Shown: in pieces, positions 1-43,865 of the stretch
How the letters are laid out: each line of letters starts with the position of its first letter
Numbering within the stretch: position 1 is the stretch's first letter
Sequence record: MN384978.1
Source of the DNA: Escherichia phage vB_EcolP_P433.1
Reading direction: 5' to 3' (one strand)
Length of the DNA stretch: 43,865 nt
The notes under the pieces: generated by a model
Databases searched by the model: none
What the model saw: only the letters and a program-made list of their open reading frames with translations
Told to the model about the DNA's origin: nothing
Translations under genes and position numbers: made by a program

Positions 1-885
1 TTACTTAGTTAATTCTTCTACTGCCTCAGAGATTAAAGGCCATGCCTCGTGTCCTTCACCGTAACCCAGTTTAACCAGTTCGCGGCGTGCCTTGTTAACT
101 GCTGTTTTCTTCGTTGCCTCTTCAGCGCTCAAACCCAAGCGGGCGTAGAAGCAAGAAGATTTGAACTGCGGAAGCATAGGCGCGGCTGCCTTCTTGCTTT
201 CGCGTGCACTGGTTAGCGCGGCGATGCGGTCATTAGCTGCCTGTAATTGCTCAGTAAGTGCCTTAATCTGTGCCAGTAGGCCAGCCATAGCGGCGTGCTC
301 AGTGTTAGCCGTGTTATCAAGTGGGGCGGCTTTTGGCGCTTCAGGCTTGCTTTCCTCTTCCCAAGGTGCTGATTCGTCGTTGTCCGGCTCGCTCACGGGT
401 GGCACTGCCTGCGGCTCTTGCGTTTCCTGTGATTCTGCGGCATCAGCCGCGTTCTCCTGCGGTTTTACTGTCTCTGCCTTAGATTGTACCATCTCGGCCT
501 TCGGCTCTTTCTTAGGCTCAATCAGGACGTTTACGGCGTTAGTATCCAGCTTGCCACCTGCGGCGAGTTCTGCGGCCTTCTCCATGATAATATCCTCATC
601 AGCGAAAGGAACAAGCGCCAACATTACACGCATCGCCACGCCTTTGAAGCGGTCATCACCCTCAAAGACACGCGCTACGCTCATCAGCTTGTAACATTGT
701 GCCTTCTTGATGCCGAATTCTGATTCTACATAAGCTAAAAAGTCTTTTTGACCTTCAAAGTCACCGCGTAGCTCATTCAGACAAGATCCAACCCGAAGAT
801 AAGAAGTGCCGATATTGTCTAAGTGTTGTTTGATCTCAGCGGTTGCAGCTTCACGAACAGAAACGAGGATGTTTTCAGTAGTCAT
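1..885 (-). CDS. hypothetical early protein (294 aa)
   Basis: Minus-strand ORF whose stop codon is window positions 1-3; ATG at 885 preceded by AGGTGA RBS; acidic and Pro/Glu-rich central region; no recognisable domain. Sits directly upstream of the RNA polymerase if the window is circular. Confidence 0.55.
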   Translation of the reverse strand: MTTENILVSVREAATAEIKQHLDNIGTSYLRVGSCLNELRGDFEGQKDFLAYVESEFGIKKAQCYKLMSVARVFEGDDRFKGVAMRVMLALVPFADEDIIMEKAAELAAGGKLDTNAVNVLIEPKKEPKAEMVQSKAETVKPQENAADAAESQETQEPQAVPPVSEPDNDESAPWEEESKPEAPKAAPLDNTANTEHAAMAGLLAQIKALTEQLQAANDRIAALTSARESKKAAAPMLPQFKSSCFYARLGLSAEEATKKTAVNKARRELVKLGYGEGHEAWPLISEAVEELTK

Positions 886-952
886 ATAGTCACCTATTGG
901 TTTATTGAGATAAAACTTAATCGGGCGCTAACAAGTAACGCCCTGTTAAGTC

Positions 953-975
953 TTCTCTTATAGTGTCAGATGAGT
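953..975 (-). promoter_or_regulatory. degenerate phage-promoter-like sequence (ACTCATCTGACACTATAAGAGAA)
   Basis: Keeps the GACACTATA core but has A at +1 and TCT at -12 to -10; probably weak or non-functional. Confidence 0.2.
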
Positions 976-1078
976 AGCTTGTATGTAGTTCCTAGCACTT
1001 CCTCACGAATCTGGGCAAATCGCAAGGAACACTTCAGGGTTACACCATCGGAAAAGATGAAGTTATATTGCTTTTCCA

Positions 1079-1414
1079 TCACTCTTCTTCCTCTTCTTCG
1101 TCTTCATACCAAACCACATCACTGTCATTTGGTACATCATTATAAAGCGCCTCATAAATGCGAGCCTGTAGGATCTTGGTTACATCCTTGGTGTCAGGGA
1201 TCAAGCCGGCATCATCGAATTCAATATCAATCCCGTCGGCCGCCATCACAGTAAAGATTTCATGATAATAGTGCGGTACGTTGTCATCTACAACCTCATG
1301 CAGCGCATCAGAATAATCATCATCTTCACGGATATGATCATACTGAATGCGCTCGTTGAACGCTTCAACAGTTGCAGCCAAAAGGTTGTAGTAAGCGTTA
1401 GCATTGCGTTCCAT
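1079..1414 (-). CDS. ocr: Ocr-like DNA-mimic anti-restriction protein (T7 gene 0.3 homolog, 111 aa)
   Basis: Very acidic protein ending in a poly-Glu run; the segment [44 protein letters not shown] closely matches T7 Ocr as remembered ([45 protein letters not shown]); GAGGA RBS before the ATG at 1414. Confidence 0.8.
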   Translation of the reverse strand: [111 protein letters not shown]

Positions 1415-1458
1415 GATTTAATCCTCATTAGTCAGTTAGTTGGGTTGCATTTAACAGT

Positions 1459-1488
1459 AGGTTACTACCTTGACGCATGACTGTCAAC
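1459..1488 (-). promoter_or_regulatory. possible host sigma70 promoter (TTGACA-N18-TAACCT)
   Basis: -35 hexamer TTGACA (reverse complement of 1483-1488) and a weak -10 about 18 bp downstream, upstream of ocr. Confidence 0.3.
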
Positions 1489-1558
1489 ACCGTATCTAGT
1501 ATCGCCCGATAAAGGCTAGGCAACGTGTTTATAGCGTTCTGCCTCTCGCTTGATGCTT

Positions 1559-1587
1559 AATGTAACCTTGTATGCCGTGGCTGTCAA
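1559..1587 (-). promoter_or_regulatory. host sigma70-type early promoter (TTGACA-N17-TACATT)
   Basis: Consensus -35 TTGACA (rc of 1582-1587), 17-bp spacer, -10 TACATT (rc of 1559-1564); minus strand, upstream of ocr. Confidence 0.5.
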
Positions 1588-1595
1588 TAGTTAAT

Positions 1596-1820
1596 TTAGA
1601 GATTTGTTGTGATTACTTCATCGTAATCATAATCTTCACTACCTAGATACTCGGTAATCACCTGATTGTCATACTCAGTTACTAAGGTAACGCGGTAATA
1701 ATCTCTGTCATAGTCCAGAAGAAAGGTTGTGAGGTCAGCGGTTACGCCAGCCTGTTCCATGTCTTCTAGTAGTCGGCGTGCTTCACTTCCTGAATTAAGA
1801 AAGATTTCGTGCTTATGCAT
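1596..1820 (-). CDS. hypothetical acidic early protein (74 aa)
   Basis: ORF with ATG at 1820 overlapping the stop of the upstream small ORF (ATGCATAA); acidic, Tyr/Asp-rich C-terminus. Confidence 0.5.
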   Translation of the reverse strand: MHKHEIFLNSGSEARRLLEDMEQAGVTADLTTFLLDYDRDYYRVTLVTEYDNQVITEYLGSEDYDYDEVITTNL

Positions 1821-1987
1821 TGGTTAGCTCCTTCATCAAGTCACGTTTCTGGTTAACTGTATCGGTCCAACCTTCGTTAAGAAATCGGTGATACAAGGCT
1901 AACTCATCATTCGTAAGTAATTCGTTGTTACGAATCATATAGCATAACAGAGTGAAGAGAACGGACAGTTCCCGGTTATTTAATGTC
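1813..1987 (-). CDS. small hypothetical early protein (57 aa, MTLNNRELSVLFTLLCYMIRNNELL...)
   Basis: Not in the ORF track (below its length cutoff); ATG at 1987 preceded by GAGG RBS; stop overlaps the start of the next gene; lies downstream of the sigma70-type promoter at 2108-2136. Confidence 0.35.
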
Positions 1988-2107
1988 ATGGTGATACCTC
2001 ATTTAATAAGTAATACCACGGCATACACAGGTTACACTAAGCAAATTGTTAAAGAGCAAGGTAACTTAGTTACCTACCGTTTGGCTATGTTGCCTCCCGA
2101 TGGCTGT

Positions 2108-2136
2108 AATGTACTGCGAGTTATTGCCTGTGTCAA
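2108..2136 (-). promoter_or_regulatory. host sigma70-type early promoter (TTGACA-N17-TACATT)
   Basis: -35 TTGACA (rc of 2131-2136), 17-bp spacer, -10 TACATT (rc of 2108-2113); same hexamers as the promoter at 1559-1587. Confidence 0.5.
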
Positions 2137-2202
2137 CACTAAATTTCACTAAGATAGATTATTTATGTGATACCTGTCACAACTGCTAGATAATCCTAGG
2201 TT

Positions 2203-2218
2203 GTCTAACATGTTAGAC
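2203..2218. repeat. perfect 16-bp palindrome GTCTAACATGTTAGAC
   Basis: Read directly; A-for-C variant of the GTCTCAC-NN-GTGAGAC palindrome family found at six other sites. Confidence 0.5.
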
Positions 2219-2359
2219 TAAGGAAAAGCAATAGATACAAGGCTAGGATAGGTTAGGCGGGCTAGGCTTCTGGTGTCCCTCCTACTGCATCTTATTACTA
2301 TTCTCTTTCTTTAGCGGTCTACCGACCGCGACCTATTCGCATCTTATAGCGTAGCTATG

Positions 2360-2650
2360 CAATCACTAAGATAAGGCACTAAGGCTTACTAAGGCACACT
2401 ACTAAGTCACTACTAAGGTAAGAACTAAGGCTTTAACTAAGGCAACCCACTAAGGTTAGCATAAGCTATCCCTCAGGTTTATACCAAGGATATACGAGCG
2501 CGGTGAGTGTAGCGTAACGTAGTGTAGCGAAACGAACAGATATCCCACCAACGTCCACCCTGTCAATACCTCATAAACGCCCTGAATGGCCTCAGGAGTG
2601 CACTAAGAGGCTTCACTAAGGCAATCACCTTGTCCATCACTAAGCCAACC
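2360..2650. repeat. array of at least 11 ACTAAG(G) heptamer repeats (CCTTAGT on the coding strand) in two clusters
   Basis: Copies read at about 2365, 2377, 2389, 2402, 2413, 2424, 2438, 2452, 2601, 2616 and 2640 in a non-coding region; resembles the CCTAAAG heptamer arrays next to T7 terminal repeats. Confidence 0.6.
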
Positions 2651-2844
2651 CTAGGCCTTCCTAGGCCGCCTACCGCGTTCCACCTTGCTAGTACATAGGA
2701 AAGCCTGGGCCTGTACCAGTTCACTAGTACACTCCCAAGGCCACCCTATGGGGGACATCCCGGCGAGGGCGAGGGCGAGACACCTCACACACGCCTATAT
2801 CAAAATTTTGACTTTGGTTAATCCTTGTACAACACTAAGGTTTC

Positions 2845-2940
2845 CTACACTTCAGTCTTAAGTGCACAAGCTATTGCTACAGGAAGAATACAGAAACCTA
2901 CACATACACCTAAGAGGAAACTAATCAATTCTACTAACAT
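2845..2940 (-). CDS. possible small hydrophobic peptide (31 aa, MLVELISFLLGVCVGFCILPVAIACALKTEV)
   Basis: ATG at 2940 preceded by AGGAGG at 5-nt spacing; single predicted transmembrane helix; starts 14 nt after the upstream small ORF. Confidence 0.3.
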   Translation of the reverse strand: MLVELISFLLGVCVGFCILPVAIACALKTEV

Positions 2941-2954
2941 GTTACCTCCTTTGA

Positions 2955-3110
2955 TTACACTAAGTCGAATCCCTTGGGTTGCTTCAGGTAAGCCTGTACA
3001 GTTCCACCAAGAACCTTCTGGCTAGCCAGTGCAGACTCTTCAGTGTCATGTATCTTCCTGAGTACCTTACGTTTGAATGGGCCGACTCCATAAGTATGAA
3101 TCCAAATCAT
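2955..3110 (-). CDS. possible small protein (51 aa, MIWIHTYGVGPFKRKVLRK...)
   Basis: ATG at 3110 preceded by AGGAGG at 4-nt spacing; just downstream of the last tailspike gene. Confidence 0.3.
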   Translation of the reverse strand: MIWIHTYGVGPFKRKVLRKIHDTEESALASQKVLGGTVQAYLKQPKGFDLV

Positions 3111-3134
3111 CAAACCTCCTTAGTACTACATCAA

Positions 3135-3152
3135 GGCAGACCGAAGCCTGCC
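3135..3152 (-). terminator. stem-loop GGCAGGC-UUCG-GUCUGCC 10 nt after the tailspike stop
   Basis: 7-bp stem with UUCG tetraloop on the minus-strand transcript; no strong U-tract, so terminator function is uncertain. Confidence 0.3.
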
Positions 3153-3161
3153 ATTTGTGTA

Positions 3162-4619
3162 TTAGTAAACCAACTTAACCCTGTACGCCACAGCCCTGTT
3201 ACCAGAAGTGCCGACACGAGAAATACGAAGTGTACCCTCAGGGTTTATCTTTGTGCTCACTGGCTCAGCCGCAGTACCATCGATTGATGCAATGGCAACA
3301 ATAGTTGCAGCAGCGAGTGCCTTGGTTCTCAAGCCTACATCGACAAACGTAAGACCATCAGGGATGATAGCAACACCTTCCTGTAAGTCAGGGTGGGTAG
3401 GGCTGTCAACACTTGTTAGCTTACACTGTGGCGTAGTCAGGGTTACGCCTACTACATGAGAGCAGCCACGCAAATGCAGTGAGCTATTCCCCATGTTGCT
3501 AATTAGCATCACGTTATTTGTACGAGTACCCAAGAAGTCACAGTCAGTCGCAGTGATACCCTCCACAGAATCGATAAGGAGATCACCCTGCTGGGCTGAG
3601 TCAATATCATTGAACTGGAATGTTACATTGGTCAGACGCATGTTCTTAGGTGCATTAGCCCCACGCTTAGTGACATACAAACCAAAGTAGCGGCTGTCAG
3701 AGATACAAGTACCATTGATACGCAGGTTGTCACAAGCGCCAACCACTTCGATGCACGCTTCACTGCCAGAGTGGTTTGAAGAGTAGTAACCGAAGTCAAT
3801 CTTCACATCTTTGGCATCCTCCAGATACAGCGCCTGTCCACCTGCAAGGTCACTCATGCAGGAGTTGAACCACGTCCAGCGAGTCCCTATGATCTCAATA
3901 GCCTTACGATTCTTGGCGCTGTTGCCACATGAGTAGACTAGCTCATTTGTGAACATCAAACCCTCTGTGACACTAGAAACACCTGCAGACACGTCTTCAC
4001 TTGCATGGATAGCAGTATAACAATCAGAGTACGTGTTGTTGAAGAAGTGAGAGTTGATCTGTCCACCACCAGAGAATACCGCATAGTTGCTTGCTGCAAA
4101 GCGGTTATTCTGGATAGTAAGCTCAGCTGATGATTTACCTTTCTCACAGAAGACGCACGCATCGTAGAATGCAAACGAGTTGTCGCGCACAGTGATTAGC
4201 GGGCCTTCGATACGGATTGCCATAGTGTTGTTGCTATCCTTTCCGCCACCTACGAAGTTCAGACCTTCGATAACAGTGAATGCCGCACGAGGTATCAGAG
4301 TGGAGCCATTGTGTGTCTTCAATGTTGCACCGTACTTACCATCACTATATAGCCGGATGGCAGATGTAATTATAAGGTCAGTTACAATGTATGGCGTGTC
4401 TTTAGGCGGAACATAGACACCAGCACCCATACCTCCTGCGCGATATGCTGCTTTGATAGCTGCACGGAACGCAGGTGTGTCATCGGTAACACCATCACCC
4501 TTTGCACCAAAATCGGTGACACTAATCTGCTCACTAAGCTTCTCAGGGAGCAGTCTCAGAATAGCTGCATCGTATAGCGCCTTGTATTTCACGAAGGCAG
4601 CACCTAGCTTTTGAATCAT
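3162..4619 (-). CDS. tailspike, probable depolymerase with pectate-lyase-like right-handed beta-helix (485 aa)
   Basis: N-terminal motif ISVTDFGAKGDGVTDDTPAFRAAIKAA typical of beta-helix glycanases; AGGAGGG RBS before the ATG at 4619; position at the genome right end as in SP6/K1-5-type phages. Confidence 0.75.
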   Translation of the reverse strand: MIQKLGAAFVKYKALYDAAILRLLPEKLSEQISVTDFGAKGDGVTDDTPAFRAAIKAAYRAGGMGAGVYVPPKDTPYIVTDLIITSAIRLYSDGKYGATLKTHNGSTLIPRAAFTVIEGLNFVGGGKDSNNTMAIRIEGPLITVRDNSFAFYDACVFCEKGKSSAELTIQNNRFAASNYAVFSGGGQINSHFFNNTYSDCYTAIHASEDVSAGVSSVTEGLMFTNELVYSCGNSAKNRKAIEIIGTRWTWFNSCMSDLAGGQALYLEDAKDVKIDFGYYSSNHSGSEACIEVVGACDNLRINGTCISDSRYFGLYVTKRGANAPKNMRLTNVTFQFNDIDSAQQGDLLIDSVEGITATDCDFLGTRTNNVMLISNMGNSSLHLRGCSHVVGVTLTTPQCKLTSVDSPTHPDLQEGVAIIPDGLTFVDVGLRTKALAAATIVAIASIDGTAAEPVSTKINPEGTLRISRVGTSGNRAVAYRVKLVY

Positions 4620-4703
4620 GTACCCTCCTTTTCTGAAAGGCTACCACCATGATAACCTTTAAGAAAAGTTGCGTATAAGCGCGGCGTAAGCCGCGACTGT
4701 CTA

Positions 4704-6758
4704 TTATAACCATTCAGGCACAATAACCTCTCCCATTGAGAAGTTTGCTGCCTCACCTTCTCTACTGCACAAACGATACTTCTTATCTACTACTTCCCGT
4801 GTGTCTGTAGAAACTATGTTGTAGCAGATGTTATTAGCTGCTCTATGAACATAAGAATTTACTACTGGCTTACTTCCATCACCTTTTGCACGCGTACCAT
4901 CAATGAAGCAAGATTCTACAAGTAACAGGCCAGCAACTAAGTTGTTGCCTGTATCCCAGTCCAATATAGTCTCATTAAACTCTACACGACCTTGTGCATA
5001 AGTGGTTCCACCAGAGTAGCCTGCAAATCGACGAACGATACCACCTTTATTCTTGATGTAACTACGAGTATTGAAAGTGACAAGGTTCTTGTATTCAATA
5101 TCCATATTACATTCAAAACCTATAATACAACTTGCATATTCGTTACGATAACCTATATAAGCATCAACCTTACAACCTTTAGAGTAAGCAGGTGTAAGTT
5201 TTACAATAGGAACTTCACGAGTTGTTGCATCATGATATGATAGCGCGTATTCATAGCGGGCATTCTTTCCATGGAATACACTCCCTGTGAAGTCTATCAG
5301 TGTAGGCATCACAAAGTCACGCAATATAGGTGACACACTAGTCTTGAAGTTATTCTTGTAAGATACAATATTCAAGGTAACAGCATCAGGCCAGTGGATC
5401 TCTGATTCCACTATAATCTTACGAGGAAGATGCAATGCGCGAGGTTGAACCGGATTACCAGATGATAACACATTATCAGAACGGCACAGAATAAGGTCAA
5501 CAATACCTGTCTTTCCTTCTGGTACTCGTATGCTACCACCTTTGACAATAATGTCACCTTTGTGCTCACCATAATCAGTACGAACACCAAAGGACATAAT
5601 GTTGGAGTTAATGATACGAGTCTGCTCATCGAAGGCACCAGTGCCAACTAAGACACCTTCTTTTACAGTAGAATTATCTACTAGAACTCCAGAGGAGCCG
5701 TAGTGTAAGTGAAAGCTAGGGACAACAGAGTCACGAAGTACCACATCACGGCAGTAGTTACCATCAGCGAAACGCCATCCAGAACCACATGTGCAACCTA
5801 AGAAGGAATGCTTCAATGTATATTCCATAAGGATGGAATAACGAGAGTTATTATCAGGCTGAGGCCCGCCACTCATATTAACATGCCAGTTGACACCATA
5901 TGTATCTCCGCTTGATAATATGCTACGATCAACAGGTACTGAAATGTTACTATCAACCACGCCGTACACATTTACCTTAGAGCGAGTAATGTTGAATGCC
6001 CACTTTGTAACTGCGCCTTTGAACTTAGGAAGCACAACAGTGATGTACGATGCAGGCAACTTATACAAGGTGCAAGTAACACCGCTATTATATGTGTTCT
6101 TGAATGTATAAGCCAGATTACCTGACTTAGTCATCAAGTTAACCTCACATTTCATTCTGGCATCATATCTACCATTAAGGTAGCGATAAAGATCAACCTC
6201 TTGGCTGGTGATCTTAACCAAACTATTATCCCAGCCATCAAGACTTTCTGACACATTAAGTTGATTACTTAACTCTGTCAAAGGGTAGTTAATTACAGTG
6301 AAAGACTTAGACACATCAGTTCGCTCATCTGCCAATGTAACATTGCCACCTGTTAGGTTAAATGTCAAATTACTCAAGTCCATGTCACCATATAGTGTCA
6401 CGTCCTTGTTGATATTAATCTCGGTAGGTACAGAAGCGTAAACCTTGATACCATAACCTCTCAGTTGAGAAAATACCGTATTTAGGCCATCTGCATCTTT
6501 GGTAGGTAAGAGGGTAAGAAGATCAACACCTTTGGATGTGTCAATAATTGAAGTCCACTTACCTTCACCAATACCTTCTGTGAAGGGACTTGAACCGGGA
6601 TTCACAGTATGAGGGTAATCACCAGACCATACATAAATGTCTCTATTAAACAGGAACATATCAGCCATGCCTTGTGCCACACCACCACCCTCAAAGGTGT
6701 TTAATGTTGGTACATTAAGACTGAGTACATTACGTCCTGCACGTGTTAATCCAGCCAT
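4704..6758 (-). CDS. tailspike / receptor-binding protein (about 684 aa)
   Basis: Large Ser/Thr/Asn/Gly-rich ORF; the track start at 6818 is TTG, so the start is placed at the ATG at 6758 with TAGGAG RBS; directly downstream of the phage promoter at 6838-6860. Confidence 0.7.
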   Translation of the reverse strand: MAGLTRAGRNVLSLNVPTLNTFEGGGVAQGMADMFLFNRDIYVWSGDYPHTVNPGSSPFTEGIGEGKWTSIIDTSKGVDLLTLLPTKDADGLNTVFSQLRGYGIKVYASVPTEININKDVTLYGDMDLSNLTFNLTGGNVTLADERTDVSKSFTVINYPLTELSNQLNVSESLDGWDNSLVKITSQEVDLYRYLNGRYDARMKCEVNLMTKSGNLAYTFKNTYNSGVTCTLYKLPASYITVVLPKFKGAVTKWAFNITRSKVNVYGVVDSNISVPVDRSILSSGDTYGVNWHVNMSGGPQPDNNSRYSILMEYTLKHSFLGCTCGSGWRFADGNYCRDVVLRDSVVPSFHLHYGSSGVLVDNSTVKEGVLVGTGAFDEQTRIINSNIMSFGVRTDYGEHKGDIIVKGGSIRVPEGKTGIVDLILCRSDNVLSSGNPVQPRALHLPRKIIVESEIHWPDAVTLNIVSYKNNFKTSVSPILRDFVMPTLIDFTGSVFHGKNARYEYALSYHDATTREVPIVKLTPAYSKGCKVDAYIGYRNEYASCIIGFECNMDIEYKNLVTFNTRSYIKNKGGIVRRFAGYSGGTTYAQGRVEFNETILDWDTGNNLVAGLLLVESCFIDGTRAKGDGSKPVVNSYVHRAANNICYNIVSTDTREVVDKKYRLCSREGEAANFSMGEVIVPEWL

Positions 6759-6837
6759 ATAATCTCCTATTACTTCCCAACCCTCACCATGAAGATTGGC
6801 TAGTAATAGGCCGCTCAAAAGAACGGCACTATCTTAT

Positions 6838-6860
6838 CCCTCCTATAGTGTCCAGTAAAT
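6838..6860 (-). promoter_or_regulatory. phage RNAP promoter ATTTACTGGACACTATAGGAGGG
   Basis: Read as reverse complement on the plus strand; 23-nt match to the SP6-type core GACACTATAG; upstream of the first tailspike gene. Confidence 0.75.
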
Positions 6861-6889
6861 TATAAGACACTGATACATAAAGCTATGTA

Positions 6890-7087
6890 TTAATTGTATC
6901 CGCGTTCTAGCGAAAGAATGTACAAACCTAATTTTGTAGCGTCAGGCTTACTGAAGCAGACCTTATCGTCCACCTCGTAAACTGCCGTCAGCGTCGGCTT
7001 CAGTGGCCTTACCTTTGGAGTCTCTGGTAACTCCGTCTGACACCCTGAAGTGATCAGCGAACCAATCAGCAGGGTTGTCGCTAGCAT
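6890..7087 (-). CDS. small lipoprotein, candidate o-spanin (65 aa from the internal ATG)
   Basis: MLATTLLIGSLITSGC is a signal peptide plus lipobox-like Cys, followed by a Pro-rich stretch (LPETPKVRPLKPT); GAGG RBS before the ATG at 7087; lies in a different frame overlapping ORF 6963-7184. Confidence 0.4.
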   Translation of the reverse strand: MLATTLLIGSLITSGCQTELPETPKVRPLKPTLTAVYEVDDKVCFSKPDATKLGLYILSLERGYN

Positions 7088-7176
7088 GATTCGCCTCACT
7101 CTGTGCCTCCTTCTCTTCCTTCTTCTTCTTAGCGGCAAGCAGCAGACCAATAAGGCCTGCCAATAACTCAAGCACC

Positions 7177-7326
7177 TTATTCACAAGTGATTACTTGGCA
7201 TACCACGTCAGTGACGGAACCTTCCGTACCTTCACCAAGGTCTACACCAAGACCTACAGAGACAAGTGCAATCACCAGTGCAATCAATGCACCTACCACC
7301 TTCTTAGACTTAAACAGCTTTTTCAT
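7177..7326 (-). CDS. small membrane protein (49 aa, MKKLFKSKKVVGALIALVIALVSVGLGVDL...), possible holin/antiholin or spanin N-terminal part
   Basis: Not in the ORF track; ATG at 7326 preceded by AGGGAG RBS; one clear transmembrane helix; immediately downstream of the endolysin gene. Confidence 0.4.
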   Translation of the reverse strand: MKKLFKSKKVVGALIALVIALVSVGLGVDLGEGTEGSVTDVVCQVITCE

Positions 7327-7434
7327 TGCATCTCCCTTTCCATTGAGCTAGCAAATCCGAGTAGTTCTGCCAATCCTCATAGTTACCTGCCTCGGCAGCT
7401 TGAGCAACCATGCGCTCGCACCATTCAATACATC

Positions 7435-7797
7435 TTACCATCGTGCACACCCATCACGTACATCAATATGGGTGAAGGAATTATACTTACCAATACCATA
7501 CTTGCCTTGGTATTTACTAGTAAGATACTTATGCACTTCAGATGGTGAGATGCCAGACACTTTAATATCAGCAGCCTTACCAGTAAGATGCATAGAGTTC
7601 TTGGCCCCGCCCACCTTAGCATTGTGCTTGGCACAGCGATGACCAGAGGTAATAACCACAGGAGCACCAAAGTGCTCACGAACATCTGTGACTACCTGTA
7701 GTAACTCAGCATCAACAGTGGATGTACCGCACCCACAACGGCAAGCGAACTCTTTACGCTTGAAGTATTTGTTAAGCACTATACTACTCCTAGGCAT
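7435..7797 (-). CDS. endolysin, peptidase M15 (zinc D-Ala-D-Ala carboxypeptidase-like) family
   Basis: FKRKEFACRCGCG...ITSGHRCAKHNAKVGGAKNSMHLTGKAADI matches the Peptidase_M15_3 signature. Confidence 0.8.
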   Translation of the reverse strand: MPRSSIVLNKYFKRKEFACRCGCGTSTVDAELLQVVTDVREHFGAPVVITSGHRCAKHNAKVGGAKNSMHLTGKAADIKVSGISPSEVHKYLTSKYQGKYGIGKYNSFTHIDVRDGCARW

Positions 7798-7830
7798 TGC
7801 CCGTCTAATTACTAACGAGAGATTATATTA

Positions 7831-8118
7831 TCACTCAGCGGGGGTAACAGCAGTTACTTCCATGGTAGTGGCATCCCATGGTGACTCAGGCAGTGCATCT
7901 CGTGCTACAGCGATATACAGCGAACCCTCTGCTTTCTTCACAGCAACCATGGCACCTTTTTGTTTACCAGAAAGGTGGTGGATGTTAATCGGGTGCGCTT
8001 TAGATTTAAGGTCTGCCTCTGCTACCACCGGTAATGGCAGTGCAGTTGCAATAGTTTGAACATCCTTAACACGGAAGGATTGCCCGGTTACAGTGTTTGC
8101 ATCTCCATACTTAGCCAT
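7831..8118 (-). CDS. hypothetical protein (96 aa)
   Basis: Start placed at the internal ATG at 8118 (MAKYGDANTV) because of the AAGAGGAG RBS; track ORF extended to 8199. Confidence 0.45.
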   Translation of the reverse strand: MAKYGDANTVTGQSFRVKDVQTIATALPLPVVAEADLKSKAHPINIHHLSGKQKGAMVAVKKAEGSLYIAVARDALPESPWDATTMEVTAVTPAE

Positions 8119-8134
8119 ATCTATTCTCCTCTTA

Positions 8135-8416
8135 TTATACTGGAACAATACTTTCTGCTGTCTTTGTCTGATCCCACTCACTTGTAGGTCCACTTCCACG
8201 AGACAACATCAGCACTCCCTCTTCTGTTACAATCATAGCTCCAATTTGCTTACCAGACTTTGTTGTGTCATTAATAACACTAGCTTGCTTTGCTGGATTA
8301 TATAAGGCATTATCAGTGTTAACACTTGGAACCATTAAGTGTTCACTAACTGGTTGTACCTGTTTTCTGTCATATCGGCCTGTAAGTGGCTGATTACTGT
8401 ATTCGTTAGCCATCAT
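8135..8416 (-). CDS. hypothetical protein (93 aa)
   Basis: ATG at 8416 with TAGGAG RBS; first gene downstream of the promoter at 8548-8570. Confidence 0.45.
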   Translation of the reverse strand: MMANEYSNQPLTGRYDRKQVQPVSEHLMVPSVNTDNALYNPAKQASVINDTTKSGKQIGAMIVTEEGVLMLSRGSGPTSEWDQTKTAESIVPV

Positions 8417-8547
8417 ATCTCCTATTATAGTTAACTATAGTAAGGAAGTAAGGAATAGGGTGTACAGGAGTACACCCATACTAAGGCATACCTATATAAC
8501 CTAGGTTAACCTATATTATCCTTGTTATTCTCTTATTCTCTGGGCCT

Positions 8548-8570
8548 TCCTTCTATAGTGTCCAGTAATT
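8548..8570 (-). promoter_or_regulatory. phage RNAP promoter AATTACTGGACACTATAGAAGGA
   Basis: Read as reverse complement; overlaps the terL stop codon; followed by a 130-nt AT-rich leader. Confidence 0.7.
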
Positions 8571-9300
8571 AATAAGTCCTTGAAATCCTTGCAGAAATGG
8601 TGTTTCGATTGGAAGACTTACTCCGGTAATTTTGCCCATACACTCGCCGCTGCATCGCCACAGAAGTGTTGGTTACTTTTCGCTCAGTCCCGTAATCTCC
8701 ATAGAGCATGGCCCTGCGGAGGTGAGGTGTGTTCATAGCTTGGATGTAATCGCGCATCTCTTGCGCTCTGAGGCGATTAATCCGTGTAACCTCATCATAG
8801 TCTATCTGAGAAGTTAATTGCCGTATAGCGCCGTACAGAGCGTCTAAGCGGTCATCGTGCCGGAGGCTGTTCTTCTCGATCGTGATGTTCGACATTTGAT
8901 TGAAAAGGCTATAGGACATGCGTAGCTCAAGCGGATAGTTCTGTACTGACTCAAAGTCAGACTTGACCATCTCAGCATTGAAGATGAGCCTGTGGGCCGC
9001 CATGAGTGGCTCCAGTGTCTCAATGATACGCAACTCTTTCTGTCCTGTGGCGTAATCCTCTTCCAGCGTTACAGGCCACTCTCGTTCAAAGTACGGCTTA
9101 ATTACGGCCTCAAACGCGCCATGACCGAAGTTTTTCTCTATGAATACCTCTTTAACACCCGCCTGCTTTGCGGACTGCACAATGCGATTCAGGGACGATT
9201 CGCGGTATCCACCCGGTACACCGAAGCACTGATACACGTAAATGAATGTGCCGTGCAGGAAGACAATCGCTACACCCGTTTCGTCCCCGTTCTTACCTCC
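8569..9300 (-). CDS. terL: terminase large subunit, exon 2 (nuclease domain, 243 aa)
   Basis: Frame begins GGKNGDETGVAIVFLHG, i.e. mid-way through the conserved nuclease motif, with no ATG or RBS of its own; in frame with exon 1 if the 9301-10046 insert is spliced out. Confidence 0.7.
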   Translation of the reverse strand, partial: GGKNGDETGVAIVFLHGTFIYVYQCFGVPGGYRESSLNRIVQSAKQAGVKEVFIEKNFGHGAFEAVIKPYFEREWPVTLEEDYATGQKELRIIETLEPLMAAHRLIFNAEMVKSDFESVQNYPLELRMSYSLFNQMSNITIEKNSLRHDDRLDALYGAIRQLTSQIDYDEVTRINRLRAQEMRDYIQAMNTPHLRRAMLYGDYGTERKVTNTSVAMQRRVYGQNYRSKSSNRNTISARISRTY

Positions 9301-9826
9301 CGGTTTGAACGTGACGTGCGAGCCAACCCTTGTGGTGTTTACGCAAACCACGTGCCACCTTACGCATATTCTGAGGTGTTAGGTTGTGCTCTTTACAGAA
9401 GTCAGTAATGCAAGTTACAAGAAACTCTTCACCATCTGGAGAAGTGAATATGTAATCTTTGCCAGTACCTTTGTTGTAAGGTGTCATGCCTTTCTTGAAC
9501 TCAGTAGCAACAGACAAGTGCTGTCCTTTCTTTATTTCAGTGGCAATACTTATGCGTTCACCTTTCTCGATGTTACCTGCTTTGCGATAACCACCTTTAC
9601 CCTTATTCCAACCAATGTTGTCATGTGGGCGTAGCTTTTCTTCTAGTGCATAACACTCTTCTTTGCTACCAGTGAATAAGATAACGTACTCGCGGCCATC
9701 ACAAAGACGGCCTGCGCACTTGTGCTCTCTCATACGCTTCTTAATATCGGAGGTTACACCAATATAACCTTGCATTACATCAGTTTCACCAACAACACGA
9801 ATATGATAAACTTTATGCTCTGTCAT
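9293..9826 (-). CDS. GIY-YIG homing endonuclease (177 aa) encoded inside the terL intron
   Basis: KVYHIRVV...GYIGVT...RMREH GIY-YIG module at the N-terminus; NUMOD3-like repeats (ISIATEIKKGQHLSVATEFKKG); AGGGAG RBS before the ATG at 9826; stop codon lies 8 nt inside terL exon 2. Confidence 0.8.
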   Translation of the reverse strand: MTEHKVYHIRVVGETDVMQGYIGVTSDIKKRMREHKCAGRLCDGREYVILFTGSKEECYALEEKLRPHDNIGWNKGKGGYRKAGNIEKGERISIATEIKKGQHLSVATEFKKGMTPYNKGTGKDYIFTSPDGEEFLVTCITDFCKEHNLTPQNMRKVARGLRKHHKGWLARHVQTGR

Positions 9827-10046
9827 ATTTAACTCCCTTCAATTGTTACGTTAATTCGCTACTTTAACTTCCACTAGTCACCTAGTGGGTCGGACTATAT
9901 CTTAGGCTTGCGCCTCCCTCTGTTTCAGACCGCTTGGCCTTACAGTTAGTCTCTACACGTTCCTATCATTGCAACAGGCTTCGCTCGGTATTGTCTCAGT
10001 GAGAGTTCCACCGAATTAAGAGGGTTTTACGCTGGCAGAGGTGTTT
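9301..10046 (-). mobile_element. putative group I intron (746 nt) interrupting terL
   Basis: P1 pairing between exon end GCUGGU and internal guide GCCAGC; P10 pairing between exon-2 start GGAGG and CCUCU; terminal G at 9301; R-like AGAGACUAACUG (rc of 9943-9954) and S-like AAGAUAUAGUCC (rc of 9891-9902) core elements; splicing restores one 632-aa terminase frame. Confidence 0.65.
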
Positions 10047-11213
10047 ACCAGCAGGGTCAATATACATAATCTTACGGGTAACAGCACCCCATTCATACGG
10101 TCGGGCCACAGGCCGATACATGACATCTGTAGGCTTATTGCCATACTTCGGTGCGTCGCCAATGATGTTAATAGAATCATTGCTCCACGTAGGCATCACA
10201 GGAACTTCCTCTGTACCGAATGAAGTGAAGATGAGGTTGTTCAAGCGAAGTGGGTAGCGGTCAGCGTCCATCATGCGAGTGTTAAGCATAAACTGAAGCT
10301 GGAACTTAGCCGCACCCTGCGATATTTCCTTCTCGATCAGGACATCATCATCATACATTTCAGGTGCACAAGGAGCACCACTGTTACCGTCTAACCCATA
10401 ACCAGAGCGAAGTGCTGGGTTATCCTTCATATCCTGCACAATCATAGGCGCAAGGAAGTCACCATAGCATTGCTCCTGCTCCACTGAAGGGTAACGTGCA
10501 GTCCAGATACGAACAGAGTAACCACGAGCAGGTAAGTTATTGTAGATAGAGTTTACGTTCTGAGGTGTACCAAGGTAGATAATATCACCAAACTGGTTGA
10601 TAGATTCAAACTCTTTGGTCAATTCCTCAAGTAAGGCACGGCCTGCTGCTGTACGAGCATTCTGCATCGACTCAACGTCATCTGCAAGGATGATATCTGC
10701 ACGAGCACCCTGCATGCCTGCTTCGATTGAATAGCAGGATACAGAAGGTGACTTATCGCTACCACGTAAAGTGTAGTGAATCTCGAATGCCTTAACGGAT
10801 GCACGGTCTCCTGCGTAAATATCCGGTAACATAAACTCAAGGAAGTCTAAGCCACGAAAGATTTTAACTACCCAACCTGCGATTTCCTCTGCTCGCTTGG
10901 CGTTTTGGGATACAACCATTATACGCTTATGCGGTTCATGGATAATACGGAATACCGTATAGATTGCTGATAGTGTTGTCTTAGCGATACCACGAGGCGC
11001 TTCGATGAGTCGATACTTGTGTCCGTAGAATAGGAACTTCAAGATATCAGCCTGCATACGAATCAGATGAGGGTTGCCTGCAATCAAGTTATGAATAACT
11101 GTGTCTGCAAAGAGAAGCAAACCTTCCGCTGTATAGGGAAAGGTCTGCTGTAGTTCCTGTAGCATCTCCCATCTGGCAAGAGCCTCCGCTTGTGATTCTC
11201 TTGCCTTAGCCAT
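10047..11213 (-). CDS. terL: terminase large subunit, exon 1 (ATPase domain, 389 aa)
   Basis: Walker A PRGIAKTT and Walker B DIILADDVE; ends ...KIMYIDPAG at the proposed 5' splice site; the track ORF continues 16 codons into the intron before a stop at 9996. Confidence 0.75.
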
Positions 11214-11515
11214 TAATTATCCTCTTTTGTAAACTGAATGATCTTGCCACTAGATGCCTCTCGGATAGCCTTGAGACGCTTAGATAGCTTGGACTCTTCC
11301 TGCTGTGCAGCAGGTGTAGCTGTAATTCCATTATCAAGAACCCACTTACACATGGCACCAATGTCCTTACCGGATACTAAGTGTAGTGCTGCATCTGGGT
11401 CTTCTTCTATAGTGTCCAGTATTGCCTGTGCTTTCTTATTAAAGATCTTGGTAATAGCACCATGCAGAATGCCAACCTCATCTTCTGTAGCTGCATGTTT
11501 ATTGTGTACGCTCAC
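11213..11515 (-). CDS. terS: putative terminase small subunit (100 aa)
   Basis: Assigned by position between holin and terL as in T7 (gene 18); GTG start with AGGAGA RBS; no motif-level support. Confidence 0.5.
   Translation of the reverse strand: MSVHNKHAATEDEVGILHGAITKIFNKKAQAILDTIEEDPDAALHLVSGKDIGAMCKWVLDNGITATPAAQQEESKLSKRLKAIREASSGKIIQFTKEDN
11402..11424 (-). promoter_or_regulatory. weak phage-promoter-like sequence CAATACTGGACACTATAGAAGAA inside terS
   Basis: Matches the consensus from -13 to +6 but diverges at -17 to -15; lies inside the coding sequence. Confidence 0.4.
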
Positions 11516-11693
11516 GTTTATCTCTCCTAGCTTTGTATTTTACATAAAACCAATCGCCAATTTGTAATACAGTATAAATGAATGTAGCTATAAGAACCCA
11601 ATCATTCCAACTGATACCGAGGAAGTACCCACCTGAGACTAATGCAGGTGGCGCAAGCTTCACACCACTATCTACCAGTTCGGAGTTAATCAT
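11499..11693 (-). CDS. holin, T7 gp17.5-like (64 aa)
   Basis: GISWNDWVLIATFIYTVLQIG resembles T7 gp17.5 (GLSLNEWFYVAAIAYTVVQIG as remembered); single transmembrane helix with a basic C-terminus; same position as T7 gene 17.5. Confidence 0.7.
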   Translation of the reverse strand: MINSELVDSGVKLAPPALVSGGYFLGISWNDWVLIATFIYTVLQIGDWFYVKYKARRDKRERTQ

Positions 11694-11701
11694 TGCACCT
11701 C

Positions 11702-12664
11702 CTATGCAGTAATCACGTTAACAGACATGTGGCAAGCAGGTACACCCTCAGAGAAAGTAATTACACTACCATTAATTTGATATGTAGACATAGGTTGGAA
11801 TAACCCATCTAAGTACACATCAATGTGCTTGAATGCCACTCCTAAGTTCACTTCAGTAGTGCCTTCCTCTAAATCTTTATTGAACTCGATGAAGGCATTA
11901 GGTGCTGAGGTTGCAGTGCGACTACCAATAAGTACGTAGACTTCTGTGCCTCGCATAAGTGGTTCAGCAAAAGTAATAGTGCTATTAGCCACAGTAACAG
12001 CCTTGGCTAGTTCATGCTGCAAAACACCATTCAGGTACACTAAGGCATCATCAAAAATATAAGGTGGGCGAATTACAGTCTCGCCACCTGCCGCAGTAGT
12101 AAACCAAGGTACGGTTCGGTGTGCAATACCAGAGGTCATGCCTGCTTTCAATCCAGCAATAGCCAAATCTTGCTGGTTGTTCCAGTCTGTATGCTTCTTG
12201 TCAATGGCATCAAGTTGTCCCAAGTTGACTGCATCACCCGGCTCTGTGCCATCTGCAAGGTTTGTAATCTTATTACCACCCCATGACACGTTCTGCTTAA
12301 CGAAGTAGCCTTCTGGGTAAAACCCATCTAGAATCTCTTGGGTTATCTCTAGGATATGAATAAAGGAGCCATTTAAGGACTTCATATCCAGAGCAACACC
12401 GCGGTCAAACTCTGCATATGGGTACTCCTTTTGCACCACCCTTCGAATGCGGAACTTCAAACCCTCAACTGGTGCTACATCAAAAGTAATCTGGTGTGTG
12501 CCAGATAATTGCCAACCAGATGTGATCTCTTCCCAAGATCCAGCTTGGAAAAATTCTACTGTCACATCTGAGGCACGAAGATAACCTTTCTCCCTACCAG
12601 CAAAGCTAAAGGGATAGGTGACTTGCGTACCATCTGCTGTGTGTTCTGTGAAAGTATAACTCAT
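11702..12664 (-). CDS. tail-fibre adaptor protein with T7 gp17 N-terminal-like domain (320 aa)
   Basis: Motif GGNKITNLADGTEPGDAVNLGQL typical of podophage fibre N-terminal domains; follows the internal virion proteins; too short to be a full fibre, so probably anchors the two tailspikes. Confidence 0.7.
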   Translation of the reverse strand: MSYTFTEHTADGTQVTYPFSFAGREKGYLRASDVTVEFFQAGSWEEITSGWQLSGTHQITFDVAPVEGLKFRIRRVVQKEYPYAEFDRGVALDMKSLNGSFIHILEITQEILDGFYPEGYFVKQNVSWGGNKITNLADGTEPGDAVNLGQLDAIDKKHTDWNNQQDLAIAGLKAGMTSGIAHRTVPWFTTAAGGETVIRPPYIFDDALVYLNGVLQHELAKAVTVANSTITFAEPLMRGTEVYVLIGSRTATSAPNAFIEFNKDLEEGTTEVNLGVAFKHIDVYLDGLFQPMSTYQINGSVITFSEGVPACHMSVNVITA

Positions 12665-15600
12665 CAGTCCTCCAATAAGTCTACACTGGCTTTAGTCATC
12701 TGACCTACACCAATAGTATTTGCCAAAGGAACAAGGCGACGCACCTTGTCCACCAATTGCCTCGTAGATACATCATCATCACCACTGGCATACTTAACCA
12801 GTGCTTGTGACAAATTAAATGTATCACCGATTACGCCAGCACCCGCTACCAAATCGCCGAATCCTTGCTGACGGAAACCCATACGTCCAGGTGCTTGCAT
12901 CATAGCGTCAGGCATTAACCCAAAGGTGGCCAAAGCATCACCAGCAAGACCAAAACCTGCAACTTGTGGTAGTTTATTAAAGACACCCATAGCGATGTTC
13001 TGTGTCTCAAACTTGTCCCTCAAGAACTTGTCTCTGTCTTCCCGACCTATTGCTTGCATCTGCATCTGTAATGCATAAGATGCATAACCTAGCAAGGTGG
13101 ACCATGCAAGTATCTGTGCAGCCTTAATCTTATCACCTCGTAAATCATGGATTAACTGTTTCTCAATAGAGACAATAGAGAATGACTTAAACTGTGTTAA
13201 TGCCTTTCCCCACCATTTATTCATCCAGATACCTTCGTCGCCGATGAAGTTACGTTGAATAAGACGACCTGACATTCTTCGCACAGCAACACCCACTATC
13301 TCTCTCAGGTCTGGCTCCATAGCATCAAAGTTCATCATACGAACCTTTTCTCCATTGTACTCAGCGTACAGTGGGTTATCATCAAAGTGACGTTTAAGTC
13401 TCTTCATGACATCTTCGCTCAGGCCTACCTCTTCAAGGTCTGCTTTAGGTAATTGTCGCTCACCCATCAAGTGTTGCTTTAGTCTCTTGTTGATAGAGCG
13501 AGCTACAATTTTCTCTGAGCCACCTTGTACTGCTTTAAACCCAGAGAGAACCGTGTTGATTCGACTACCCATAGATAACCCATTATCTATAATAGCAGAC
13601 AGCTTACCTAGGTTATCTGCAGTTTCTCCAAACTCATCATGACGAACGTTCCATCCTGTGAGCCAGTTATCCTCTCCTATATAACCTAAGAGTTCCTCCA
13701 TTTCTCGCAGTTCAGGTTCAAGCAATTCACCTTGAGCCGTGCCACCCTTACGGGCCGCTCTTGAACGTAAGAACTTCGTGGCAGGTACAGACTTCAGCAC
13801 AGTGCCTAACCCCATCTTAGAGATTGCACGTGCCAGTTCTGGTATCTGAGCGAAGCCCATCTGCCCTAATCGTAACAATCCTGTAATCTCACGGACACGT
13901 CGAGTGCCCCTGACAATCCCAGAGTTAGGGTCGGCGTCAATAGTGTTACCGTAAATTAGTTTAACGGAATCTCTGAGCATCTCTGCTTCAGCCCTAAGCT
14001 GTTTGATTGCCTTAGCATTTGACCCAGCCATATTGCGACCTGCGCGTTCTGCGGCATCTATTGCATTCAGCACAGATTGGCGAGTAGGGAAACCCATGGC
14101 AGCCAATGCAGCGCCACCTGCCGCCTCTTTGCCGTAGTTCTCAGCCAACTCTCCTACGTTGGTGTTAAGTAAATCCTGCACCTTCAAACCACCGTATTCG
14201 GCTTGCGTATTAATACCCATGCTAGCTTTAGCTCGATTCGATACTGATTCAGCCATTTCTGCTAATTCCGTGCCTTCAATGAAATTATCAATGATGTGGT
14301 CCGGTACTCCTGCTTTCTTCAGATCCTCAATTAGTTGAGCCTGTTGCTGCTGAGACACCACTCTATCGAATGCAACACGGCTAGAGAGAGTAGAGTCAGA
14401 TGCGCGAATATACTGTACCTTGGCTAGTGCATCCGCAGCTTTCTTACCAAGTTTGTACTTGCCTGTCTGATAACCTTTAGATAGCAAGTGAATGACAGCT
14501 TCACTGCTACCTAACTTGTTAACTGCCTCCGTAACCTTGATACCATCATAGATAACTGGAATATAATCTTTAGCTGATTGCACATTCTCGAATCCATGCT
14601 CACCTGCTTGCTTACGAAGCTCTAGTGCTTTCTTGAGCTTATCTGCGATACCTTCGGCTGCAAGTTTAACACCACGAGGTGTATCTTCTGGTATGCCACG
14701 AACAATTGCGGTATAAATCTGATTATTGAAATCTCGTGTAGTTGCAGGGTTAAGATAGTCTACCGCACGTAGGTTGTTATCTTTGATGTATTGAGAGAAG
14801 CCATCATTGTACCTATTACGTTCGGCATGACGGATAAGGTTGCCATACACATCTGATAAGATAGAAGCTGTCTTACCTTGATATGCACCACCTTGAGCAT
14901 TTTCAAGCAAACGAAGACCCAGACCTCTGAACACAGGGTTTTCTGAGTTAAGAATTACAGAAGACACTGAACCTAGGCCTTTAAGATTAATAGGCCGCAC
15001 CTCTGACTGGTATGCTTCTCGTGCCAAGTCATCCATAAGTTCTTCCAGATTTTTAGATAAGTCAAACTGTTCACCTGCAATATCTGAACCTTCAACACGT
15101 TTAGCACCAACAGAGTCGTCTGCTCGTTGCTTAATTGCATCTTCTGCAACTTGTTCAGCATGTGTTTCAGTAGGTGTTTTCTTACGTTCGGCACGGAGTG
15201 CATCTACTACATCGCGCACTGCACGTGACATCTCCACCTTACGTGCTGGTGCGTCTAAACCCAGTTCCTTTATTTGAGCCTCACGAGACAGTGAAGAGAA
15301 CCTTTTAAGTTCCTCCTTGGCCTTGCCTACGTTATTTATACGAGACAACTTAGCATTCAACTCATCAAGGCGAGCTTGTAAATCTGCCAGTGGTTCATCA
15401 AACCTACGTGCTAATGCTTTCTTCTGAACATCCAAATCCAATCTGTCAGCAGCAGATTTAGGCGCACCCTTAGCAGCGGCAGCTTCTGCTACAGCATCTA
15501 TTTTCTTCCCTTTGAGTGTTGCTGCTTCTGCTTCAAGTTGACGTATCTGCTTCTTCAGTTGCCCTTTCTCACTAGCACTCATTCTTACCGACGCATTGGC

Positions 15601-16467
15601 CTTCAAGTTGTCTGTATGAGAGAGAATTGCCATGTCTGCATCTACCTCTCTCGCACGAAGTGGTTCGTAATTACGAGCAGCCATATAAGCATCATACTCC
15701 ATAGCCTCCCGTACAGCACGAGCAGCAGATGAGTCAAATTCATCAGCACCTTTTACTACAGTATCTAAGTCATCAATTACAGTATCTGCTTGTTCTGTAG
15801 CTGCACGAGATCCAGCACTGGATATGCGCTCCCTAGTTAAAGCACCAATAGTGCCACCCATGATCATACCAAAACCAGCGGCAGCTAACACATCGTCTAT
15901 CCCTCGCTGGTAATCACCCTGTGCCAGTACCGCCTCTAGTGCGGCATTTTCAGCACCTGACAGAGCAGCAGTCTTGATAATTCTACCCAGACGCCCTACT
16001 TTGACAGCACCAGCTACAGGCGCAGCCACGAGAGAGGCAGCCCAACCTACAGGGTCAAGGATGCCAGCAGCAATCTGCGCACTGAAGCCTGTGAAACCAT
16101 TACGTGCTAAGATGTCTGCCCTGTCTTTATCAGCAGCAGCATTAGACATACGGAATTGCAACTCTTCTGGAGACTTCACATCCTTAACTATGTCTTTAGC
16201 TATTTCATACCCATACAACTTAGATAGTTCATCTTTAGTTGACTCAGGTACTTCATAACCTTCTTGTTCAGCAAACTCTGTAGTGTGACGCTCATAGGCA
16301 CGTTGTCCACCATACAACGCCCACTCACTTTCTAGTGCTGTTTGAAATACTTTATCCTTGGACCTCTGCGCTTCAGCCTTGCGCTCGGCCTCAGCAACTT
16401 GAGAGAAGGTAGGCGGTAACTTGCGTTGAGTCACCGCCACCCAGTTTTGGTTAATACTATCAACCAT
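12664..16467 (-). CDS. large internal virion / ejection protein, gp16-like (1267 aa)
   Basis: Size and position match T7 gp16; Ala-rich with long predicted helical segments. Confidence 0.7.
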   Translation of the reverse strand: MVDSINQNWVAVTQRKLPPTFSQVAEAERKAEAQRSKDKVFQTALESEWALYGGQRAYERHTTEFAEQEGYEVPESTKDELSKLYGYEIAKDIVKDVKSPEELQFRMSNAAADKDRADILARNGFTGFSAQIAAGILDPVGWAASLVAAPVAGAVKVGRLGRIIKTAALSGAENAALEAVLAQGDYQRGIDDVLAAAGFGMIMGGTIGALTRERISSAGSRAATEQADTVIDDLDTVVKGADEFDSSAARAVREAMEYDAYMAARNYEPLRAREVDADMAILSHTDNLKANASVRMSASEKGQLKKQIRQLEAEAATLKGKKIDAVAEAAAAKGAPKSAADRLDLDVQKKALARRFDEPLADLQARLDELNAKLSRINNVGKAKEELKRFSSLSREAQIKELGLDAPARKVEMSRAVRDVVDALRAERKKTPTETHAEQVAEDAIKQRADDSVGAKRVEGSDIAGEQFDLSKNLEELMDDLAREAYQSEVRPINLKGLGSVSSVILNSENPVFRGLGLRLLENAQGGAYQGKTASILSDVYGNLIRHAERNRYNDGFSQYIKDNNLRAVDYLNPATTRDFNNQIYTAIVRGIPEDTPRGVKLAAEGIADKLKKALELRKQAGEHGFENVQSAKDYIPVIYDGIKVTEAVNKLGSSEAVIHLLSKGYQTGKYKLGKKAADALAKVQYIRASDSTLSSRVAFDRVVSQQQQAQLIEDLKKAGVPDHIIDNFIEGTELAEMAESVSNRAKASMGINTQAEYGGLKVQDLLNTNVGELAENYGKEAAGGAALAAMGFPTRQSVLNAIDAAERAGRNMAGSNAKAIKQLRAEAEMLRDSVKLIYGNTIDADPNSGIVRGTRRVREITGLLRLGQMGFAQIPELARAISKMGLGTVLKSVPATKFLRSRAARKGGTAQGELLEPELREMEELLGYIGEDNWLTGWNVRHDEFGETADNLGKLSAIIDNGLSMGSRINTVLSGFKAVQGGSEKIVARSINKRLKQHLMGERQLPKADLEEVGLSEDVMKRLKRHFDDNPLYAEYNGEKVRMMNFDAMEPDLREIVGVAVRRMSGRLIQRNFIGDEGIWMNKWWGKALTQFKSFSIVSIEKQLIHDLRGDKIKAAQILAWSTLLGYASYALQMQMQAIGREDRDKFLRDKFETQNIAMGVFNKLPQVAGFGLAGDALATFGLMPDAMMQAPGRMGFRQQGFGDLVAGAGVIGDTFNLSQALVKYASGDDDVSTRQLVDKVRRLVPLANTIGVGQMTKASVDLLED

Positions 16468-16501
16468 GGTACCTCCTAGTTAATGTCATTCATAAAGGCA
16501 T

Positions 16502-16517
16502 GTCTCACATGTGAGAC
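16502..16517. repeat. palindrome GTCTCAC-AT-GTGAGAC (18-bp perfect with flanks)
   Basis: Read directly; lies between the stop of the 981-aa gene and the RBS of the 1267-aa gene, flanked by the conserved GTTATACTCAAGG and CCTTTATGAAT boxes. Confidence 0.6.
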
Positions 16518-16534
16518 AAACCTTGAGTATAACA

Positions 16535-19480
16535 CTAGCTCAGTTTAATCCTACCAATCTGAGCATTAGGCACTAATGCGCCTTTCTTTGGAGGATACAC
16601 TTGCATCCATCCATCTTTACCAATCTGGTTGTAGATAGACTTATTAACGAATGCCTCTGACATTTGACCAGAGAACTTGACATACATAGAGCCATCCTCT
16701 CGTGTTTCCACTTCACTAATCTTAGGGACTGCACCACCGCTCTGTGCTAGGTTGTAGGCCTCTGCTCTGCGTACTAAAAGGGCCGGACTACGTTTACCTT
16801 CTGTGGATGCAGTAGATAGCATTTCGATGAACCCATCTGTAAACTTTCCAGCCTTGAATGCGGCGTAAGCCTTAGGTGCATTTTGGATACCACCTTTGCC
16901 TAAGTTATAAGATAAATCCATCAACCCACGTTGCACACCTGGATGCATGTCTTCAAAAGACACAGCCCAGCCTGCGGTACTAGGCACGTGGCTTTTCAAG
17001 TCTTGTTGCAGTAAGCGCATAGCGCGTTCAGGGGTTAACTGCGACTGTCCCGGATTGAATGGAACTTTGTCTGTACCAATCATAATGTACCCGTTCTTCT
17101 TCTCTTCGTCCGTAAGGAAATGACCATACCCTACAGATTGACCGTGTGCATCTTTGTAAGGTGTATAAACACCAGCTACTCTGTCAAAACCCACATTGGC
17201 ACTGTTCTCAGCTTTGGCTACATAATTATAGAAGTCCATATTATTCCTCTTATACCCAAACTCAAAGTTTGCTGGTAGGTTCTCACCTGATGCAAAGGCT
17301 GGTGACATTAAGAAGTCAGCAATCCCACGTGATCCTACAGTTTTGGCTGTAGTCTTTGCAGGCGGTTGTGCTTGGTATCCACCTGCACCCCACATCCTCA
17401 TTTGCTGTGCTTCAAAATTCTTACGCCCCTCATCCCGTGATTTAACTTCTGCATCATACCGTTGCTTAAGTAAGGATTGCCCTTTGATTTCAGACAAGGG
17501 CATTGCCTGTGTAACAGGTACACGACCAGAGCCTGCACGTATGGTAAAGAGTCCACGCTGCGCATCTACATCAAAATACAAATCCCCTTCTTCTAAGCCG
17601 CCTGATGCATCAAGAAGTGCTTGCTTGTTGTTATCCATATATTGACGTAGTGCCAGAGGCAGGTCGTTCTGGTTTACTCCTATAGTGTCACCTAATGTGC
17701 GAACATCACCTTTCACCAGAACACCTTGGGTAAAGAAACCCTCAGATAGCTGTGTATACTGGCTAGTCAAGTAGGATTTAAGATGACGTTTAATCGTGTC
17801 ATTATTATGGCCTGCAACCTTCATTGCTCTCGCAATTGTACTGGCTTCCTCCAGCATAATGTCACGACCCATCTCGCTCATGTTATCTCCACGAGTAAGC
17901 CAACTACCCCCTGCCACATCACTGACAACCCCATCTACATCCTCATTCAGTTCTTTAAGTACAGAACCTTGTAGTCTCTCTCCGCGAGAGGCATTCTGTG
18001 CAAACTCGATAGCTTGACCTGCATTATACCCCATGCGAGTTGCTAAGTCGTAGTTCTCTACAAAGGCATACTCCTTATCTCCCATGACAGCACGACGTGC
18101 ATCTTCTGGGATAGAGTCACGCGCTCGCATAATAGTCTGTAATGCTTCAGGCTCAACCTTCATATCTTTAAGGTTGGCAGAGGATAACTGCATAAGCGAC
18201 GAATATCTTTCCTTAATGATTGGGTCTTCAATAAGTTGTTGCCCCAGTTTAAGATAACGCATCTGCTCGTACCTACCACGAATAGCTTCAGCTTGTTCTC
18301 CGGTTGCACCAGTGCGGGCAATTTCATCTTCTGCCAACTTAGTATAAGTGGTAACTAATGCCTCTGCGTAAGCCTTCCTGTCATCTTTGCTAATGTCCTG
18401 CAAACCTAGAGGGGAGTCAGATTCTCCTCGTTTAATGAGGTCTTCCAGTTTTGCTGCCTCTGCATTAACCTTAGCTTGCCTATCGAAGATAGCTTTGATT
18501 TCACTATCAGACCAAGCAGTACCCCCGGTCAACTCATTGTGATTCTGCATTACCTGAAGTAACTCTTCACGAGTAAGTTGCCCTGCATCGAATGCCTTTA
18601 TAGCAGCATCCTTCTTCTCGAAGAGGGCGACCTGATTCTGTGCAGCCCAAGTCCTATTAGCTTGAATTTCTCCAGTTTGCAAAGCACCAACACGGTCGTA
18701 CAAAGAGACACCCTTATCATCCACCAGTGCTTTGGTGCCCTGAATAAGACTATCATCTCCTACTGCCGCCCTATCAGATGCAATCTTAGCAACCATTTGA
18801 TCAAACTCAGGTTTACTAAGACCCATTGCCAGTGCTTCTTTTTGTAGCTGAATGAGTGCTGCACCAGTGGCATCAGGTGCTACATCCTTTGTAGCCATGA
18901 TAATACGAGCCTGCATAGATTGCATACGCGCTTCTTCTTCTTGACGAAGTTTAGCCTCTGCTCTCGTAGCGGTGATTCGAGGTTGCTGCTCCATGAACGC
19001 GTTAGTGACAATCCTCATAGAATCCTTGTCACCACGAAGCTCTGGATAGCTTTGCCACAATCTATTTTGTACCTCATTACGAGATTGAACTACATAGTTT
19101 TCCCAATCTTCGTCACTGCCTTGAAATCGCTGTGCTTCTGCCTGTAGAGCAGCTGTCTGTGCGATTACATCATTTTGCAAACTAACCAGCATATGAGCAC
19201 GAGCACCACCTACTGTTGCATCCTCAGATGGCACCATACCAGATAATGCCCTGTCCATCTGGCGTACCTTATCTTCCTCAACCTTCTGATTAAGGATTCC
19301 AGTAGTAACATCAGCTACACTACTAGCTGCTTGAATAAGGTCTTCGATAAATCTACTACCGGAGTTAGAAGCCACGCCAGCATCAACACCACCCACTTGC
19401 TGGGGTGCAAAAGTCATGACATTAGGGGAAGTAGCCCGCACTTGTGGCAGTCCTTGTACTGCTTGTCTCTCAATTGCCAT
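16535..19480 (-). CDS. internal virion protein with C-terminal lysozyme-like (T4-lysozyme/GH24-type) domain (981 aa)
   Basis: Around aa 750-910 (about 16750-17235) the segment AENSANVGFDRVAGVYTPYKDAHGQSVGYGHFL matches the T4 lysozyme catalytic region (E...YKDTEGYYTIGIGHLL); position corresponds to T7 gp15. Confidence 0.7.
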   Translation of the reverse strand: MAIERQAVQGLPQVRATSPNVMTFAPQQVGGVDAGVASNSGSRFIEDLIQAASSVADVTTGILNQKVEEDKVRQMDRALSGMVPSEDATVGGARAHMLVSLQNDVIAQTAALQAEAQRFQGSDEDWENYVVQSRNEVQNRLWQSYPELRGDKDSMRIVTNAFMEQQPRITATRAEAKLRQEEEARMQSMQARIIMATKDVAPDATGAALIQLQKEALAMGLSKPEFDQMVAKIASDRAAVGDDSLIQGTKALVDDKGVSLYDRVGALQTGEIQANRTWAAQNQVALFEKKDAAIKAFDAGQLTREELLQVMQNHNELTGGTAWSDSEIKAIFDRQAKVNAEAAKLEDLIKRGESDSPLGLQDISKDDRKAYAEALVTTYTKLAEDEIARTGATGEQAEAIRGRYEQMRYLKLGQQLIEDPIIKERYSSLMQLSSANLKDMKVEPEALQTIMRARDSIPEDARRAVMGDKEYAFVENYDLATRMGYNAGQAIEFAQNASRGERLQGSVLKELNEDVDGVVSDVAGGSWLTRGDNMSEMGRDIMLEEASTIARAMKVAGHNNDTIKRHLKSYLTSQYTQLSEGFFTQGVLVKGDVRTLGDTIGVNQNDLPLALRQYMDNNKQALLDASGGLEEGDLYFDVDAQRGLFTIRAGSGRVPVTQAMPLSEIKGQSLLKQRYDAEVKSRDEGRKNFEAQQMRMWGAGGYQAQPPAKTTAKTVGSRGIADFLMSPAFASGENLPANFEFGYKRNNMDFYNYVAKAENSANVGFDRVAGVYTPYKDAHGQSVGYGHFLTDEEKKNGYIMIGTDKVPFNPGQSQLTPERAMRLLQQDLKSHVPSTAGWAVSFEDMHPGVQRGLMDLSYNLGKGGIQNAPKAYAAFKAGKFTDGFIEMLSTASTEGKRSPALLVRRAEAYNLAQSGGAVPKISEVETREDGSMYVKFSGQMSEAFVNKSIYNQIGKDGWMQVYPPKKGALVPNAQIGRIKLS
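17675..17697 (-). promoter_or_regulatory. SP6-type promoter CATTAGGTGACACTATAGGAGTA inside the internal-virion-protein gene
   Basis: Identical to the SP6 consensus from -15 to +1 (TTAGGTGACACTATAG), unlike the other promoters here which carry CTG or CCG at -12 to -10. Confidence 0.5.
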
Positions 19481-20205
19481 TAAACACCTCTTGTTCCAGA
19501 TGAATATGTACGAGAATCTGTTAAGGCTTTACCTAAAGCCATACCTGATTTACTACCTGTTACATAGGCAGATGCAAGACTTGGAATACCTTGAACCAAA
19601 GTACTTACGGCAGAAGGTTTCTTAAACTCACGCATCTGCATCTGTCCTCCGCGTTGGATAGCCTTAAGCTGATTAGTGAAATTAATCTTCTGATTCTCAT
19701 AGTTATCAATAATTGTACTCTGGTTTCTCCCTCCCTCTGCTGCCAAGTCATTCAGCATAGAAGCTACAGAGTTACCACCAGTACCAGTTGCACCTGCAAG
19801 TAATGCAACCTGTGCTCGCTGCTGTAGCAGTGAAGCCTGATTGCTTATTGCATCTGAGTGATACTGTTTAACAGCAGAGCGTTCTGCATCTGCCACTGTC
19901 TTATATGCTTCTTGTGTAGCAATTAACTGCTGCCGCCATTGCTCCTCCTGAGCTTTCTTCATGGCTTTGGCTTCATCGCTTCCACTAAAAAGATTGCCCA
20001 GAAGACCAAGACCTTGCATACCTGCACTAAGCAAGCCTGCATTGGAGAAGCCACCAGTGGAACCACTTAGGAAACCTCCCACGGAACCTAGTAAACCTCC
20101 ACCACCTGCTGCGGCAGAACCTCCAGCAGCGGCTGCTGCACCGCTACCTGCAAACATACTACCTAGAGAAGACATACCAGACATAACGGCTGAACCTATA
20201 GCCAT
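19480..20205 (-). CDS. internal virion protein, Gly/Ala/Ser-rich (241 aa)
   Basis: Start at the ATG overlapping the upstream stop (TAATG) with AGGAGG RBS; low-complexity Gly-rich N-terminal half; gp13/gp14-like by position. Confidence 0.5.
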   Translation of the reverse strand: MAIGSAVMSGMSSLGSMFAGSGAAAAAGGSAAAGGGGLLGSVGGFLSGSTGGFSNAGLLSAGMQGLGLLGNLFSGSDEAKAMKKAQEEQWRQQLIATQEAYKTVADAERSAVKQYHSDAISNQASLLQQRAQVALLAGATGTGGNSVASMLNDLAAEGGRNQSTIIDNYENQKINFTNQLKAIQRGGQMQMREFKKPSAVSTLVQGIPSLASAYVTGSKSGMALGKALTDSRTYSSGTRGV

Positions 20206-22607
20206 TAGACCCTCCTTTTGGTTGGATTGTAGCTTCCTTCCCACTCAATATCACGAAGCTGGAATGTGTGAGGTGACTCTACAATAATACGATAAACAAC
20301 ATCCGTGCTCTTAGCTCTCAGTGGGAATCTGAAGACACCCTCTCTTGGTTCAACATAACCTACTGTATTGTTGAGAGCGCCACCTATGCGGTTTGATGCT
20401 AACACCCTGCGTACTTTACCACTCTTCACATTCTTAACTTCCAATGAGAAGTCTGGATACATATCTAGGTTAAGGTGAACCAACCCCACAACTGGCACAT
20501 CAATATAAGATACGCGGTCTTGATTATCTCTAATAACCACAGGTGTAGGTTCAAACTCTTGAGGATAAATCTGACCAACAATGACTTTTGCCTTTACGTG
20601 GTTATCATCGTACATATCAAAAGTTGTAGATAAAGTGTTATCACCGGGGTTGTATTTGAATAAGAAAGAGCCGCCAATATATGAATCCCAGCCTTCTATT
20701 AAGATGCAATCCAAGAGTTCTGGGTTAGTAGGGACCCAAGGGAGTGGTTCAGATACCCATTCGTCTTCTGCTTTGAAATGCTGGAAGATTAACTCTGCCT
20801 GCCTGTCCATTCGGATGCGGTCATTCAAACCATAGGTCAAGGCATCACCCATATCCATCTTCTCCAGATAGACACCATTACCTCTCTCAAGGAGCAGGTA
20901 AAGTAATTCACCAGAATAAAACATACCTCGCACCTTTGTACCCAAAGGCCACTCCCACACATGCCAAGCTGATTGAACACGGTCTGTGCCCTGCCATAAC
21001 CAATCATAACAGTAAATTATATTATGATACTTATCTGTAGTGACAAGCAGTCTGTTGACATTGGTGCTTGCTGCCATGTTAGTAATGTTACCTTCGATGA
21101 GCTTGTTCACATGGCTTGTGATTGCCTGTGCTTTCTTAGTGTCACTATAAGAGTCTGTATAGAACTCTCGTACACCAGAGTAGGCTCCATCATTTGTAGC
21201 GAACATTACGGATTCACCAGTGGCAACTGGCTTAACTTTGTTGTTCACCTCAAATGTAGTTACAGGTTTGAGTAAGGCATTAGACTTCTCCAGCGGTTTA
21301 TCTCCCGGCAAGATAAATTGAGATTTATCAGAGAACAGCACAGTCGCACCATCTAAGGTCACTGCATGTTTCAACTGGTAAACTTCACTCGCATCTGAGA
21401 AGATATCGAATGGATCGGTAGCCAAAGCCGAGATAACCGTGTAACGGAAGAAATCAAAGAAGTAGGAAGTGCGTGATGCAATGACAGCTTCACCTGCTGT
21501 AAAGCATAAACGATTCTGCACCATGAACATCCCGCCAATTGTCTGGGGAACTTCTTCATCAATGAAAGATGGCATAGGGTTAGTGAGGTCATCGCCTACC
21601 TTGCGGTCTTCCCAATCTCCTTGCCTAATCTTAAATTGAGCAATACCATCAATAATGCCAGTACGCTCAATGATATAAGGCATAGTGCCTTTATCAAAAC
21701 CAAGCAATACGTCAGCAGCAACTGTCTCTTGCCAAGATACTAAATTGCCCTCTTTTGGCTCTGCTTCCAACCAATAACGTGACTCGGGTTTGCTTCCAGT
21801 GGGCCACACCTGTACTTTATACCCTTCAGGTGCACGAGAAGGAAGGAGATCAGTAGAGCTGACCTTATTCTTGATAGCCACTAGATCTTTTCCCTTTGCA
21901 CCATCGGTGGTTGTTACTGTAAAACTTGCACCATCACGTCTTTCTATAAATATACTTGTACCATCTCTTTGTATTTCATAATCACCAACACCACTCCATT
22001 GCTGCAACTTAGAGTACAATTCAGAAGTGATATGTTCCGTTCGAATTTGTTCAACCTGCTCTGCGCTTCCACCATCCGGTGTTTTAAAACTAGCAGCGTT
22101 GGCACCATTAATTATAATGGAATAAGATGTACCGTATTGACCATATGCACAAAACACAATGGCTTTGTTTCCAACTTTGGATGACTTTCTGTTACTGGCT
22201 TTAACTACCTTCCTGCGGTTAAGCATGAAAGTAACATCAGCTATCGTCATAAATTGCACATCTTCTCTTGGGTTTATCACCTCAGCCAAGTAAGTCATAG
22301 GTGCATCTTGTGAGGTCACATTGCATTTGCGCCCATACTTATCGAATATCTCAGGGACTTGTCCTTTCTTCAATGTGAAGAAATACTCTTCATCACCATC
22401 ACCTCTGCGATAATGGTGTGTGGCCATATCATCAGTACCCGCATCAAGTATCTTTGCAATATGAGTTGTACCCATGCGTGATTGCGTGCCATTCACCACA
22501 TCAGGTATCATATTAATCATAGCCGTACACTGACCATCCAAGCGTACCGCTGGAGGTTGCTGGCTAATCCCTTGGATTTGTCTGCCTAATGAACCTTGTA
22601 CTTCCAT
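20205..22607 (-). CDS. tail tubular protein B, gp12-like (800 aa)
   Basis: Size and position match T7 gp12 (794 aa); start at the ATG overlapping the upstream stop (TAATG). Confidence 0.7.
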   Translation of the reverse strand: MEVQGSLGRQIQGISQQPPAVRLDGQCTAMINMIPDVVNGTQSRMGTTHIAKILDAGTDDMATHHYRRGDGDEEYFFTLKKGQVPEIFDKYGRKCNVTSQDAPMTYLAEVINPREDVQFMTIADVTFMLNRRKVVKASNRKSSKVGNKAIVFCAYGQYGTSYSIIINGANAASFKTPDGGSAEQVEQIRTEHITSELYSKLQQWSGVGDYEIQRDGTSIFIERRDGASFTVTTTDGAKGKDLVAIKNKVSSTDLLPSRAPEGYKVQVWPTGSKPESRYWLEAEPKEGNLVSWQETVAADVLLGFDKGTMPYIIERTGIIDGIAQFKIRQGDWEDRKVGDDLTNPMPSFIDEEVPQTIGGMFMVQNRLCFTAGEAVIASRTSYFFDFFRYTVISALATDPFDIFSDASEVYQLKHAVTLDGATVLFSDKSQFILPGDKPLEKSNALLKPVTTFEVNNKVKPVATGESVMFATNDGAYSGVREFYTDSYSDTKKAQAITSHVNKLIEGNITNMAASTNVNRLLVTTDKYHNIIYCYDWLWQGTDRVQSAWHVWEWPLGTKVRGMFYSGELLYLLLERGNGVYLEKMDMGDALTYGLNDRIRMDRQAELIFQHFKAEDEWVSEPLPWVPTNPELLDCILIEGWDSYIGGSFLFKYNPGDNTLSTTFDMYDDNHVKAKVIVGQIYPQEFEPTPVVIRDNQDRVSYIDVPVVGLVHLNLDMYPDFSLEVKNVKSGKVRRVLASNRIGGALNNTVGYVEPREGVFRFPLRAKSTDVVYRIIVESPHTFQLRDIEWEGSYNPTKRRV

Positions 22608-23344
22608 TAACGATCCTCCCATGGACGAAGTGTCCAATTGTCATAAGGTGAATGAGAGTAAGCAGGTACATTCTGAGAGCCACCAGCCATGATGCCAAAC
22701 TGACGCTGAGTAGGGTTATGTACTAACATGTTCAACCTCTTCTGCGACATTTGTTCAGACTGCACATCCATAAGAAGCTGGGTAGCAATCTGCTGTGCTG
22801 TAGCCAGTTTAGTTTTGTCTGCATCCTTAGATACAATAAACTCTGCCGCAGCTTGATATGCAATTGCTTGCATTACACTTGTAGGGAGGTGCTCATAAGG
22901 GAGCAGTGTAAGTAAGGTAAGTCGCAGCATACCATTTGCATTAACATGCTTGCGCATATCAAAGGTGTGACTCCAAGTAGAGTACAATTTACCCGCGCGC
23001 ATAGTCATCGGGACTTTCTTCTCACCCAAAGCATAACATTGCAACACAGCAAGGCAATTATTGGGTAGGTTAACCTCACCATTTGCGTCTGGTGCAATTT
23101 GCCAGTTAGGTTCACGGTTGAACCACCAGCCACCGCCTTTGTTATACTGGAAGCGCTGAGACACAATATCAATCATCTTGCTTGCATCTTCTGCATCCAA
23201 GTCACCAGAGTCGAGAGAATCCACACCCTCACGACCAATGGCTCGCATACACAAGTTGACCGCTTCAAGTTTACTATCAATAATCTGGAAGGCCACATCT
23301 TCCATCATGTGTCCTACTTTACTGGTTTGTTTAATTACAGGCAT
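22607..23344 (-). CDS. tail tubular protein A, gp11-like (245 aa)
   Basis: Follows the capsid gene and terminator; start placed at ATG 23344 with AGGAGG RBS (track start at 23359 is not ATG). Confidence 0.65.
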   Translation of the reverse strand: MPVIKQTSKVGHMMEDVAFQIIDSKLEAVNLCMRAIGREGVDSLDSGDLDAEDASKMIDIVSQRFQYNKGGGWWFNREPNWQIAPDANGEVNLPNNCLAVLQCYALGEKKVPMTMRAGKLYSTWSHTFDMRKHVNANGMLRLTLLTLLPYEHLPTSVMQAIAYQAAAEFIVSKDADKTKLATAQQIATQLLMDVQSEQMSQKRLNMLVHNPTQRQFGIMAGGSQNVPAYSHSPYDNWTLRPWEDR

Positions 23345-23354
23345 GAACCCTCCT

Positions 23355-23391
23355 AACAAAAAGAGCCCTACCTACGCAAGGTAGATAGGGC
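23355..23391 (-). terminator. hairpin plus U-tract terminator after the major capsid gene
   Basis: 11-bp stem (GCCCUAUCUAC / GUAGGUAGGGC, one G.U) with a 5-nt loop followed by UCUUUUUGUU on the transcript; same place as T7 T-phi. Confidence 0.6.
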
Positions 23392-23398
23392 ATAGGTA

Positions 23399-24604
23399 TT
23401 ACTCAGCAGGTTTCATTGCAGTCGGCTTAATGTCATTAGCCATTACAGCACGAACAGCAGCAACCAAGTCTTCAGCAGACAAGCTAGAAGCAGCGGCAGC
23501 AACCTGAGCAGCATTCTTGACATACACTGCTTTACGCTGTGCACGGTTCAGAACCTGAGTATGCTGTGCGGCCTGAGTTGCAGTAGTGGTAGGCGTGCCA
23601 TTTGTCTCTCGCTTGGTGGTAACTACAGACACTGCCTCCCAACGGTCAGGGATTGCACCTTCAGACATAAAGGTGTCAATGTAATAGGTCTTCTCTTTCT
23701 TCTCATAGAAGATATCACCGGTTACATCAATGGAACGACCAACAAGCAGAGCGTCAGCTGTGAACAGTACAGCGATAGCGCCATTCATTTCTGCAGTCGG
23801 GTCATAACGATAACCGTTGTCTTCATTTGACAGCAGGTGATGTTTCTGACCCTCAGAGAATTTAGGGAAGCGGTTAGACGGGATAACAGGGCAGTTGTAA
23901 GAAGACAGAACAAAACCCTGAATGGTTGCACCAGACTGGCTAATGGTATAGCTCTTGTCAACGATACGGTCTGCATCACGCAGTACGTTGAAGTAGCGCC
24001 ACGGCATCAGGATGGCTACATCGGAGATGTCTACTTCCTGCTCAAGCTGCTGCTCCAGAGCAAACTCTACAGCCGCCATTACATACTGCGGGTTGACCAG
24101 TGCTTCACTTTCTGCAACTTCTACGTTGACAGAGAAGCCATGACCTTTAACACGCGGGTTGGTACGCTTAGCCTGAGTGTTAGCAATACCGCCCAGCAGC
24201 ATCTGCTGAATCAACATTTCATCTTCCATCTTCTTCAGCTGCTTAGCTTGGTTAGTAGCCAGCTTCGGCTTCAGGCTATCAATGTCACCCTGTACGTCAT
24301 GCAGGTGTGCAACAGTGTTACGAGCGATAACAGTGGCATCAATTACCAGTTGGTTTTTATCGGCCTGAGTAGAGGTTGCAGCCGGAGACTGGCCCGGTGC
24401 CAGAACCTGCAACTCGGTTTCACCCAAGTATTTGTTGCTTACAGTATTAGTACCAGTAACAGTCTGAACATCAAAGTATGACATGATGTTCTCACCCTTC
24501 AGGTACTGCTCATTTACCTTACCATTGAATTTCTCAATGAGAAGGCTGTCTACCTCACCGGAAGCGGAGACTGCAACGTTGGTCAGGTTATTCGGCGTAG
24601 ACAT
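23399..24604 (-). CDS. major capsid protein (401 aa)
   Basis: Strong AAGGAGG RBS; directly downstream of a consensus phage promoter and followed by a terminator; follows the scaffold gene as in T7 gene 10. Confidence 0.85.
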   Translation of the reverse strand: MSTPNNLTNVAVSASGEVDSLLIEKFNGKVNEQYLKGENIMSYFDVQTVTGTNTVSNKYLGETELQVLAPGQSPAATSTQADKNQLVIDATVIARNTVAHLHDVQGDIDSLKPKLATNQAKQLKKMEDEMLIQQMLLGGIANTQAKRTNPRVKGHGFSVNVEVAESEALVNPQYVMAAVEFALEQQLEQEVDISDVAILMPWRYFNVLRDADRIVDKSYTISQSGATIQGFVLSSYNCPVIPSNRFPKFSEGQKHHLLSNEDNGYRYDPTAEMNGAIAVLFTADALLVGRSIDVTGDIFYEKKEKTYYIDTFMSEGAIPDRWEAVSVVTTKRETNGTPTTTATQAAQHTQVLNRAQRKAVYVKNAAQVAAAASSLSAEDLVAAVRAVMANDIKPTAMKPAE

Positions 24605-24652
24605 TAATAAACCTCCTTATAAATCAAATTGATAATTTAGGGAGACATTTCT

Positions 24653-24675
24653 CCCTTCTATAGTGTCCAGTAAAT
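24653..24675 (-). promoter_or_regulatory. phage RNAP promoter ATTTACTGGACACTATAGAAGGG (capsid promoter)
   Basis: Read as reverse complement; lies between the scaffold and capsid genes. Confidence 0.8.
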
Positions 24676-24680
24676 ACTGA

Positions 24681-25601
24681 TTAGAGTCCGCGAGCCATCC
24701 CCGCACGGCGTCGAGCATCCAGTTTAGCCTGATACTCAGCAGCAGCTTTCTTGTCTGTACCGAAGCGAGAGCTAAGAGTCATCATCTCACGCAGGTACTG
24801 CTCACGCGAGAGTGGGCCATTATCTTCAGATGCAGCAGCAGGTGCAGATGGTTCAATCAGGTTTGGCTTGTCATCACCCTGTGCAGCCTTGCGGCGACTC
24901 TCCAGTTCACGCACAGCGTACTGCTGGAGGTACTGGTTGCCAGATTCCATCACCGCATTGAATGCTGTGAGTTCGTCATCAGATAGTGCTTCAAGTGCCC
25001 ACACCTCAAGACGTGACCACCCTTCTTCACCACCAACTTCCTTAGAAACATCAGAGAATCTCTGGGTGTTAGCTGCTTCCAGTTCTTTAGCTGCGTTGGC
25101 TTCCTTCAGGAAGAAAGCCTCATTCTGTGCCTTAAGGCCTGACAGGTATGCATCTACTGCAAACTTACCAAAGGCATCATACAGCTTCTGCTTGGTCGCA
25201 TCGGACAGTTCAAACTTGCCATCTTTGGAATAGAGTTCCTTGGCAACCTGCTTAGCATCAATGCCTTTCTCTTTAAGGCTGTCAGTTACATCCTGTGGGA
25301 TGTCTACTGTTACTTCATGTTCTCCGAAGAAGTATTGCACTTCCTCAGTGTCGGTCGCGGTATCATCTGGCTTAGGTTCACCATTCTCTCCGCCATTGTC
25401 TCCTTCTTCTGAAGGCTGTCCAGAAGCTTCTCCTCCGGCGTCTTCAGTAGATTGTGCACCAGCATTGTCATCTTGTACAGCAGTGCCAGCGTCAGCAGGA
25501 GCATCAGTAGTAGCAGCATCAGTTGTTACCTCCTTGGTTTCTACCGGATTTTCTTCAGCAGTAGGATGGGTGGTTGACGGTTCAGTAAATGAGAAAGACA
25601 T
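24681..25601 (-). CDS. scaffolding protein, gp9-like (306 aa)
   Basis: Highly acidic, low-complexity N-terminal third; sits between portal and capsid; start overlaps the portal stop (TAATG) with GGAGG RBS. Confidence 0.7.
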   Translation of the reverse strand: MSFSFTEPSTTHPTAEENPVETKEVTTDAATTDAPADAGTAVQDDNAGAQSTEDAGGEASGQPSEEGDNGGENGEPKPDDTATDTEEVQYFFGEHEVTVDIPQDVTDSLKEKGIDAKQVAKELYSKDGKFELSDATKQKLYDAFGKFAVDAYLSGLKAQNEAFFLKEANAAKELEAANTQRFSDVSKEVGGEEGWSRLEVWALEALSDDELTAFNAVMESGNQYLQQYAVRELESRRKAAQGDDKPNLIEPSAPAAASEDNGPLSREQYLREMMTLSSRFGTDKKAAAEYQAKLDARRRAGMARGL

Positions 25602-27151
25602 TACGCCTCCTTAAGTTCTTGTTGAATTATACCCGGCACGGCCTTAGCCACACCTTCTTCAAGCATCTGTGCTTGCTGTGCTTGCATCTGCGCTTCCTGT
25701 TCTTGTGCCATCTCTTCAGCTGATTTAAGGAACGGCAGTTCAGCAGAGATTTGACCACGTACCCAATCCATATAGTCAGGCCATTTCACAGCAGCTATGA
25801 CAGGCTCAGGCCATTGTAATGGCAGTGACATATACTGCGCGAAGTTAGCCAGTTTATCCAGCTCAGCCATTCGTCCTAAAGCTTCAATACCTGTGATAAT
25901 CACAGGGTCCACTAAGTCACTAGTGAAGGACTCTCCTGCCTCCAGCAGACCCCACATCGCTACTGGCGATTGCATAGTAGTAGCAAAGAGGGAATACACA
26001 CCACCCATGTTCTGCTCAATCTCTAACGCATCTCGCTGGATTTCTACAGCAGTAACACGTTCGGCGTCACGGCGTGTCATTGTCTCCATCATGAAGACGA
26101 CACCGATACGGCGAGTGTATACCTCTAGAACCGCGCTAATAGGTGTGAGGTCTGCATACTTACCTAACTGTACAATATGGATATCTTCTTCTACACCAGT
26201 GACAACCTCACCAGTACCAGAGTTAACAAAGTGGTCAACATCAGTCTGAGCACCCGGACGAATCAGGTACTTAATGTCTGCCATCAGTGCAGCACCACGG
26301 GCAACTGCTTCAGATAGGAATTGGATAACGAATAAATCGCCGGAGTAATCCTCTGCAAGAGGGCGACCCCAATCCTCACCATAGCTTCGCTTCCAAGTTA
26401 ATGGGATGAATGGTAACTTTTCTGATTTGATTTTACTCACCTCACCCACAGGAATATCGTCCGCAGATTGCTTGAGTTCCCAAAATCCATCACCAAGATA
26501 CTTAGCGTGTGTGTACAGCTTGACGCTGTCATCTTCCTTGCACTTCTTACCTTTCAAGCCAACCTCTACTACAGCACGTGTAGCTGGGTCAAAGGTACGT
26601 AAGGCTTTCTCTTGCAGTAAGATAATGTCTAACAGGTCGCCATTGGTATCACGGTTAACAACATAGTGATGCATTGGGATAGCACTGATTGCACCTTTAC
26701 TCGGCTTGTATAGCATACAGCTACCAGCAACAATAAGATGCTTGAATGCTTCTACCACAGCAGGCCGGAATTGACGTTGCTCTAACTCTTTCATTGCCCG
26801 TGTTTCTACTTGAGCAAAGATAGTAGCTAGTTCTGTCTTCTTCAGGCCACGCTGGTTAAGAACCTTCTCACCTTGTGCAGTTAAGTCTACACGGAAGAAG
26901 GAACGCTGTGCAGGGAATAGCACTTGCGCTAGCTTGTTGGCTAGATGGTTAGTTGCCTGAGCACCTACACCTTGCCATCCATTCTGCGAAGTCTCATTAT
27001 CACCTTTGTCATTCATCAGATAGGGCAAGGTTAATCTGGAGTAGTGCTTCGCCCTATCAAGGAAAGAGCTACGTTTAGTGGAGAATTTCTCCCATAGCTT
27101 AGGTATCTTAGATCGCTTACCTCCATACTCCAAATCTGTGCTCTGTTTCAT
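25601..27151 (-). CDS. portal (head-to-tail connector) protein, gp8-like (516 aa)
   Basis: Size and position match T7 gp8 (536 aa); acidic Gln/Glu-rich C-terminal tail. Confidence 0.85.
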   Translation of the reverse strand: MKQSTDLEYGGKRSKIPKLWEKFSTKRSSFLDRAKHYSRLTLPYLMNDKGDNETSQNGWQGVGAQATNHLANKLAQVLFPAQRSFFRVDLTAQGEKVLNQRGLKKTELATIFAQVETRAMKELEQRQFRPAVVEAFKHLIVAGSCMLYKPSKGAISAIPMHHYVVNRDTNGDLLDIILLQEKALRTFDPATRAVVEVGLKGKKCKEDDSVKLYTHAKYLGDGFWELKQSADDIPVGEVSKIKSEKLPFIPLTWKRSYGEDWGRPLAEDYSGDLFVIQFLSEAVARGAALMADIKYLIRPGAQTDVDHFVNSGTGEVVTGVEEDIHIVQLGKYADLTPISAVLEVYTRRIGVVFMMETMTRRDAERVTAVEIQRDALEIEQNMGGVYSLFATTMQSPVAMWGLLEAGESFTSDLVDPVIITGIEALGRMAELDKLANFAQYMSLPLQWPEPVIAAVKWPDYMDWVRGQISAELPFLKSAEEMAQEQEAQMQAQQAQMLEEGVAKAVPGIIQQELKEA

Positions 27152-27152
27152 A

Positions 27153-27362
27153 TCACACCTTCAAGCTAGAAGCTACCGGACGGACAAGGCCGCGCTTACC
27201 TTTTGCAGATGCAGTGGCGTCATCATCTCCTGCACCAATCTGGATATCTTCAGCTTCAGTCTCTGGCTTACGCTCAAGCTGCTGTGCTGGCACTTTCGCT
27301 TCAATACGTGGTGCATCTTGAGCAAGACCGATAGCCTTAAATGCTTTCTTTACAACACCCAT
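27153..27362 (-). CDS. small hypothetical protein (69 aa), possibly gp6.7-like virion protein
   Basis: Position immediately upstream of the portal gene; no motif evidence. Confidence 0.4.
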   Translation of the reverse strand: MGVVKKAFKAIGLAQDAPRIEAKVPAQQLERKPETEAEDIQIGAGDDDATASAKGKRGLVRPVASSLKV

Positions 27363-27371
27363 GTTGTCTCC

Positions 27372-27860
27372 TTAGAACTTCAGGTTATACACAGTGCCAA
27401 ACGGTTCAAAGCCAAGTCGCTTATACATTCGTCCGACACGTTCTTCATTAATACCAGAGGCGATAGATAGACGAACCTCAGAGCATTCGTTATCACTAGC
27501 CCATTGCTTTAGGGCTTTGATGAGACGCATACCAAGTAGTGTCCCTCTCTTCTCTGGTATAATATAAAAGAGAATGTCAGAGGCAACTCTTACAGGTGTC
27601 CAAGGTGCTAACTCGTGATAGCCAGCCCACAGAAAACCTACAATCTGCCCTTCATCTACAGCTACCCATAGGAATAAATCTTCTCTACTAAGAGATGCGC
27701 AAAGATTATGTGCGCTTTGTTCTGCATTCCATGAGGCTGAGTGGTGGGCCACTACCTTGACTTCCTCTTCTACATACTTATTCCCAAGGTTTATAATCTC
27801 AGGGATATCTAGGAATGAAGCGGGACGTATCATTGGACCACCAGTTGTGCTCTGACGCAA
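27372..27860 (-). CDS. GNAT-family N-acetyltransferase (162 aa)
   Basis: C-terminal region KRGTLLGMRLIKALKQWASD...RLGF resembles the acetyl-CoA-binding motif A of GNAT enzymes. Confidence 0.6.
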   Translation of the reverse strand: MRQSTTGGPMIRPASFLDIPEIINLGNKYVEEEVKVVAHHSASWNAEQSAHNLCASLSREDLFLWVAVDEGQIVGFLWAGYHELAPWTPVRVASDILFYIIPEKRGTLLGMRLIKALKQWASDNECSEVRLSIASGINEERVGRMYKRLGFEPFGTVYNLKF

Positions 27861-28012
27861 TCCATGATGTAACGCTTCACTTCATCAACGATTAACTCTT
27901 CATGAGTCTTAGTTACCTTTGGAGAAGATGGCTTGAGAATCATCTCAAGCATCTCCATCCCCTCAAATGAAATCGTCGGTTTCTTCTTCATCTGTACCAT
28001 AGAGTTCCTCAA
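27830..28012 (-). CDS. hypothetical protein (60 aa; start uncertain)
   Basis: ORF between the ligase-side small gene and the GNAT gene; no motif support. Confidence 0.3.
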   Translation of the reverse strand: MRNSMVQMKKKPTISFEGMEMLEMILKPSSPKVTKTHEELIVDEVKRYIMDCVRAQLVVQ

Positions 28013-28178
28013 CTTTTTCTTTGATGGCTTCTACAGAAAGACCTAGTTCTTCTGCATCAGCCAGTAAGTTATACGGCACTTCCATGCCACAGGATAAAGT
28101 TTCAAAGATAGCCTCTGCTACCTCAACTGCACGAGTTGCCTTCATGCTATCAAAAGAAATCTGGTTCATCTTTGTCAT
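27963..28178 (-). CDS. hypothetical small acidic protein (71 aa)
   Basis: ORF in the replication/accessory block with an acidic C-terminus. Confidence 0.35.
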   Translation of the reverse strand: MTKMNQISFDSMKATRAVEVAEAIFETLSCGMEVPYNLLADAEELGLSVEAIKEKVEELYGTDEEETDDFI

Positions 28179-29115
28179 GTCTTAATTCTCCCGCTTTGGG
28201 CAGACGAATGTTGCCCTTGCTTGAATCCTGAAGACCTTTGACTTCAAAGATTTTACCAATGACATTCAATCGCCCGCCATGTTTAATATCGTGGAACATC
28301 TGTTCTGCATCTGCATGAGTCCACCCTTTACCTAACATAGCTTTGATTGTCTTGCCTCCTTTCCATTTGAAAATGAGGTTAGCTACCTTACCTTTGTACT
28401 TACCTTTGCCCTCTTCAAAGCCAATACAAGTAAGGTCATAAGTTACCTTACGTACTTCTTTAGTCTGACGATAACCTTTATGGCCTGCTTCATAGTCGCA
28501 GTCTAGTTTAAACACAGCACCCTCTCGGCCTGCGTCTATTTGCTCTTGCGCAAACGCTTCAACTTCTCGCTCATTATGGCAAGGAGTAATAGGAAGGATA
28601 GCGTTGCACCCGCTAAGATGAGCGCCGATGCGACGATGTAAAGCATCGTAACGTTTGAGATAAGAAACATCAGTGAATCCATCATGGAATGCCTTAATAG
28701 TTAACATATCGAAGAAGTCGATATACAGGTTGTCTTTAATCTGCTGGCCTATGAAATCAAGTGGCTCTGTGCGATTAGGGTTTACCACTCCTGATAGAGC
28801 TTCAAGATAAATATCAACAGCCATAGATTGCAACTCACCAAGATACAGCCCGACAGGAAATACACTAAATGTCTTTTCCAAGGCTTCAACATTTGCGAGC
28901 TTCTTACCAGTACGACCAAAGATGGCAACAACACCATCACTACGGACCACAACAGCACTGAATATTCCATCACGTTTCACCTGTGCATAACATGGAAATG
29001 TAAGTTTCTTCTCAGGTACTTCACCGCGATGTTTCACCAGCATGAATGGGTGATTGCGGTGGTCTTCTGGAAGACCTAAGAACTCAAAGATATTCATATC
29101 AAATATCCTCATCAA
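28150..29115 (-). CDS. ATP-dependent DNA ligase (321 aa)
   Basis: Adenylation motif I KxDG present as VKRDGIF; size comparable to T7 gene 1.3 ligase. Confidence 0.8.
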   Translation of the reverse strand: MMRIFDMNIFEFLGLPEDHRNHPFMLVKHRGEVPEKKLTFPCYAQVKRDGIFSAVVVRSDGVVAIFGRTGKKLANVEALEKTFSVFPVGLYLGELQSMAVDIYLEALSGVVNPNRTEPLDFIGQQIKDNLYIDFFDMLTIKAFHDGFTDVSYLKRYDALHRRIGAHLSGCNAILPITPCHNEREVEAFAQEQIDAGREGAVFKLDCDYEAGHKGYRQTKEVRKVTYDLTCIGFEEGKGKYKGKVANLIFKWKGGKTIKAMLGKGWTHADAEQMFHDIKHGGRLNVIGKIFEVKGLQDSSKGNIRLPKAGELRHDKDEPDFF

Positions 29116-29437
29116 TACATTCGTGACGATGCTTCTGGAACAACTCTTTATAGTAGTCTGCTTTCTTCAGGTCTTCTTCAGTATTGAACTTATTACCTGC
29201 ACGCAGACGATACTTCAAAGCGTTACCCATGCAATAGCCTGCGAATTGCTTCTCTGTCATGCTACGGGCAATGATAGTGATTGCTTCTACACCATCGAAG
29301 AACTCATAGTGCTTCGGCTTCGTAACCATATTGTTGTCCAACACGTTGGACTTAACCTTGGCTTTGCAAGTGTGAGGGTATCTATCGTCCTTCTCTAAGC
29401 AGGCAATGCAGGTATTATCATAATGATGTTGTAACAT
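29099..29437 (-). CDS. hypothetical protein (112 aa), possibly DUF3310-type
   Basis: Start placed at ATG 29437 with GGAGGA RBS (track start 29455 is GTG); Cys/His-rich N-terminus; the KPKHYEF...GNALKYRLRAG motif recalls DUF3310 phage proteins, a tentative match. Confidence 0.4.
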   Translation of the reverse strand: MLQHHYDNTCIACLEKDDRYPHTCKAKVKSNVLDNNMVTKPKHYEFFDGVEAITIIARSMTEKQFAGYCMGNALKYRLRAGNKFNTEEDLKKADYYKELFQKHRHECIDEDI

Positions 29438-29487
29438 ACTAATTCCTCCATTCACTATACAATCAAGGGCAAGCTAATACCTACCCT

Positions 29488-29510
29488 TTGTTCTATAGTG
29501 TCAACTAAAT
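29488..29510 (-). promoter_or_regulatory. phage RNAP promoter variant ATTTAGTTGACACTATAGAACAA
   Basis: GTT at -12 to -10; overlaps the stop of the phosphoesterase gene. Confidence 0.6.
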
Positions 29511-30536
29511 CTTACCAATCCAACGATTGTCACTATTGGTTTGCATCGGGACGATATGAGGTACACCCTCCAGAATAACAACACAACCTAATGCTGGCTT
29601 GTACTTAGATTCGCGCCCATAGGCAAATGCACGAGATGATTCGTCAATTAGACAGCCGCCCTGCACAGCCCAATATTGCTCATGAGTATTACGTGCATAC
29701 TCCACAGACATCTTACCATGCAAGTGACCACACACTAGATTCATACGCTCATGCGCTGCATCTGCTAGGACAGCGCCAGCAGGTTGATGCTTGAATGCTA
29801 CCTGTTCGCCATTCGGCAACTCAAGTACATGCGTATGCTGCCAATCCCACTGATCACCACCTCCCTGCGGGAAGAACACTTCTCGGTATGTACGCAGATA
29901 CTGCACAGGGATGCCTTTGGCGCTTGCCTTACGGAAGTGCATAGAGCCGTGATTAGAATGACACAGGCGCATTACAGGGAACATCTTGTGCAGCTTATGC
30001 ATGAAGACACGGGCCTTCTCTAATTCCATACCAGCGCTATCCAGATTGGGATCCGAGTCATGGAATGACAGGGCATGTTTATCTGCCTCATCACCTAGAT
30101 GAACTACAGTATCTGGACGATAACGTGCTGCCACTGCTGCAAGGAACTCTAAGGTGTCTGGATGCTCATAGGGTGCATGAGTGTCAGGGATTACCAGTAC
30201 ACTTCGATGAGGCGAGTCAGGCAATGGTACAATAGCCAAATCCTCATAGCGGTCAGGAGTCCTGAGCTTACGCTTTTCTTTGATACGCTTATCTTCTTGC
30301 AGAAGGGTCTGGTAATAATCACCATTCTTCTTGGTCTTCTTGAATTGACCATGCCAGTATCGAGCCAGCTGGCGGGTGATCTTCTTACCCACAGGGTGAC
30401 ACGATAATACTCGTGCCATCTCATTATAGTTAACATTACCTTTCTCGTCGGTAGCTTGCTCGATTGCATCAAGTACCTCGGAGTCTTTGTACAAGCTGCG
30501 AAGCTTACCCAACTTTAACCTCCTTCTTTCTTGCAT
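29505..30536 (-). CDS. calcineurin-like metallophosphoesterase (start uncertain)
   Basis: Motifs VIPDTHAPY, HLGDEAD, SNHG and GHLHG fit the D-x-H / GD-x-x-D / GNH signature; the track ORF reaches 30644 and overlaps endonuclease VII, so the start is tentatively placed at ATG 30536. Confidence 0.6.
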   Translation of the reverse strand: MQERRRLKLGKLRSLYKDSEVLDAIEQATDEKGNVNYNEMARVLSCHPVGKKITRQLARYWHGQFKKTKKNGDYYQTLLQEDKRIKEKRKLRTPDRYEDLAIVPLPDSPHRSVLVIPDTHAPYEHPDTLEFLAAVAARYRPDTVVHLGDEADKHALSFHDSDPNLDSAGMELEKARVFMHKLHKMFPVMRLCHSNHGSMHFRKASAKGIPVQYLRTYREVFFPQGGGDQWDWQHTHVLELPNGEQVAFKHQPAGAVLADAAHERMNLVCGHLHGKMSVEYARNTHEQYWAVQGGCLIDESSRAFAYGRESKYKPALGCVVILEGVPHIVPMQTNSDNRWIGKI

Positions 30537-30915
30537 AAGCAAGGCGTGCCTTACGGTTCTTAGCCTCGCGCTTCTCTGCCTCCGTTTGATGTTTGTGATA
30601 TAACTTATCTGTCTGAGGCGTACTATGTAACTTCCAGTATTCATACAGTCGCTCTAACCATTGAAGCTGGAAGTAACGGTTATTACCCGCCTTACCATAA
30701 CCAGAGATAACACCCTTAATCTTTCCTTCTGCACCATTGCAGCCTCGGCATACAACAGCACGGCAGAATCCTGTCTCATGGTCATGGTCAAGTACACGGT
30801 TTACAGGAGTAACAGCCTTGAGACTACCACCGCAGAGTGGACACTTCCACCCTTGCTTTTCTAGTAACTCTTTCTTATAAGCTGCTACCTCCGATGCTTT
30901 CAATTTGCTAACCAT
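30505..30915 (-). CDS. endonuclease VII-type Holliday-junction resolvase (136 aa)
   Basis: CPLCGGSL...LDHDHETGFCRAVVCRGCNGAEGKIK matches the T4 endonuclease VII zinc and catalytic motif (LDHDHE...CNxCN..EG as remembered). Confidence 0.75.
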   Translation of the reverse strand: MVSKLKASEVAAYKKELLEKQGWKCPLCGGSLKAVTPVNRVLDHDHETGFCRAVVCRGCNGAEGKIKGVISGYGKAGNNRYFQLQWLERLYEYWKLHSTPQTDKLYHKHQTEAEKREAKNRKARLAYARKKEVKVG

Positions 30916-31937
30916 TCCGCATCATCTCCCCACAAGATTGGGTTCTTATCGGCTCGCCATATATCTCCTTTGAATCTTGCCATGTGAGCCAAGCGACCAC
31001 ACTCAAGCATCAGGTCAAAGGCTTTACCGATACGATAACCCCCTCGGTAGTTTCTAATCTTAACTTGTCCATGCCCGAACTTAGCCTTGTAAGCACCAAG
31101 CACTGCCATGTACAACTCTTTCTCTGTCTTACAACCTTTGAGAAGATCATAGGCATACTTAGCACCACGACCCGGTATGCCAGAGTAATTATCGATATCA
31201 TCGCCAATAATCATCTGTGCATAATGGAACATGAGGCCAGCACCTTTTAGGTCTTTGACTTGACCATTAGCCTTACGGCGTAACTCGAGCCAACCCATAG
31301 GTTCTACCCACTTCTTCTCTTGACCCGGCTGAAGATGCCAACCGGGAACAATCATTAAATCCTTATCTAAGGAAACGATGCAAGTGTCAGAGAATGCTTT
31401 ATGCTCTGGACTACCGATAGGGAACTCGTTACCTGTATCTTGCTGGAAGCGGCGGTGGCTGTCCCATTGTGCAATGCTCATGAGGTCATCAGCTTCCTCG
31501 CCATCTGCCAAGATTGCACCATGAACCTCTAAGAGGTGCTCTCGCAATTCATAGAAGAAGGGAGGCTTCTCGGTCTTACGTTGACCCTTATAAGGTTTGG
31601 TGAAGGCTAGGCGAACACGGAAGTTAGCTTCTGATTTCGTCATGAATAACTTAGCTGCATCACACTCTGCTGCATACACCCAAGAGTTGAGCAAGGAGTT
31701 CACACGGTCACATGCTTGCTTACACTCAGGTGTATCTTTGATTGATGGGACTTGTCCTGACTTAACACGAGTTGTAGCTCGTACATAAGTCATGTCACTG
31801 ATTGTATAACCTACGATGTAGGGTAGCATATCAGCATCTATTAAAGCGATTCTATTACCTTCAGTTGGCCACAGGATGAGATTATTGTCTTCCGATACTG
31901 TAGCTCCGAAGTTGAAGTTTGGTCGCATGTAGGCCAC
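30900..31937 (-). CDS. 5'-3' exonuclease, T7 gp6-like FEN family (345 aa)
   Basis: GDDIDNYSGIPG matches T7 gp6 GDITDGYSGIAG as remembered; acidic cluster IALIDADML near the N-terminus. Confidence 0.8.
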   Translation of the reverse strand: MAYMRPNFNFGATVSEDNNLILWPTEGNRIALIDADMLPYIVGYTISDMTYVRATTRVKSGQVPSIKDTPECKQACDRVNSLLNSWVYAAECDAAKLFMTKSEANFRVRLAFTKPYKGQRKTEKPPFFYELREHLLEVHGAILADGEEADDLMSIAQWDSHRRFQQDTGNEFPIGSPEHKAFSDTCIVSLDKDLMIVPGWHLQPGQEKKWVEPMGWLELRRKANGQVKDLKGAGLMFHYAQMIIGDDIDNYSGIPGRGAKYAYDLLKGCKTEKELYMAVLGAYKAKFGHGQVKIRNYRGGYRIGKAFDLMLECGRLAHMARFKGDIWRADKNPILWGDDAEWLAN

Positions 31938-32137
31938 TCCTTCAAGATGTGCTCTACAACAGACTGAGCCACCTGAAGTGGGCTGAGGTCATAGTGATCA
32001 TCTGTATCGTGCAAATAATCATACTTTAAGAAAACCTCATCATCTAGCCACACTATAACACGAGTTATATAATCTCTGTGTAAGGCACTAAATCGTCTAT
32101 CGTAGTCAGCGCGTAAACGAGATTCAATAGTCGGCAT
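31841..32137 (-). CDS. hypothetical protein (98 aa)
   Basis: ORF overlapping the 5' end of the exonuclease ORF; the real boundaries are uncertain. Confidence 0.35.
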   Translation of the reverse strand: MPTIESRLRADYDRRFSALHRDYITRVIVWLDDEVFLKYDYLHDTDDHYDLSPLQVAQSVVEHILKEWPTCDQTSTSELQYRKTIISSCGQLKVIESL

Positions 32138-32256
32138 AATTCATTCTCCAATAACTATTACGCAAAAGACCCTGCCTACACTAAGGCAGACAGGGCATTA
32201 GATGAGGTGAGCGTGATAGCCACAACTAGGACTAACAGAGGCAACACCTGCTATTA

Positions 32257-32625
32257 TCAAAATTCTTCTTCTTCGCTTACCGGTACTTCCTGTGCAGCTA
32301 CGTCTTCTACTGCTTCAGCTTCTTCGGCAGCCTTAACTTCTTTCACTGGTTTACCAGCAGCAACCCAGTCCAGATATTCAGCTACGATATTAGCCTTACC
32401 AATCTGAGCTTTGTCAGCCTGCTCAGGGAAGCAAGCACGAGCGAACTCCAGACCAGCAGCGAAGTTACCCATGCTGTCAATTTTAGCTTGAGCATCTTCA
32501 CGTGTATCATAAGCCTTAGTGCCAGCTACCAGTTTGTTGGCTTCATCGACGATAACGAAAGACTCAACGGATACCAGATCAGCACCTTTAACAACACGGT
32601 TTACGATAGTTTCAATCTTGAACAT
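32257..32625 (-). CDS. hypothetical protein with acidic C-terminal tail ending in Phe (122 aa)
   Basis: Downstream of the promoter at 32676-32698; C-terminus ...EVPVSEEEEF resembles the polymerase-binding tails of T7 gp2.5 and gp4. Confidence 0.5.
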   Translation of the reverse strand: MFKIETIVNRVVKGADLVSVESFVIVDEANKLVAGTKAYDTREDAQAKIDSMGNFAAGLEFARACFPEQADKAQIGKANIVAEYLDWVAAGKPVKEVKAAEEAEAVEDVAAQEVPVSEEEEF

Positions 32626-32675
32626 ATTAAATTCTCCTTTTGTTTGTTATGGCATTATCGCCGATTAAAATTCTT

Positions 32676-32698
32676 CTCTTCTATAGTGTCCAGTAAAT
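32676..32698 (-). promoter_or_regulatory. phage RNAP promoter ATTTACTGGACACTATAGAAGAG
   Basis: Read as reverse complement; preceded 16 bp upstream by the palindrome at 32714-32729. Confidence 0.75.
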
Positions 32699-32713
32699 AC
32701 CGGACACCGATTT

Positions 32714-32729
32714 GTCTCACACGTGAGAC
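32714..32729. repeat. inverted repeat GTCTCAC-AC-GTGAGAC
   Basis: Read directly; begins 1 nt after the stop of the 72-aa gene and ends 16 bp before the promoter. Confidence 0.6.
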
Positions 32730-32730
32730 T

Positions 32731-32949
32731 TTATAAAACTGTGTTCACCTGAGCAATGTCGTGCGCCGGAAGCGATACGCCGTGGCGTTTCCCCGTAGCC
32801 GGGTCACTGTAGTTCACCACGTGCTGTCCATCGCGCCAGATGTAGTGCAGGTCGGCGTATGTCTCCCCTTCAGAGAAGGAGTGGAAAGTGCCACCTCCGA
32901 GCGTTGTGATACCTTTCTTGCAGTGCAGGGTTACGATTTGTACTTTCAT
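32731..32949 (-). CDS. hypothetical protein (72 aa)
   Basis: ORF immediately after the SSB-like gene; no motif support. Confidence 0.4.
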   Translation of the reverse strand: MKVQIVTLHCKKGITTLGGGTFHSFSEGETYADLHYIWRDGQHVVNYSDPATGKRHGVSLPAHDIAQVNTVL

Positions 32950-32958
32950 CCTTTCTCC

Positions 32959-33765
32959 TTAATATTCCGCGTCCTCATCCATCTCCGGTGCAGGAGTATC
33001 TTCTGCTTCAGGTACTTCCTGTGGAACAGACTCACCAGTATCCAGAGATTTACGATTAGCTGGAGTAGCATCCTCGTCATCTTTCTTCTTGGCTTTCTTC
33101 CACTCTGGGTCTTCTTCACGAGCAGCTTTAATGATTGCTTCTACGTGAGAACCAGCAACAGACAGGTTCTTACCACGAGGTGTTTCATTAAGGAAGTATT
33201 GACGCACCAAGTTAGCTGGGATGTCATCAAGGATTTCTTTGGTCAGCTTGTCGAAGGTGATATGACCTGTCATAGACAGACCTTCTTCTTCAACCTGAGC
33301 AATGACAAGTTTCTTCAGCTTGTCTGGCATACCACCAAAACCTTTCCAGTTAACATACTTGAATGACCCATCGTCATTCTTATCACCGGAGCCAACCATA
33401 GTTGCAGTCAGGCATTCACCAATGAAGTCATCGAAGCCACCAAGCAATTCTTTAGGGTCAACTGCATTCAGGAACTTAGTCAAGGTTGCCTTGTCCCCAG
33501 ACTTCAGAGGCACAGCCATCCACTGTTCCATGCGAGAATCATCTTCATTCTTGTCATCGTCACCCATCAGGACAATCTTAACAAGAACAAAGTTTGCTGG
33601 CTTCTTAACTTCAGTGGTATTACCTTTCTTAAAGATATCTTGGAAGGAACCCACATGAATGATGCCAGAGATTACTGCTTCGTGATCACCAACTTCAGGG
33701 TTCTTAAATACTTTACCTTCAGATTTAGTAACCTGAGCACCAAAATCAAAATCACCACGTGCCAT
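32959..33765 (-). CDS. putative single-stranded DNA-binding protein (268 aa)
   Basis: Extremely acidic C-terminal tail ending in an aromatic residue (...PEMDEDAEY) like T7 gp2.5; assignment otherwise positional. Confidence 0.45.
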   Translation of the reverse strand: MARGDFDFGAQVTKSEGKVFKNPEVGDHEAVISGIIHVGSFQDIFKKGNTTEVKKPANFVLVKIVLMGDDDKNEDDSRMEQWMAVPLKSGDKATLTKFLNAVDPKELLGGFDDFIGECLTATMVGSGDKNDDGSFKYVNWKGFGGMPDKLKKLVIAQVEEEGLSMTGHITFDKLTKEILDDIPANLVRQYFLNETPRGKNLSVAGSHVEAIIKAAREEDPEWKKAKKKDDEDATPANRKSLDTGESVPQEVPEAEDTPAPEMDEDAEY

Positions 33766-33950
33766 TTATTTAGTCTCCTATTGTCAGTTAGCTTTGTACT
33801 GAGCACAAGCATGTACTCACTAGAAAGCCCGATATAGTATCGGGTTGTGCAAGATGCACAATAAGGTTCAACGCTTTACAATCATAGGACGTGCTTAGGC
33901 TTACGCTCACTGAGCACCTTGGATTTACTGTCTCTGACAAACCCACCCTA

Positions 33951-33973
33951 TTGTTCTATAGTGTCCAGTAATT
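33951..33973 (-). promoter_or_regulatory. phage RNAP promoter AATTACTGGACACTATAGAACAA
   Basis: Read as reverse complement; overlaps the 3' end of the 125-aa ORF, upstream of the SSB-like gene. Confidence 0.65.
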
Positions 33974-34349
33974 ATTTGATCAGATTGTCTAACTCAATTT
34001 CCAGCATAACAATCTCTTTCTTCAGACTGTCAGATGCAGCCTGATGTACAAGAGCAACGGAGGCCTTGTTCTCTTCGAAATCAGCTTTCAGGTTGTCACG
34101 CTCTTGCTGGTGACGTGCCAGCATCTCTTCCACCTCTTTGACTTGACGTGCATTCAGGTCATCACGAGATGCATAGTAGCGGTTATGGCAGTCAATCATT
34201 TGAGAACTACGATGTTCTTCTACATCTACTTGTTCTTCTTCAATTTTGTTGATACGCTCTTGAATTGCAAAGATGGCCTTCTGCTTAAACTTATTAGATA
34301 AGCCACGAAAGTATTGGGCTACGAATACCAGAGTAGTTACCATAGACAT
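33972..34349 (-). CDS. hypothetical protein with hydrophobic N-terminus and coiled-coil-like remainder (125 aa)
   Basis: First gene after the promoter at 34414-34436; MSMVTTLVFVAQYF hydrophobic start. Confidence 0.45.
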   Translation of the reverse strand: MSMVTTLVFVAQYFRGLSNKFKQKAIFAIQERINKIEEEQVDVEEHRSSQMIDCHNRYYASRDDLNARQVKEVEEMLARHQQERDNLKADFEENKASVALVHQAASDSLKKEIVMLEIELDNLIK

Positions 34350-34413
34350 ATTTATATCTCCTATATTTACTTAATTACCTATACTACCTTATAAACCTAG
34401 ATTACCTAGGCTT

Positions 34414-34436
34414 TCCTTCTATAGTGTCCAGTAAAT
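34414..34436 (-). promoter_or_regulatory. phage RNAP promoter ATTTACTGGACACTATAGAAGGA
   Basis: Read as reverse complement; about 70 nt downstream of the DNA polymerase stop. Confidence 0.75.
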
Positions 34437-34504
34437 CATGTTAGACAAAATAAGTGGGAATAAGTTATTCATAAAGGCCACCCGTAAGTGACCTTGAGTA
34501 TAAC

Positions 34505-37051
34505 TCAGTGTGTTTCTTTCCAGCTTGCACCTATCTTATACTCGCCTGCCATCGGGCAACGCATCTTCAGATACTGCCCTGCCCAAGTCATGGCGTCGGC
34601 AATGATATGCCCTGCACGGTGATAACGCCGCTGGCAATGAAGTACACCAGCAGTAGCATCAACACTAACGAGATTTGCAGCAGACCACATACGTCCCTCA
34701 GAATCCACATGAACACGTTTCTCCTCTGCATCGAACACTGCTTTCACAGCGGCCTTCTCTGTTTCAAAACCCTCTAAGGTGAAAGGCAGGTCGTAGTTAA
34801 GATACAAGACCTCTTCTTCAGGAACCTCCATCTGGATTTCATCATGCACGTTAGCTACACCACAAGGGTTTCCCATACTATCTAAGGCCACACCTTCCTT
34901 GCGCATAACTGCAAATGCCTTGACTAATGCGTATTTCATACACAAAGAACCTGTCATCTGGAGTAATACGTTAAGCATAGTGTGCTCTTTAAGTTCACCA
35001 CCAGACATACGGATGCGACCCCAATGCCCATCAGGTGCTTGTAGGTAGCCAAACTTGTTACCTTGTGCAATAACATTCTCGCGAAGACGTGCAAGGGATG
35101 GTAGTTCAATCTCAAATCTTGCCACAACTTCCTTCATTTCTTCCTCAGTAACACCACACACTGCTGCAAGGTTTGCTATACCAGAACCATAGAGGAAAGC
35201 ATATATAAATGTTTTCGCCATATCACGCTTAGGAAGCCCAGCCTTCATCTGGTTATGCGTATGTATATCACCATGCAGTACAATATCTTGGTATTCAGGG
35301 TCATTCATGAAGTGAGACAGCACACGTAGTTCAAGACCTGCACCATCACAACCTAGGATTAGCTTACCTTTACCTGCTATGAATAAATCACGTAAAGGAT
35401 ACAAGCCACGGGCAGGAATATTAACCACGTTACGATGACGCATACGGAACGTAGAAGTGCCAATACTAATAGCAACAGCTGGAACACGCCACTCTCCATC
35501 ATCCTTATCTGACGTAGGCCAGTGTCCATACCTTTCGTAGTATTGCTGCGCATTGACTCCTAGCTCCTTGTTAAATGCTACAGGTACAAGGCCACGACAC
35601 TTTCGTACACCAGCCTGCGAGGGCCACGTTCCTTTCTCGTTGAAGGCTTCAACGTCACCACGGTTGAGTATCTGACCACGACGGGATACGAGTATGTACC
35701 ATGCAGCGATACCCAAGCACCAATCAGGGACTGTTTTACCTTCACGTGCGGCTCTTTCTTGCCATAAAGTAAGGGACTTCTCATTTATCTTACCACTCCA
35801 AGGCTTAGGTAGGACACCATTTTCATCAAGGTATGCTTGCTCTGTGTCGTTGAACTCCACACCTTTCCATCCATAGTCATAGAGCACTTGCTTAACGGTG
35901 TCACGGTTTCCCAAGGGAATCTCTTCAAACGTAACGGGACTGTAAGCGCCAACCCACTTGATGCTTGGCGTGTCATTACGGTTTCCTCTAAGGTGAGGGA
36001 AATCTTTCTTGACAGAAGCACTCCAATCTCCAGACTTAGTTGTGACAGACCATACAGTCTTCCTATCTCCACGGCGCTCCGCATGTAGAAAGTGTGAGGG
36101 GTCGAGTACAGTTGGGATATTATTGTTTCTTCCATACTCATTTGCTTTTTGGCAGGTTTCATTCTTTTCTTCCGGTTTAAAAGGTTTAGACTTGATACGC
36201 ATAGGCATGTGCGGACGGAACGCTGCGACTGTCTCATCAATCTTAGCGTCCAGTTCTTCGCATCGCGCTAATGCCTTGTCGATATCCAGACGGAAGCCAC
36301 GCTCGGCCTGACGGCTCATCTCCAGCGCTACAATGGACTCCATGTGGAAGGCTGTCTCAATGCCTAGGCCAGTACGTTTATTCACGCCACGGCGTTTGTG
36401 CTCCGTCCATTCCCCATTAAATAGCCAGAGGAATAGGTCACGACCAATCGCCACGTCCTCACGTACGCGATGCACCATGTGGTCGGTCAGTTTAGACCAA
36501 TCTTCGTTCTCCGGCTTATAGCGGCCTATACGGATGCCGTGCGCCTCAATTGAGTGAGGGGCAACGTTACCCATACCTTTGGCATAAGCCTGAGGAGGGA
36601 GGCGTCTATCGGGGTTTAACAGGCGGCTCATGACCAGCGTATCCATGACGCGTACCGGACACAGGTCAGCACGGAGTCTGCCCTTGCCGCGCTTCTCGGT
36701 ATAGTTAAAGCCTTTCCAGATATCAGGGAATGCTTTCTCAAAGAGAAGCCCGTCATACCCTAGGAAGTTCTGTGACACGATAGCTTCACAGTGCTTCAGG
36801 AAGTTAACGCCGTCAACTAAGTCACCATCTTGATGCCCTTCCCACTCCTTCAGGCGTTCTCTTGCTTCAGGGTCACGCATCTCATATGGGTCAAAGAAGA
36901 GGAATTCCTCAGTGGTGAGCAAGTCCATGCAGCAAATGATGTGCACATCTTCGCGGTGTCCATATCGGATAGCATCAAGAAGACCCTTAGCCTCCGCATC
37001 CATTACTAGGATGCGGCCTTCTGCTTCCTTCTTCCAATCAATAATCTTCAT
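34505..37051 (-). CDS. DNA polymerase, family A with 3'-5' exonuclease domain (848 aa)
   Basis: Exo motif VMDAEAKGL; polymerase motif A GCDGAGLELRVL, motif B KTFIYAFLYGSG, motif C VHDEIQMEV, all close to the T7 gp5 equivalents. Confidence 0.9.
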   Translation of the reverse strand: MKIIDWKKEAEGRILVMDAEAKGLLDAIRYGHREDVHIICCMDLLTTEEFLFFDPYEMRDPEARERLKEWEGHQDGDLVDGVNFLKHCEAIVSQNFLGYDGLLFEKAFPDIWKGFNYTEKRGKGRLRADLCPVRVMDTLVMSRLLNPDRRLPPQAYAKGMGNVAPHSIEAHGIRIGRYKPENEDWSKLTDHMVHRVREDVAIGRDLFLWLFNGEWTEHKRRGVNKRTGLGIETAFHMESIVALEMSRQAERGFRLDIDKALARCEELDAKIDETVAAFRPHMPMRIKSKPFKPEEKNETCQKANEYGRNNNIPTVLDPSHFLHAERRGDRKTVWSVTTKSGDWSASVKKDFPHLRGNRNDTPSIKWVGAYSPVTFEEIPLGNRDTVKQVLYDYGWKGVEFNDTEQAYLDENGVLPKPWSGKINEKSLTLWQERAAREGKTVPDWCLGIAAWYILVSRRGQILNRGDVEAFNEKGTWPSQAGVRKCRGLVPVAFNKELGVNAQQYYERYGHWPTSDKDDGEWRVPAVAISIGTSTFRMRHRNVVNIPARGLYPLRDLFIAGKGKLILGCDGAGLELRVLSHFMNDPEYQDIVLHGDIHTHNQMKAGLPKRDMAKTFIYAFLYGSGIANLAAVCGVTEEEMKEVVARFEIELPSLARLRENVIAQGNKFGYLQAPDGHWGRIRMSGGELKEHTMLNVLLQMTGSLCMKYALVKAFAVMRKEGVALDSMGNPCGVANVHDEIQMEVPEEEVLYLNYDLPFTLEGFETEKAAVKAVFDAEEKRVHVDSEGRMWSAANLVSVDATAGVLHCQRRYHRAGHIIADAMTWAGQYLKMRCPMAGEYKIGASWKETH

Positions 37052-37190
37052 ACATTAACTCCGTTTCAATTTGGTAATCAGGGATTTCACGATTATCTCG
37101 CGGGTCAATGTAATGAAATTCTGTGTTAACTTCCCGCGATTCAATTTCATCACGTAGTTTAATGAGGTCTTGCATAGTAAATTTAGTCAT
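37038..37190 (-). CDS. possible small protein (48 aa, MTKFTMQDLIKLRDEIESREV...) overlapping the DNA polymerase start
   Basis: Not in the ORF track; ATG at 37190 preceded by GGAGGT RBS; overlaps the polymerase start by 14 nt. Confidence 0.35.
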   Translation of the reverse strand: MTKFTMQDLIKLRDEIESREVNTEFHYIDPRDNREIPDYQIETELMYEDY

Positions 37191-37221
37191 TTGATACCTC
37201 CAATCAATATGATGAAAGGCT

Positions 37222-37237
37222 GTCTCACGTGTGAGAC
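37222..37237. repeat. inverted repeat GTCTCAC-GT-GTGAGAC (18-bp perfect palindrome 37221-37238)
   Basis: Read directly; starts about 10 nt after the stop of the 68-aa gene, preceded by GTCAAGG and followed by GCCTTTCAT. Confidence 0.6.
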
Positions 37238-37247
37238 AACCCTTGAC

Positions 37248-37454
37248 TTATCGACTGCGTGTTACAGTTAATTTCTGGCCCATGTATTTACCTTGGTGTG
37301 GCTCCCAAGTTGCCTCCTTGATAACCTGTTCACGCGTCAGGCTATTCTTCTTTGCTTCAGCCATAGTTAACTGTGCAAACAGGAAGGCTTGGTTGGTAAT
37401 TTGCGCTTGCAGGTCTTCGTGACCATCAAACATCTTAAGGCTGTGTTTAGACAT
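37248..37454 (-). CDS. hypothetical protein (68 aa)
   Basis: ATG start at 37454 overlapping the end of the upstream ORF; no motif support. Confidence 0.4.
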   Translation of the reverse strand: MSKHSLKMFDGHEDLQAQITNQAFLFAQLTMAEAKKNSLTREQVIKEATWEPHQGKYMGQKLTVTRSR

Positions 37455-37701
37455 AAGAGATTGCTACCTCTACTTTACTACCTTCCCAATGACCGTGACC
37501 ACCATCATTGCTTAGTGTAGTGCCTACACCCCAGCCAATACCATTATCGTTCACATAAATAGTTCGACCTTCTTGATAAGATACAACAAAGACCATGCCT
37601 TTAGCGTTAAAACTTACAATACGCATACGGCCTTTAAATGTGCCACGACGTAACTGCTTCTGAGCACGCTTGATACAGCGTTTGATTGCACGTTGTTTCA
37701 T
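37447..37701 (-). CDS. hypothetical basic protein (84 aa)
   Basis: AAGGAG RBS before the ATG at 37701; Arg/Lys-rich N-terminus. Confidence 0.45.
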   Translation of the reverse strand: MKQRAIKRCIKRAQKQLRRGTFKGRMRIVSFNAKGMVFVVSYQEGRTIYVNDNGIGWGVGTTLSNDGGHGHWEGSKVEVAISYV

Positions 37702-37711
37702 GATTAACTCC

Positions 37712-38377
37712 TTAAATATTCACGTAGGTTTCTTCAGTAACGATAGGGCAATAGACTAGGTGAGCTTCATTGACAATGAAGCCAAGTAAACCCTGCTTCT
37801 TGATAATGTGATTAACTATAGCTGCAAAGTTCTTATTAGCTACATTACGAGGCGCACCCTGTTCTGTGATTGCATGGTCAATATCCATGATTCGCACAGG
37901 CACATTCGGATGCATCATAGCTTCGCCAATCTTCACCATAGCTTGCCCTGTGGATTTACCTAATGCACGAGTATTAAACTGTGTAACACCTAATGCAGTG
38001 CCACATAGCTTAATCATTTCACTTTGAGTCTTACCAGTGACTACATTGCGTCGCTCTTTCTTGAGTGTGGTGCGTGTACTACTCATAGGGTTATTGGAAG
38101 AGTTAAATACTTTCAACATCTGACTAGTGCAACGCGCACACACATGAGATTCGTTGACACTGTGTGTACAGGTGCATTGATGTGTTGGGTCTTCCACCTT
38201 CTCAAGGTATTTATGGACACAGGATTTAATGTAACCCTCTTCTACTTGGCTTTGTTGGTAACGAATATAGTATAAGTCCTTTGTTTTACTAATGACTACA
38301 CCTATCTCACGTTTGTGGTTGGAATATTTGTTTATGTTACGAACTTTGTCACCTACATTCAATACTAATTTATACAT
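37712..38377 (-). CDS. hypothetical protein with Cys/His zinc-ribbon-like motif (about 221 aa)
   Basis: HQCTCTHSVNESHVCARC cluster; start placed at ATG 38377 with GGAG RBS (track start is TTG). Confidence 0.5.
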   Translation of the reverse strand: MYKLVLNVGDKVRNINKYSNHKREIGVVISKTKDLYYIRYQQSQVEEGYIKSCVHKYLEKVEDPTHQCTCTHSVNESHVCARCTSQMLKVFNSSNNPMSSTRTTLKKERRNVVTGKTQSEMIKLCGTALGVTQFNTRALGKSTGQAMVKIGEAMMHPNVPVRIMDIDHAITEQGAPRNVANKNFAAIVNHIIKKQGLLGFIVNEAHLVYCPIVTEETYVNI

Positions 38378-38416
38378 AATCAATCTCCAGTTATTTAATG
38401 TACTTAATAAGAGCCT

Positions 38417-38432
38417 GTCTCACGTGTGAGAC
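38417..38432. repeat. inverted repeat GTCTCAC-GT-GTGAGAC with extended arms
   Basis: Read directly; about 20 nt after the primase-helicase stop; the transcript could form a stem of about 11 bp. Confidence 0.6.
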
Positions 38433-38453
38433 AAGCCCTGATAAATACACTAA

Positions 38454-40442
38454 TCAGAACTCACTTTCTTCATCGAAGCCGGTCTCTTCTATAGTGTCCG
38501 GTAAATCCGGTACTTCTTGTTGCCTTGCTTCCCCTGTATCAAATGACTTAGTACGGGCTTGTGGTTCCATTAAACGTCCGGTTTGAATGTCACCCTTAAG
38601 CATGACCTTGGTTCCAGTGTAGATACCTTGGTCGCGGTCTTTGACACATGAGATGTACGTGGTAGTCCTTTCATCAAGCGTTTCAGCTCTTGTATTACGC
38701 TCAATCCCCAAGGCGTAAGATGCCCAGAATCCGATAGCACCTGAGCCTCGGAAGTCAGAAAGGATAACTTCGCCACCTTCTTCGTGCTGGACTCGGTTTC
38801 CCGCAGGGCGAGTAAGGTGCGAGACAAGGAATATAGTAACTGGGTGTCTGTCTTTGATAGTACCAATCCGCTTGACGCATTCATCAAGTGCACCAACCTT
38901 CCCACCAAAAGCACGCTCATCTAATTTAATCCCCGTTAAGTTATCAATGATGATATTAGAAATACCCATAGCCTCAAACTCAAGGCAAGTCTGCTCTACC
39001 TTCTCCATTGAGTAGTCACCTTCTAGGTCAGCTACGAAGAGCTTCCCTGTATCAGCGACATAGTCAATGGCAGCATTAGCTTCTTCCTCAGTATAGTCGA
39101 ACACCTCGCGGTATCCATCTTCTTTCGGGTCGTTGGTTGGCGGTAGTTCAATACGCTTATCAATCCACTTGCCGATAAAAGCACGAGACACTTTGACCAT
39201 CGGGTCTTCTGTAGAAATAATGCCTACGGATTCACCGTGTTCTTCGATGAGGTGCTTAACCACTTCACGGAGGAACTCAGTCTTACCTACACCAGAGCCT
39301 GCGCCTACAATGATAAGCTGGTTCTTACGGATACCTAGCGTTACTTTGTTCAGCTTAGGCCAAGGCCATGACAGCCCTTGCTCTGGTCGTGCGGCCTTAA
39401 GTTTATCCCTTTGAGATGCAATAGATTTAATCTGGCTACCAAAGACTTCATCAGACGACTTGGCATTAAACCACGCATCTACAAATTCTTTAGCCTTGCC
39501 AGCCATCAATGCCTTATTGGCATCTTTGCACCCAGAAGGGTACTCAAGAATATAGGATTTGCCGGGAAAGAGGCGAGCCGCTTGTTGGTTCTGCTTCTGC
39601 CCTACTTCATCCCCATCGAAGCCCCAAATAATCTTCTTGAATTGGGCGATGTGTTCACGGTTCTGCACAATCTCTTCAAGGCAAGATTCACCCTTATTAA
39701 CAGACCATACGTGGTAGGGCTGGCCTTCCCACTTAGTGCCTTTGGCAGAATCAAGGAGCATCTGTTGTGCTGCTAGTGCATCAAGCTCTCCGCCTACAAT
39801 AAGCAAGCAATCCTTCCGTCTTCCCTTGTCTAACACGTGAGACAAAGTATTCATACCGAAAAGATCTTGCATACCAAAGAGCTTACCTAGGTGACCAAAC
39901 TTAAAGTCTTTAGGTAAGGTACGGCACTTAGCGCCTACTAGCTCACCTCTCTCGAAGCGTGGATAGTAATGCCGTGAGACTCTACCCTCTTCATCGTGTC
40001 CGACACGTACATCATACAATGCGCAAATGTCGCCGCGAATGTGTCGGGAAACAAGATTCTTACGCTTAAGCGTGAGGAACCATTCAACATCAAGTTTCCA
40101 CTCTGCTTCTTGGTCTGCCCTTTCTTGCTCATTCATGACCTCCCAACGGTCTTTCATACGCATACCACCAAGTGCGATGGCTCGCAGCTTAGGGTCGCTT
40201 ATCTTCCCTTCCCTCTCCATCTCTTTGAATTGAGAAGGTGTGTATTTTATGTTGCCAGTAATAGGCAACTCGGTGATCTCGATACCGCCGTCTGGCTTGT
40301 GGTAGTATGGCTTGCCATTATCATGGAAGTGACCACGGTTACAATAGCCAGCACCATCATCAAATATCATGAGATGGTTGCCGGATTTATCGTGTCCATT
40401 CTTCTGGCAAGCAGGGCACGGGATGTTATTAATAATAGCCAT
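38454..40442 (-). CDS. DNA primase-helicase, T7 gp4-like (662 aa)
   Basis: N-terminal zinc ribbon CPACQ...YCNRGHF; helicase Walker A GAGSGVGKTEF; acidic C-terminal tail ending in Phe (...TGFDEESEF) as in T7 gp4. Confidence 0.9.
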   Translation of the reverse strand: MAIINNIPCPACQKNGHDKSGNHLMIFDDGAGYCNRGHFHDNGKPYYHKPDGGIEITELPITGNIKYTPSQFKEMEREGKISDPKLRAIALGGMRMKDRWEVMNEQERADQEAEWKLDVEWFLTLKRKNLVSRHIRGDICALYDVRVGHDEEGRVSRHYYPRFERGELVGAKCRTLPKDFKFGHLGKLFGMQDLFGMNTLSHVLDKGRRKDCLLIVGGELDALAAQQMLLDSAKGTKWEGQPYHVWSVNKGESCLEEIVQNREHIAQFKKIIWGFDGDEVGQKQNQQAARLFPGKSYILEYPSGCKDANKALMAGKAKEFVDAWFNAKSSDEVFGSQIKSIASQRDKLKAARPEQGLSWPWPKLNKVTLGIRKNQLIIVGAGSGVGKTEFLREVVKHLIEEHGESVGIISTEDPMVKVSRAFIGKWIDKRIELPPTNDPKEDGYREVFDYTEEEANAAIDYVADTGKLFVADLEGDYSMEKVEQTCLEFEAMGISNIIIDNLTGIKLDERAFGGKVGALDECVKRIGTIKDRHPVTIFLVSHLTRPAGNRVQHEEGGEVILSDFRGSGAIGFWASYALGIERNTRAETLDERTTTYISCVKDRDQGIYTGTKVMLKGDIQTGRLMEPQARTKSFDTGEARQQEVPDLPDTIEETGFDEESEF
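38484..38506 (-). promoter_or_regulatory. phage RNAP promoter ATTTACCGGACACTATAGAAGAG inside the 3' end of the primase-helicase gene
   Basis: CCG sub-class at -12 to -10; lies within the last codons of the helicase ORF. Confidence 0.6.
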
Positions 40443-40660
40443 TAGTTCACCTTAATAGTTCTGGGTTGGTACGAGTCAGCTTTTCTACGCTTAGAGATAA
40501 ACTGCTTTGCATCACTTTCGGTGCAGAAGATAGCCTCTGTATCAGTATATCCAATAGGCATCATACATGTGACCCATATTAAGCCTAATACTTTACGTTG
40601 CACTATGTAACACTCTTGCCCGTGACTATTTAAACAGGTCTTGATTCTGTATTTAGCCAT
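40442..40660 (-). CDS. hypothetical protein (72 aa)
   Basis: ATG at 40660; its stop overlaps the primase-helicase start (TAATG). Confidence 0.45.
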   Translation of the reverse strand: MAKYRIKTCLNSHGQECYIVQRKVLGLIWVTCMMPIGYTDTEAIFCTESDAKQFISKRRKADSYQPRTIKVN

Positions 40661-40663
40661 AAC

Positions 40664-40792
40664 TTAGAACTCCCACGCTGCGCGTTTAGATGCACGGTCA
40701 CGGACAGGTTTATTCAGCTTCTTGCCTTTCTTCTGCCCTTCTTCCATGTCAAAACGGTTAGCTTTACGGGTCATCTTCTCAAAGTTACGCAT
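40664..40792 (-). CDS. gp1.1-like small basic protein (42 aa, MRNFEKMTRKANRF...)
   Basis: Not in the ORF track; GGAGA RBS before the ATG at 40792; the N-terminus MRNFEKMT and the length match T7 gene 1.1 product as remembered. Confidence 0.55.
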   Translation of the reverse strand: MRNFEKMTRKANRFDMEEGQKKGKKLNKPVRDRASKRAAWEF

Positions 40793-40817
40793 GGTTAAAT
40801 CTCCAAAGTGAGTTAGT

Positions 40818-40840
40818 CTTATCTATACTGTCCGGTAAAT
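40818..40840 (-). promoter_or_regulatory. phage RNAP promoter variant ATTTACCGGACAGTATAGATAAG
   Basis: G instead of C at -5 and a divergent initiation region; preceded 5 bp upstream by the palindrome at 40846-40861. Confidence 0.55.
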
Positions 40841-40845
40841 ACGAA

Positions 40846-40861
40846 GTCTCACATGTGAGAC
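40846..40861. repeat. inverted repeat GTCTCAC-AT-GTGAGAC
   Basis: Read directly; abuts the upstream edge of the promoter at 40818-40840. Confidence 0.6.
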
Positions 40862-41004
40862 AACCTAGGTCTGCCCTTCCTCTAAGTAGTAATAATAGGA
40901 AGGAAGAAGGTAATAGGTATTCCTAGGTAAACCTATATAACCTTTAATACCTATTATTTCCTTTTATATCCTTATCTTCCCTCCTCTTTCCCATCTCCGA
41001 TGGT

Positions 41005-41027
41005 TTCTCCTATAGTGTCCGGTAAAT
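41005..41027 (-). promoter_or_regulatory. phage RNAP promoter ATTTACCGGACACTATAGGAGAA
   Basis: First phage promoter downstream of the polymerase gene; CCG sub-class. Confidence 0.7.
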
Positions 41028-41031
41028 ATGA

Positions 41032-41047
41032 GTCTCACATGTGAGAC
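41032..41047. repeat. inverted repeat GTCTCAC-AT-GTGAGAC
   Basis: Read directly; about 75 nt after the polymerase stop and 4 bp upstream of the promoter at 41005-41027. Confidence 0.6.
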
Positions 41048-41119
41048 ACTTTATGTTAATGAAATGTTACAGGTAGTGGGTAAAGAAAAGGCCACTCCCG
41101 AAGGAATGGCCTATCAATA

Positions 41120-43802
41120 TTATGCAAAGCAATAGTCAGAAACTAAGATCTCTTCAAGGTTAAACTCCCCTTGCTCCGGCACTTGGATACCAGTATCCAC
41201 TAACCAGCGCTCTTCGTGCTCATCTAACAGGCTTTGCAGGGCATTACGTCCTTGGTACATTTTCACCATTTCTGCCCTTAAGCTATCCCGCAGGTCTGCG
41301 GTGCGGCCTGCATGAGTGCCAAAAGAGTCATGAATAACTGCAATGGATGTTATACCTTTATCCACGAGGTCACATACAGTCAGGATAAGGTGGCTAGCAT
41401 CATGACCATGAACAAAATTAGGAGCCGCTGCACCCATCATCGCCGTTTCATCAACTACGTCTGTTTCAATCTGGAGACTCATCTTGATTTCACCCATCAA
41501 GCAAGTTGATACGCGAAGCATATCGGTTGCCATTATCTTTTGTTGCAAGATGAAGCCAGTAGGCAAGGTGTATTCTAACCCTTCATTTCTTTTAGCTGCG
41601 AATCGTGCTAGTTGGCGAATCATTCTCATCGCCACTATAGGTGCTTTAACAACCTCAGAGATTGAAGGCCAGATTAAAGCCGTCATATAATTATAGGCCG
41701 CACCAGTAGTTAAGTAGTCTTTGCGGTCATTATCAAAAGGGTGCACAGGATTCGCCGTCCGCCCTTCTGCAATAGCTCTTTGCGCCTCTTTTTCTTCCAA
41801 ATCAACGATATAATCAATCACAGACTCACGGCAGGTTAAGCGGGTGGAACCATAAGGCAAGGTCATTACGGGCTTTTTGGTTAAGCCACGAGTGATACCT
41901 ATCATATCCCATGCGCTAGCCATGCTACGCAGTTCTGCTCCTGTAAGTGTCACGCTTCCAGAGGTGAAAGTCTCTGCATCATCTGCATTCATGTAAGCGT
42001 AATTCTTCTGGATAACCACTTGCGCCACCGCCCCATAAATATCTTGCGGTGAGTCTGACGGCTTAAGGTTTACCGCCTTAGCGCCTACTTCATCACGTAG
42101 CATCGCACTATAATGCTGAATACCAGAACAACTACCGTCTTGGTGTACTGGTAAGTGCGTCATGAATTGGTCTTGTGTACCTTCATCCAAAGCATCAAGG
42201 TAACGAGCATACTCAAAGCACCACGCAAGGAATCCATAAGGAGAATCAGCATTTACCCATTGAGTAAAAGTCAGCGGGTCGGCTGCAATATCGCGGCACA
42301 TATCTTGAAATTCGCCATCCAGCACATTAGCGGTGCGCACGTCAAAAGTTTTCTTATCCCAACCCCAGTTATTCGCCCCGTTCACCAAAAACCACTTAAG
42401 CGCCTCAGCGCTGTTTATAGTCTGCCCTTCGGTAAACCGTAGTAGCGCCTTGCCTAAGTCATTTGATTGCGGCGAGAGTGTGCTAGATTGCGCGTATACA
42501 CGGCTGCGGCTGTCCAGTGCATATACGAAGTAAATAGCGTTGAAGTGGCTGTATTTACGGGCCTGCCCGACCATGCGAACGGTTGCCGCCGATTTACTGC
42601 CGCGCTTAGTCTCTGCGGTGTACAGCTTGGTGCATTCACCTTTCCAGTTGATAAATGCGTGCCATTGTTCTGGGGTTAGCATTTCTTTTAGTTCACGACC
42701 GCGCAGGTGTTGGAACTCAAGAGGAACAGGATTAGCGGGCTTGTTCTCCCGGTCGATGAGTGGTTTAAAGGAGGGCACACCATAACCAAGATCGAGGCGG
42801 ATAACATCTTCAACAACCTGCAACACTTCCTTATTAACCTGCCACTTGGTCGCCTGCAAAGCGTTAACAGCCTTGTAAACCGCTGGCATTTGCTTTTTGG
42901 TTAGCTTGCGGACGTGCTCGCGGTTGCCTTTAACCAGACGGATACGGCTTGCCACTTTCTCAGTGTGAAAACCTCCATTAAAAGGGGACACCCAAGGGCG
43001 CGGAGGGATAACGCAAGGTGCATAGGCTGGACTAAGCTGCGCTACGTGCTCTTTGAAGGCCGTTATCCACTCCCCAACGTGTTCACTAGTCTGTAAGTAG
43101 TAAACGCCATGTTTGCCGCCGTTAGTGCGCAAGGTGCGGAGGAAAACAGGCTGCCCGTTGAAGAATACACTATTTTCCAAGATTTCTAGCAAGGTCATGC
43201 CTATTTGCAGCAAGGTATCCTTAGGCCATGCCTCCCAGCGGGAGAAATCAGCGTCACGGTCAGATACAGACTTCTCAGCCACAACTGCTACGTTGTGCGC
43301 ATGGCGATAGGATTTAGTCTTGCTTGCCTTAAGTGACTTCTTAACCTTCTCGAAGTATTTGGCGGCGTGACCTTCCAGCTTGCTAAATCGCACTTGGTCT
43401 TCAATGCGGTCAGCTACATTCATGGCTATGGCTTGCAAGGTTACATCTGTGTTCAACATATCCATGACAATCTTCATCGTGATATAGGCTGCCACTTCAT
43501 TTTCTACGCAGTTAATGAAAGCTAATGCACGAGGTGCACGGCCTCTTTTACCTTCATACTCTTCCTTGTATGCCTGAATACCTTCAGCCATTGGCGCGAT
43601 TAACTCGGATAATAAGCGGCGATTCCAAGCCGTATCCGATTCGTTACCGGATGCAATTTGGCGCTGTTGGTCTGCTTCAAAGCGACGAATACCGCCGTTA
43701 AACATTTCTTCTTCAAGCTGAAGCTGGATAGCGTGTAGGTCTAATACCGCCGTTAAACATTTCTTCTTCAAGCTGAAGCTGGATAGCGTGTAGGTCTTGC
43801 AT
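41120..43802 (-). CDS. single-subunit DNA-dependent RNA polymerase, SP6-type; 5' end disrupted by a 55-bp tandem duplication
   Basis: Near-identity over long stretches to SP6 RNA polymerase as remembered (e.g. [49 protein letters not shown]-terminus ...DYCFA). The RBS-preceded ATG at 43802 encodes [20 protein letters not shown] and then frameshifts; the intact frame 41120-43771 begins only at a TTG. Confidence 0.85.
43688..43797. repeat. perfect direct tandem duplication, 2 x 55 bp (43688-43742 and 43743-43797)
   Basis: Both units read AATACCGCCGTTAAACATTTCTTCTTCAAGCTGAAGCTGGATAGCGTGTAGGTCT; the bases flanking each unit differ, so the repeat is exactly 55 bp. Confidence 0.9.
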
Positions 43803-43865
43803 CTTGTTTACTCCTAGTGAAAGAAAACTTAATAGGTGACACCTAAGAAGATGCCACCGATAAGG

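Follow-up and report, generated by a model that had tools for sequence, protein, structure and literature searches.

The 73-codon reading frame x73 in the lysis gene cluster of Escherichia phage vB_EcolP_P433.1 is under purifying selection, and its product was found together with a lipo69-type lipoprotein in every examined lineage that has such a lipoprotein. The selection on this frame, its membership of a family of at least 68 clusters, and the pairing itself, which occurs beside five endolysin types and involves a protein predicted not to span the membrane, are new here. Together with the membrane protein x49, x73 and the lipoprotein lipo69 may form a three-gene module for disruption of the outer membrane; we give this reading a probability of about 0.4.

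Spanins are regarded as the general means by which tailed phages break through the outer membrane of Gram-negative hosts, and pipelines for annotation expect an i-spanin with a transmembrane domain (TMD) together with a lipoprotein. In the SP6/K1E group, which includes widely used therapeutic and model phages, the candidate pair is too short for the periplasm by the curators' own judgement, and the same 49-aa protein is called holin in some databases and i-spanin in another, two names that are incompatible. Labels such as “Rz-like spanin” and “holin” amount to guesses in these genomes. With x73 established as a real gene, paired with every such lipoprotein examined and not membrane-spanning, the question of its role in lysis becomes testable. 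Taken merely as one more K1E-like genome, the window would be an ordinary finding.

The window, i.e., the whole stretch of 43,865 nucleotides that was analyzed, is that of a Vectrevirus (K1E/K1-5-like). All cassette ORFs described below lie on the minus strand and are intact in 30 distinct relatives, at nucleotide identities as low as ~67%. Since each of them also shows variation biased to the third codon position and a pN/pS of 0.14-0.40 in its own frame, they are more than chance ORFs; the cassette genes are real, conserved, and linked. The same gene order was found in K1E, K1-5, SP6, Proteus, Klebsiella, Gajwadongvirus, and Aeromonas phages. The region represents the usual set of late lysis genes in SP6/K1E-like coliphages, ordinary for the group and no peculiarity of the window, and the interpretation of its small two-component “spanin” pair, catalogued since 2018 (SpaninDB), is not new. 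Pfam and NCBIfam contain no family for x46, x49, x73, or lipo69, and literature searches for experiments on x49, x73, or lipo69 returned none, only genome reports.

Lysis functions had been assigned to two loci in the initial annotation, and both are supported by Pfam. The T7 gp17.5-type holin (64 aa, 11499..11693, minus strand) matched Phage_holin_2_2 (PF10746) at E 4.8e-25, with 87.5 bits against a cutoff of 25.4, and PHROG 920 (holin). Its proposed T7-like position was confirmed by Pfam matches of the neighbours, the tail-fibre adaptor with a T7-tail-fibre N-domain (Phage_T7_tail, 11702-12664) and terS (DNA_Packaging_2, 11213-11515). The endolysin (120 aa, 7435..7797, minus strand), equivalent to K1E gp43, was correctly recognized as an M15 peptidase: Peptidase_M15_3 (PF08291) matched at E 4.4e-35 over profile positions 1-108 of 108, with 120.5 bits against a cutoff of 23.2, and PHROG 894 (endolysin) at E 9.5e-47. 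It carries no signal or SAR sequence. Separate loci for holin and endolysin are normal in T7/SP6-like phages.

The endolysin gene does lie after terL, as described earlier, with two more small ORFs and a promoter-like site between them. This site (AATTACTGGACACTATAG, 8553..8570, minus strand) resembles a phage RNA-polymerase promoter by consensus match and would head the transcription unit of the cassette. Such sites numbered 11 as matches to the window's own consensus, with 0.05 expected by chance. The next one, an exact consensus match at 6843..6860 (minus strand), lies between the lipoprotein stop and the tailspike gene and marks the downstream edge of the cassette; in SP6-like phages, the tailspike gene comes directly after the lipo69 gene. 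As terS and terL overlap by one base, the window has nothing in the T7 18.5/18.7 slot, and a search of the rest of the window found no canonical spanin or i-spanin.

Between the endolysin and x49, a small ORF missed at first (x46, 7310..7450, minus strand) encodes a 46-aa soluble protein with a CxxxC motif that matched PHROG 1312 (unknown function) at E 1.6e-18. It overlaps the endolysin end and the x49 start, varies at codon positions 1/2/3 by 38/28/61 with a pN/pS of 0.40, and has homologs in the corresponding position in Proteus, Gajwadongvirus, and Aeromonas phages.

The 49-aa protein x49 (7177..7326, minus strand) is predicted from hydropathy and charge to be a single-pass inner-membrane protein, and it matched PHROG 4712 at E 8.4e-27. 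Its ORF, its ribosome-binding site (GGGAG, 5 nt before the ATG), and its one predicted TMD agree with the initial annotation, which had called it unlisted; it is in fact annotated in K1E, K1-5, and SP6. Five Lys occur among the first nine residues, and the TMD comprises 19 uncharged hydrophobic residues (KD 2.78) with five K/R on its N-terminal and none on its C-terminal side, which predicts an N-in/C-out (type II) topology. An N-terminal TMD with this topology is what an i-spanin would show. The predicted periplasmic tail has ~21 acidic residues and ends in a conserved Cx4C, whose C43 and C48 are invariant, also in Vibrio phage ICP3, so that with C48 of lipo69 both members of the candidate pair would carry periplasmic Cys; a two-component spanin is expected to have at least one, for intermolecular disulfides. 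The long periplasmic domain of an i-spanin is missing, as the ~21 residues include no predicted coiled coil. SpaninDB marks x49 as “Too small?” and its combination with lipo69, at 71 periplasmic residues, as “Too short” (Kongari et al. 2018, PMC6139136).

The role of x49 is disputed between a candidate mini i-spanin, as named by SpaninDB, and a holin-family protein, as named by RefSeq and PHROGs (PHROG 4712). Its profile aligned with the N-terminal half of a 2-TMD holin-like family over 30 columns (hhalign 81%, E 1.2e-5), cross-matches to other PHROGs were weak, and no Pfam holin matched. The acidic C-terminus is predicted to be periplasmic, whereas holins typically have a charged cytoplasmic one. 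The upstream membrane proteins vary by lineage and several resemble class II holins, which suggests that x49 may be holin-derived and not a spanin subunit.

The overlapping frame x73 (73 aa, 6963..7184, minus strand; PHROG 9219) is identified by its codon periodicity and pN/pS. As noted earlier, it overlaps the lipoprotein ORF. Its GTG start and its lack of a Shine-Dalgarno sequence had left it in doubt. This doubt is removed by purifying selection in its own frame and by its coupling to x49. In the non-overlapped part, pN/pS was 0.39 in the x73 frame compared with 1.18 and 3.96 in the other frames, and variation at the three codon positions was 25/11/44. The x73 start overlaps the x49 stop by 8 nt (GTGAATAA), and an overlap with the stop of the upstream membrane-protein gene is found in most lineages, taking the form TAATG in ECBP5. 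x73 is a real gene, translationally coupled to x49. Its homolog is annotated as gp48 in SP6, and the gene is mostly unannotated elsewhere.

The x73 family spans at least 68 clusters (68 cluster representatives at E<=1e-3), with a layout of an amphipathic N-terminal helix, a K/E-rich helix, a conserved DNPxDWFxDHF motif, and a disordered tail that is unconstrained (pN/pS 1.44). The AF2 model places helices at 4-34 and 38-45 with low confidence, and pLDDT was 59-61 for the models of x73 and lipo69. The N-terminal helix had been described as hydrophobic, which did not hold: most members have an amphipathic one. In the window, uncharged residues run for 12 at most, with four K after the helix; the longest such run has a median of 10 residues among 62 representatives, 58 of which have fewer than 17 consecutive uncharged residues ahead of the conserved motif. 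The other four reach at least 17, two of them as artefacts. The helix is therefore not TMD-like across the family, and x73 is not a canonical i-spanin, as it lacks the N-terminal TMD with type II topology. Its gene is placed as that of an i-spanin would be, upstream of and overlapping the o-spanin gene in a lysis cassette. Neither a signal peptide nor a TMD is present and the positive-inside rule puts the C-terminal part in the cytoplasm, so a periplasmic role of x73 would need holin-dependent release. It contains no Cys and no long coiled coil, and comparison with the PHROGs annotated as spanins gave no similarity.

Two ways of joining x49 and x73 into one protein were rejected. The only natural x49::x73 fusion found (P0084, 95 aa) had at first suggested a split i-spanin in the manner of a Rosetta stone, but it occurs once, on a single 1.8-kb contig. 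Close relatives have two separate genes that are 100% identical over each half, and the fusion probably reflects a deletion or an assembly artefact. A programmed frameshift from x49 into x73 would meet a stop in the x73 frame three codons ahead of the GTG, the sequence shows no slippery site, and the frame relation varies from +1 in SP6-like phages to +2 in ECBP5.

The lipoprotein lipo69 (6890..7099, minus strand), which corresponds to K1E gp45, is a predicted outer-membrane lipoprotein precursor of the o-spanin type and matched PHROG 8971 (“Rz-like spanin”) at E 8.9e-37. The signal peptide, lipobox Cys, and Pro-rich character claimed for the ORF at 6890-7087 were upheld, and its start was revised. 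Translation most likely begins at the conserved start GTG 7099, with AAGGAGG 6 nt upstream, which gives a precursor of 69 aa, not 65. SP6 has ATG at this position, and the codon at ATG 7087 is not conserved, reading W, V, or T in SP6, L016, and L031. The precursor passes a PROSITE-type lipobox pattern (MRRIMLATTLLIGSLITSG|C, LITSG|C), the signal expected of an o-spanin; the lipobox is invariant in alignments of relatives, and no other ORF in the window has a credible one. The mature part of 50 aa consists of a Pro-rich linker (5 Pro in the precursor) and a strongly conserved C-terminal domain with one Cys, C48, which is invariant in close relatives and missing from the distant lipoproteins of X29, L044, and L039. 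pN/pS was 0.14 in the unique part. A unimolecular spanin of the T1 gp11 type was rejected, since lipo69 has no C-terminal TMD and its sole hydrophobic segment is the signal peptide; the C-terminal LGLYILSL stretch comprises 8 residues only.

Co-occurrence was assessed in a sample of about a dozen lineages rather than in a census. It comprised SP6-like phages, three Gajwadongvirus-type phages, Aeromonas phage Aer_P220, Vibrio phages X29 and 236O40-1, contigs from eight distant x73 relatives, and the singleton L041. In these lineages the x73-lipoprotein pair always adjoins the endolysin, of which five different types were found. In the window and in most lineages examined, the lipoprotein gene begins within x73, in a different frame. 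The exception is Vibrio phage X29, where an inserted gene separates the two and both are retained. x73 is missing from ICP3, whose lipoprotein is unrelated and whose x49 homolog abuts the lipoprotein gene exactly in the T7 18.5/18.7 (Rz/Rz1) slot between terS and terL. Some distant cassettes also encode a protein with a TMD plus coiled coil, which could be the real i-spanin there.

In the three-gene module, the cassette would be transcribed from its own phage promoter, beginning with the soluble M15 endolysin and continuing through the overlapping x46, x49, x73, and lipo69. Encoded 4 kb upstream, the T7-type holin would open the inner membrane and give the signal-less endolysin access to the cell wall. 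After export and lipidation at Cys20, lipo69 would be anchored to the outer membrane as the o-spanin-type component, with x49 as the putative inner-membrane component and its short acidic periplasmic tail with the terminal Cx4C. x73, as the co-inherited lipoprotein partner in the Rz gene slot, would be kept at a fixed ratio through coupling to x49 and could supply what the 21-residue x49 tail cannot, namely a link to, or activation of, the lipo69 C-terminal domain; like the endolysin, it may pass the holin lesion to enter the periplasm. Within this scheme, we infer the physical partnerships, the compartment of x73 action, and the membrane-disrupting function itself. It is improbable in our estimate that x73 represents a new class of lysis protein, either a soluble TMD-less “connector” in a spanin split into three parts or a membrane-disrupting helix docked to the lipoprotein, that is made in the cytoplasm, released with the endolysin via the holin lesion, and only then joins lipo69 to the x49 stub. 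If it did, outer-membrane disruption would be licensed by holin triggering itself, beyond cell-wall removal alone.

A minimal two-component “separated” spanin would instead have x49 as i-spanin and lipo69 as o-spanin, with x73 as an unrelated or regulatory passenger overlapping the o-spanin start. The initial annotation had pointed in this direction with a spanin-like cassette and a short inner-membrane partner, which matches the SpaninDB entries for K1-5, K1E, and SP6 and the Center for Phage Technology annotations of LL11 and Premi, as well as being ordinary for the group. The type II topology and the two invariant periplasmic Cys of x49 are consistent with it, and in ICP3 and VP4 the Rz/Rz1 slot contains a lipoprotein gene and an x49 homolog but no x73. 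However, we regard such a pair as rather doubtful: ~21 + 50 periplasmic residues earned the curators' size flags, lipo69-type lipoproteins occur without an x49 homolog but never without x73 in the sample, and the reading would not account for why x73 is so deeply conserved and coupled. The order endolysin, small TM protein, x73, and overlapped lipoprotein in distant phages is that of a classical endolysin-holin-Rz/Rz1 cassette, which would make x73 the Rz-equivalent of lipo69 and x49 a second holin, pinholin, or antiholin beside the T7-type holin. The invariance of the x73-lipo69 pair, the holin label and hhalign match of x49, and the 69-aa overlapped i-spanin listed by SpaninDB for UAB_Phi78, the length of the x73 homolog there, fit this assignment. 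It is nevertheless unlikely given the lack of a TMD in most x73 members, the predicted cytoplasmic C-terminus, the missing Cys and long coiled coil, and the dissimilarity to any spanin-annotated PHROG; the unconstrained tail is at the same end that binds the o-spanin in lambda Rz, and the phage already has a T7-type holin.

A role outside lysis, in which the lipoprotein, and perhaps also x73 and x49, acts in superinfection exclusion or receptor masking like T5 Llp or the Cor family, could be suggested by the position of lipo69 directly upstream of the tailspike gene in SP6-like phages and by periplasmic parts of x49 and lipo69 that are too short for a canonical spanin. This is very unlikely, since distant x73-lipoprotein pairs follow five endolysin classes and are not beside tail-fibre genes; the pair adjoins an integrase in X29 and terS in 236O40-1, and linkage to the endolysin is the constant feature.

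Among known systems, the cassettes of K1E (gp43-gp45), K1-5 (gp46-gp48), and SP6 (gp46-gp48) have the same genes in the same order as the window, with 86-93% nucleotide identity of K1E and K1-5 over the small-ORF region. The 49-aa, 73-aa, and 69-aa proteins are all present, and the window, another member of this group, shows essentially no difference. In the literature on these cassettes, the treatment of the 73-aa ORF is inconsistent. For K1-5, K1E, and SP6, the 49-aa and 69-aa proteins were classified as a two-component spanin of the “separated” type with the flag “Too small?/Too short”, while for UAB_Phi78 the homolog of the 73-aa protein was chosen as i-spanin instead (Kongari et al. 2018, PMC6139136).

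As in lambda Rz/Rz1 and T7 gp18.5/gp18.7, the lipoprotein has a small Pro-containing mature part, its gene starts inside the upstream gene, out of frame, in a lysis cassette, and there are periplasmic cysteines. T7 gp18.5 has 130-150 aa, an N-terminal TMD, and a long periplasmic coiled coil. Lambda Rz falls in the same size range, with an evident TMD at its N-terminus and an extended periplasmic coiled coil (Kongari 2018). In contrast, the TMD protein of the window has ~21 periplasmic residues and the overlapping x73 has no TMD. Comparison of the window's cassette proteins with the lambda and T7 spanins detected no sequence similarity, and the genes lie after terL, unlike T7 18.5/18.7 between terS and terL.

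The “mini-spanin” pair of Vibrio phages ICP3 and VP4 is also flagged “Too small/Too short” in SpaninDB and consists of a 47-aa inner-membrane protein adjoining a 65-aa lipoprotein. The ICP3 47-aa protein is homologous to x49 (shared GVDL...Cx4C), as established via PHROG 4712, which it matches at E 7e-23; BLASTP between the two gave no match. Unlike in the window, the ICP3/VP4 lipoprotein is unrelated and without a periplasmic Cys, x73 is absent, and the pair occupies the T7 18.5/18.7 slot.

Extra small proteins of lysis cassettes can be strictly required for lysis, as for Lcc6 of LambdaSo (bioRxiv 10.1101/2024.01.23.576932) and for the Mu releasin gp25 (PMC9239132). Lcc6 spans the membrane and acts at the holin step, whereas x73 is not predicted to be a membrane-spanning protein and is genetically tied to a lipoprotein; no homology is claimed. 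The phiKT gp28 disruptin, a small cationic amphipathic podophage protein that takes the place of spanins and is proposed to target the outer membrane without bridging the periplasm (bioRxiv 10.1101/515445), is relevant to a possible action of the x73 amphipathic helix. It is cationic and occurs in a spanin-less phage, whereas x73 has a net charge of ~ -1, which rules out a disruptin-like cationic peptide, and always occurs with a lipoprotein.

The 1.2-kb region is similar to 120 phage records in the sequence search, with the best matches to Vectrevirus phages of Escherichia (K1E, K1-5, and related phages; 86-90% identity), followed by SP6-like Salmonella phages and Klebsiella, Citrobacter, and Proteus phages. 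Its genes are encoded on the minus strand, where 11 sites in the window match ATTTACTGGACACTATAG, the SP6/K1E-type phage RNA-polymerase promoter consensus, with at most three mismatches (0.05 expected by chance). Among them are 24658-24675, 32681-32698, and 34419-34436, as well as 8553-8570 and 6843-6860, which bracket the lysis cassette. Every ORF described in the initial annotation was found. The endolysin (7435-7797, minus strand), assigned there to the M15 peptidases, carries a full-length Peptidase_M15_3 domain (E 4.4e-35), and the supposed T7-type holin beside terS (11499-11693, minus strand) matched Phage_holin_2_2 (E 4.8e-25) with T7-like neighbours, occupying the same position as in T7 between a T7-tail-fibre N-domain protein and terS. 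The identification of the region as a lysis cassette is solid.

Between terL and the endolysin lie one promoter and two extra small ORFs (8135-8416 and 7831-8199, minus strand), whose homologs are noted as a likely duplication in the LL11 record and named "acetyl-CoA acetyltransferase" in RefSeq and other records; for products of only ~93 aa, this name looks like a propagated misannotation. The terL gene is interrupted (ORFs 9996-11213 and 8569-9351, minus strand). A complete group I intron occurs at 9871-10078 on the same strand (Rfam RF00028, 63.6 bits, E 6.5e-15), and a 177-aa ORF downstream of it (9293-9826, minus strand) matched GIY-YIG and an I-HmuI NUMOD-like domain in Pfam, in both cases below threshold. 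K1E has the same layout, annotated as 40.5 (putative homing endonuclease) and 40B, while terL is uninterrupted in K1-5, PSK8, and LL11. In the early or middle region, a 49-aa candidate ORF (28536-28685, minus strand) would encode a protein with a strongly hydrophobic segment, its C-terminus being basic (…SEKLKRLRKSK).

The alignment of the region covered 30 distinct relatives with 67-93% identity to the window. The conserved 46-aa ORF x46 (7310-7450, minus strand; PHROG 1312, unknown function), overlooked in the initial annotation, overlaps the endolysin 3' end and the start of the membrane protein gene x49 (49 aa, 7177-7326), with pN/pS of 0.40 and 0.38, respectively. Between the x49 stop and the start of the lipoprotein gene lipo69 (6890-7099) lie 77 nt in which pooled pN/pS was 0.39 in the frame of x73 (73 aa, 6963-7184) vs 1.18 and 3.96 in the other two, and minimum changes at codon positions 1/2/3 of x73 were 25/11/44 (chi-square p = 3e-5). 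Constraint acts on both frames where x73 overlaps the lipo69 signal peptide (0.36 and 0.63); farther downstream it is absent from the x73 frame (1.44) and the lipo69 frame dominates (0.59), with 0.14 in the unique part of lipo69. In sequence as in length (61-73 aa), the x73 tail is variable. This frame-specific constraint followed by an unconstrained tail marks x73 as a real protein and puts its functional part at roughly residues 1-49. That x46, x49, and x73 are all genuine genes is solid.

The lipo69 ORF passed a PROSITE-type lipobox test, in agreement with the lipoprotein initially proposed. Its start, placed there at ATG 7087 (65 aa), is most probably GTG 7099 (69 aa). AAGGAGG lies 6 nt upstream of this GTG, SP6 carries ATG at its place, the homolog in SpaninDB also has 69 aa, and ATG 7087 is unconserved (W, V, or T in three lineages). 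The polypurine run AAGAAGAAGAAGGAAGAGAAGGAGG (7100-7130, minus strand) codes for KKKKEEKE of x73 and also supplies the AAGGAGG Shine-Dalgarno of lipo69, and thus the same DNA serves as protein code and ribosome-binding site; Gajwadongvirus ECBP5 has an equivalent arrangement, with AAAGAGGAG before its ATG. As a prediction, the assignment of lipo69, the sole lipoprotein candidate in the window, to the o-spanin type is solid.

The GTG start of x73 overlaps the x49 stop (GTGAATAA) and, as first described, has no Shine-Dalgarno sequence. The ECBP5 homolog of x73 begins with ATG and overlaps the x49 homolog at TAATG, which confirms translational coupling in place of a ribosome-binding site of its own. 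When 1.84 billion cluster representatives were searched with a profile, 68 family proteins scored at E<=1e-3, nearly all of 58-95 aa, with an N-terminal helix, a K/E-rich EQ..AQ.EAD stretch, the motif [DN]PxxWFxxHF, and a low-complexity tail. The helix, initially described as hydrophobic, is charged on one face in most members. Among 62 representatives, the longest uncharged run before the motif had a median of 10 residues and reached at least 17 in only four, two of them artefactual sequences. In the window's x73 the run is 12 residues long with KKKK after it, and by the positive-inside rule the C-terminus is therefore predicted to be cytoplasmic; an AF2 model of low overall confidence has helices at 4-34 and 38-45, with the tail disordered. 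x73 thus lacks a predicted TMD, the feature defining an i-spanin, and it showed no similarity to any PHROG annotated as spanin.

An x73 homolog was present in every examined lineage with a lipo69-type lipoprotein and overlapped the lipoprotein start in all but one. The sample, about a dozen lineages and not a census, comprised SP6-like phages, Gajwadongvirus-type ECBP5, MR4, and an Edwardsiella phage, Aeromonas phage Aer_P220, Vibrio phages 236O40-1 and X29, and contigs of eight distant x73 relatives plus the singleton L041 (L037, L039, L041-L046, and L048). X29 has kept both genes despite a reverse-oriented gene between them, with x73 still coupled to the upstream membrane-protein gene. The endolysin varies (M15 peptidase, lytic transglycosylase, Amidase_3, Phage_lysozyme, or DUF5675), as does the small membrane protein upstream (x49, a 2-TMD family, a "TPxxKDD" one-TMD family, or others); thus the constant unit across these lineages is x73 plus the lipo69-type lipoprotein, always adjoining an endolysin.

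Some distant cassettes with this pair also encode proteins of 107, 123, 80, and 56 aa with an N-terminal TMD and a long charged helix or coiled coil (L042 186-509; L051 1129-1500; L046 1941-2183 and 2185-2355). These look like, and could be, canonical i-spanins, in which case x73 coexists with a true i-spanin in such phages. On the TARA metagenome contig L041 (329-616), a 95-aa product, P0084, joins the first ~45 residues of a 2-TMD holin-like protein to an x73 homolog from residue ~20 onward, and the halves match, at 100% identity, two separate proteins of 64 and 69 aa that are common elsewhere.

No canonical i-spanin was found in the 43.9-kb window, and the slot of T7 Rz/Rz1 is empty because terS and terL overlap. 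Favoured at a probability of roughly 0.4 is a three-gene module, in which x49 would serve as the stub in the inner membrane and lipo69 as the anchor in the outer one, with x73 as a cognate factor co-inherited with the lipoprotein. A two-component spanin of x49 and lipo69, as listed in SpaninDB for K1-5, K1E, and SP6 (PMC6139136), is a possible but doubtful alternative. The membrane character and ribosome-binding site ascribed to x49 were borne out, with GGGAG 5 nt before its ATG, five Lys among the first nine residues, an uncharged 19-residue hydrophobic segment, and an acidic ~21-residue tail ending VVCQVITCE. Its PHROG (4712, E 7e-23) and the GVDL...Cx4C pattern are shared by the "mini i-spanin" (47 aa) of the Vibrio phages ICP3 and VP4. 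In ICP3, which has no x73, this homolog directly adjoins the gene of a 65-aa lipoprotein, and the two lie between terS and terL, at the site corresponding to the T7 18.5/18.7 slot. This arrangement supports x49 as a candidate partner of a lipoprotein; the ICP3 lipoprotein is not related to lipo69. The homolog (NC_015159.1, 1765-1908) is absent from the RefSeq annotation, where a 30-aa "orf51" (1767-1859) is given in the wrong frame instead.

Against x49 as the partner stands the alignment of its profile with the N-terminal half of the 2-TMD family (hhalign 81%, E 1.2e-5, 30 columns), which holds the position of x49 in other phages and resembles class II holins, with weak hits to holin entries of PHROGs and Pfam. 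The same match would favour x73 and lipo69 as an overlapped pair beside a holin-family x49, an alternative slightly less probable than the two-component spanin of x49 and lipo69; the lack of a predicted i-spanin TMD in x73 stands against it. That x73 is a soluble connector, released with the endolysin through the holin lesion to complete a split spanin, is improbable; its only direct hint, the P0084 fusion, did not hold up and probably arose in assembly, as a chimera, or by deletion between short AL(L)A repeats. A non-lysis role of lipo69 is very unlikely because the conserved linkage is to endolysins, not to tail genes.

In RefSeq K1E, gp43 is the endolysin, gp44 the holin, and gp45 an Rz-like spanin; x73 is left out there and annotated as gp48 in SP6. 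PHROGs labels x49 as holin (4712) and x73 as unknown (9219), and the Center for Phage Technology genomes LL11 and Premi annotate x49 as i-spanin. In the supplement of Kongari et al. 2018 (PMC6139136), K1-5, K1E, and SP6 have "separated" two-component spanins with the 49-aa protein as i-spanin, flagged "Too small?", the 69-aa lipoprotein as o-spanin, and a combined periplasmic length of 71 marked "Too short". The homologous UAB_Phi78 cassette is entered there as an "overlapped" pair, with a 69-aa i-spanin of the same length as its x73 homolog. Given these entries, the initial reading of an endolysin plus spanin-like cassette is essentially the catalogued one and is partly supported, the partner of lipo69 being as ambiguous as in the catalogues. 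No experimental test of these genes was found in the literature. Within its known phage group, the lysis feature of the window is ordinary. The system with which this group disrupts the outer membrane is an uncharacterised spanin variant, and the evidence for x73 as a conserved, non-transmembrane third gene is a useful, testable addition.

Follow-up and report, generated by a model that had tools for sequence, protein, structure and literature searches.

The window, that is the whole stretch of 43.9 kb that was analysed, is a circularly permuted genome of a Vectrevirus (K1-5/SP6-like) whose genes are encoded by the minus strand. Phages of the SP6/K1-5 type are widely used, both for their RNA polymerases and in therapy against capsulated E. 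coli, Salmonella and Klebsiella. Three non-coding leaders, 336 nt in total, each lie directly behind a phage promoter on the minus strand (Table 1). An earlier note had placed promoters ahead of these leaders, and SP6/K1-5-type promoters are indeed found at all three sites, where 0 would be expected by chance. The non-coding stretch ends at the start codon of the next gene in leaders 1 and 2 and at a second promoter in leader 3, which is therefore not the simple untranslated leader that it had been taken for. The anatomy of the leaders and the enrichment, spacing, conservation, covariation and positional homology of their elements were computed from the sequences.

Table 1 Features of the three leaders and of their immediate surroundings, in the order of transcription within each leader (positions of the window)
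Feature	Position	Strand	Remarks
Leader 1, phage-RNAP promoter AATTACTGGACACTATAGAAGGAA	8547..8570	-	+1 G 8553; begins right behind the terminase large-subunit stop codon
Leader 1, purine-rich initially transcribed region GAAGGAAGGCCCAGAGAATAAGAGAATAACAAGGAT	8518..8553	-	67% purine over +1..+75
Leader 1, TAGGT array	8488..8517	-	three cores starting at 8513, 8503 and 8494; spacing 9-10 nt
Leader 1, CCTTAGT heptamer	8480..8486	-	immediately 5' of the hairpin
Leader 1, perfect 8-bp hairpin GGGTGTAC-TCCT-GTACACCC	8458..8477	-	followed by a T/C-rich tail
Leader 1, pyrimidine-rich tract TATTCCTTACTTCCTTACTATA	8436..8457	-	complementary in part to the purine-rich stretch at the 5' end
Leader 1, AT-rich spacer and Shine-Dalgarno (SD) AGGAG (8423-8419)	8417..8435	-	before ATG 8416 of the K1-5 gp41 homologue
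Leader 2, phage-RNAP promoter	34413..34436	-	perfect consensus match; +1 G 34419; 68 nt past the DNA polymerase stop codon
Leader 2	34350..34419	-	array, then AT-rich spacer, SD AGGAG (34362-34358) and ATG 34349 of the K1-5 gp15 homologue
Intrinsic-terminator-like hairpin	41089..41112	-	directly behind the RNA polymerase gene, upstream of leader 3
Palindrome GTCTCACATGTGAGAC, copy 1	41032..41047	-	just upstream of promoter P
Leader 3, promoter P, first of the tandem pair	41004..41027	-	+1 G 41010
Leader 3, 5'-proximal hairpin CCATC-GGA-GATGG	40991..41003	-	in the leader 3 transcript
Leader 3, purine-rich stretch	40941..41010	-	81% purine, z = 4.4; top 70-nt sense-strand stretch of the whole window
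Leader 3, array AATAGGTATT, AAAGGTTAT, ATAGGTTTAC, CTAGGA	40921..40955	-	spacing 9-10 nt
Leader 3, pyrimidine-rich 3' arm ATACCTATTACCTTCTTCCTTCCT	40897..40920	-	predicted partner of the array and purine-rich stretch in a long irregular hairpin
Palindrome GTCTCACATGTGAGAC, copy 2	40846..40861	-	end of leader 3; T-rich tail
Leader 3, promoter P', second of the tandem pair	40817..40840	-	conserved non-consensus core CAGTATAG; +1 G 40823
Small basic ORF, T7 gene 1.1 homologue	40661..40792	-	56% identity to T7 gp1.1, E 1e-12

Leader 1 is 137 nt long and starts at the promoter directly behind the terminase large-subunit gene, a promoter position that is kept in K1-5, SP6, K1-ULIP33, PM85 and 28 IMG/VR loci. 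The gene downstream is a homologue of K1-5 gp41 (ORF 8135-8416). The array of this leader contains the overlapping palindromes AGGTTAACCT and AACCTAGGTT, and the heptamer that follows reads CCTTAGT or CCCTAGT in most relatives. At least ten further copies of CCTTAGT are found near the genome end (2655-2360). The perfect 8-bp hairpin is exactly where the earlier note had seen it, with the minus strand as its sense strand. Its position is fixed in the relatives while its stem varies by compensatory substitutions (five stem variants), with double compensatory changes in 5/8 pairs; pairing holds in 84.7% of the cells, compared with 29-54% for slid controls (0/500 shuffles). One relative (L032) has a G-U pair, which is tolerated on the sense strand only. 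These compensatory changes across the five stem variants speak for a structural role of the hairpin. The fold of the whole leader is no better than shuffles (z = -1.1 to -1.3; -0.8 in SP6 and -0.3 in K1-ULIP33). Small upstream ORFs (ATG-CCT-TAG and a 14-codon ORF) are not conserved, SP6 having ACG for ATG, and were discarded.

Leader 2 has an array of four units (CCTAGGTAAT, CTAGGTTTA, TAAGGTAG and TATAGGTAAT, at 34410-34377 with 9-nt spacing) and sits directly on the ribosome-binding site. Its counterparts in K1-5, SP6 and the Klebsiella phage K1-ULIP33 share 95-98% identity with it, in a comparison across three genera, and identity is only 67-78% over the first 150 nt of the gene downstream. 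The leader is absent from PM85, Achelous and Vc1; in PM85, the gene behind the DNA polymerase gene has a short leader without an array. The fold of leader 2 is no better than shuffles (z = -0.7 to -1.1). In leader 3 the array is separated from the next gene by promoter P' and, since this second promoter intervenes, it would be dispensable on some of the mRNAs of that gene.

The arrays are made up of tandem direct repeats (3-7 units per array) with the consensus W-N-M-TAGGTA-R-T, in which variable positions flank a core of six (T-AGG-T-A), and all of them are on the transcribed sense strand. The 336 leader nt hold 9 of the 66 sense-strand copies of TAGGT in the window (binomial P 2.3e-9). Clusters of at least three TAGGT are found in leaders 1 and 2 only, leader 3 joining them when the motif is relaxed by one letter, and first-order Markov simulations give an expectation of 0.03 such clusters per genome. 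An AGGTT cluster at 5178-5117 turned out to be ordinary coding sequence of the tail-spike gene. The two motifs that had been described as common to the leaders fare differently. GGTTATATAGGT has only two copies in the window, both on the sense strand, in leaders 1 and 3. In place of CCTAGGTAA, leader 1 has CCTAGGTTA, and the leader 3 copy of CCTAGGTAA is on the plus strand (40922). Sense-strand copies of CCTAGGTAA are also located within genes, at 13612 and 39891, contrary to the claim that the motifs are not seen in coding regions.

Core-to-core intervals of 9-10 nt account for 42/69 intervals in leader 1 sequences, 31/36 in leader 3 and 7/9 in leader 2, the mode being 9 nt in leader 2 and 10 nt in the other two. 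This spacing is of the kind expected for DNA. Duplex stability in the leaders is also among the lowest of the window (ranks 1, 3 and 4 in 60-bp windows, z = 3.1-4.1; ranks 2, 1 and 5 in 100-bp windows), and their AT content is 63-73%, compared with 54.5% genome-wide. Rfam 15, used in a gathering-threshold scan of the window and in permissive scans of each leader, gives no family for them; the only matches were at chance level (SNORA63, 19 bits; MIR2118, 20 bits; E 0.15-0.47).

Leader 1 is 95% identical to that of K1-5, with flanks at 77-83%, and the conservation of the leaders exceeds that of the adjacent coding DNA and falls sharply at the start codon. Array-bearing leaders behind the RNAP and terminase genes are kept across the Molineuxvirinae, including the Proteus phage PM85. 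Other cores occupy both sites in the Pseudomonas phage Achelous (AGTAG) and in the Vibrio phage Vc1 (AAGAG/TAGAG), each of these genomes having one core common to its post-RNAP and post-terminase leaders; the purine skew of their post-terminase leaders is weak. The same clade-specific core behind the post-RNAP and post-terminase promoters amounts to a comparative rule. Array copy number varies among the relatives, indels and homing-endonuclease genes cluster beside leaders 2 and 3, and the small genes that neighbor the leaders are not conserved between clades. Gene conversion was considered as a source of the common motifs and is not general within the TAGGT clade: in the similarity matrix of leader 1 against leader 3, pairs from the same genome are clearly highest only between deep clades and in two genomes (L035/L061 and L034/L064). 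Also rejected was a pseudo-promoter reading, in which the repeats would imitate the half of the SP6 promoter that spans -17..-10 (ATTTAGGT), as TAGGT arrays persist in phages with differing promoter sequences: TACTGG in the window and K1-5, TAGAGACC/AAGACC in PM85, TGTGGCGAG in L035/L061 and TAGGGCGG in L034/L064. Enrichment of the motifs and conservation in related phages, the check that the earlier note had named, are both found, and they argue for its suggestion that the leaders contain non-random, functional elements.

The replication of T7 starts at phi1.1A/phi1.1B and can also use secondary origins, including phiOR, behind the terminase gene (PMC8373140). Judged by gene order, leader 3 is the positional counterpart of this primary origin (phi1.1A/phi1.1B and their AT-rich region), since the next ORF is a homologue of T7 gene 1.1. 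Both loci show the same succession of an RNA polymerase gene, a terminator, a promoter, AT-rich non-coding DNA, a second promoter and gene 1.1, and both have low duplex stability. T7 shows a small likeness in short repeats as well, with 4 copies of TTAAG, a modest cluster, within 75 nt downstream of phi1.1B. Nevertheless, the AT-rich repeats of leader 3 lie between the two promoters and not past both, and the leader is longer (about 145 nt) and has phased TAGGTA units, a predicted long hairpin and flanking 16-bp palindromes. The AT-rich region of T7 reaches 79% AT, and the leaders are lower. By the same reasoning from position, leader 1 is the counterpart of phiOR: in both cases a promoter behind the terminase gene is followed by a long leader (160 nt before gene 19.5 in T7). 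In contrast to leader 1, the phiOR leader has no clear repeat array, and the gene downstream is unrelated. Moreover, the leader 1 promoter of SP6-like phages is not close to the genome end, having about 8 kb of genes (window 8416 to about 2900) behind it. T7 lacks a counterpart of leader 2.

Since two of the leaders stand at the positions where T7 replication starts, the leaders are probably replication-start or RNA-control elements. The interpretation that we favor, tentatively and at somewhat less than an even chance, is that they are T7-type replication-promoter modules, that is, conserved cis-acting elements directly behind phage-RNAP promoters. The role of the T7 replication promoters and of their AT-rich regions is understood in outline only, and we know of no need of T7 origins for repeats or for a sequence-specific factor. 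The full texts searched for SP6-group origins and leaders, which do not include the two original SP6/K1-5 genome papers, gave no replication data on any SP6-like phage and no description of the leaders. The origin activity, R-loop and hand-off that we infer could be arranged as follows. The phage RNA polymerase would transcribe into the low-stability repeat region, where the purine-rich transcript could remain hybridised to the template in an R-loop. The polymerase would then be paused or released by the downstream hairpin with its U/C-rich tail, the phage DNA polymerase would take over the RNA 3' end and the primase-helicase would load on the displaced strand. The phased repeats could serve as a bendable, unwinding-prone scaffold or as sites for a putative lineage-specific factor. 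As origin elements or factor sites, the arrays would matter for phage replicon engineering and would help to annotate origins in Autographiviridae genomes, of which there are thousands; as signals for RNA processing or attenuation, they would bear on gene-dosage prediction in engineered phages. The three arrays, the covarying hairpin and the tandem promoter pair are now defined as mutable, conserved targets.

The main alternative is that the leaders act as RNA, which we regard as possible although somewhat less likely. Their transcripts would fold into hairpins for processing (of the RNase III type), mRNA stability or attenuation/termination ahead of genes 41, 15 and 8, and the repeats would be mere building blocks of imperfect helices. 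The sense-strand orientation of all arrays is consistent with such a role, as are the fixed position, compensatory changes and strand-specific G-U pair of the leader 1 hairpin. This hairpin also passes a loose terminator scan and is weakly terminator-like; its tail (TATTCCTT, 5 T in 8) is not a U-run, and T-richer tails follow it in some relatives. The 5' hairpin of leader 3 covaries as well (CCGTC/GACGG, CCCTC/GAGGG and CCTTC/GAAGG in relatives). In addition, the array, purine-rich region and 3' arm of leader 3 are predicted to form a long irregular hairpin of at least 25 bp in the window (z = -2.5 to -2.7), with comparable predictions in SP6 (z = -2.1), K1-ULIP33 (-2.9), L061 (-4.8) and Vc1 (-2.2). 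An irregular helix of about 20 bp or more is thus predicted in leader 3 of the window and of four relatives, not in Achelous, where the fold is no better than shuffles (z = -0.3), and it is weak in leaders 1 and 2. Nevertheless, RNAalifold finds no conserved long-range helix in the aligned columns of leader 3, in which the repeats make column homology unreliable, and what it recovers is limited to the 5' hairpin and the palindrome at the end. The lack of an Rfam match, the folds of leaders 1 and 2 and the strict 9-10 nt spacing, which has no obvious RNA rationale, also argue against this possibility.

Two T7 elements are relevant here. The RNase III site R1.1 lies behind the RNAP gene between the tandem promoters, at the place where leader 3 has its array, and like the hairpin predicted for leader 3 it is long and irregular. 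However, leader 3 has no sequence similarity to it beyond a short pyrimidine run, is much larger and lacks a conserved helix in aligned columns. The T7 gene 10 leader, like leader 1, stands behind a phage promoter and combines a stem-loop with sequences ahead of a strong SD. Beside its SD, leader 1 has UUAACUAUA, which resembles UUAACUUUA, the T7 epsilon sequence; the leader 1 string is not conserved in K1-5. The hairpin of leader 1 is 77 nt from the 5' end and not at the 5' end, and the gene 10 model does not explain the repeats of the leaders. Processing sites, translation enhancers or transcript-stabilising structures had been proposed for the leaders as a whole. Processing or attenuation is a credible alternative for the hairpins; for the arrays the three roles are not the best fit because of the 9-10 nt spacing, the low-stability DNA and the two T7-origin positions.

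Another possibility, which we consider doubtful, is that the phased TAGGTA repeats are iteron-like sites for a putative phage-encoded, lineage-specific protein, be it a promoter regulator, an origin-binding factor or a packaging protein, which would bind on one face of the DNA helix or to the RNA repeats as an oligomer. Like the iterons of plasmid and lambdoid-phage origins, the arrays contain at least three direct repeats that recur in phase with the helix, roughly once per turn, by an easily melted region. The constitution of the unit, with its six-position core, variable flanks and fixed 9-10 nt spacing, would suit a binding site. So would the fact that the core is clade-specific and yet common to two leaders per genome (TAGGT, AGTAG, AAGAG/TAGAG), the likeness of the leaders of the TAGGT clade being at the motif level and not one of wholesale gene conversion, and the near invariance of leader 2 across genera. 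In contrast to iterons, the units are of 9-10 bp instead of 17-22 bp and every array is transcribed and sense-oriented. No candidate protein was found either: none of the four adjacent small ORFs has a DNA-binding or initiator annotation in PHROGs, and the neighboring small genes are not conserved between clades. Furthermore, T7-type replication and transcription need no sequence-specific factor, and slippage under compositional selection is an alternative source of such arrays. It is equally doubtful that, behind the post-RNAP and post-terminase promoters of SP6-like phages and related Autographiviridae subfamilies, the core of the phased 9-10-bp repeats co-evolves with such a lineage-specific factor. 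If that were true, the origins of single-subunit-RNAP phages would be recognised by factors, as iterons are, and would not just consist of a promoter and AT-rich DNA as in the T7 textbook scheme.

A function in translation, in which the SD-like AGGU(A/G)AU repeats would be enhancers or standby sites that increase the concentration of ribosomes locally for genes 41, 15 and 8, appears very improbable. AGGUAAU does agree at 6/7 positions with AGGUGAU, which forms the 3' portion of the extended SD complement, and four units stand directly upstream of a strong SD in leader 2. Yet enhancers of this kind would be on the same mRNA as their gene, just ahead of its start codon, and complementary to 16S rRNA, which leader 2 alone would fit. 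In leader 3 such a role is argued against by the second promoter, which cuts the array off from gene 8, and in PM85 the gene behind the DNA polymerase gene is expressed from its short leader without the array. T7, with the same host, has a different motif (TTAAG instead of TAGGT), and an SD-based role is disfavored in general because the distant core AGTAG of the Pseudomonas phage is not SD-like and the architecture persists nonetheless. That the leaders have no specific function and reflect AT-rich composition, replication slippage or the recombination homology blocks of mosaic phages, as the variable copy number and the clustering of indels and homing-endonuclease genes by leaders 2 and 3 might suggest, is hardly credible given an enrichment far beyond base composition, conservation above that of the flanking genes with a sharp drop at the start codon, the compensatory changes in the leader 1 hairpin and an architecture that persists across subfamilies.

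Three more specific roles for the arrays were discarded. By eye, their cores are GGU and not the GGA of a CsrA sponge, and the ARN register that an Hfq sponge would call for is poor. The SP6 primase recognises the triplet 5'-GCA-3' (PMC2034472), which is absent from the arrays, so that they do not qualify as primase sites. A single GCA is present at the 3' end of leader 3 (40874-40872); it is kept in K1-5 and SP6 and not in K1-ULIP33.

The window contains, in circularly permuted form, the genome of a K1-5/K1E-like phage (genus Vectrevirus, SP6 supergroup) with every gene on the minus strand; around the leaders, its identity to Escherichia phages mutPK1A2, PSK8 and K1-5 and to many Vectrevirus records is 84-91%. 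A degenerate SP6/K1-5 promoter pattern has nine matches in the window, each of them on the minus strand, against a chance expectation of zero. Three precede the non-coding stretches called leaders 1, 2 and 3, which are therefore real transcribed segments behind phage promoters. A looser scan added promoters at 40840 and 11424; the former closes leader 3, and a small ORF (ATG 40792) begins only beyond it.

Coordinates of the leaders and of neighbouring features
Feature	Position	Strand	Remark
Leader-1 promoter	8570-8547	-	pattern match
Leader-2 promoter	34436-34413	-	pattern match
Leader-3 promoter	41027-41004	-	pattern match
Leader 1	+1 G 8553 to ATG 8416	-	sense-strand reading
Leader 2	34419 to ATG 34349	-	sense-strand reading
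Leader 3	41010 to second promoter	-	sense-strand reading
Second promoter of leader 3	40840-40817	-	tandem
Leader-1 hairpin	8477-8458		GGGTGTAC-TCCT-GTACACCC
CCTTAGT heptamer	8486-8480		single copy
CCTTAGT(G/A) array	2655-2360	-	at least 10 repeats
16-bp palindrome, T-rich tail	41047-41032, 40861-40846, ~38440-38425	-	GTCTCACATGTGAGAC
DNA polymerase stop codon to leader-2 promoter	34437-34504	-	68 nt
Group I intron	9871-10078	-	Rfam RF00028
ORFs around the intron	9999-11213, 9296-9826, 8572-9351	-	
55-bp tandem duplication	43688-43742, 43743-43797		perfect

The earlier note had described two motifs as shared by the leaders and not seen in coding regions. GGTTATATAGGT indeed has two copies in the whole window, one each in leaders 1 and 3; for CCTAGGTAA the claim was wrong, as coding DNA holds copies at 13612 and 39891, and the leader-3 copy lies on the opposite strand. 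The core common to the leaders is TAGGT, nine of whose 66 sense-strand copies fall within the 336 leader nt (binomial P = 2.3e-9). Clusters of at least three copies occur in the leaders only, and first-order Markov simulations give 0.03 clusters per genome. The 95 tandem units from the window and its relatives have the consensus W-N-M-T-A-G-G-T-A-R-T; AGG is fixed by construction, since it anchored the alignment, and the other informative positions are the preceding T and the following T-A. Core-to-core distances are overwhelmingly 9-10 nt (10-nt and 9-nt intervals: n = 31 and 11 in leader 1 sequences, 20 and 11 in leader 3 sequences; leader 2 sequences have six 9-nt intervals). Chance or mere composition can, for practical purposes, be excluded as the source of these arrays.

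K1-5, SP6 and Klebsiella phage K1-ULIP33 have all three modules in unchanged positions. Among IMG/VR metagenomic relatives, the post-terminase module (leader 1) is present in 28, with terminase C-termini 64-97% identical, and the post-RNAP module (leader 3) in 25, those with at least 70% identity over the last 150 residues of the RNAP (L040-L064). Pairwise, the leaders are better conserved than the flanking coding DNA. Identity to K1-5 is 95% for leader 1 (flanks 83% and 77%), 98% for leader 2 (92% and 77%) and 94% for leader 3 (RNAP gene end 88%); to SP6 it is 81% (73% and 78%), 95% (92%, over just 25 aligned nt, and 78%) and 83% (73%), respectively. Leader 2 is 97% identical to its K1-ULIP33 counterpart, against 67% for the first 150 nt of the downstream gene. 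The short junction between the DNA polymerase gene and the leader-2 promoter corresponds to small genes 13.5 and 14 in K1-5 and K1E and to an HNH homing endonuclease gene in K1-ULIP33; its gene content varies, and it is therefore an indel hotspot.

The leaders are also among the least stable parts of the duplex. By nearest-neighbour stability, leaders 2, 3 and 1 rank first, third and fourth among 60-bp windows, and leaders 3, 2 and 1 first, second and fifth among 100-bp windows. In leader 1 the promoter is followed by a purine-rich start, three units, CCTTAGT, the hairpin, a pyrimidine-rich tract, and the SD and ATG. In leader 3 it is followed by a 5' hairpin (CCATC-GGA-GATGG), a purine-rich 70 nt (81%, z = 4.4, the highest of the entire sense strand), four units, a pyrimidine-rich complement, a 16-bp palindrome and the second promoter. 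The four units of leader 2, spaced by 9 nt, lead directly into the ribosome-binding site.

Leader 3 invites comparison with T7. The small ORF behind it is a homologue of T7 gene 1.1 (56% identity, E = 1e-12). As in the region of the T7 primary origin (phi1.1A at 5848, phi1.1B at 5923, gene 1.1 at 6007), the RNAP gene is followed by a terminator, a promoter, AT-rich non-coding DNA, a second promoter and then gene 1.1. Leader 1 directly follows the terminase large-subunit gene, the slot held in T7 by phiOR (39229) and its 160-nt leader. Replication of T7 starts at phi1.1A/phi1.1B, phiOR and phi6.5 are among the secondary origins that it can use, and a T7 promoter is needed at each of its origins (PMC8373140). 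The 75 nt that follow phi1.1B contain four copies of TTAAG, and no clear repeat array follows phiOR. We tentatively read the leaders as T7-type replication-promoter modules, because of this positional homology, the promoters in tandem, the unstable duplex and the helical spacing, and because the leader-3 array is separated from any start codon. Whatever goes beyond leaders that are transcribed, unstable, phased and conserved we infer: transcription from the promoter would open the unstable, purine-skewed repeat region, the leader transcript would prime DNA synthesis, and the hairpin and pyrimidine tail could help the polymerase to pause or release. The second promoter of leader 3 has a conserved non-consensus core, CAGTATAG in the window, K1-5 and Proteus phage PM85 and CACTATTG in SP6 and K1-ULIP33; it looks deliberately weakened, ahead of the gene 1.1 homologue and the primase-helicase gene.

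The main rival is a role at the RNA level (RNase III-type processing, stabilisation or attenuation), which is possible if somewhat unlikely. It draws on the covarying hairpins and on the long hairpin of leader 3. The perfect 8-bp hairpin that the earlier note saw in leader 1 is exact, and it stays between +74 and +114, counted from the transcription start, while the stem changes: GGGTGTAC/GTACACCC in the window, K1-5 and K1-ULIP33, GGGAGGTA/TACCTCCC in the SP6 group, GGGTAC/GTACCC flanked by GGGA...GACC in L024 and L028, GGGAC/GTCCC in L014 and L034, and GGGTACTC/GAGTACCC in L035-L038. Across nine distinct sequences, 84.7% of cells are paired, against 29-54% with the partner column slid, in an alignment anchored on the loop, a choice that favours the structure; five of eight pairs show two-sided changes, and none of 500 shuffles reached the observed covariation. 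Neither the orthologous position nor the flanks, with CCTTAGT upstream and a pyrimidine tract downstream, depend on this anchoring. In L032 pairing is kept through a G-U pair where the other strand would have an A-C mismatch, which hints weakly that the strand that folds may be the sense strand, in the form of RNA or of displaced DNA. When entire leaders are folded, the result is significant for leader 3 (z = -2.5 to -2.7 in the window, -2.1 in SP6, -2.9 in K1-ULIP33, -4.8 in L061 and -2.2 in Vibrio phage Vc1), with the exception of Pseudomonas phage Achelous (-0.3), and not for leader 1 (-1.1 to -1.3) or leader 2 (-0.7 to -1.1); RNAalifold support in aligned columns is limited to the 5' hairpin and the terminal palindrome. 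The long leader-3 hairpin lies in the slot of the T7 RNase III site R1.1. T7 is well known to have both promoter-plus-AT-rich origins and RNase III sites; origin and RNA roles coexist in one T7 region and may do so here.

More distant relatives carry other cores. PM85 (Acadevirus) has TAGGT arrays behind its RNAP and terminase genes and a short leader without an array after its DNA polymerase gene. In Achelous (Colwellvirinae), nine AGTAG units spaced by 9-10 nt follow the RNAP gene and about seven units, either AGTAG or AGTGG, follow the terminase gene; a phage promoter precedes each array. Vc1 has AAGAG/TAGAG(CGGC) units after both genes, and AAGAG arrays recur in L065, L071, L075, L084 and L088; no exact-5-mer arrays were found in more distant RNAP relatives. 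Similarity between leaders 1 and 3 is 33 within Achelous against at most 13 across clades, and 28 against at most 20 for Vc1. Within the TAGGT clade the within-genome pairs are not systematically highest, except in two genomes whose unusual units are common to both leaders in the same order. Sharing is therefore mainly at the motif level, and a common recognition or physical requirement would fit these sequences better than recent gene conversion. A candidate sequence-specific factor binding the arrays, which overlaps with the replication-promoter reading, is rather improbable. A Shine-Dalgarno-like enhancer, which leader 2 alone fits, is very unlikely.

The repeats are similar to the SP6 promoter in its upstream half (ATTTAGGT); TAGGT is unchanged in phages whose promoters differ at those positions, which makes RNA polymerase binding unlikely. 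A reading of the repeats as primase sites was rejected, as the SP6 primase triplet GCA (PMC2034472) is not present in the arrays, as were small upstream ORFs, which are not conserved; Rfam returned no matching family. The searchable literature gave no account of phased TAGGTA arrays, of clade-specific cores common to the post-RNAP and post-terminase promoters or of the covarying leader-1 hairpin, any of which the 2004 SP6/K1-5 genome papers may mention.

The second least stable 60-bp segment of the window, 38353-38413, is a promoter-proximal leader behind a promoter at 38506, with a palindrome and without a TAGGT array. The 16-bp palindrome with the T-rich tail, found just upstream of phage promoters, covaries (GTCCAACGTGTTGGAC in SP6-type phages), and related GTCTCAC motifs flank promoters in Achelous, as do GTTTCAC motifs in Vc1; the palindrome may bind a protein, or may make the phage RNAP terminate or pause. 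The heptamer found directly 5' of the leader-1 hairpin forms an array in the genome-end region, with equivalents in K1-5 (286-412) and SP6 (224-347), analogous to the CCTAAAG repeats adjoining the T7 terminal repeat. The window starts at the end of a gp6-like ORF and stops just upstream of the RNAP gene; given this permutation, the physical genome ends fall inside it, at about 2300-2900.

The terminase large-subunit gene is interrupted by a group I intron (63.6 bits, E = 6e-14). GIY-YIG and NUMOD (homing endonuclease) domains match the intervening ORF weakly, and exon 2 encodes a T7-terminase RNase H-like domain; the split also occurs in K1-ULIP33 and not in K1-5. The tandem duplication lies at the 5' end of the RNA polymerase gene and, since 55 bp do not make up whole codons, puts ATG 43801 out of frame with the 883-codon ORF; either the duplication is real and shifts the frame, or it is an artefact of assembly close to the circularisation point.

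Follow-up and report, generated by a model that had tools for sequence, protein, structure and literature searches.

The split terminase gene

The stretch of DNA analyzed here (43,865 nt, hereafter the window) comprises the genome of an SP6-like phage in circularly permuted form. [quoted passage not shown] The first piece belongs to an open reading frame (ORF; 11213-9996, minus strand) that encodes the motifs PRGIAKTT (Walker A) and DIILADD (Walker B), and it can be aligned with gene 40 of phage K1-5 and with T7 gp19. Its reading frame continues to ...KIMYIDPAG at position 10047 and is followed by 16 unrelated codons (KHLCQRKTLLIRWNSH) and then by a stop codon. The frame of the second piece, read from 9300, is GGKNGDETGVAIV; there is no start codon at that point, and the frame ends at 8569.

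Table 1. Features of the terL locus in the window, in the order of transcription
Feature	Position	Strand	Description and basis
terL exon 1	10047..11213	minus	389 codons; ATPase domain and start of the nuclease domain (...IDPAG, including the conserved Asp)
Group I intron (predicted)	9301..10046	minus	746 nt; IA2-like, without P2 and P7.1; RF00028 match, single-gap alignment, covariation
Internal guide (predicted)	10031..10041	minus	P10 guide CCUCU (10041-10037), then P1 guide GCCAGC (10036-10031); complementarity to exons
Ribozyme core (predicted)	9850..10024	minus	Helix model; pairing in 7 introns and 111 family members; minimum free energy (MFE) fold
P3	10024-10019 with 9921-9916	minus	CCCUCU with AGAGGG
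P4	10014-10009 with 9990-9985	minus	UCGGUG with UACCGA
P5 hairpin	10004-9994	minus	
P6a hairpin	9978-9962	minus	
P7	9953-9947 with 9897-9892	minus	G(A)GACUA with UAGUCC; R-like and S-like elements
P7.2 hairpin	9940-9927	minus	
P8 hairpin	9915-9904	minus	GCAA cap
P9 hairpin	9888-9871	minus	GUGA cap
P9.1 hairpin	9868-9850	minus	
Homing endonuclease ORF (predicted)	9293..9826	minus	177 aa; N-terminal GIY-YIG nuclease and C-terminal I-HmuI-like DNA-binding domain (predicted)
Terminal G (omega-G), 3' splice site (predicted)	9301	minus	Also the final base in seven mapped homologous terL introns
terL exon 2	8569..9300	minus	243 codons and stop; remainder of the T7-type RNase H-like nuclease domain and C-terminus

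Joining 10047 to 9300 in silico produced a gene of 1899 nt encoding 632 amino acids, with the junction IDPAG/GGKNGDETG that had been predicted for the spliced terminase. The product is identical to K1-5 gp40 at 621 positions. K1-5 gene 40 is intron-less and likewise 1899 nt long, and the comparison with intron-less terL genes that the initial annotation had proposed produced, for this gene, an alignment with one gap of 746 nt. Supporting this reconstruction is the match to the T7 terminase RNase H-like nuclease domain (Pfam PF22530): exon 2 alone covers profile positions 5-108 of 108, whereas the spliced TerL covers positions 1-108 (residues 385-494), so that the full domain is restored. The alignment with T7 gp19 (8dgc) also runs unbroken over the exon junction. 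Based on these two alignments, the insertion falls in the first nuclease-domain strand, directly after the conserved IDPAG. The Asp of this motif is catalytic in terminase nucleases.

Identification of the insert as a group I intron

A search with the Rfam group I intron model had also been proposed. When the whole window was scanned against Rfam the single match was RF00028, the group I intron family, on the minus strand from 10078 to 9871 (63.6 bits versus a gathering score of 50; E = 5.7e-14), with the full model (1-253) covered. Six related loci had RF00028 scores of 56-64 bits.

The match to an RNA family bears directly on whether the two halves of TerL might be joined at the protein level, by an intein or by programmed recoding (frameshift or readthrough). 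Such a reading has only the split gene itself in its favor, and we give it practically no weight: the insert has a stop codon after 16 codons in the exon-1 frame, the internal ORF is supplied with a ribosome binding site (RBS) and a start codon of its own, intein motifs were not found and the insert resembles a known class of RNA. The sequence effectively refutes it.

The elements that the initial annotation had assigned to a group I intron (the strands of P1, P10 and P7, and the terminal G) were all located. In P1, the end of exon 1, GCUGGU (10052-10047), would pair with the GCCAGC guide (10036-10031) situated 10 nt into the insert, placing a U.G pair at the splice site; U.G is the most frequent pair at the splice-site column of the family alignment (53 sequences). 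The CCUCU directly 5' of this guide is complementary to the GGAGG that opens exon 2, giving P10. The 746-nt gap can be shifted one base to the left with the protein unchanged; we placed the boundaries at 10046 and 9301 because only there does exon 1 end in U and the intron in G, as group I chemistry demands.

The P1 guide differs between phages together with the exon. In the window and in phages of the K1E type the exon-1 end GCUGGU is accompanied by the guide GCCAGC, while the exon-1 end GCGGGU occurs with the guide GCUCGC in two metagenomic phages and with GCCCGC in another. In Pseudomonas phage PA28 the exon end is AACGGU and the guide GCCGUU, and its P10 is formed by GGUGAU/AUCACU instead of GGAGG/CCUCU. 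Among comparative data, this co-change of guide and exon is the most direct evidence for splicing. The uninterrupted junction sequence GCTGGT/GGAGG was found in none of 63 intron-less alleles from IMG/VR, and the GGA codon, which provides the A-U pair of P10, is present in only three of these 63 alleles, compared with every intron-containing allele examined.

The 3' splice site lies approximately 550 nt past the last helix of the core, P9.1, and apart from P10 no significant pairing was found that would link this distant site to the core. A pairing between the final 28 nt of the intron and the P6a/J6/7/P7 region (-22.6 kcal/mol) was dismissed as chance: it was equalled by 130 of 500 shuffles and by 6 of 160 other windows of the ORF, and its target is unconserved in diverged homologs.

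Ribozyme core and covariation

To describe the core we used a model of 54 base pairs, including the P3/P7 pseudoknot, in seven terL introns (those of the window, K1E, cp4, K1-ULIP33, PST_H2, phD2B, and VEN). All 377 pair cells in this set are standard pairs (100%), and 13 pairs are changed on both sides. On four of the five measures the observed value was reached by none of 500 shuffles, and on the fifth (further pair types) by one of 500. When the 3' partner was slid by 1-3 columns as a control, only 31-41% of the cells were paired. The MFE fold alone finds P1, P3, P4, P5, P6a, P7.2, P8, and P9 (z = -2.88).

A larger family was gathered from IMG/VR, in which a 17-nt core motif located at least 120 loci. 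A covariance model based on those seven introns found 111 places in 100 sources (the window, one further locus, L005, and the first 98 of the IMG/VR loci). Across these 111 members pairing holds in 96.3% of the pair cells and double-sided changes occur at 53 of the 54 pairs, although the percentages for helices other than P7 are inflated because the alignment was fitted to the model structure. P7 provides an independent check because it was left out of the search model; it is paired in 99.4% of cells and includes five covarying pairs.

Subgroup IA2 is marked by P2 and by the extra hairpins P7.1 and P7.2, located between P7 and the 3' strand of P3. Of these, the predicted intron has P7.2 (9940-9927) but neither P2 nor P7.1; VEN and the majority of the family do have P7.1. 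Homology in sequence to IA2 introns has been stated (PMC2504315), and the intron is described here as IA2-like.

The core and its guide also weigh on the most obvious alternative to splicing, namely that a free-standing endonuclease gene has been inserted into terL and that each half of TerL is translated by itself before the two assemble. The GenBank annotation of K1E has two separate coding sequences, gp40A and gp40B, and there is a precedent for a gene divided in this way without splicing, nrdA of Aeromonas phage Aeh1, which is split by mobE (PMC7344957). A possible start for the second half is the GTG at 9351 (the GenBank start of gp40B), which is preceded by AAGGUGG; however, we rejected it as a functional start, as it falls inside the ORF of the endonuclease and lacks conservation in both phD2B and VEN. 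Separate translation would also place the Asp of the catalytic motif and the remainder of the nuclease fold on different polypeptides, and it has no use for a complete, covarying ribozyme core or for a guide which tracks the codons of the exon and would be purposeless without splicing. We therefore regard two separately made halves as most improbable.

The putative intron-encoded endonuclease

The 177-aa ORF in the 3' tail of the intron, after P9.1, has its own RBS (AAGGGAG, 9839-9833) and ends at a TAA located 8 nt into exon 2, as had been reported in the initial annotation. Most members of the family end in ...TGR, which indicates that their ORFs read through the same 3' splice site. Four homologs with 52-61% identity are all situated between two terL halves.

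The initial annotation had assigned this product a GIY-YIG module and NUMOD3-like repeats, and of these the former was upheld by fold and homologs. The Pfam match of the window's protein to GIY-YIG (PF01541) is below threshold, with 20.8 bits versus a gathering score of 22.6 (E = 4.7e-4), and covers residues 20-42 only; nevertheless, 18 of 25 homologs have a GIY-YIG match at E <= 0.01, the best being 5.6e-6. The AlphaFold model (mean pLDDT 81.7) has an N-terminal domain with the order beta-beta-alpha-beta-alpha, and residues Y7, Y21, G23, R31, H35, E62, and N74 are invariant. Both the GIY-YIG alpha/beta fold and its conserved catalytic residues (Tyr...Tyr-Ile-Gly, Arg, Glu, Asn) are present. 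NUMOD3-like repeats, on the other hand, were not recovered, there being no Pfam NUMOD3 match to the product even at E <= 10. The C-terminal region (residues 130-168) instead resembles the NUMOD-like DNA-binding module of I-HmuI, a domain matched in 20 of the 25 homologs.

The dN/dS values against nine homologs ranged from 0.06 to 0.45 and were at most 0.22 in all but PA28; the ORF is intact and, judged by these ratios, under purifying selection. This is pertinent to the idea that the window holds a decayed or splicing-defective copy of the intron, so that the genome would be defective or splicing would depend totally on a protein cofactor from host or phage. The missing P2 and P7.1 fit such an idea, but introns 95-99% identical to the window's occur in viable, cultured phages (K1E, vB_EcoP_C/D/R, cp4, and PST_H2), pairing is preserved wherever the cores of the window and K1E differ (including a compensatory pair in P9, at 9887 and 9872), and the endonuclease ORF has been maintained. 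We consider this reading very unlikely.

Distribution and mobility

The insert is present in 15 of 106 phage records that have a related terL, and the same intron occurs in at least 13 GenBank phages. Its range extends over several subfamilies of the Autographiviridae and over phages of Escherichia, Klebsiella, Salmonella, Lelliottia, Vibrio, and Pseudomonas. Klebsiella phage cp4 and the window share 96-100% identity across the intron but only 66-88% across the exons beside it, with the break falling at the intron boundaries; a near-identical intron amid diverged exons indicates recent horizontal spread. Two GenBank records bear the name K1E, one with the intron (AM084415) and one without it (KY435490). 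These records are 98-100% identical downstream from the intron site but only 85-97% identical upstream, a pattern that would be expected from one-sided co-conversion during homing. The sporadic distribution and the break in identity at the boundaries are indirect signs that the ORF product may cleave the intron-less allele at a specific site.

Proposed mechanism and its consequences

The covariance score, the covariation, the co-change of guide and exon, the existence of intron-less alleles, the restoration of the nuclease domain and the GIY-YIG fold of the ORF product all support the proposal of the initial annotation that a group I intron with a GIY-YIG homing endonuclease interrupts terL at its nuclease motif. 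From this evidence, the 746-nt insert is very probably a mobile self-splicing group I intron of an IA2-like, reduced type (no P2 or P7.1).

Under this interpretation, terL and the intron would be transcribed together as a single pre-mRNA. The phage promoter consensus (TTACTGGACACTATAGAAGGA), which has nine copies in the window versus none expected by chance, does not occur within the intron, and we therefore expect the intron to be transcribed as part of the terL pre-mRNA. A promoter of its own for the endonuclease was considered, as the P9 hairpin superficially resembles an SP6-type promoter, and was rejected, there being no copy of the consensus in the intron. The core would then fold, with GCCAGC pairing to the exon-1 end to form P1 and its U.G wobble at the splice site, and an external guanosine would attack the 5' splice site. 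Pairing of CCUCU with the GGAGG of exon 2 (P10) and docking of the terminal G (9301) would be followed by ligation of the exons, giving the mRNA for the 632-aa TerL. We found no published splicing experiment for an intron of the K1E type in the literature. With neither P2 nor P7.1 present, the intron might need a protein cofactor in order to splice efficiently in vivo.

Unspliced RNA would be expected to give the endonuclease along with a truncated ATPase fragment that ends at the stop codon 16 codons into the intron. As this fragment would consist of the ATPase and the first nuclease strand only, packaging of the phage DNA is expected to depend on splicing. The endonuclease presumably cleaves the intron-less terL of co-infecting relatives, and repair off the intron-bearing copy would then spread the intron along with flanking exon sequence.

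A more speculative candidate, which we think rather unlikely to be correct, is that endonuclease synthesis and terL splicing are mutually exclusive on any one transcript, as in a switch, and that the endonuclease may serve as a weapon on intron-less relatives. Ribosomes on the endonuclease ORF would cover the 3' splice site because the ORF crosses it and the exon-2 bases of P10. If exclusivity were true, the intron would have a built-in switch that sets the proportion of TerL to endonuclease or the time at which they are made. If the second idea were true, cutting of the packaging gene of co-infecting intron-less relatives would be a form of interference competition, which has been shown for an intron endonuclease of phage PhiPA3 (PMC11620839).

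For annotation, terL is best given as one joined coding sequence with an intron feature; most of the relatives in GenBank have two "terminase" genes and a free-standing endonuclease. The locus illustrates neatly how a mobile intron can occupy the catalytic motif of an essential late gene, and its natural intron-plus and intron-minus pairs (the two K1E records, and K1E versus K1-5) are suited to tests of homing, co-conversion and competition between phages. It leaves current understanding unchanged.

Comparison with known introns

The terL intron is already known, both from the annotation of K1E and from the literature (PMC2504315, PMC4246154). The initial annotation suggested that no such intron was known in terL of SP6-like phages, a statement that does not hold: in the SP6-like phage K1E (AM084415, NC_007637) this site is occupied by the same intron (genes 40A/40.5/40B), with the same length of 746 nt and 98.7% identity. 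In its GenBank annotation (AM084415) the three genes are gp40A, gp40.5 ("putative homing endonuclease"), and gp40B. The introns of K1E and the window differ by ten substitutions, including the one compensatory P9 pair, and their endonucleases are a single residue apart (I71M). "Enterobacterial phage K1E (large terminase)" was listed by Tourasse and Kolstø (2008; PMC2504315) among the introns homologous to their IA2 introns. The genome in the window is approximately 89-91% identical to K1E in conserved modules, with a different tail-spike module, and in the phage collection its top matches overall reach approximately 84-85% identity. Based on these values, the genome that hosts the intron is a new relative, while the intron itself is known.

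Other phage introns of group IA2 are those of T4 td, which has I-TevI, T4 nrdB, T4 sunY, and Staphylococcus phage Twort. These phage introns have the same core as the window's, with P7.2 and GNRA-capped P8 and P9; they likewise interrupt an essential phage gene where it encodes a conserved catalytic region, and some have a GIY-YIG endonuclease. The window's intron differs in that it has neither P2 nor P7.1 and in that its ORF extends 8 nt beyond the 3' splice site. The ORF of td is in P6, whereas that of the window's intron follows P9.1. In sunY the ORF is in the 3' part, which leaves a long distance between the core and the 3' splice site, as in the intron described here.

Homologous ribozymes and endonucleases occur in terL, at or beside IDPAG, in Lelliottia phage phD2B, Vibrio phage VEN, and Pseudomonas phage PA28. 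For phD2B, Nowicki et al. (2014; PMC4246154) explicitly interpreted the divided terL as exons flanking an intron that carries a homing endonuclease, and they also noted K1E. The cores of phD2B and VEN are approximately 75-78% identical to the window's, with many compensatory changes, and VEN, unlike the window, has retained P7.1. The PA28 intron is inserted two codons further downstream and has a re-targeted guide. Unlike the ORF in the window, those of VEN and PA28 stop before the 3' splice site.

Outside this group, the IA2 introns TMP-IVS1/2 of Bacillus cereus prophages have the same core, with P7.2 and GNRA-capped P8 and P9 (PMC2504315). Two further terL genes are known to be interrupted, one in a B. 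cereus prophage by the group I intron term-IVS1, which includes the gene for a GIY-YIG endonuclease (PMC2504315), and one in Pectobacterium phage CB7 by a group I intron with an HNH endonuclease, for which splicing was shown by RT-PCR (PMC7344957). Both represent unrelated phages, with other introns at other sites than those of the window, and the CB7 endonuclease also belongs to another family.

Annotation of terL and the endonuclease ORF

Splitting of terL into two CDSs, as in most related records, is probably a gene-caller artefact, because the GTG annotated in GenBank as the start of gp40B (the exon-2 CDS of K1E) lies inside the endonuclease ORF and is not conserved in Lelliottia phage phD2B or Vibrio phage VEN, both of which have homologous terL introns. 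This GTG is preceded by AAGGUGG.

Most of the endonuclease homologs have the C-terminal end ...TGR (alignment A5), which at the DNA level is ACN-G|GG-AGG-TAA in the window, phD2B and locus L193 (P0009), where the ORF runs over the 3' splice site (|) and ends in exon 2. The stop codon of the ORFs that cross this site comes from a conserved exon sequence, GGAGGUAA(G). In contrast, the endonucleases of VEN and locus L195 (...SGR/...IGR) have stop codons that precede the junction and do not read into exon 2.

Relatives of the intron that have no ORF (IMG/VR, e.g., L113, L024, and L029) have the apparent end "...UGAAnAnnAUG|exon" soon after the P9.1 hairpin. The AUG of the window endonuclease (9826-9824; region 9824-9850) is at the position equivalent to this intron end, as though the 3' tail of the intron had acquired the ORF. 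A speculative possibility is that use of a cryptic 3' splice site at this AUG would produce an in-frame fusion of the TerL ATPase with the endonuclease; this candidate site has no supporting P10.

Genome context and promoters

The window is a near-complete, circularly permuted SP6-like genome, and its conserved modules are ~89-91% identical to those of K1E. One of its two tail-spike ORFs has a pectate-lyase-like domain in place of the K1 endosialidase, suggesting that the capsule specificity of this phage differs from that of K1E. The SP6/K1E-type phage promoter consensus, TTACTGGACACTATAGAAGGA, is present in nine copies, versus zero expected by chance. One copy begins immediately downstream of the terL stop codon, and another is in the terS region; when the whole window was scanned, all nine copies were outside the intron.

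Positions of promoter copies and other features in the window
Feature	Position	Strand	Remark
Tail-spike ORFs (two; 485 and 704 aa)	3162-6818	minus	K1E counterpart absent
Promoter 1	6838-6858	minus	match to TTACTGGACACTATAGAAGGA
Promoter 2	8548-8568	minus	match to TTACTGGACACTATAGAAGGA
GTG, GenBank "gp40B" start	9349-9351	minus	inside endonuclease ORF
Promoter 3	11402-11422	minus	match to TTACTGGACACTATAGAAGGA
Promoter 4	24653-24673	minus	match to TTACTGGACACTATAGAAGGA
Promoter 5	32676-32696	minus	match to TTACTGGACACTATAGAAGGA
Promoter 6	33951-33971	minus	match to TTACTGGACACTATAGAAGGA
Promoter 7	34414-34434	minus	match to TTACTGGACACTATAGAAGGA
Promoter 8	38484-38504	minus	match to TTACTGGACACTATAGAAGGA
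Promoter 9	41005-41025	minus	match to TTACTGGACACTATAGAAGGA

Distribution of the intron family

The intron family with the 17-nt core motif ACAATACCGAGCGAAGC (P4 3' strand to P6) is very widespread in phages: the motif is present in at least 120 IMG/VR viral contigs (L010-L129), and among the matches listed, several contigs (e.g., L086, L103, and L047) have two or three related introns near each other.

Two GenBank records named K1E differ in the terL region, the intron being present in AM084415 (L001/L009) and absent from KY435490 (L197). With the intron taken out, the two are 98-100% identical downstream of the insertion site, that site included, and only 85-97% identical upstream. This step in identity places a recombination boundary at the intron site and, judged from the sequences, looks like one-sided co-conversion.

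The terL gene of Pseudomonas phage PA28 (L005) also holds a homologous intron and endonuclease (1992-2786); the GenBank record of PA28 is unannotated and therefore does not list this intron. Relative to the window intron, the PA28 intron is inserted two codons downstream (IDPAGNG|GDE), and its P1 and P10 guide sequences are both altered, fitting the new insertion site.

Follow-up and report, generated by a model that had tools for sequence, protein, structure and literature searches.

Promoter sequences embedded in genes of a Vectrevirus-like podophage genome: two probable working copies and one likely fossil or weak copy

Three matches to the promoter of a phage RNA polymerase (RNAP) lie inside genes of the podophage genome analysed here. 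We think it likely that two of them, site A in the small terminase gene (terS) and site C at the end of the primase/helicase gene, are working promoters, and that the third, site B in the gene for a 981-aa internal virion protein, is a fossil or weak promoter, in a genome transcribed by its own RNAP from about 12 promoters. We infer initiation and relative strengths from the sequences, their positions and conservation, their covariation with polymerase type and their patterns of decay. A literature search for transcript-start data on SP6-like phages (Vectrevirus, Zindervirus) found nothing relevant.

The promoter set of the genome

The window, meaning the whole 43,865-nt stretch analysed, represents the circularly permuted genome of a Vectrevirus-like podophage (K1-5/SP6 group), whose genes all lie on the minus strand. 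We defined the promoter element as 23 bp, from -17 to +6, with the core GACACTATAG and a G at +1. About 12 such 23-mers are present in the window, all on the gene strand, and three of them fall inside ORFs. The polymerase gene and the promoters that are needed for the argument are as follows.

41120..43771, minus strand: single-subunit RNA polymerase gene (protein comparison)
41005..41027, minus strand: reference promoter, intergenic, 3' of the RNAP gene (consensus scan, PWM)
38484..38506, minus strand: site C, ATTTACCGGACACTATAGAAGAG, +1 at 38489, encoding DLPDTIEE (consensus match, PWM 37.2)
34414..34436, minus strand: reference promoter, intergenic (consensus scan, PWM)
33951..33973, minus strand: reference promoter over the stop codon of the upstream ORF (ORF map, PWM)
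32676..32698, minus strand: reference promoter, intergenic (consensus scan, PWM)
29488..29510, minus strand: reference promoter with AGTTG at -13 to -9, over the last codons of a phosphoesterase gene (PWM, genome comparison)
24653..24675, minus strand: promoter of the capsid gene, the final own-type copy upstream of sites B and A (consensus scan, PWM)
17675..17697, minus strand: site B, SP6-type 23-mer CATTAGGTGACACTATAGGAGTA, +1 at 17680, encoding TLGDTIGV (PWM 15.1, clade comparison)
11402..11424, minus strand: site A, CAATACTGGACACTATAGAAGAA, +1 at 11407, encoding AILDTIEE (PWM 26.7, codon choice, clade comparison)
8548..8570, minus strand: promoter over the stop codon of terL, next in line downstream of site A (PWM)
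6838..6860, minus strand: reference promoter, intergenic, before the tailspike gene (consensus scan, PWM)

A scan of the window for the consensus with up to three mismatches allowed gave 7 matches against 0.00 expected by chance. The core occurs in 11 exact copies, on the gene strand every time, and all ten bases are intact at sites A, B and C. That some promoters are written in coding sequence reflects the fact that genes abut or overlap. The first-pass annotation had placed three promoter matches inside ORFs; we recovered all three on the minus strand, each with its expected +1 G, and B is indeed the sole AGGTG (SP6-type) copy in the window. Two weak sites, at 6385-6407 and 953-975, were rejected as normal-type promoters, their +1 being T or A.

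The embedded copies differ in quality. PWM scores fall from C (37.2) through A (26.7) to B (15.1), compared with 33-40 for the intergenic copies and a top score of 13.6 among the 30 codon shuffles that served as baseline. At the specificity bases, -12 to -8, site C (CCGGA) and site A (CTGGA) match the other promoters of the resident polymerase, and site B has the SP6-type GGTGA; natural variants such as GTTGA also occur among the promoters. The upstream element (-17 to -13), which is normally an AT-rich ATTTA or AATTA, is ATTTA at C, CAATA at A and CATTA at B, the last two departing from the norm at -17. The AGTTG promoter at 29488..29510 is kept in every Vectrevirus genome read.

The RNAP encoded in the window is 98% identical to that of K1-5 and 85% identical to that of SP6. 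At the specificity-loop residue aligned with T7 Asn748, the window polymerase and other Vectrevirus polymerases have Ser, and that of SP6 has Arg. The K1E RNAP has been shown experimentally to work from the K1E capsid promoter (PMC6412113), and SP6 RNAP prefers GAA at +1 to +3 (PMC7429497); site B has GGA there.

A promoter in the helicase tail

Site C lies within the last 17 codons of its host gene, covering codons 646-653 of 662, in the part that encodes the acidic C-terminal tail of the helicase, whose last residue is Phe. A hairpin follows directly.

38454..40442, minus strand: primase/helicase gene, host of site C (ORF, annotated homologues)
38405..38445, minus strand: strong hairpin just 3' of the helicase stop codon, in the 5' leader of the predicted site C transcript (folding; -35 kcal/mol, z = -3.6)

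In four RNAP-specificity groups, the helicase tail spells the promoter of its own clade, with the amino acids altered to suit. The Vectrevirus tail is DLPDTIEE, encoded by ATTTACCGGACACTATAG; SP6, Kenya-K11 and K1-ULIP33 have (E/D)LGDTIE, encoded by TTAGGTGACACTATAG; Proteus phage PM116 has ELETTIEE, encoded by AATTAGAGACCACTATAG; and Klebsiella phage BS375 has EPIVAGIEE, encoded by CAATAGTGGCGGGTATAG. The eight-codon window over site C carries a single synonymous change compared with a mean of 6.5, a count within the lowest 2% for all windows. The NIC06P3 helicase ends in a different, promoter-free tail; there the promoter survives downstream of an inserted HNH gene, which takes its stop codon from the TAG of promoter C. 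Judged by this comparative evidence, site C appears to be an ancient and genuine promoter, kept as a promoter at the nucleotide level. It would start a transcript for the downstream DNA-metabolism genes, and shifts of RNAP specificity between clades would have shifted this promoter as well and so altered the peptide of the helicase tail.

A different function for the embedded copies, mainly outside mRNA synthesis, would be as RNAP-primed secondary replication origins or as short conserved sites of module recombination. The similarity of NIC06P3 to the window begins exactly at promoter C, beside the inserted HNH gene, a point in favour of this reading, and some T7 promoters act in replication-origin function. 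However, the late module has its mosaic breakpoint near 19190, away from site B, and a role of this kind would add to a promoter role rather than replace it; we give this reading very little credence as the main explanation.

A Vectrevirus-specific promoter in terS

Site A occupies codons 31-38 of the 100 codons of terS and precedes the start codon of terL by 194 nt.

11213..11515, minus strand: small terminase gene (terS), host of site A (ORF, Pfam DNA_Packaging_2, PF11123, 1.8e-16)

The codons ATA CTG GAC ACT ATA GAA are intact in 15 of the 17 distinct Vectrevirus terS sequences, the two exceptions having one base changed each. The terS genes of other clades encode AILD(A/S)IE as ATC CTN GAT GCN ATC GAG, and SP6 has AILAAVEE. 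Only 15% of Ile codons here are ATA, and the joint probability of the codon choice at site A is about 2e-4; the count of synonymous changes over the site falls at the 12th percentile, a modest indication of selection. Site A thus looks like a Vectrevirus-specific promoter formed by unusual codon choice and one Ala-to-Thr change and, like C, kept at the nucleotide level. It probably arose in the Vectrevirus lineage on the pre-adapted peptide AILDAIEE. Site A lies at the far end of a stretch of about 13 kb that contains no other own-type promoter, and its most likely role would be to boost transcription of terL and the genes beyond.

Both A and C share with B a single reading frame, GAC-ACT-ATA-GAA (Asp-Thr-Ile-Glu), and this raises the question of whether all three are by-products of coding, i.e. 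(L)(G/P)DTI(E/G) peptides that happen to be written in promoter-like codons, with none of them used. The common frame and the DTI tripeptide present in every copy would fit such an origin, as would the retention of the site B peptide where the DNA has drifted, for example in LL11. The frame itself is accounted for by the TAG stop that one alternative frame would introduce. Against coding by-products, the codon choice is improbable at about 2e-4 per site given the peptide, other clades' terS genes spell a near-identical peptide in ordinary codons, the helicase tail changes its peptide to spell each clade's own promoter, NIC06P3 keeps the promoter outside the helicase ORF, and the number of consensus matches expected by chance is zero. 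We therefore consider this explanation highly improbable and retain the view that A and C are promoters.

An SP6-type copy in the internal virion protein gene

Site B covers codons 595-602 of the 981-aa ORF.

16535..19480, minus strand: gene for the 981-aa internal virion protein of SP6 gp36 type, with a C-terminal lysozyme-like region, host of site B (ORF, PHROG)

The site mismatches the preferred bases of the resident RNAP at -12 to -10, and from clade to clade its type shows no covariation with that of the RNAP: the copy is SP6-type in the CrRp3-type Vectreviruses and in PM116, although their own promoters differ. Its conservation is mixed. Nine of the 10 CrRp3-type Vectreviruses read have an intact copy, and PM116 retains four of the five core codons at 65% protein identity, which exceeds the expectation for neutral decay. 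The site is broken in K1-ULIP33 and IMG L015 (GAC GCT), in IMG L012 (AGC ACT) and in BS375, and the K1-5-type allele, at only 30% amino-acid identity, lacks it. In the Vectrevirus LL11, two synonymous substitutions (GGA GAT) leave the peptide TLGDTIG unchanged, and the level of synonymous variation across the motif is ordinary for this gene (58th percentile). These sequence comparisons make a fossil, or a promoter of low strength, the most likely status of site B, one that lacks selection at the nucleotide level in the window phage. Of the proposals of the first-pass annotation, the embedded promoters C and A gain comparative evidence, and the separate transcript suggested for B is the least supported.

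The presence of the 'wrong' type here stems from a mixed genome, in which polymerase and promoters are K1-5-type and the internal virion protein gene is an SP6-like allele. Site B would be an SP6-type promoter that was inherited with that allele and no longer suits the preference of the window polymerase, and so would be a fossil or, at best, weakly active. The window protein and its SP6 counterpart share 80-84% amino-acid identity, close to the 85% of the polymerases. We dropped a horizontally acquired late-gene module as the sole origin of B, since vertical descent, with K1-5 holding the replaced allele, fits equally well. Among late promoters, SP6 has B without A and K1-5 has A without B, and BS375 has a copy of its own promoter type inside the next gene. 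One tentative reading, which we hold to be somewhat less than an even chance, is that an ancestral late 'booster' survives as the fossil B, having gone unrecognized after the Vectrevirus RNAP shifted in specificity and been replaced in function by the new promoter A.

The lysozyme-like region and a possible nested product

Site B had also been proposed to sit just upstream of a lysozyme-like coding region and possibly to drive a separate transcript for the distal part of that gene or the genes beyond it. The placement of the region was roughly right: the 981-aa protein belongs to PHROG 4290 ('lysozyme domain-containing protein'), with endolysin PHROGs over residues 771-933. A Pfam search of this protein found no domain, and a PDB sequence search returned only weak, non-significant matches to GH24/T4 lysozyme. 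'Just upstream' was inexact, as the region lies about 440 nt downstream of the site B start site. At its beginning is an in-frame ATG at 17239 (Met748), preceded by an SD-like AAGAGG with its GAGG six bases upstream. This pair is kept in the SP6 and CrRp3 clades, with analogous SD and ATG pairs in the K1-5-type and BS375 genes. A structured element lies beyond the gene.

16480..16535, minus strand: two-tier hairpin in the gap 3' of the 981-aa gene, including 16502-16517 (folding, clade comparison)

This hairpin is conserved with compensatory changes in six clades, and any site B transcript would end or be processed there. Scanning for terminators near sites A and B gave nothing beyond shuffle expectation.

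Were B active, a K1-5-type RNAP would have to cross-recognize an SP6-type sequence, giving a transcript of about 1.18 kb that covers the last 381 codons and ends or is processed at the 16502-16517 hairpin; the ATG at 17239 would then yield a free lysozyme-domain protein, together with extra mRNA for the next gene. Several features of the site are compatible with activity. Its core is perfect from -9 to +1, and its bases +1 to +4 (GGAG) recur in two of the window's intergenic promoters. Over positions -13 to -9, it departs from ATTTAGTTGACACTATAG, a natural and conserved promoter, at -11 alone. G at -12 and T at -10 are tolerated in natural promoters of Vectrevirus (ATTTAGTTG...), and NIC06P3 carries a perfect SP6-type promoter in an intergenic position, so the resident RNAP may make some use of site B. 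The conserved SD-like sequence and ATG, and the conserved element 3' of the gene, would also suit such a transcript. Other observations point away from activity: the core is lost in LL11 through synonymous changes, K1-ULIP33 uses SP6-type promoters yet has a core substitution at B, covariation with RNAP type is absent, the specificity-loop residue is unlike that of SP6, and the PWM score is the lowest of the three sites and barely above the shuffle maximum. Moreover, the internal ATG is missing from K1-ULIP33, L015 and PM116, and a dedicated M15 endolysin is already annotated in these phages. We consider an active site B unlikely, and the mismatches at -12 to -10, the breakage across clades and the decay in LL11 speak against the proposed separate transcript from 17675.

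A nested lysozyme gene, defined as a conserved internal start with a ribosome-binding site and a promoter, does not emerge from the comparison, as the ATG and the promoter are each lost in several clades. That weak initiation at 17680, a hairpin-bounded transcript and a start at Met748 together produce a free nested lysozyme-domain protein is accordingly a very doubtful proposition.

Discussion

These results matter chiefly for annotation and phage engineering. In K1-5-like phages meant for therapy, promoters would be lost unnoticed if terS or the helicase tail were recoded or deleted, and an SP6-type match within a gene should not be called active where the phage has a different type of polymerase. 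The helicase C-terminus offers a clean example of dual coding, in which a change of polymerase specificity goes with a change of both the peptide and the promoter (LGDT, LPDT, LETT, PIVAG). Sites A and B may together illustrate promoter turnover, with an unrecognized copy left to decay and a new copy arising on a pre-adapted D-x-I-E peptide.

Comparison with known systems

The promoters of SP6 and K1-5/K1E were reportedly annotated in the original genome papers of these phages. They share with those of the window the 23-bp architecture, the core CACTATAG, the +1 G and the orientation. Site A is identical to the K1-5 sequence at position 35488. Site C has a counterpart at SP6 position 8411 and another in K1-5, which carries a C-to-T change at -7, and site B corresponds to SP6 position 29393, inside gene 36. 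The window lacks the embedded gene 10 promoter that other Vectreviruses and SP6 possess.

Nested genes that use internal starts are exemplified by T7 gene 4A/4B and by endolysins with internal translation starts. The arrangement downstream of site B, where a domain boundary coincides with an in-frame ATG and a Shine-Dalgarno-like sequence, is similar, but this start codon is not conserved in all clades and the upstream promoter B is probably inactive.

In T7, some promoters lie in or overlap coding sequence, for example phi4c inside gene 4. The likeness to T7 extends to a phage-RNAP promoter within the primase/helicase gene of a compact genome coded on a single strand, and to partly redundant promoters feeding overlapping polycistronic transcripts; T7 has 17 promoters, including phi4C, phi4.3 and phi4.7 (PMC6938266). 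The window differs from T7 in its promoter sequence and polymerase lineage, and in the position of the promoter within the gene, here the acidic C-terminal tail of the helicase. Embedded promoters define no new kind of element and are already familiar from phages of the T7 supergroup.

Genome organization and relatives

BLAST searches grouped the window with the SP6/K1-5-like podophages (Autographiviridae, Molineuxvirinae). Identity is ~91% to K1-5, K1E and other Vectrevirus genomes (the K1-5/K1E group) over the early and middle half, and ~87% to the CrRp3/CC1/R4596 subgroup and ~75% to SP6 over the late half. Every long ORF is carried on the minus strand of this circularly permuted record, whose start point is the end of the gene-6 homologue. 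A group I intron interrupts terL (8569-11213, minus strand), and the same split is annotated in Klebsiella phage K1-ULIP33.

41120-43771, minus strand: RNAP gene, as positioned in the permuted record
10047-11213, minus strand: terL exon 1, matching K1-5 TerL residues 1-389
8572-9300, minus strand: terL exon 2, matching K1-5 TerL residues 390-632
9871-10078: Rfam Intron_gpI match (63.6 bits) to the terL group I intron
9293-9826: 177-aa homing-endonuclease-like ORF in the terL intron, with weak GIY-YIG and NUMOD matches

Promoter-like sequences within genes

The first-pass annotation had placed three promoter matches inside ORFs, and all three 23-mers were confirmed as intragenic and on the gene strand.

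11402-11424, minus strand: site A, terS codons 31-38, +1 G at 11407
17675-17697, minus strand: site B (SP6-type), codons 595-602 of the 981-aa internal virion protein gene, +1 G at 17680
38484-38506, minus strand: site C, codons 646-653 of 662 of the primase/helicase gene, +1 G at 38489

The core GACACTATAG has 11 exact copies in the window, 11/11 on the gene strand, and the consensus allowing up to three mismatches gave seven matches against 0.00 expected. With a weight matrix trained on eight clearly intergenic copies (scoring 33-40), sites C, A and B scored 37.2, 26.7 and 15.1; the top score among 30 codon shuffles was 13.6. All three read GAC ACT ATA as Asp-Thr-Ile, the frame also used by the embedded gene-10 promoter of K1-5 (FADTIEG), because a TAG stop would arise in one of the two other frames. 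Given the peptides and the window's own codon usage, this codon choice has a probability of ~2e-4 at each site; only 15% of Ile codons are ATA.

Elsewhere, tandem promoters lie 3' of the RNAP gene, and a further promoter-like sequence precedes that gene in the early region.

41005-41027, minus strand: first tandem promoter
40818-40840, minus strand: second tandem promoter, a degenerate copy (GACAGTATAGATAAG) with C-to-G at -5
953-975, minus strand: promoter-like ACTCATCTGACACTATAAGAGAA, with A at +1

PM116 shares the variant of the degenerate copy, in the same place (L020, its sequence here, 6626), and the pair recalls the T7 phi1.1A/phi1.1B arrangement at the replication origin. TATAAG versions of the 953-975 site are conserved in K1-5 (2014), SP6 (2104), K1-ULIP33 (2579) and BS375 (45465).

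A promoter retained in the helicase tail

Helicase tails were compared among phages with differing promoter consensus, each consensus being defined by over-represented words in that phage's own genome. In every group compared, the tail spells the group's own promoter.

Helicase tails by phage group
Vectrevirus: GAT TTA CCG GAC ACT ATA GAA GAG, DLPDTIEE
SP6, Kenya-K11 and K1-ULIP33: GA(A/T) TTA GGT GAC ACT ATA GAA, (E/D)LGDTIE
Proteus phage PM116: GAA TTA GAG ACC ACT ATA GAA GAA, ELETTIEE
Klebsiella phage BS375: CCA ATA GTG GCG GGT ATA GAA GAG, PIVAGIEE

The PM116 copy is that phage's own promoter, AATTAGAGACCACTATAG, and the BS375 copy has one mismatch to its own GGCGAGTATAG. The helicase protein has therefore been rewritten several times over so that a promoter is retained there. 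In NIC06P3 (L005, ~17913-18400) the helicase ends in a different tail that lacks a promoter; the promoter persists 3' of an inserted HNH endonuclease gene, which uses the TAG within the core as its stop, and the codons of the former tail (LPDTIEETTFDDEQEF) are still present beyond this gene but no longer code. Among close relatives, the eight codons over site C hold a single synonymous change, where the mean across the gene is 6.5 (lowest 2%). Together, the own-type tails, the persistence in NIC06P3 and the low synonymous change argue that site C is a real, ancient promoter.

The predicted site C transcript would start 33 nt ahead of the helicase stop codon, cross a strong hairpin (-35 kcal/mol, z = -3.6) and then reach the following gene's GGAG-ATG at 38375. 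That gene carries an embedded promoter in K1-5 (9010), other Vectreviruses and SP6 (9112).

~37820-37850, minus strand, in ORF 37712-38383: position of the missing embedded promoter, where the window reads FAAIVNH

The K1-5 helicase-tail copy has C-to-T at -7 and the gene-10 promoter is retained; the window is the reverse, with site C intact and the gene-10 promoter missing. This reciprocal pattern suggests redundancy between the two promoters, which lie close together.

A lineage-specific site in terS

Site A deviates from the consensus at -17 and -15 only. The terS genes of all 17 distinct Vectrevirus sequences read GCN ATA CTG GAC ACT ATA GAA (AILDTIE) with two single-base exceptions (GAT in L026, GGC in L029), whereas 13 terS sequences of other clades encode AILD(A/S)IE via ordinary, variable codons (ATC CTN GAT GCN ATC GAG), and SP6 has AILAAVEE. 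Creating site A therefore took about seven base changes plus an Ala-to-Thr replacement on a pre-adapted peptide, and the site has been kept fixed from then on. Because the synonymous-site count is only moderately low (12th percentile), the case rests mainly on this fixed between-clade codon difference. The site A start lies 194 nt upstream of terL, and in K1-5 site A is the sole own-type promoter (one matching the phage's own RNAP consensus) over the 12.6 kb from the capsid promoter to the terL end; the natural reading is that it boosts late transcription from terL onward.

A probable fossil in the internal virion protein gene

The 981-aa gene is of the SP6 gp36 type, with amino-acid identities around site B of 83% to SP6, 78% to K1-ULIP33, 65% to PM116 and only 30% to the K1-5 allele. 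Site B encodes TLGDTIG (ACA TTA GGT GAC ACT ATA GGA).

State of site B by clade
SP6 clade: intact, own-type, CGCTAGGTGACACTATAGG
Nine CrRp3-type Vectreviruses and PM116: intact, foreign-type
K1-ULIP33 and IMG sequence L015: broken (GAC GCT), despite SP6-type promoters in use there
IMG sequence L012: broken (AGC ACT)
BS375: broken (GAA GCA CTC)
Vectrevirus LL11: decayed (GGA GAT, two synonymous changes, same peptide)

Synonymous variation over the motif equals the gene average (58th percentile). All Vectrevirus RNAPs have Ser, then Glu six residues on, where SP6 and others have Arg and Asp. The Ser/Arg position aligns with T7 Asn748, which reads bases -10 and -11, where site B is 'wrong' for the Vectrevirus type. 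Site B also has G at +2; SP6 RNAP prefers GAA at +1 to +3 (PMC7429497). The first-pass reading of the sites as promoters holds for A and C, but B is best read as a fossil, since its sequence, unlike that of C, did not shift along with the polymerase and shows no synonymous-site protection. Some activity is conceivable: over the -13 to -9 block, position -11 is the one base that separates site B from ATTTAGTTGACACTATAG, a conserved promoter of Vectrevirus, and NIC06P3 has a perfect, intergenic SP6-type promoter.

A separate transcript from site B had been proposed for the distal part of the gene, with its lysozyme-like region, or for genes further on. The lysozyme-like region (residues 771-933, PHROG endolysin matches) does lie downstream of site B, yet ~440 nt past its start site; a PDB search gave weak GH24 matches only, and a Pfam search of the 981-aa protein gave no lysozyme-like match. 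An in-frame ATG at 17239 (minus strand; Met748 of ORF 16535-19480) marks the start of the region and is preceded at proper distance by AAGAGG. The SP6 and CrRp3 clades both conserve the pair, and analogous pairs are present in K1-5-type and BS375 genes; the corresponding ATG is absent in K1-ULIP33, L015 and PM116. With this ATG, its AAGAGG and a conserved two-tier hairpin 3' of the gene, a nested lysozyme-domain product is conceivable but weakly supported.

The two-tier stem (ACTCAAGG...CCTTTATGA) includes one of six copies in the window (none expected by chance) of the palindromic hairpin GTCTCAC-NN-GTGAGAC, 3/6 of which lie 3-18 nt upstream of promoters.

16502-16517, 32714-32729, 37222-37237, 38417-38432, 40846-40861 and 41032-41047: hairpin copies

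The stem occupies the space that follows the 981-aa gene. It is conserved across SP6, K1-5, K1-ULIP33, PM116 and BS375, with compensatory changes, and resembles T7 RNase III sites or, alternatively, the annotated SP6 terminators.

Late promoters across clades

SP6 has site B and not site A, K1-5 has site A and not site B, and K1-ULIP33 and PM116 have no embedded late promoter matching their own type. BS375 (L021) carries an own-type, promoter-like 23-mer with one core mismatch (AGTTAGTGGCGCGTATAGAAGAG, 30403-30425) within its gene for the gp37-like internal virion protein. This pattern, from five clades only, would fit a dispensable booster promoter turning over in a long late operon.

The BS375 copy is a further embedded late promoter at another position, the gene after the gp36 type. 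Separately, a -6 variant core, GACGCTATAG, forms candidate promoters in K1-ULIP33 (L019; 27167 and 30316) and L015 (8626 and 11778), inside the tail tubular B and gp36-like genes of phages that use SP6-type promoters.

Comparison with known systems

Phage-RNAP promoters that lie in genes or overlap them are a classic trait of T7; phi4c reportedly lies inside T7 gene 4 (Dunn and Studier 1983). The count for T7 is 17 promoters, phi4C, phi4.3 and phi4.7 among them (PMC6938266), and SP6 is credited with 12 promoters (PMC11880802) and seven terminators (PMC11347151). The RNAPs of K1E and K1-5 share 85% identity with that of SP6, and K1E RNAP is functional from the K1E capsid promoter (PMC6412113). 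Sites A and C are orthologous to sites in K1-5 and SP6, and site B to a site in SP6 gene 36. Given the T7 precedent and these orthologues, the embedded promoters were correctly described and are of an already known kind; what is added here is their sorting into working (C), lineage-specific (A) and fossil (B) sites.

Follow-up and report, generated by a model that had tools for sequence, protein, structure and literature searches.

Box-hairpin-box elements in an SP6/K1E-like phage genome as very probable T7-type RNase III processing sites

Introduction

Two long genes of the phage genome analysed here are followed by the same pair of short boxes enclosing different hairpins, which raises the question of what signal these elements carry. 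The window, i.e. the whole 43.9-kb stretch of DNA that was analysed, is a circularly permuted genome of an SP6/K1E-like phage (Molineuxvirinae), and on its minus (coding) strand, where all the genes near composite elements are located, the composite element GTTATACTCAAGG - hairpin - CCTTTATGAAT is found 3' of two stop codons. In T7, a box-hairpin-box arrangement has been known since the 1980s as the classic signal at which host RNase III cuts long phage mRNAs between genes, and some of these sites (R6.5, R13) have a promoter inside or beside the hairpin. T7-like phages also possess intrinsic terminators, T-phi after the capsid gene and TE after the early region, in which a G+C-rich stem leads into a U run. 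The original prediction had considered the elements a shared signal for either RNA processing or termination.

Materials and methods

A covariance model was trained solely on seven T7 RNase III sites and run on the window. The cleavage coordinates used for choosing the training sites, which reportedly go back to Dunn and Studier in 1983, were checked against the T7 sequence; the T7 records NC_001604 and V01146 display no RNase III features. Orthologs of site 3, which a default-filter model search misses, were read directly from the sequence. The positions of the RNase III boxes were mapped onto the stems from the text of PMC1540722, not from its figure.

Results and discussion

The features identified are listed in Table 1. 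Site 1 reads TAG-T-GTTATACTCAAGG-TTTGTCTCACATGTGAGACATG-CCTTTATGAAT and site 2 reads TGA-GTTATACTCAAGG-TCACTTACGGGTGG-CCTTTATGAAT; the boxes noticed after the stop codons of the 981-aa gene and the DNA polymerase gene are thus exactly identical while the hairpins differ (TTTGTCTCACATGTGAGACATG vs TCACTTACGGGTGG), and neither box has another exact copy in the window. Comparison with PHROGs and annotated relatives identifies the 981-aa product as an internal virion protein with a lysozyme domain, a homolog of which is likened to T7 gp15 in the record of Proteus phage Premi, and the 848-aa product as the DNA polymerase. The shorter version described after the 68-aa gene, GTCAAGG-GTTGTCTCACACGTGAGACA-GCCTTTCAT (site 3), is also present, as a weaker copy (21.6 bits, E 0.003 with the T7-only covariance model). 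The repeated 13-mer alone was rejected as a significant signal, given that around 20 exact 13-mer pairs arise by chance in each first-order Markov-resampled window; a 13-mer pair accompanied by a shared 11-mer 5-44 nt further on appeared only 5 times in 200 resampled windows.

Table 1. Coordinates in the window of the predicted processing sites, their parts and neighbouring features.
Feature	Position	Strand	Remarks
Site 1, RNase III-type processing site (predicted)	16481..16537	-	Between the 981-aa gp15-like and 1267-aa gp16-like genes
Site 1 upstream stop codon	16537-16535	-	ORF 16535..19480 (981-aa gene)
Site 1 boxes	16533-16521; 16498-16488	-	GTTATACTCAAGG; CCTTTATGAAT
Site 1 lower stem	5' arm 16537-16529; 3' arm 16489-16481	-	5' arm includes TAG stop
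Site 1 internal loop	16528-16525; 16494-16490	-	ACUC; UAUGA
Site 1 upper stem	16524-16495	-	Contains the 16-nt palindrome
Site 1 predicted cut	between 16492 and 16491	-	By analogy with T7
Site 2, RNase III-type processing site (predicted)	34460..34508	-	Directly 3' of the DNA polymerase gene
Site 2 upstream stop codon	34507-34505	-	ORF 34505..37051 (DNA polymerase)
Site 2 boxes	34504-34492; 34477-34467	-	GTTATACTCAAGG; CCTTTATGAAT
Site 2 lower stem	5' arm 34507-34500; 3' arm 34468-34461	-	5' arm includes TGA stop
Site 2 internal loop	34499-34496; 34473-34469	-	ACUC; UAUGA
Site 2 upper stem	34495-34474	-	AAGGUCACU/GGGUGGCCUU, loop UACG
Site 2 predicted cut	between 34471 and 34470	-	By homology with T7
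SP6-type phage promoter	34416..34436	-	ATTTACTGGACACTATAGAAG; starts 24 nt 3' of site 2; zero mismatches to the promoter pattern
Site 3, divergent RNase III-type site (predicted)	37201..37257	-	After the 68-aa gene (ORF 37248..37454), before a small ORF and the DNA polymerase gene
Site 3 parts			Lower stem CAGUCGAUA/UAUUGAUUG; internal loop AGUC/UCAUC; upper stem on the palindrome
Site 4, probable site of the same architecture	38396..38452	-	3' of the 662-aa primase/helicase gene
Site 4 parts			12-bp lower stem, 2/3-nt internal loop, palindrome as upper stem
Promoter upstream of site 4	38486-38506		
Site 5, possible related site	4627..4668	-	Directly 5' of the ribosome-binding site of the 485-aa gene
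Site 5 stem			18 bp, one mismatch; CUUUUCU-U-AAAGGUUAUCA...UGGUAGCCUUU-C-AGAAAAG
Terminator-like site	23391-23365		After the capsid gene
Terminator-like site	32196-32169		
Terminator-like site	41112-41089		After the RNA polymerase gene

The boxes proved to be a near letter-for-letter match to those of T7, where R0.3, R0.5, R1.1, R4.7 and R18.5 read (A)CTCAAGG-hairpin-CCTTTAT|GAT. Both sites 1 and 2 have (A)CUCAAGG 5' and CCUUUAUGA 3' of the hairpin, within the strings AUACUCAAGG ... CCUUUAUGAAU that are found identically in T7 R0.3, R0.5, R1.1 and R18.5, while site 3 carries the diverged strings AGUCAAGG ... CCUUUCAUCA. The two best matches of the T7-only model in the window were site 2 (47.6 bits, E 9.5e-11) and site 1 (39.0 bits, E 3e-8). 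For comparison, the T7 training sites scored 46-63 bits and R6.5, a T7 site kept out of the training, 23.7 bits, with matches in T7 outside the known sites reaching at most 16.4 bits, except for the antisense strand of R0.5 (17.7). The same model gave 17.1 bits (E 0.07) for site 4, which is probably a further site of the same architecture, and 17.5 bits (E 0.054) for site 5, a possible related site and the weakest assignment of the five. Two other matches were dismissed, that at 41089-41112 being an ordinary terminator and that at 34927-34973 lying inside the polymerase ORF. No Rfam family matched the sites in a gathering scan, and all that the E-value scans returned was miRNA-precursor hairpins at chance level.

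In the centroid folds, sites 1-3 each have a lower stem of 8-9 bp, a 4/5 loop and an upper stem of 9-13 bp, the same architecture as in the predicted folds of T7 R0.5, R1.1 and R18.5. RNA folding, which had been suggested as a check, favoured the elements, with z-scores from -4.2 to -5.1 and the T7-like 4/5 loop: site 1 folds at -22.3 kcal/mol (z -4.2) and sites 2 and 3 have z-scores of -4.5 and -5.1, respectively; those of site 4 (-30.2 kcal/mol) and site 5 are -9.5 and -6.3. As in T7, sites 1-3 are predicted to form two stacked helices of around two helical turns broken by the 4/5-nt loop, the lower one measuring 7-9 bp and the upper one, capped by a tetraloop, about 10 bp. The 5' arm includes the upstream gene's stop codon, like in R0.5, R1 and R18.5. 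Differing from T7, a family-specific 16-nt palindrome makes a longer upper stem (13-15 bp) at three sites. The notion of conserved flanks around a variable stem needs to be amended in one respect: the flanks are conserved, but they are not passive, as the boxes pair with each other. They build the lower stem (with the upstream stop codon) and the asymmetric internal loop, and also contribute the four basal pairs of the upper stem (AAGG/CCUU).

The closest known counterparts are T7 R0.5, R18.5, R1.1, R0.3 and R4.7. R1.1 serves as the model substrate in work from the Nicholson laboratory (PMC1540722, PMC6121014), and its internal loop is an asymmetric one of 4 nt/5 nt (PMC6121014). Internal loops restrict cleavage to one phosphodiester, leaving protective 3' hairpins, and the boxes for E. 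coli RNase III have been defined as pb1 G-C, pb2 A-U/U-A, pb3 A-U and pb4 a weak pair, with UA/UG in the distal box (PMC1540722). The upper stem of site 2 begins with seven pairs (AAGGUCA/UGGCCUU) identical to those of R1.1, and the proximal box of sites 1 and 2 (C.U, A-U, A-U, G-C) is that of native R1.1 as given in PMC1540722. In the distal box, site 2 has A-U followed by C-G, sharing the second pair with T7 R0.5 and R4.7 (G.U, then C-G), and site 1 has U-A and G-C after a U.U mismatch, different from the optimal UA/UG pairs of R1.1. Because of this departure, the reactivity of site 1 lies beyond what can be asserted from its sequence.

The search of related genomes lent further weight to the elements, revealing orthologs of site 1 in all 12 relatives and of site 2 at 15 of 26 DNA polymerase loci, with many compensatory changes; among 53 more distant DNA polymerase loci, no site was found except in LL11. 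Across 17 distinct orthologous or paralogous sequences, in an alignment fitted to the model, 99.3% of cells were paired and 11 of 17 pairs showed compensatory changes with both sides altered, e.g. GUACCUA/UAGGCAC in K1E vs GUGUUAU/AUGACAU in the window. Slid alignments used as controls paired at 37-51%, and none of 500 shuffles reached the observed values. In K1E-type phages, the site 1 region aligns only over the 39-nt element, the flanking coding sequence having diverged too far to be detected by blastn. Orthologs of site 3 are present in SP6, Proteus and other relatives, also with compensatory changes (e.g. CAGUUAAUA/UAUUAAUUG), and there are syntenic SP6 counterparts of site 4 (a match at 8527-8583) and of site 5 (a nearly identical copy at 41698-41739, 19.7 bits). 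T7 was not returned by any of the blastn searches run. Since the T7 consensus, internal-loop sequence included, is nevertheless retained in the SP6-like subfamily, this suggests selection on the consensus by host RNase III.

All the sites are on the minus strand, between ORFs and downstream of SP6-type promoters. Like in T7, a ribosome-binding site or a promoter is located just downstream, and the order of site 2 and its SP6-type promoter recalls that of R4.7 and promoter phi4.7. Proximity to promoters is also shared with R6.5 and R13, site 4 being just 3' of one and site 2 just 5', but the window hairpins have no internal promoter. T7 is a Studiervirinae phage, unlike the phage studied here, and the positions of sites 1 and 2 (between the gp15-like and gp16-like genes and 3' of the DNA polymerase gene, respectively) have no equivalent among the seven training sites or the ten reported T7 positions.

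Given this match to the experimentally defined T7 sites, which extends from sequence and predicted fold to covariation and placement, the composite elements are very probably T7-type RNase III processing sites in polycistronic SP6/K1E-like transcripts, processing being the strongly supported one of the two functions originally envisaged. Cleavage in T7 has been established in vivo, whereas at the window sites it is a prediction that we infer by homology with T7. The phage RNA polymerase would read through the elements, and the RNA is predicted, with support from covariation, to fold into a two-part hairpin with a 7-9 bp lower stem holding the upstream stop codon, an asymmetric ACUC/UAUGA loop and a 9-13 bp upper stem, the base of which (AAGG/CCUU) fits the RNase III proximal box. 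Host RNase III would then bind the stacked helix of around 20 bp, and the internal loop would confine the cut to the 3' strand, at CCUUUAU|GA by homology with T7, leaving the upstream mRNA with a protective 3'-terminal hairpin. The downstream RNA would begin around 20-25 nt 5' of the next ribosome-binding site at sites 1 and 3, and at site 2 it would be a short spacer before the next promoter. A literature search that did not extend to Dobbins 2004 and Scholl 2004 gave nothing relevant on RNase III sites in SP6, K1-5 or K1E-like phages, and no RNA end mapping for this phage or its relatives was found in the literature searched.

The elements are real but ordinary, i.e. a known T7-type signal that is unannotated in public records of the SP6 group: RNase III sites are annotated in none of the four examined (SP6 AY370673, K1E, LL11 and Premi). 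The known mechanism is left unchanged by these sites. What they provide is a correction of annotation, as the public record of at least one relative names the orthologous hairpin a terminator, and a prediction of exactly where the mRNAs of the DNA polymerase and internal-virion genes are bounded, useful for engineering K1E/SP6-like therapeutic phages.

It could be considered that the 16-nt hairpin GUCUCACAUGUGAGAC is an independent RNA module with its own function, although we find this doubtful. The SP6 group would have grafted the hairpin into the frame of an RNase III site at three positions, placing lone copies inside the primase gene as well as 3-15 nt 5' of phage promoters; the module could be recognised by a factor of the phage or the host, or mark a 3' end or a pause, and processing at the palindrome sites would then be coupled to a second activity. 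Stand-alone palindromes at 2203, 32714, 40846 and 41032 were not taken as sites, since they have neither lower stem nor boxes; their folds (z from -2.05 to +1.08) are weaker than that of any site (z from -4.2 to -9.5). Another copy, at 39828 within the primase ORF (z -3.4), has no boxes and was not counted either.

Among the alternatives to RNase III processing, the hairpins might act mainly without cleavage, either as translational or stability elements, e.g. if exposure of the downstream ribosome-binding site were coupled to termination of the upstream gene, or as RNase III binding sites left uncut. Such a role would fit with the stop codon being within the lower stem and a Shine-Dalgarno sequence 6-10 nt past the 3' arm at sites 1, 3 and 4, but at site 2 there is a promoter instead of a downstream ribosome-binding site. 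RNase III does bind some substrates without cutting them (PMC1540722), and the non-optimal distal box of site 1 points in the same direction; the identity of the internal loop and the proximal box to those of T7 sites cut in vivo speaks against it, and we regard this alternative as improbable.

That the elements are terminators or pause sites of phage or host RNA polymerase, where the DNA polymerase and gp15-like mRNAs would end by termination, is very unlikely, even though the GenBank record of Proteus phage Premi labels the site 1 ortholog 'terminator'. They share with the intrinsic terminators of T7-like phages the presence of a stable hairpin after a gene, here directly 3' of the stop codon, but neither element has a G+C-rich stem with an immediate U run; the stem is followed by UUUAUGAAU, and the part of the original prediction that concerned termination is not sustained. 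A scan for terminator-like sites in 15600-35500 returned 25, neither element being among them, and the terminator-like sites of this genome, unlike the composite elements, show G+C-rich stems and a T run (at least five Ts in true examples). Site 1 is also in the middle of an operon and, since there is no phage promoter between 24655 and 11424, efficient termination there would cut off the essential 1267-aa gp16-like gene.

Least credible of all is that the boxes are DNA-level features with no function in RNA, such as recombination junctions or scars at cassette boundaries or a protein-binding palindrome: gene content right beside site 2 does vary (in K1E, genes 13.5 and 14 separate the polymerase gene from the site, and other relatives have a gene in place of the promoter that follows it in the window), and sites 1, 3 and 4 have as their upper stem a perfect 16-bp DNA palindrome that is also found alone, but all the composite copies found by the covariance model are on the coding strand, the boxes are asymmetric rather than showing dyad symmetry conserved on both strands, the palindrome is variable at its loop positions (CATG, CGTG, CACG), and in relatives the pairing is preserved at the expense of DNA symmetry, by G.U wobbles and compensatory changes. 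SP6 GTCTAACATGTTGGAC folds on the transcribed strand only: in six of nine SP6 copies this strand reads GUCUAAC..GUUGGAC, with a U.G wobble vs a C.A mismatch on the complementary strand. Of the remaining SP6 copies, two are perfect palindromes and one (493) is of reverse polarity.

Composite elements and their match to T7 RNase III sites

The two identical boxes announced in the original prediction, placed around differing hairpins directly 3' of the stop codons of the 981-aa internal virion gene (site 1) and the DNA polymerase gene (site 2), were confirmed from the sequence, and the shorter copy following a 68-aa ORF (site 3) also matches its description there. Each box is present in exactly two copies in the window, both confined to sites 1 and 2. 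Exact 13-mer pairs amount to around 20 per resampled window, so the 13-mer repeat alone is not significant; the two-box composite occurred 5 times in 200 resampled windows.

The gene names proposed originally were likewise correct according to PHROGs and the annotation of relatives. The 981-aa protein matches a lysozyme-domain family, and its homologs are annotated as internal virion or lysozyme-domain proteins, with a note in the Proteus phage Premi record comparing one of them to T7 gp15; the 1267-aa protein encoded downstream matches a family whose members are internal virion proteins bearing an endolysin domain, and a homolog of the 848-aa protein is annotated as DNA polymerase. All long ORFs are on the minus strand, as are eleven SP6-type promoters (ATTTACYGGACACTATAGRAG). 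Megablast with window 16000-36000 identified Vectrevirus/K1E-like and related Molineuxvirinae phages (among them CrRp3, LL11, K1E, K1-5 and SP6) with 85-93% identity.

The T7 genome sequence was inspected at positions taken as the RNase III cleavage sites of Dunn and Studier (1983), and the agreement with the composite of the window was nearly letter for letter. A covariance model was trained on an alignment of seven T7 sites alone, with the classical structure imposed, and the entire window was scanned on both strands with filters off. Besides sites 1 to 3, matches were obtained after the 662-aa primase/helicase gene (site 4) and before the 485-aa gene (site 5). Under their own model the T7 training sites score 46-63 bits, and R6.5, left out of training, was recovered in T7 at 23.7 bits; T7 matches outside known sites were all at or below 16.4 bits, save the antisense strand of R0.5 (17.7 bits). 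No family for such sites was found in Rfam.

Features of the window (minus-strand elements written on the coding strand) and T7 sequences at the RNase III positions (arrow, cleavage position); scores are from the T7-only model
Feature	Position	Strand	Score	Sequence or location
Site 1	16481-16537	-	39.0 bits, E 3e-8	TAG-T-GTTATACTCAAGG-TTTGTCTCACATGTGAGACATG-CCTTTATGAAT; after 981-aa ORF 16535..19480
Site 2	34460-34508	-	47.6 bits, E 9.5e-11	TGA-GTTATACTCAAGG-TCACTTACGGGTGG-CCTTTATGAAT; after 848-aa ORF 34505..37051
Site 3	37201-37257	-	21.6 bits, E 0.003	
Site 4	38396-38452	-	17.1 bits, E 0.07	
Site 5	4627-4668	-	17.5 bits, E 0.054	
T7 R0.3				GATAACTCAAGG-GTATCGCAAGGTGC-CCTTTAT↓GAT
T7 R0.5				TGATAGACTCAAGG-...-CCTTTAT↓GATTATCAC
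T7 R1.1				ACTCAAGGTCATTCGCAAGAGTGGCCTTTAT↓GATT
T7 R4.7				CCTCAAGG-...-CCTTCAT↓GAATAC
T7 R18.5				TGATATACTCAAGG-...-TCTTTAT↓GGAT
Terminator-like hairpin	23391-23365	-		after major capsid gene, counterpart of T7 T-phi
Terminator-like hairpin	32196-32169	-		DNA-metabolism region
Terminator-like hairpin	41112-41089	-		after RNA polymerase gene
16-nt palindrome alone	41032-41047, 40846-40861, 32714-32729, 39828-39843, 2203-2218			without boxes, without lower stem
RNA polymerase gene	41120..43771	-		
A/G-rich stretch	40862-41006	-		after RNA polymerase gene
Two-part hairpin	912-954	-	12.7 bits	after promoter-like ...CACTATAAGAGAAG
G+C-rich hairpin	4676-4697	-		GCGGCTTACGCCGC; directly 3' of 704-aa gene, upstream of site 5
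Group I intron (RF00028)	9871-10078	-		end of 405-aa ORF
405-aa ORF	9996..11213	-		
177-aa ORF	9293..9826	-		after intron
55-bp tandem duplication	43688-43742, 43743-43797			near start of RNA polymerase gene
ORF equal in length to SP6 gene 6	1-885			

Predicted structure and conservation

RNA folding of the elements gave stable two-part hairpins of T7-like architecture. Sites 1, 2 and 3 and T7 R0.5, R1.1 and R18.5 share a centroid fold, with an 8-9 bp lower stem, an internal loop that has 4 nt on its 5' side and 5 nt on its 3' side, and a 9-13 bp upper stem capped by a tetraloop (z-scores -4.2 to -5.1 in this comparison; site 4, -9.5). R1.1 is a 60-nt RNA of the region separating T7 genes 1.0 and 1.1, and its internal loop is described as asymmetric, 4 nt/5 nt (PMC6121014). 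Given this common fold, the boxes decompose into lower stem, internal loop and base of the upper stem: GUUAU is predicted to pair with AUAAC at site 2 and with AUGAC at site 1, ACUC and UAUGA to form the loop, and AAGG and CCUU to supply the four basal pairs of the upper stem. The upstream gene's stop codon falls within the 5' arm of the lower stem, an arrangement shared with T7 R0.5, R1 and R18.5.

When the boxes were sought in related genomes, taking IMG/VR loci around homologs of the 981-aa C-terminus and of the DNA polymerase, the model found a site 1 ortholog directly 3' of the gene in all 12 loci (30-45 bits; SP6, a Proteus phage and K1E among them) and a site 2 ortholog in 15 of 26, either immediately 3' of the polymerase gene or beyond one or two small inserted genes. 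In more distant polymerase loci it found no site in any of 53, with the exception of LL11. SP6 has syntenic matches to sites 2, 1, 5 and 4, and the exact pattern ACTCAAGG-N(10-40)-CCTTTATGA is present in at least 120 IMG/VR stretches, most of them on 38-46 kb contigs, which match T7-like and SP6-like phages in genome size.

Compensatory changes are plentiful among the orthologs. Where the lower stem of the window reads GUGUUAU/AUGACAU, SP6 has GUGUCAU/AUGACAU and K1E has GUACCUA/UAGGCAC. At site 2, most relatives have AAGGUCAC/GUGGCCUU as upper stem and two have AAGGCAUC/GGUGCCUU; site 3 orthologs covary as well (CAGUCGAUA/UAUUGAUUG versus CAGUUAAUA/UAUUAAUUG), and the base of their upper stem exists in several versions. 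Across 17 distinct sequences, in an alignment fitted to the model, pairing is retained in 99.3% of cells and 11 of 17 pairs have changes on both sides; no shuffle attained the observed pairing values, and slid controls pair at 37-51%. At site 1 of K1E-type genomes the blastn alignment is restricted to the 39-nt element, the flanking coding sequence being too diverged. The fold has been maintained during evolution.

K1E genes 13.5 and 14, both missing from the window, are inserted between the polymerase gene and site 2. With inserted genes upstream and variable content downstream, site 2 marks a boundary of variable gene cassettes. The breakpoints (window 34505 junction; K1E locus L002, 746-960) have ACTGA in common, and 3' of site 2 relatives have a promoter, or a ribosome-binding site and gene directly.

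Processing or termination

A terminator is what the Premi record makes of its site 1 ortholog. At sites 1 and 2, however, the stems are followed by UUUAUGAAU, whereas the genuine terminator-like hairpins of this genome consist of a G+C-rich stem and a run of Ts, and neither site is among the terminator-like sites of window 15600-35500. No promoters were found between 24655 and 11424, which places site 1 within a long operon that continues downstream into an essential virion gene. Of the "shared RNA processing or termination signal" first proposed, processing is strongly supported by the T7 match, the fold and the covariation, and termination is not supported, given the missing U run and the operon position.

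By homology we infer that the stacked helices would be bound by host RNase III, which would recognise the proximal box and cleave a single bond in the 3' strand of the loop, CCUUUAU↓GA; this predicts cleavage at bonds 16492/16491 (site 1) and 34471/34470 (site 2). The putative proximal box (C.U, A-U, A-U, G-C) is that of native T7 R1.1; the distal box of site 1 departs from the optimal one. Preferred box pairs have been described, internal loops restrict cleavage to one phosphodiester, and the 3' hairpin left by cleavage shields RNA from 3'-5' exonucleases (PMC1540722). Cleavage at sites 1, 3 and 4 would give a downstream product that starts some 20-25 nt ahead of the following start codon, immediately before the Shine-Dalgarno sequence; site 2 has a promoter 24 nt downstream, as phi4.7 follows T7 R4.7. 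We consider the finding real and, by analogy with T7, its reading as a processing signal correct, cleavage itself being predicted. The element is of an ordinary, textbook kind, unannotated in this phage group where examined: the SP6, K1E and LL11 records have nothing annotated at the site.

Stand-alone palindromes and other observations

Three of the stand-alone palindromes precede phage promoters by 3-15 nt, and another is within the primase/helicase ORF. Nine copies of a variant occur in SP6, in partly syntenic positions. Two of these are perfect palindromes and one has reverse polarity; the other six pair through U.G wobble on the transcribed strand only, which, together with a variable, loop-like central four bases, argues against a DNA palindrome and points to an RNA hairpin.

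The A/G-rich stretch, with repeated TAGG/AAGG motifs between two palindrome-plus-promoter units, is conserved in SP6 (L125, about 6130-6260). In layout this arrangement resembles the T7 primary replication origin, where gene 1 is followed by two promoters and an AT-rich region. The hairpin at 912-954 is strong (z -6.8); its two stems are 8 bp each, the upper one G+C-rich, with a 2/2 internal loop between them. In the SP6 counterpart of the hairpin upstream of site 5 the sequence differs and pairing is retained.

The 405-aa ORF matches a terminase large-subunit PHROG family across its whole 395-position profile, and also a longer terminase family, of 760 positions, in its middle part. A group I intron (63.6 bits, E 5.7e-14) sits at the end of this ORF and the 177-aa ORF has an HNH endonuclease match, so that an intron bearing a homing endonuclease appears to interrupt the terminase gene. 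Finally, the perfect 55-bp duplication and the ORF at the start of the window suggest a circularly permuted assembly with leftover k-mer overlap, and the duplication looks like an artefact rather than biology.

Follow-up and report, generated by a model that had tools for sequence, protein, structure and literature searches.

In phage T7, the late terminator Tφ lies between gene 10 and gene 11. No strong phage promoter stands right after Tφ, and the downstream tail genes rely on readthrough. Virions of the T7 group contain hundreds of capsid subunits and a dozen or so tail tube subunits.

A closely comparable element has been characterized biochemically in phage SP6. In a study of termination by the T7, T3, and SP6 RNA polymerases, Song et al. 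(Nucleic Acids Res 52:9092, 2024; PMC11347151) describe SP6 t5 as a class I terminator located after the SP6 major capsid gene. Their t5 template contains GCCCTATCTACCTTGCGTAGGTAGGGT TCTTTTGTTTAGGAGGATTCATGCC, and their oligonucleotide SP6-B reads AAGCCGACCGAGGAATAACCTATGCCCTATCTACCTTGCGTAGGTAGGGTTCTTTTGTTTAGGAGGATTCATGCCTGTAATT... (PMC11347151). SP6 RNA polymerase terminated at t5 with an efficiency of 85.3 +/- 2.2% in vitro, at nearly a single site, and T7 RNA polymerase with an efficiency of 16.2 +/- 2.2%; release at t5 was directly observed in both single-molecule and bulk assays with the SP6 polymerase alone (PMC11347151).

Comparable elements have been reported in other relatives. In UAB_Phi78, a terminator lies downstream of the major capsid gene, and terminator positions are as in SP6 (PMC4837284). 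In LUZ100, a more distant T7 relative, long-read transcriptomics showed control of the capsid gene by a local phage promoter together with a strong terminator right after the gene, an arrangement described as "similar to T7" (PMC10134795). A terminator is also annotated at the spot equivalent to the one analyzed here in MK373773, MK373771, and NC_028916 (two Vectrevirus and one Proteus Acadevirus); these and the UAB_Phi78 terminator represent the same element in the same position, assigned by computation (ARNold, MFOLD, FindTerm). The SP6 records AY370673 and AY288927 have no regulatory features annotated, and no transcript map of a Vectrevirus or SP6-like phage emerged from our literature searches. 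Because SP6 t5 has been named and measured, and because the site is annotated in close relatives, the capsid-gene terminator is already known. Here we describe its counterpart in a K1E-like genome and how that counterpart compares with these systems.

Genome Context

The window, by which we mean the whole 43.9-kb stretch of DNA that was analyzed, matches 137 phage records over 2.1 kb around the site. The best match is Escherichia phage vB_Ec-G9 (97.8%), followed by K1E-, K1-5-, and SP6-type phages (Molineuxvirinae), and the RNA polymerase encoded in the window is 85% identical to SP6 RNA polymerase. Judged from its sequence, the window belongs to a Vectrevirus, a K1E/K1-5-like relative of SP6 within the Molineuxvirinae.

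The window is the reverse complement of the published SP6 and K1E maps and is circularly permuted with respect to them. The minus strand opens with the RNA polymerase gene (43771..41120), and the genes located before it on the SP6 and K1E maps wrap to the low-coordinate end of the window. Just after this gene, at 41112..41089 on the minus strand, is a 10-bp hairpin, AGGCCATTCC-TTCG-GGAGTGGCCT, followed by TTTCTTT; it is probably equivalent to the early terminator reported after gp8 in UAB_Phi78. Past this hairpin, the palindrome GTCTCACATGTGAGAC occurs twice (41047..41032 and 40861..40846), and each copy is closely followed by a phage promoter-like site (at 41030 and 40843, respectively). Elsewhere, a group I intron (RF00028, 63.6 bits, Rfam match 9871..10078) interrupts the gene for the terminase large subunit (8569..11213, minus strand). 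The intron carries a homing endonuclease ORF (9826..9293) with weak GIY-YIG and NUMOD-like Pfam matches, and the C-terminal exon of the terminase has a T7-terminase RNaseH-like domain. This split arrangement is already known; K1E annotates it as 40A / 40.5 / 40B.

Position and Structure of the Hairpin

All long ORFs of the window lie on the minus strand. The genes that flank the site are as follows.

23399..24604, minus strand: major capsid protein gene, 401 aa, with stop codon TAA at 23401-23399 (PHROG 267 major head protein, E = 1.7e-99)
22607..23344, minus strand: tail tubular protein A gene, 245 aa, with start codon ATG at 23344 (Pfam PF17212 Tube, E = 2.4e-56)

Relatives annotate the orthologue of the first as the major capsid protein, and the start of the second is identical in the annotated K1E gp32 and SP6 gp33. 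The tail tubular B gene follows that of tail tubular A.

Between the two flanking genes, the minus strand reads GCCCTATCTAC-CTTGC-GTAGGTAGGGC at 23391..23365, with the tract TCTTTTTGTT directly 3' of this hairpin at 23364..23355. A first-pass annotation of this DNA had proposed a hairpin with an 11-bp stem and a U-tract at 23355-23391, and direct reading of the minus strand bears out the coordinates, the stem, and the tract exactly. It had left the strand unstated; the feature, from 23391 to 23355, is on the minus strand, the strand common to all genes. Its parts, together with the ribosome site that follows, are listed here.

23381..23391, minus strand: 5' arm of the terminator stem, GCCCUAUCUAC, paired in all cells of the alignment described below and with compensatory changes across relatives
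23376..23380, minus strand: terminator loop CUUGC, whose sequence and length vary in relatives while the stem is kept
23365..23375, minus strand: 3' arm of the terminator stem, GUAGGUAGGGC, closed by a G-C pair where most relatives have G.U
23355..23364, minus strand: U-rich tract UCUUUUUGUU, the presumed site of RNA release; a T-rich tract is kept in 17 of 17 distinct relatives
23349..23354, minus strand: Shine-Dalgarno sequence AGGAGG of tail tubular A; AGGAG is invariant, and the last G is present in at least 90% of aligned sequences

The stem comprises 11 pairs, six of them G-C, four A-U, and one a U.G wobble at pair 7, around a loop of 5 nt. Eight of the 10 nucleotides in the tract are U, five of them consecutive. 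On the opposite strand no T-run is found past the hairpin, and thus the element is unidirectional.

The hairpin starts 7 nt past the capsid stop codon. From this stop codon to the tail tubular A ATG (23344-23342), the gap is 54 nt, rather than the 40 nt initially given for it; a value of ~39-40 nt is obtained only if translation is assumed to begin at the upstream in-frame TTG at 23359. The K1E gap between the same genes is also 54 nt, and relatives annotate the ATG start. The ribosome site had likewise been described as overlapping the U-tract; instead, AGGAGG (23354-23349) abuts the last U.

Alone, the 27-nt hairpin has a folding energy of -17.3 kcal/mol. In a 76-nt context the energy is -25.9 kcal/mol, with a z of only -2.0 and 7 of 200 shuffles equally stable. 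We also scanned for terminators, requiring a stem of 10 bp or more, a loop of 3-8 nt, and 7 or more T among the next 10 bases. On both strands of the window, 23391..23355 was the sole site of this description; among 60 dinucleotide shuffles of one strand, only 3 had a site of this kind. Rfam 15 gave no match in the region at the gathering threshold, nor for 23250-23500 with the cutoff relaxed to E <= 1; Rfam has no families for generic terminators.

Other classes of signal were considered and rejected. The class II signal of T7 RNA polymerase, at which the enzyme pauses or terminates, consists of an ATCTGTT motif followed by a U-run and needs no hairpin; there is no ATCTGTT in 23460..23300 of the minus strand. 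The RNase III sites of T7-group late mRNAs are irregular duplexes of ~20 bp or more, and the stem here is only 11 bp, with no longer conserved helix.

The Transcription Unit Around the Capsid Gene

The promoters of the window were mapped from 11 exact ACACTATAG sites, all on the minus strand, which define the consensus ATTTACTGGACACTATAGAAG and the one weight matrix (PWM) used for the search. Two features at the head of the capsid gene emerge from this map and from direct reading of the sequence.

24658..24675, minus strand: promoter for the phage RNA polymerase, ATTTACTGGACACTATAG; transcription is predicted to start at the G at 24658 (+1; exact ACACTATAG site, PWM score 38.9)
24640..24655, minus strand: capsid mRNA leader hairpin GGGAGA-AAUG-UCUCCC, read directly from the sequence

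The promoter at 24675-24658 lies within the 76 nt that separate the scaffold gene from the capsid gene, and the SP6 P8 oligonucleotide of Song et al. maps to the equivalent position upstream of the SP6 capsid gene. Six further phage promoters are found upstream of it, all on the minus strand, for a total of seven upstream of the terminator hairpin, which is thus downstream of a phage promoter, in the sense orientation, and at a gene end. The capsid gene has its own promoter on one side and the hairpin on the other, and the predicted mRNA is ~1.3 kb. The leader hairpin has 6 bp and starts 3 nt past the predicted +1 (24658). At the equivalent place, the SP6 leader has GGGAGG-UAGU-CCUCCC, with a compensatory A-U to G-C change. 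The leader hairpin is reminiscent of the stem-loop with which the T7 phi10 leader begins.

Downstream of the terminator hairpin, no promoter-like site occurs for ~5.7 kb, until a weaker match at ~17700; the next strong promoter site is at 11427. The weaker match (~17700..17675, minus strand) is CATTAGGTGACACTATAGGAG, inside a 981-aa ORF (16535..19480); it is nearer to the SP6 consensus TAGGTGACACTATAG than to the phage's own consensus TACTGGACACTATAG, and its SP6 counterpart lies inside gene 35, at 29391 of the record. Tail tubular A, tail tubular B, and the first internal virion genes are thus without an evident promoter of their own. We also searched for sigma-70-like promoters between the terminator and the next phage promoter; 21 were found versus 28.5 expected from shuffles, and because such matches are not enriched, they provide no evidence of host-promoter rescue of tail gene transcription. 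With no evident promoter, the tail genes would be transcribed by polymerases that pass the hairpin, and they probably depend on this readthrough. This dosage argument draws on a promoter search with a single weight matrix, and an unrecognized promoter between 23355 and 17700 would weaken it.

Comparison with SP6 t5 and T7 Tφ

Sequence comparison identifies the SP6-B oligonucleotide as the SP6 gap between capsid and tail tube A. Relative to SP6 t5, as given by this oligonucleotide and by the SP6 genome, the stem-loop is identical at 26 of 27 bases. The two elements also have in common their flanking genes, the distance to the downstream ribosome site and ATG, a U-rich tail, and a paired promoter upstream of the capsid gene (the equivalent of SP6 P8). 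They differ in the closing pair, which is G.U in SP6 (with U) and G-C here (with C), and in the U-tract, which is UCUUUUGUUU in SP6 and UCUUUUUGUU here. Further, the cognate polymerase is the 85% identical enzyme of this phage, whereas the published efficiencies refer to the SP6 enzyme acting on the SP6 sequence. The folding energy is -17.3 kcal/mol here versus -15.9 for SP6 t5. With its G-C closing pair and an extra U, the copy in this phage would, if anything, be slightly stronger than SP6 t5. The annotated stem-loops of the two Vectrevirus records also differ from ours only in the closing pair (G.U there, G-C here).

The relationship to T7 is of a different kind. The first-pass annotation had placed the hairpin in the same slot as Tφ, and the assignments of its neighbors as major capsid (PHROG) and tail tubular A (Pfam Tube) agree with that placement. 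The two elements share this slot, membership in the hairpin plus U-run class, and a local arrangement of promoter, gene, and terminator. The stem, however, is a perfect 11 bp here compared with ~15 bp in Tφ, the energies are -17.3 versus -22.8 kcal/mol, and the SP6-type element is a poor substrate for T7 polymerase (16%). Direct comparison with the T7 and T3 Tφ hairpins revealed no sequence similarity beyond a G/C stem base and the U-run. The element is thus best described, from these comparisons, as a positional analogue of Tφ and not an orthologue.

These data bear on the question of which polymerase the hairpin serves. A hairpin plus U-tract is the canonical form of a bacterial intrinsic terminator, and this one was found by a generic terminator scan here and by ARNold in relatives, as would be expected if it were relevant only to the host E. 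coli RNA polymerase and were ignored by the phage enzyme. Several observations make this highly improbable. First, SP6 RNA polymerase terminates with 85% efficiency on the near-identical SP6 element. Second, the site is deep in the late region, downstream of seven phage promoters. Finally, the strong terminator-like hairpin at 41112..41089, after the RNA polymerase gene, would stop the host polymerase earlier. The reading of the element as a terminator for the phage polymerase, with which its anatomy, strand, position, and conservation all agree as expected for class I, and which the 85% termination of the SP6 orthologue in vitro further supports, is thus the one that we develop below.

Conservation and Covariation

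We compared the gap between capsid and tail tube A in 15 annotated relatives and 25 IMG/VR loci. Every gap compared folds into a hairpin of 10-12 bp, followed by a T-rich run and then the AGGAGG site. The hairpin is kept in 17 of 17 distinct sequences, which come from Vectrevirus, Zindervirus (SP6), Acadevirus (Proteus), unclassified Klebsiella phages, and IMG/VR viral contigs; the hosts of phages with the hairpin include Escherichia, Salmonella, Citrobacter, Klebsiella, and Proteus. All 17 of these capsid-terminator sequences have the same GCCC/GGG stem base and the same U.G wobble at pair 7.

Covariation was scored in the 17 distinct aligned sequences over nine stem pairs, namely those whose alignment is free of register problems. 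Standard pairing holds in all 153 cells. Compensatory changes occur at three of the nine: pair 5 (U-A to C-G), pair 6 (A-U to G-C or C-G), and pair 9 (U-A to C-G). None of 500 shuffles reached the observed covariation score, and none of six slid registers contains any compensatory change. By eye, pairs 10-11 are also compensatory (for example, AC/GU to CG/CG in Proteus phages), and these were left uncounted because the alignment register shifts there. The loop, in contrast to the stem, is free to vary among relatives in both sequence and length. The covariation and the variable loop are the pattern expected of a structure under selection, and they exclude a chance origin.

Selection on a hairpin could, in principle, reflect functions other than termination. 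One possibility is that it acts mainly in RNA stability or processing, either by blocking 3' exonucleases or by offering a cleavage site of the RNase III type. It is true that 3' hairpins protect mRNA, that T7-group phages have RNase III sites between late genes, and that the capsid leader here also starts with a hairpin. But RNase III needs about two helical turns, more than an 11-bp stem provides, and a stability hairpin has no need of the U-tract, which is conserved; moreover, RNA release has been directly observed at the SP6 orthologue. We therefore give very little credence to stability or processing as the main function, and stabilization of the mRNA is best seen as a by-product of termination.

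A second possibility concerns translation. In the minimum-free-energy folds of the window and of several relatives, a weak outer helix forms in which CCUA (23396-23393), upstream of the hairpin, pairs with UAGG (23355-23352), where the tail tubular A ribosome site begins, and this helix could serve as an operator that regulates translation of tail tubular A rather than transcription. The pairing amounts to just 4 bp across a large bulge, however, and while the ribosome site is fixed, its upstream partner varies (ACCU, ACAC, AACU, AAUU); in Proteus and Klebsiella phages the pairing is lost without compensation. We rejected the outer helix on the ground that its upstream partner varies without compensation, and a translational operator is scarcely credible at this site.

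A Second Near-copy of the Terminator

A second terminator-like hairpin, GCCCTGTCTGC-CTTAGT-GTAGGCAGGGT (32196..32169) and then CTTTTGCG, is found at 32196..32160 on the minus strand. It is a near-copy of the capsid terminator, with an 11-bp stem, a U.G wobble at pair 7, and a ATGCCCTRTCTRCCTT start. The motif ATGCCCTRTCTRCCTT has two matches in the window versus 0.14 expected; aligned, the near-copies read ATGCCCTATCTACCTT...AGGGC at 23393 and ATGCCCTGTCTGCCTT...AGGGT at 32198. The element at 32196 and its downstream flank to the next gene start are almost invariant in SP6-like viral contigs and in SP6, and Klebsiella and Proteus phage records retain its core; in Proteus phage Premi, the match coincides with an annotated terminator. 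In a loose motif scan of IMG/VR (ATGCCCTNTC...AGGGNNNTTT), the matches listed were mostly unrelated generic terminators; after filtering, the SP6-like genomes among the matches listed have two such terminator sites each.

The near-copies, their common wobble, the invariant GCCC/GGG base and wobble among relatives, and the difference between 85% and 16% termination suggest that the terminator might carry a sequence-specific component tuned to SP6-type polymerases. We consider this idea speculative and rather unlikely. Polymerase-specific recognition would fit the difference in efficiency between the SP6 and T7 enzymes. If it were true that conserved bases, beyond hairpin stability, set the efficiency, the element would represent a polymerase-specific class I terminator module.

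Discussion

The element at 23391..23355, where the capsid gene ends, is very probably an intrinsic terminator of the hairpin-dependent type (class I), an orthologue of SP6 t5 and a positional analogue of Tφ.

By analogy to these systems, late in infection the single-subunit RNA polymerase of the phage would start at the promoter at 24658 and would also arrive from the promoters upstream. After it had transcribed the capsid gene, the 11-bp hairpin would form in the transcript, and the hairpin, together with the weak rU:dA hybrid in the U-tract, would release most transcripts at ~23358-23356 (within 23364-23355). The product would be an abundant capsid mRNA of ~1.3 kb with a 3' hairpin cap that may stabilize it. 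A minority of polymerases would read through into the genes for tail tubular A, tail tubular B, and the internal virion proteins. Readthrough of perhaps ~15% would supply the mRNA for tail tubular A and the genes behind it, and the tail tubular A ribosome site would be present solely on this readthrough RNA. Transcription of the tail genes would then be a fraction of the capsid level, a several-fold step down. Such a step in dosage is consistent with the subunit needs of T7-group virions. The proposal, made when the hairpin was first noted, that readthrough would control the dosage of the tail genes fits the promoter map, and we infer from that map and from SP6 t5 the efficiency and release site of termination in this phage, as well as its effect on tail gene dosage.

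These results are useful for annotation of this genome, and they open no new question. On the model of its SP6 orthologue, the element might also serve as a compact terminator in expression cassettes for SP6- or K1E-type polymerases. For the phage itself, the terminator would explain how one late polymerase can make far more capsid mRNA than tail mRNA, with the capsid gene set between its own promoter and a strong but leaky terminator.
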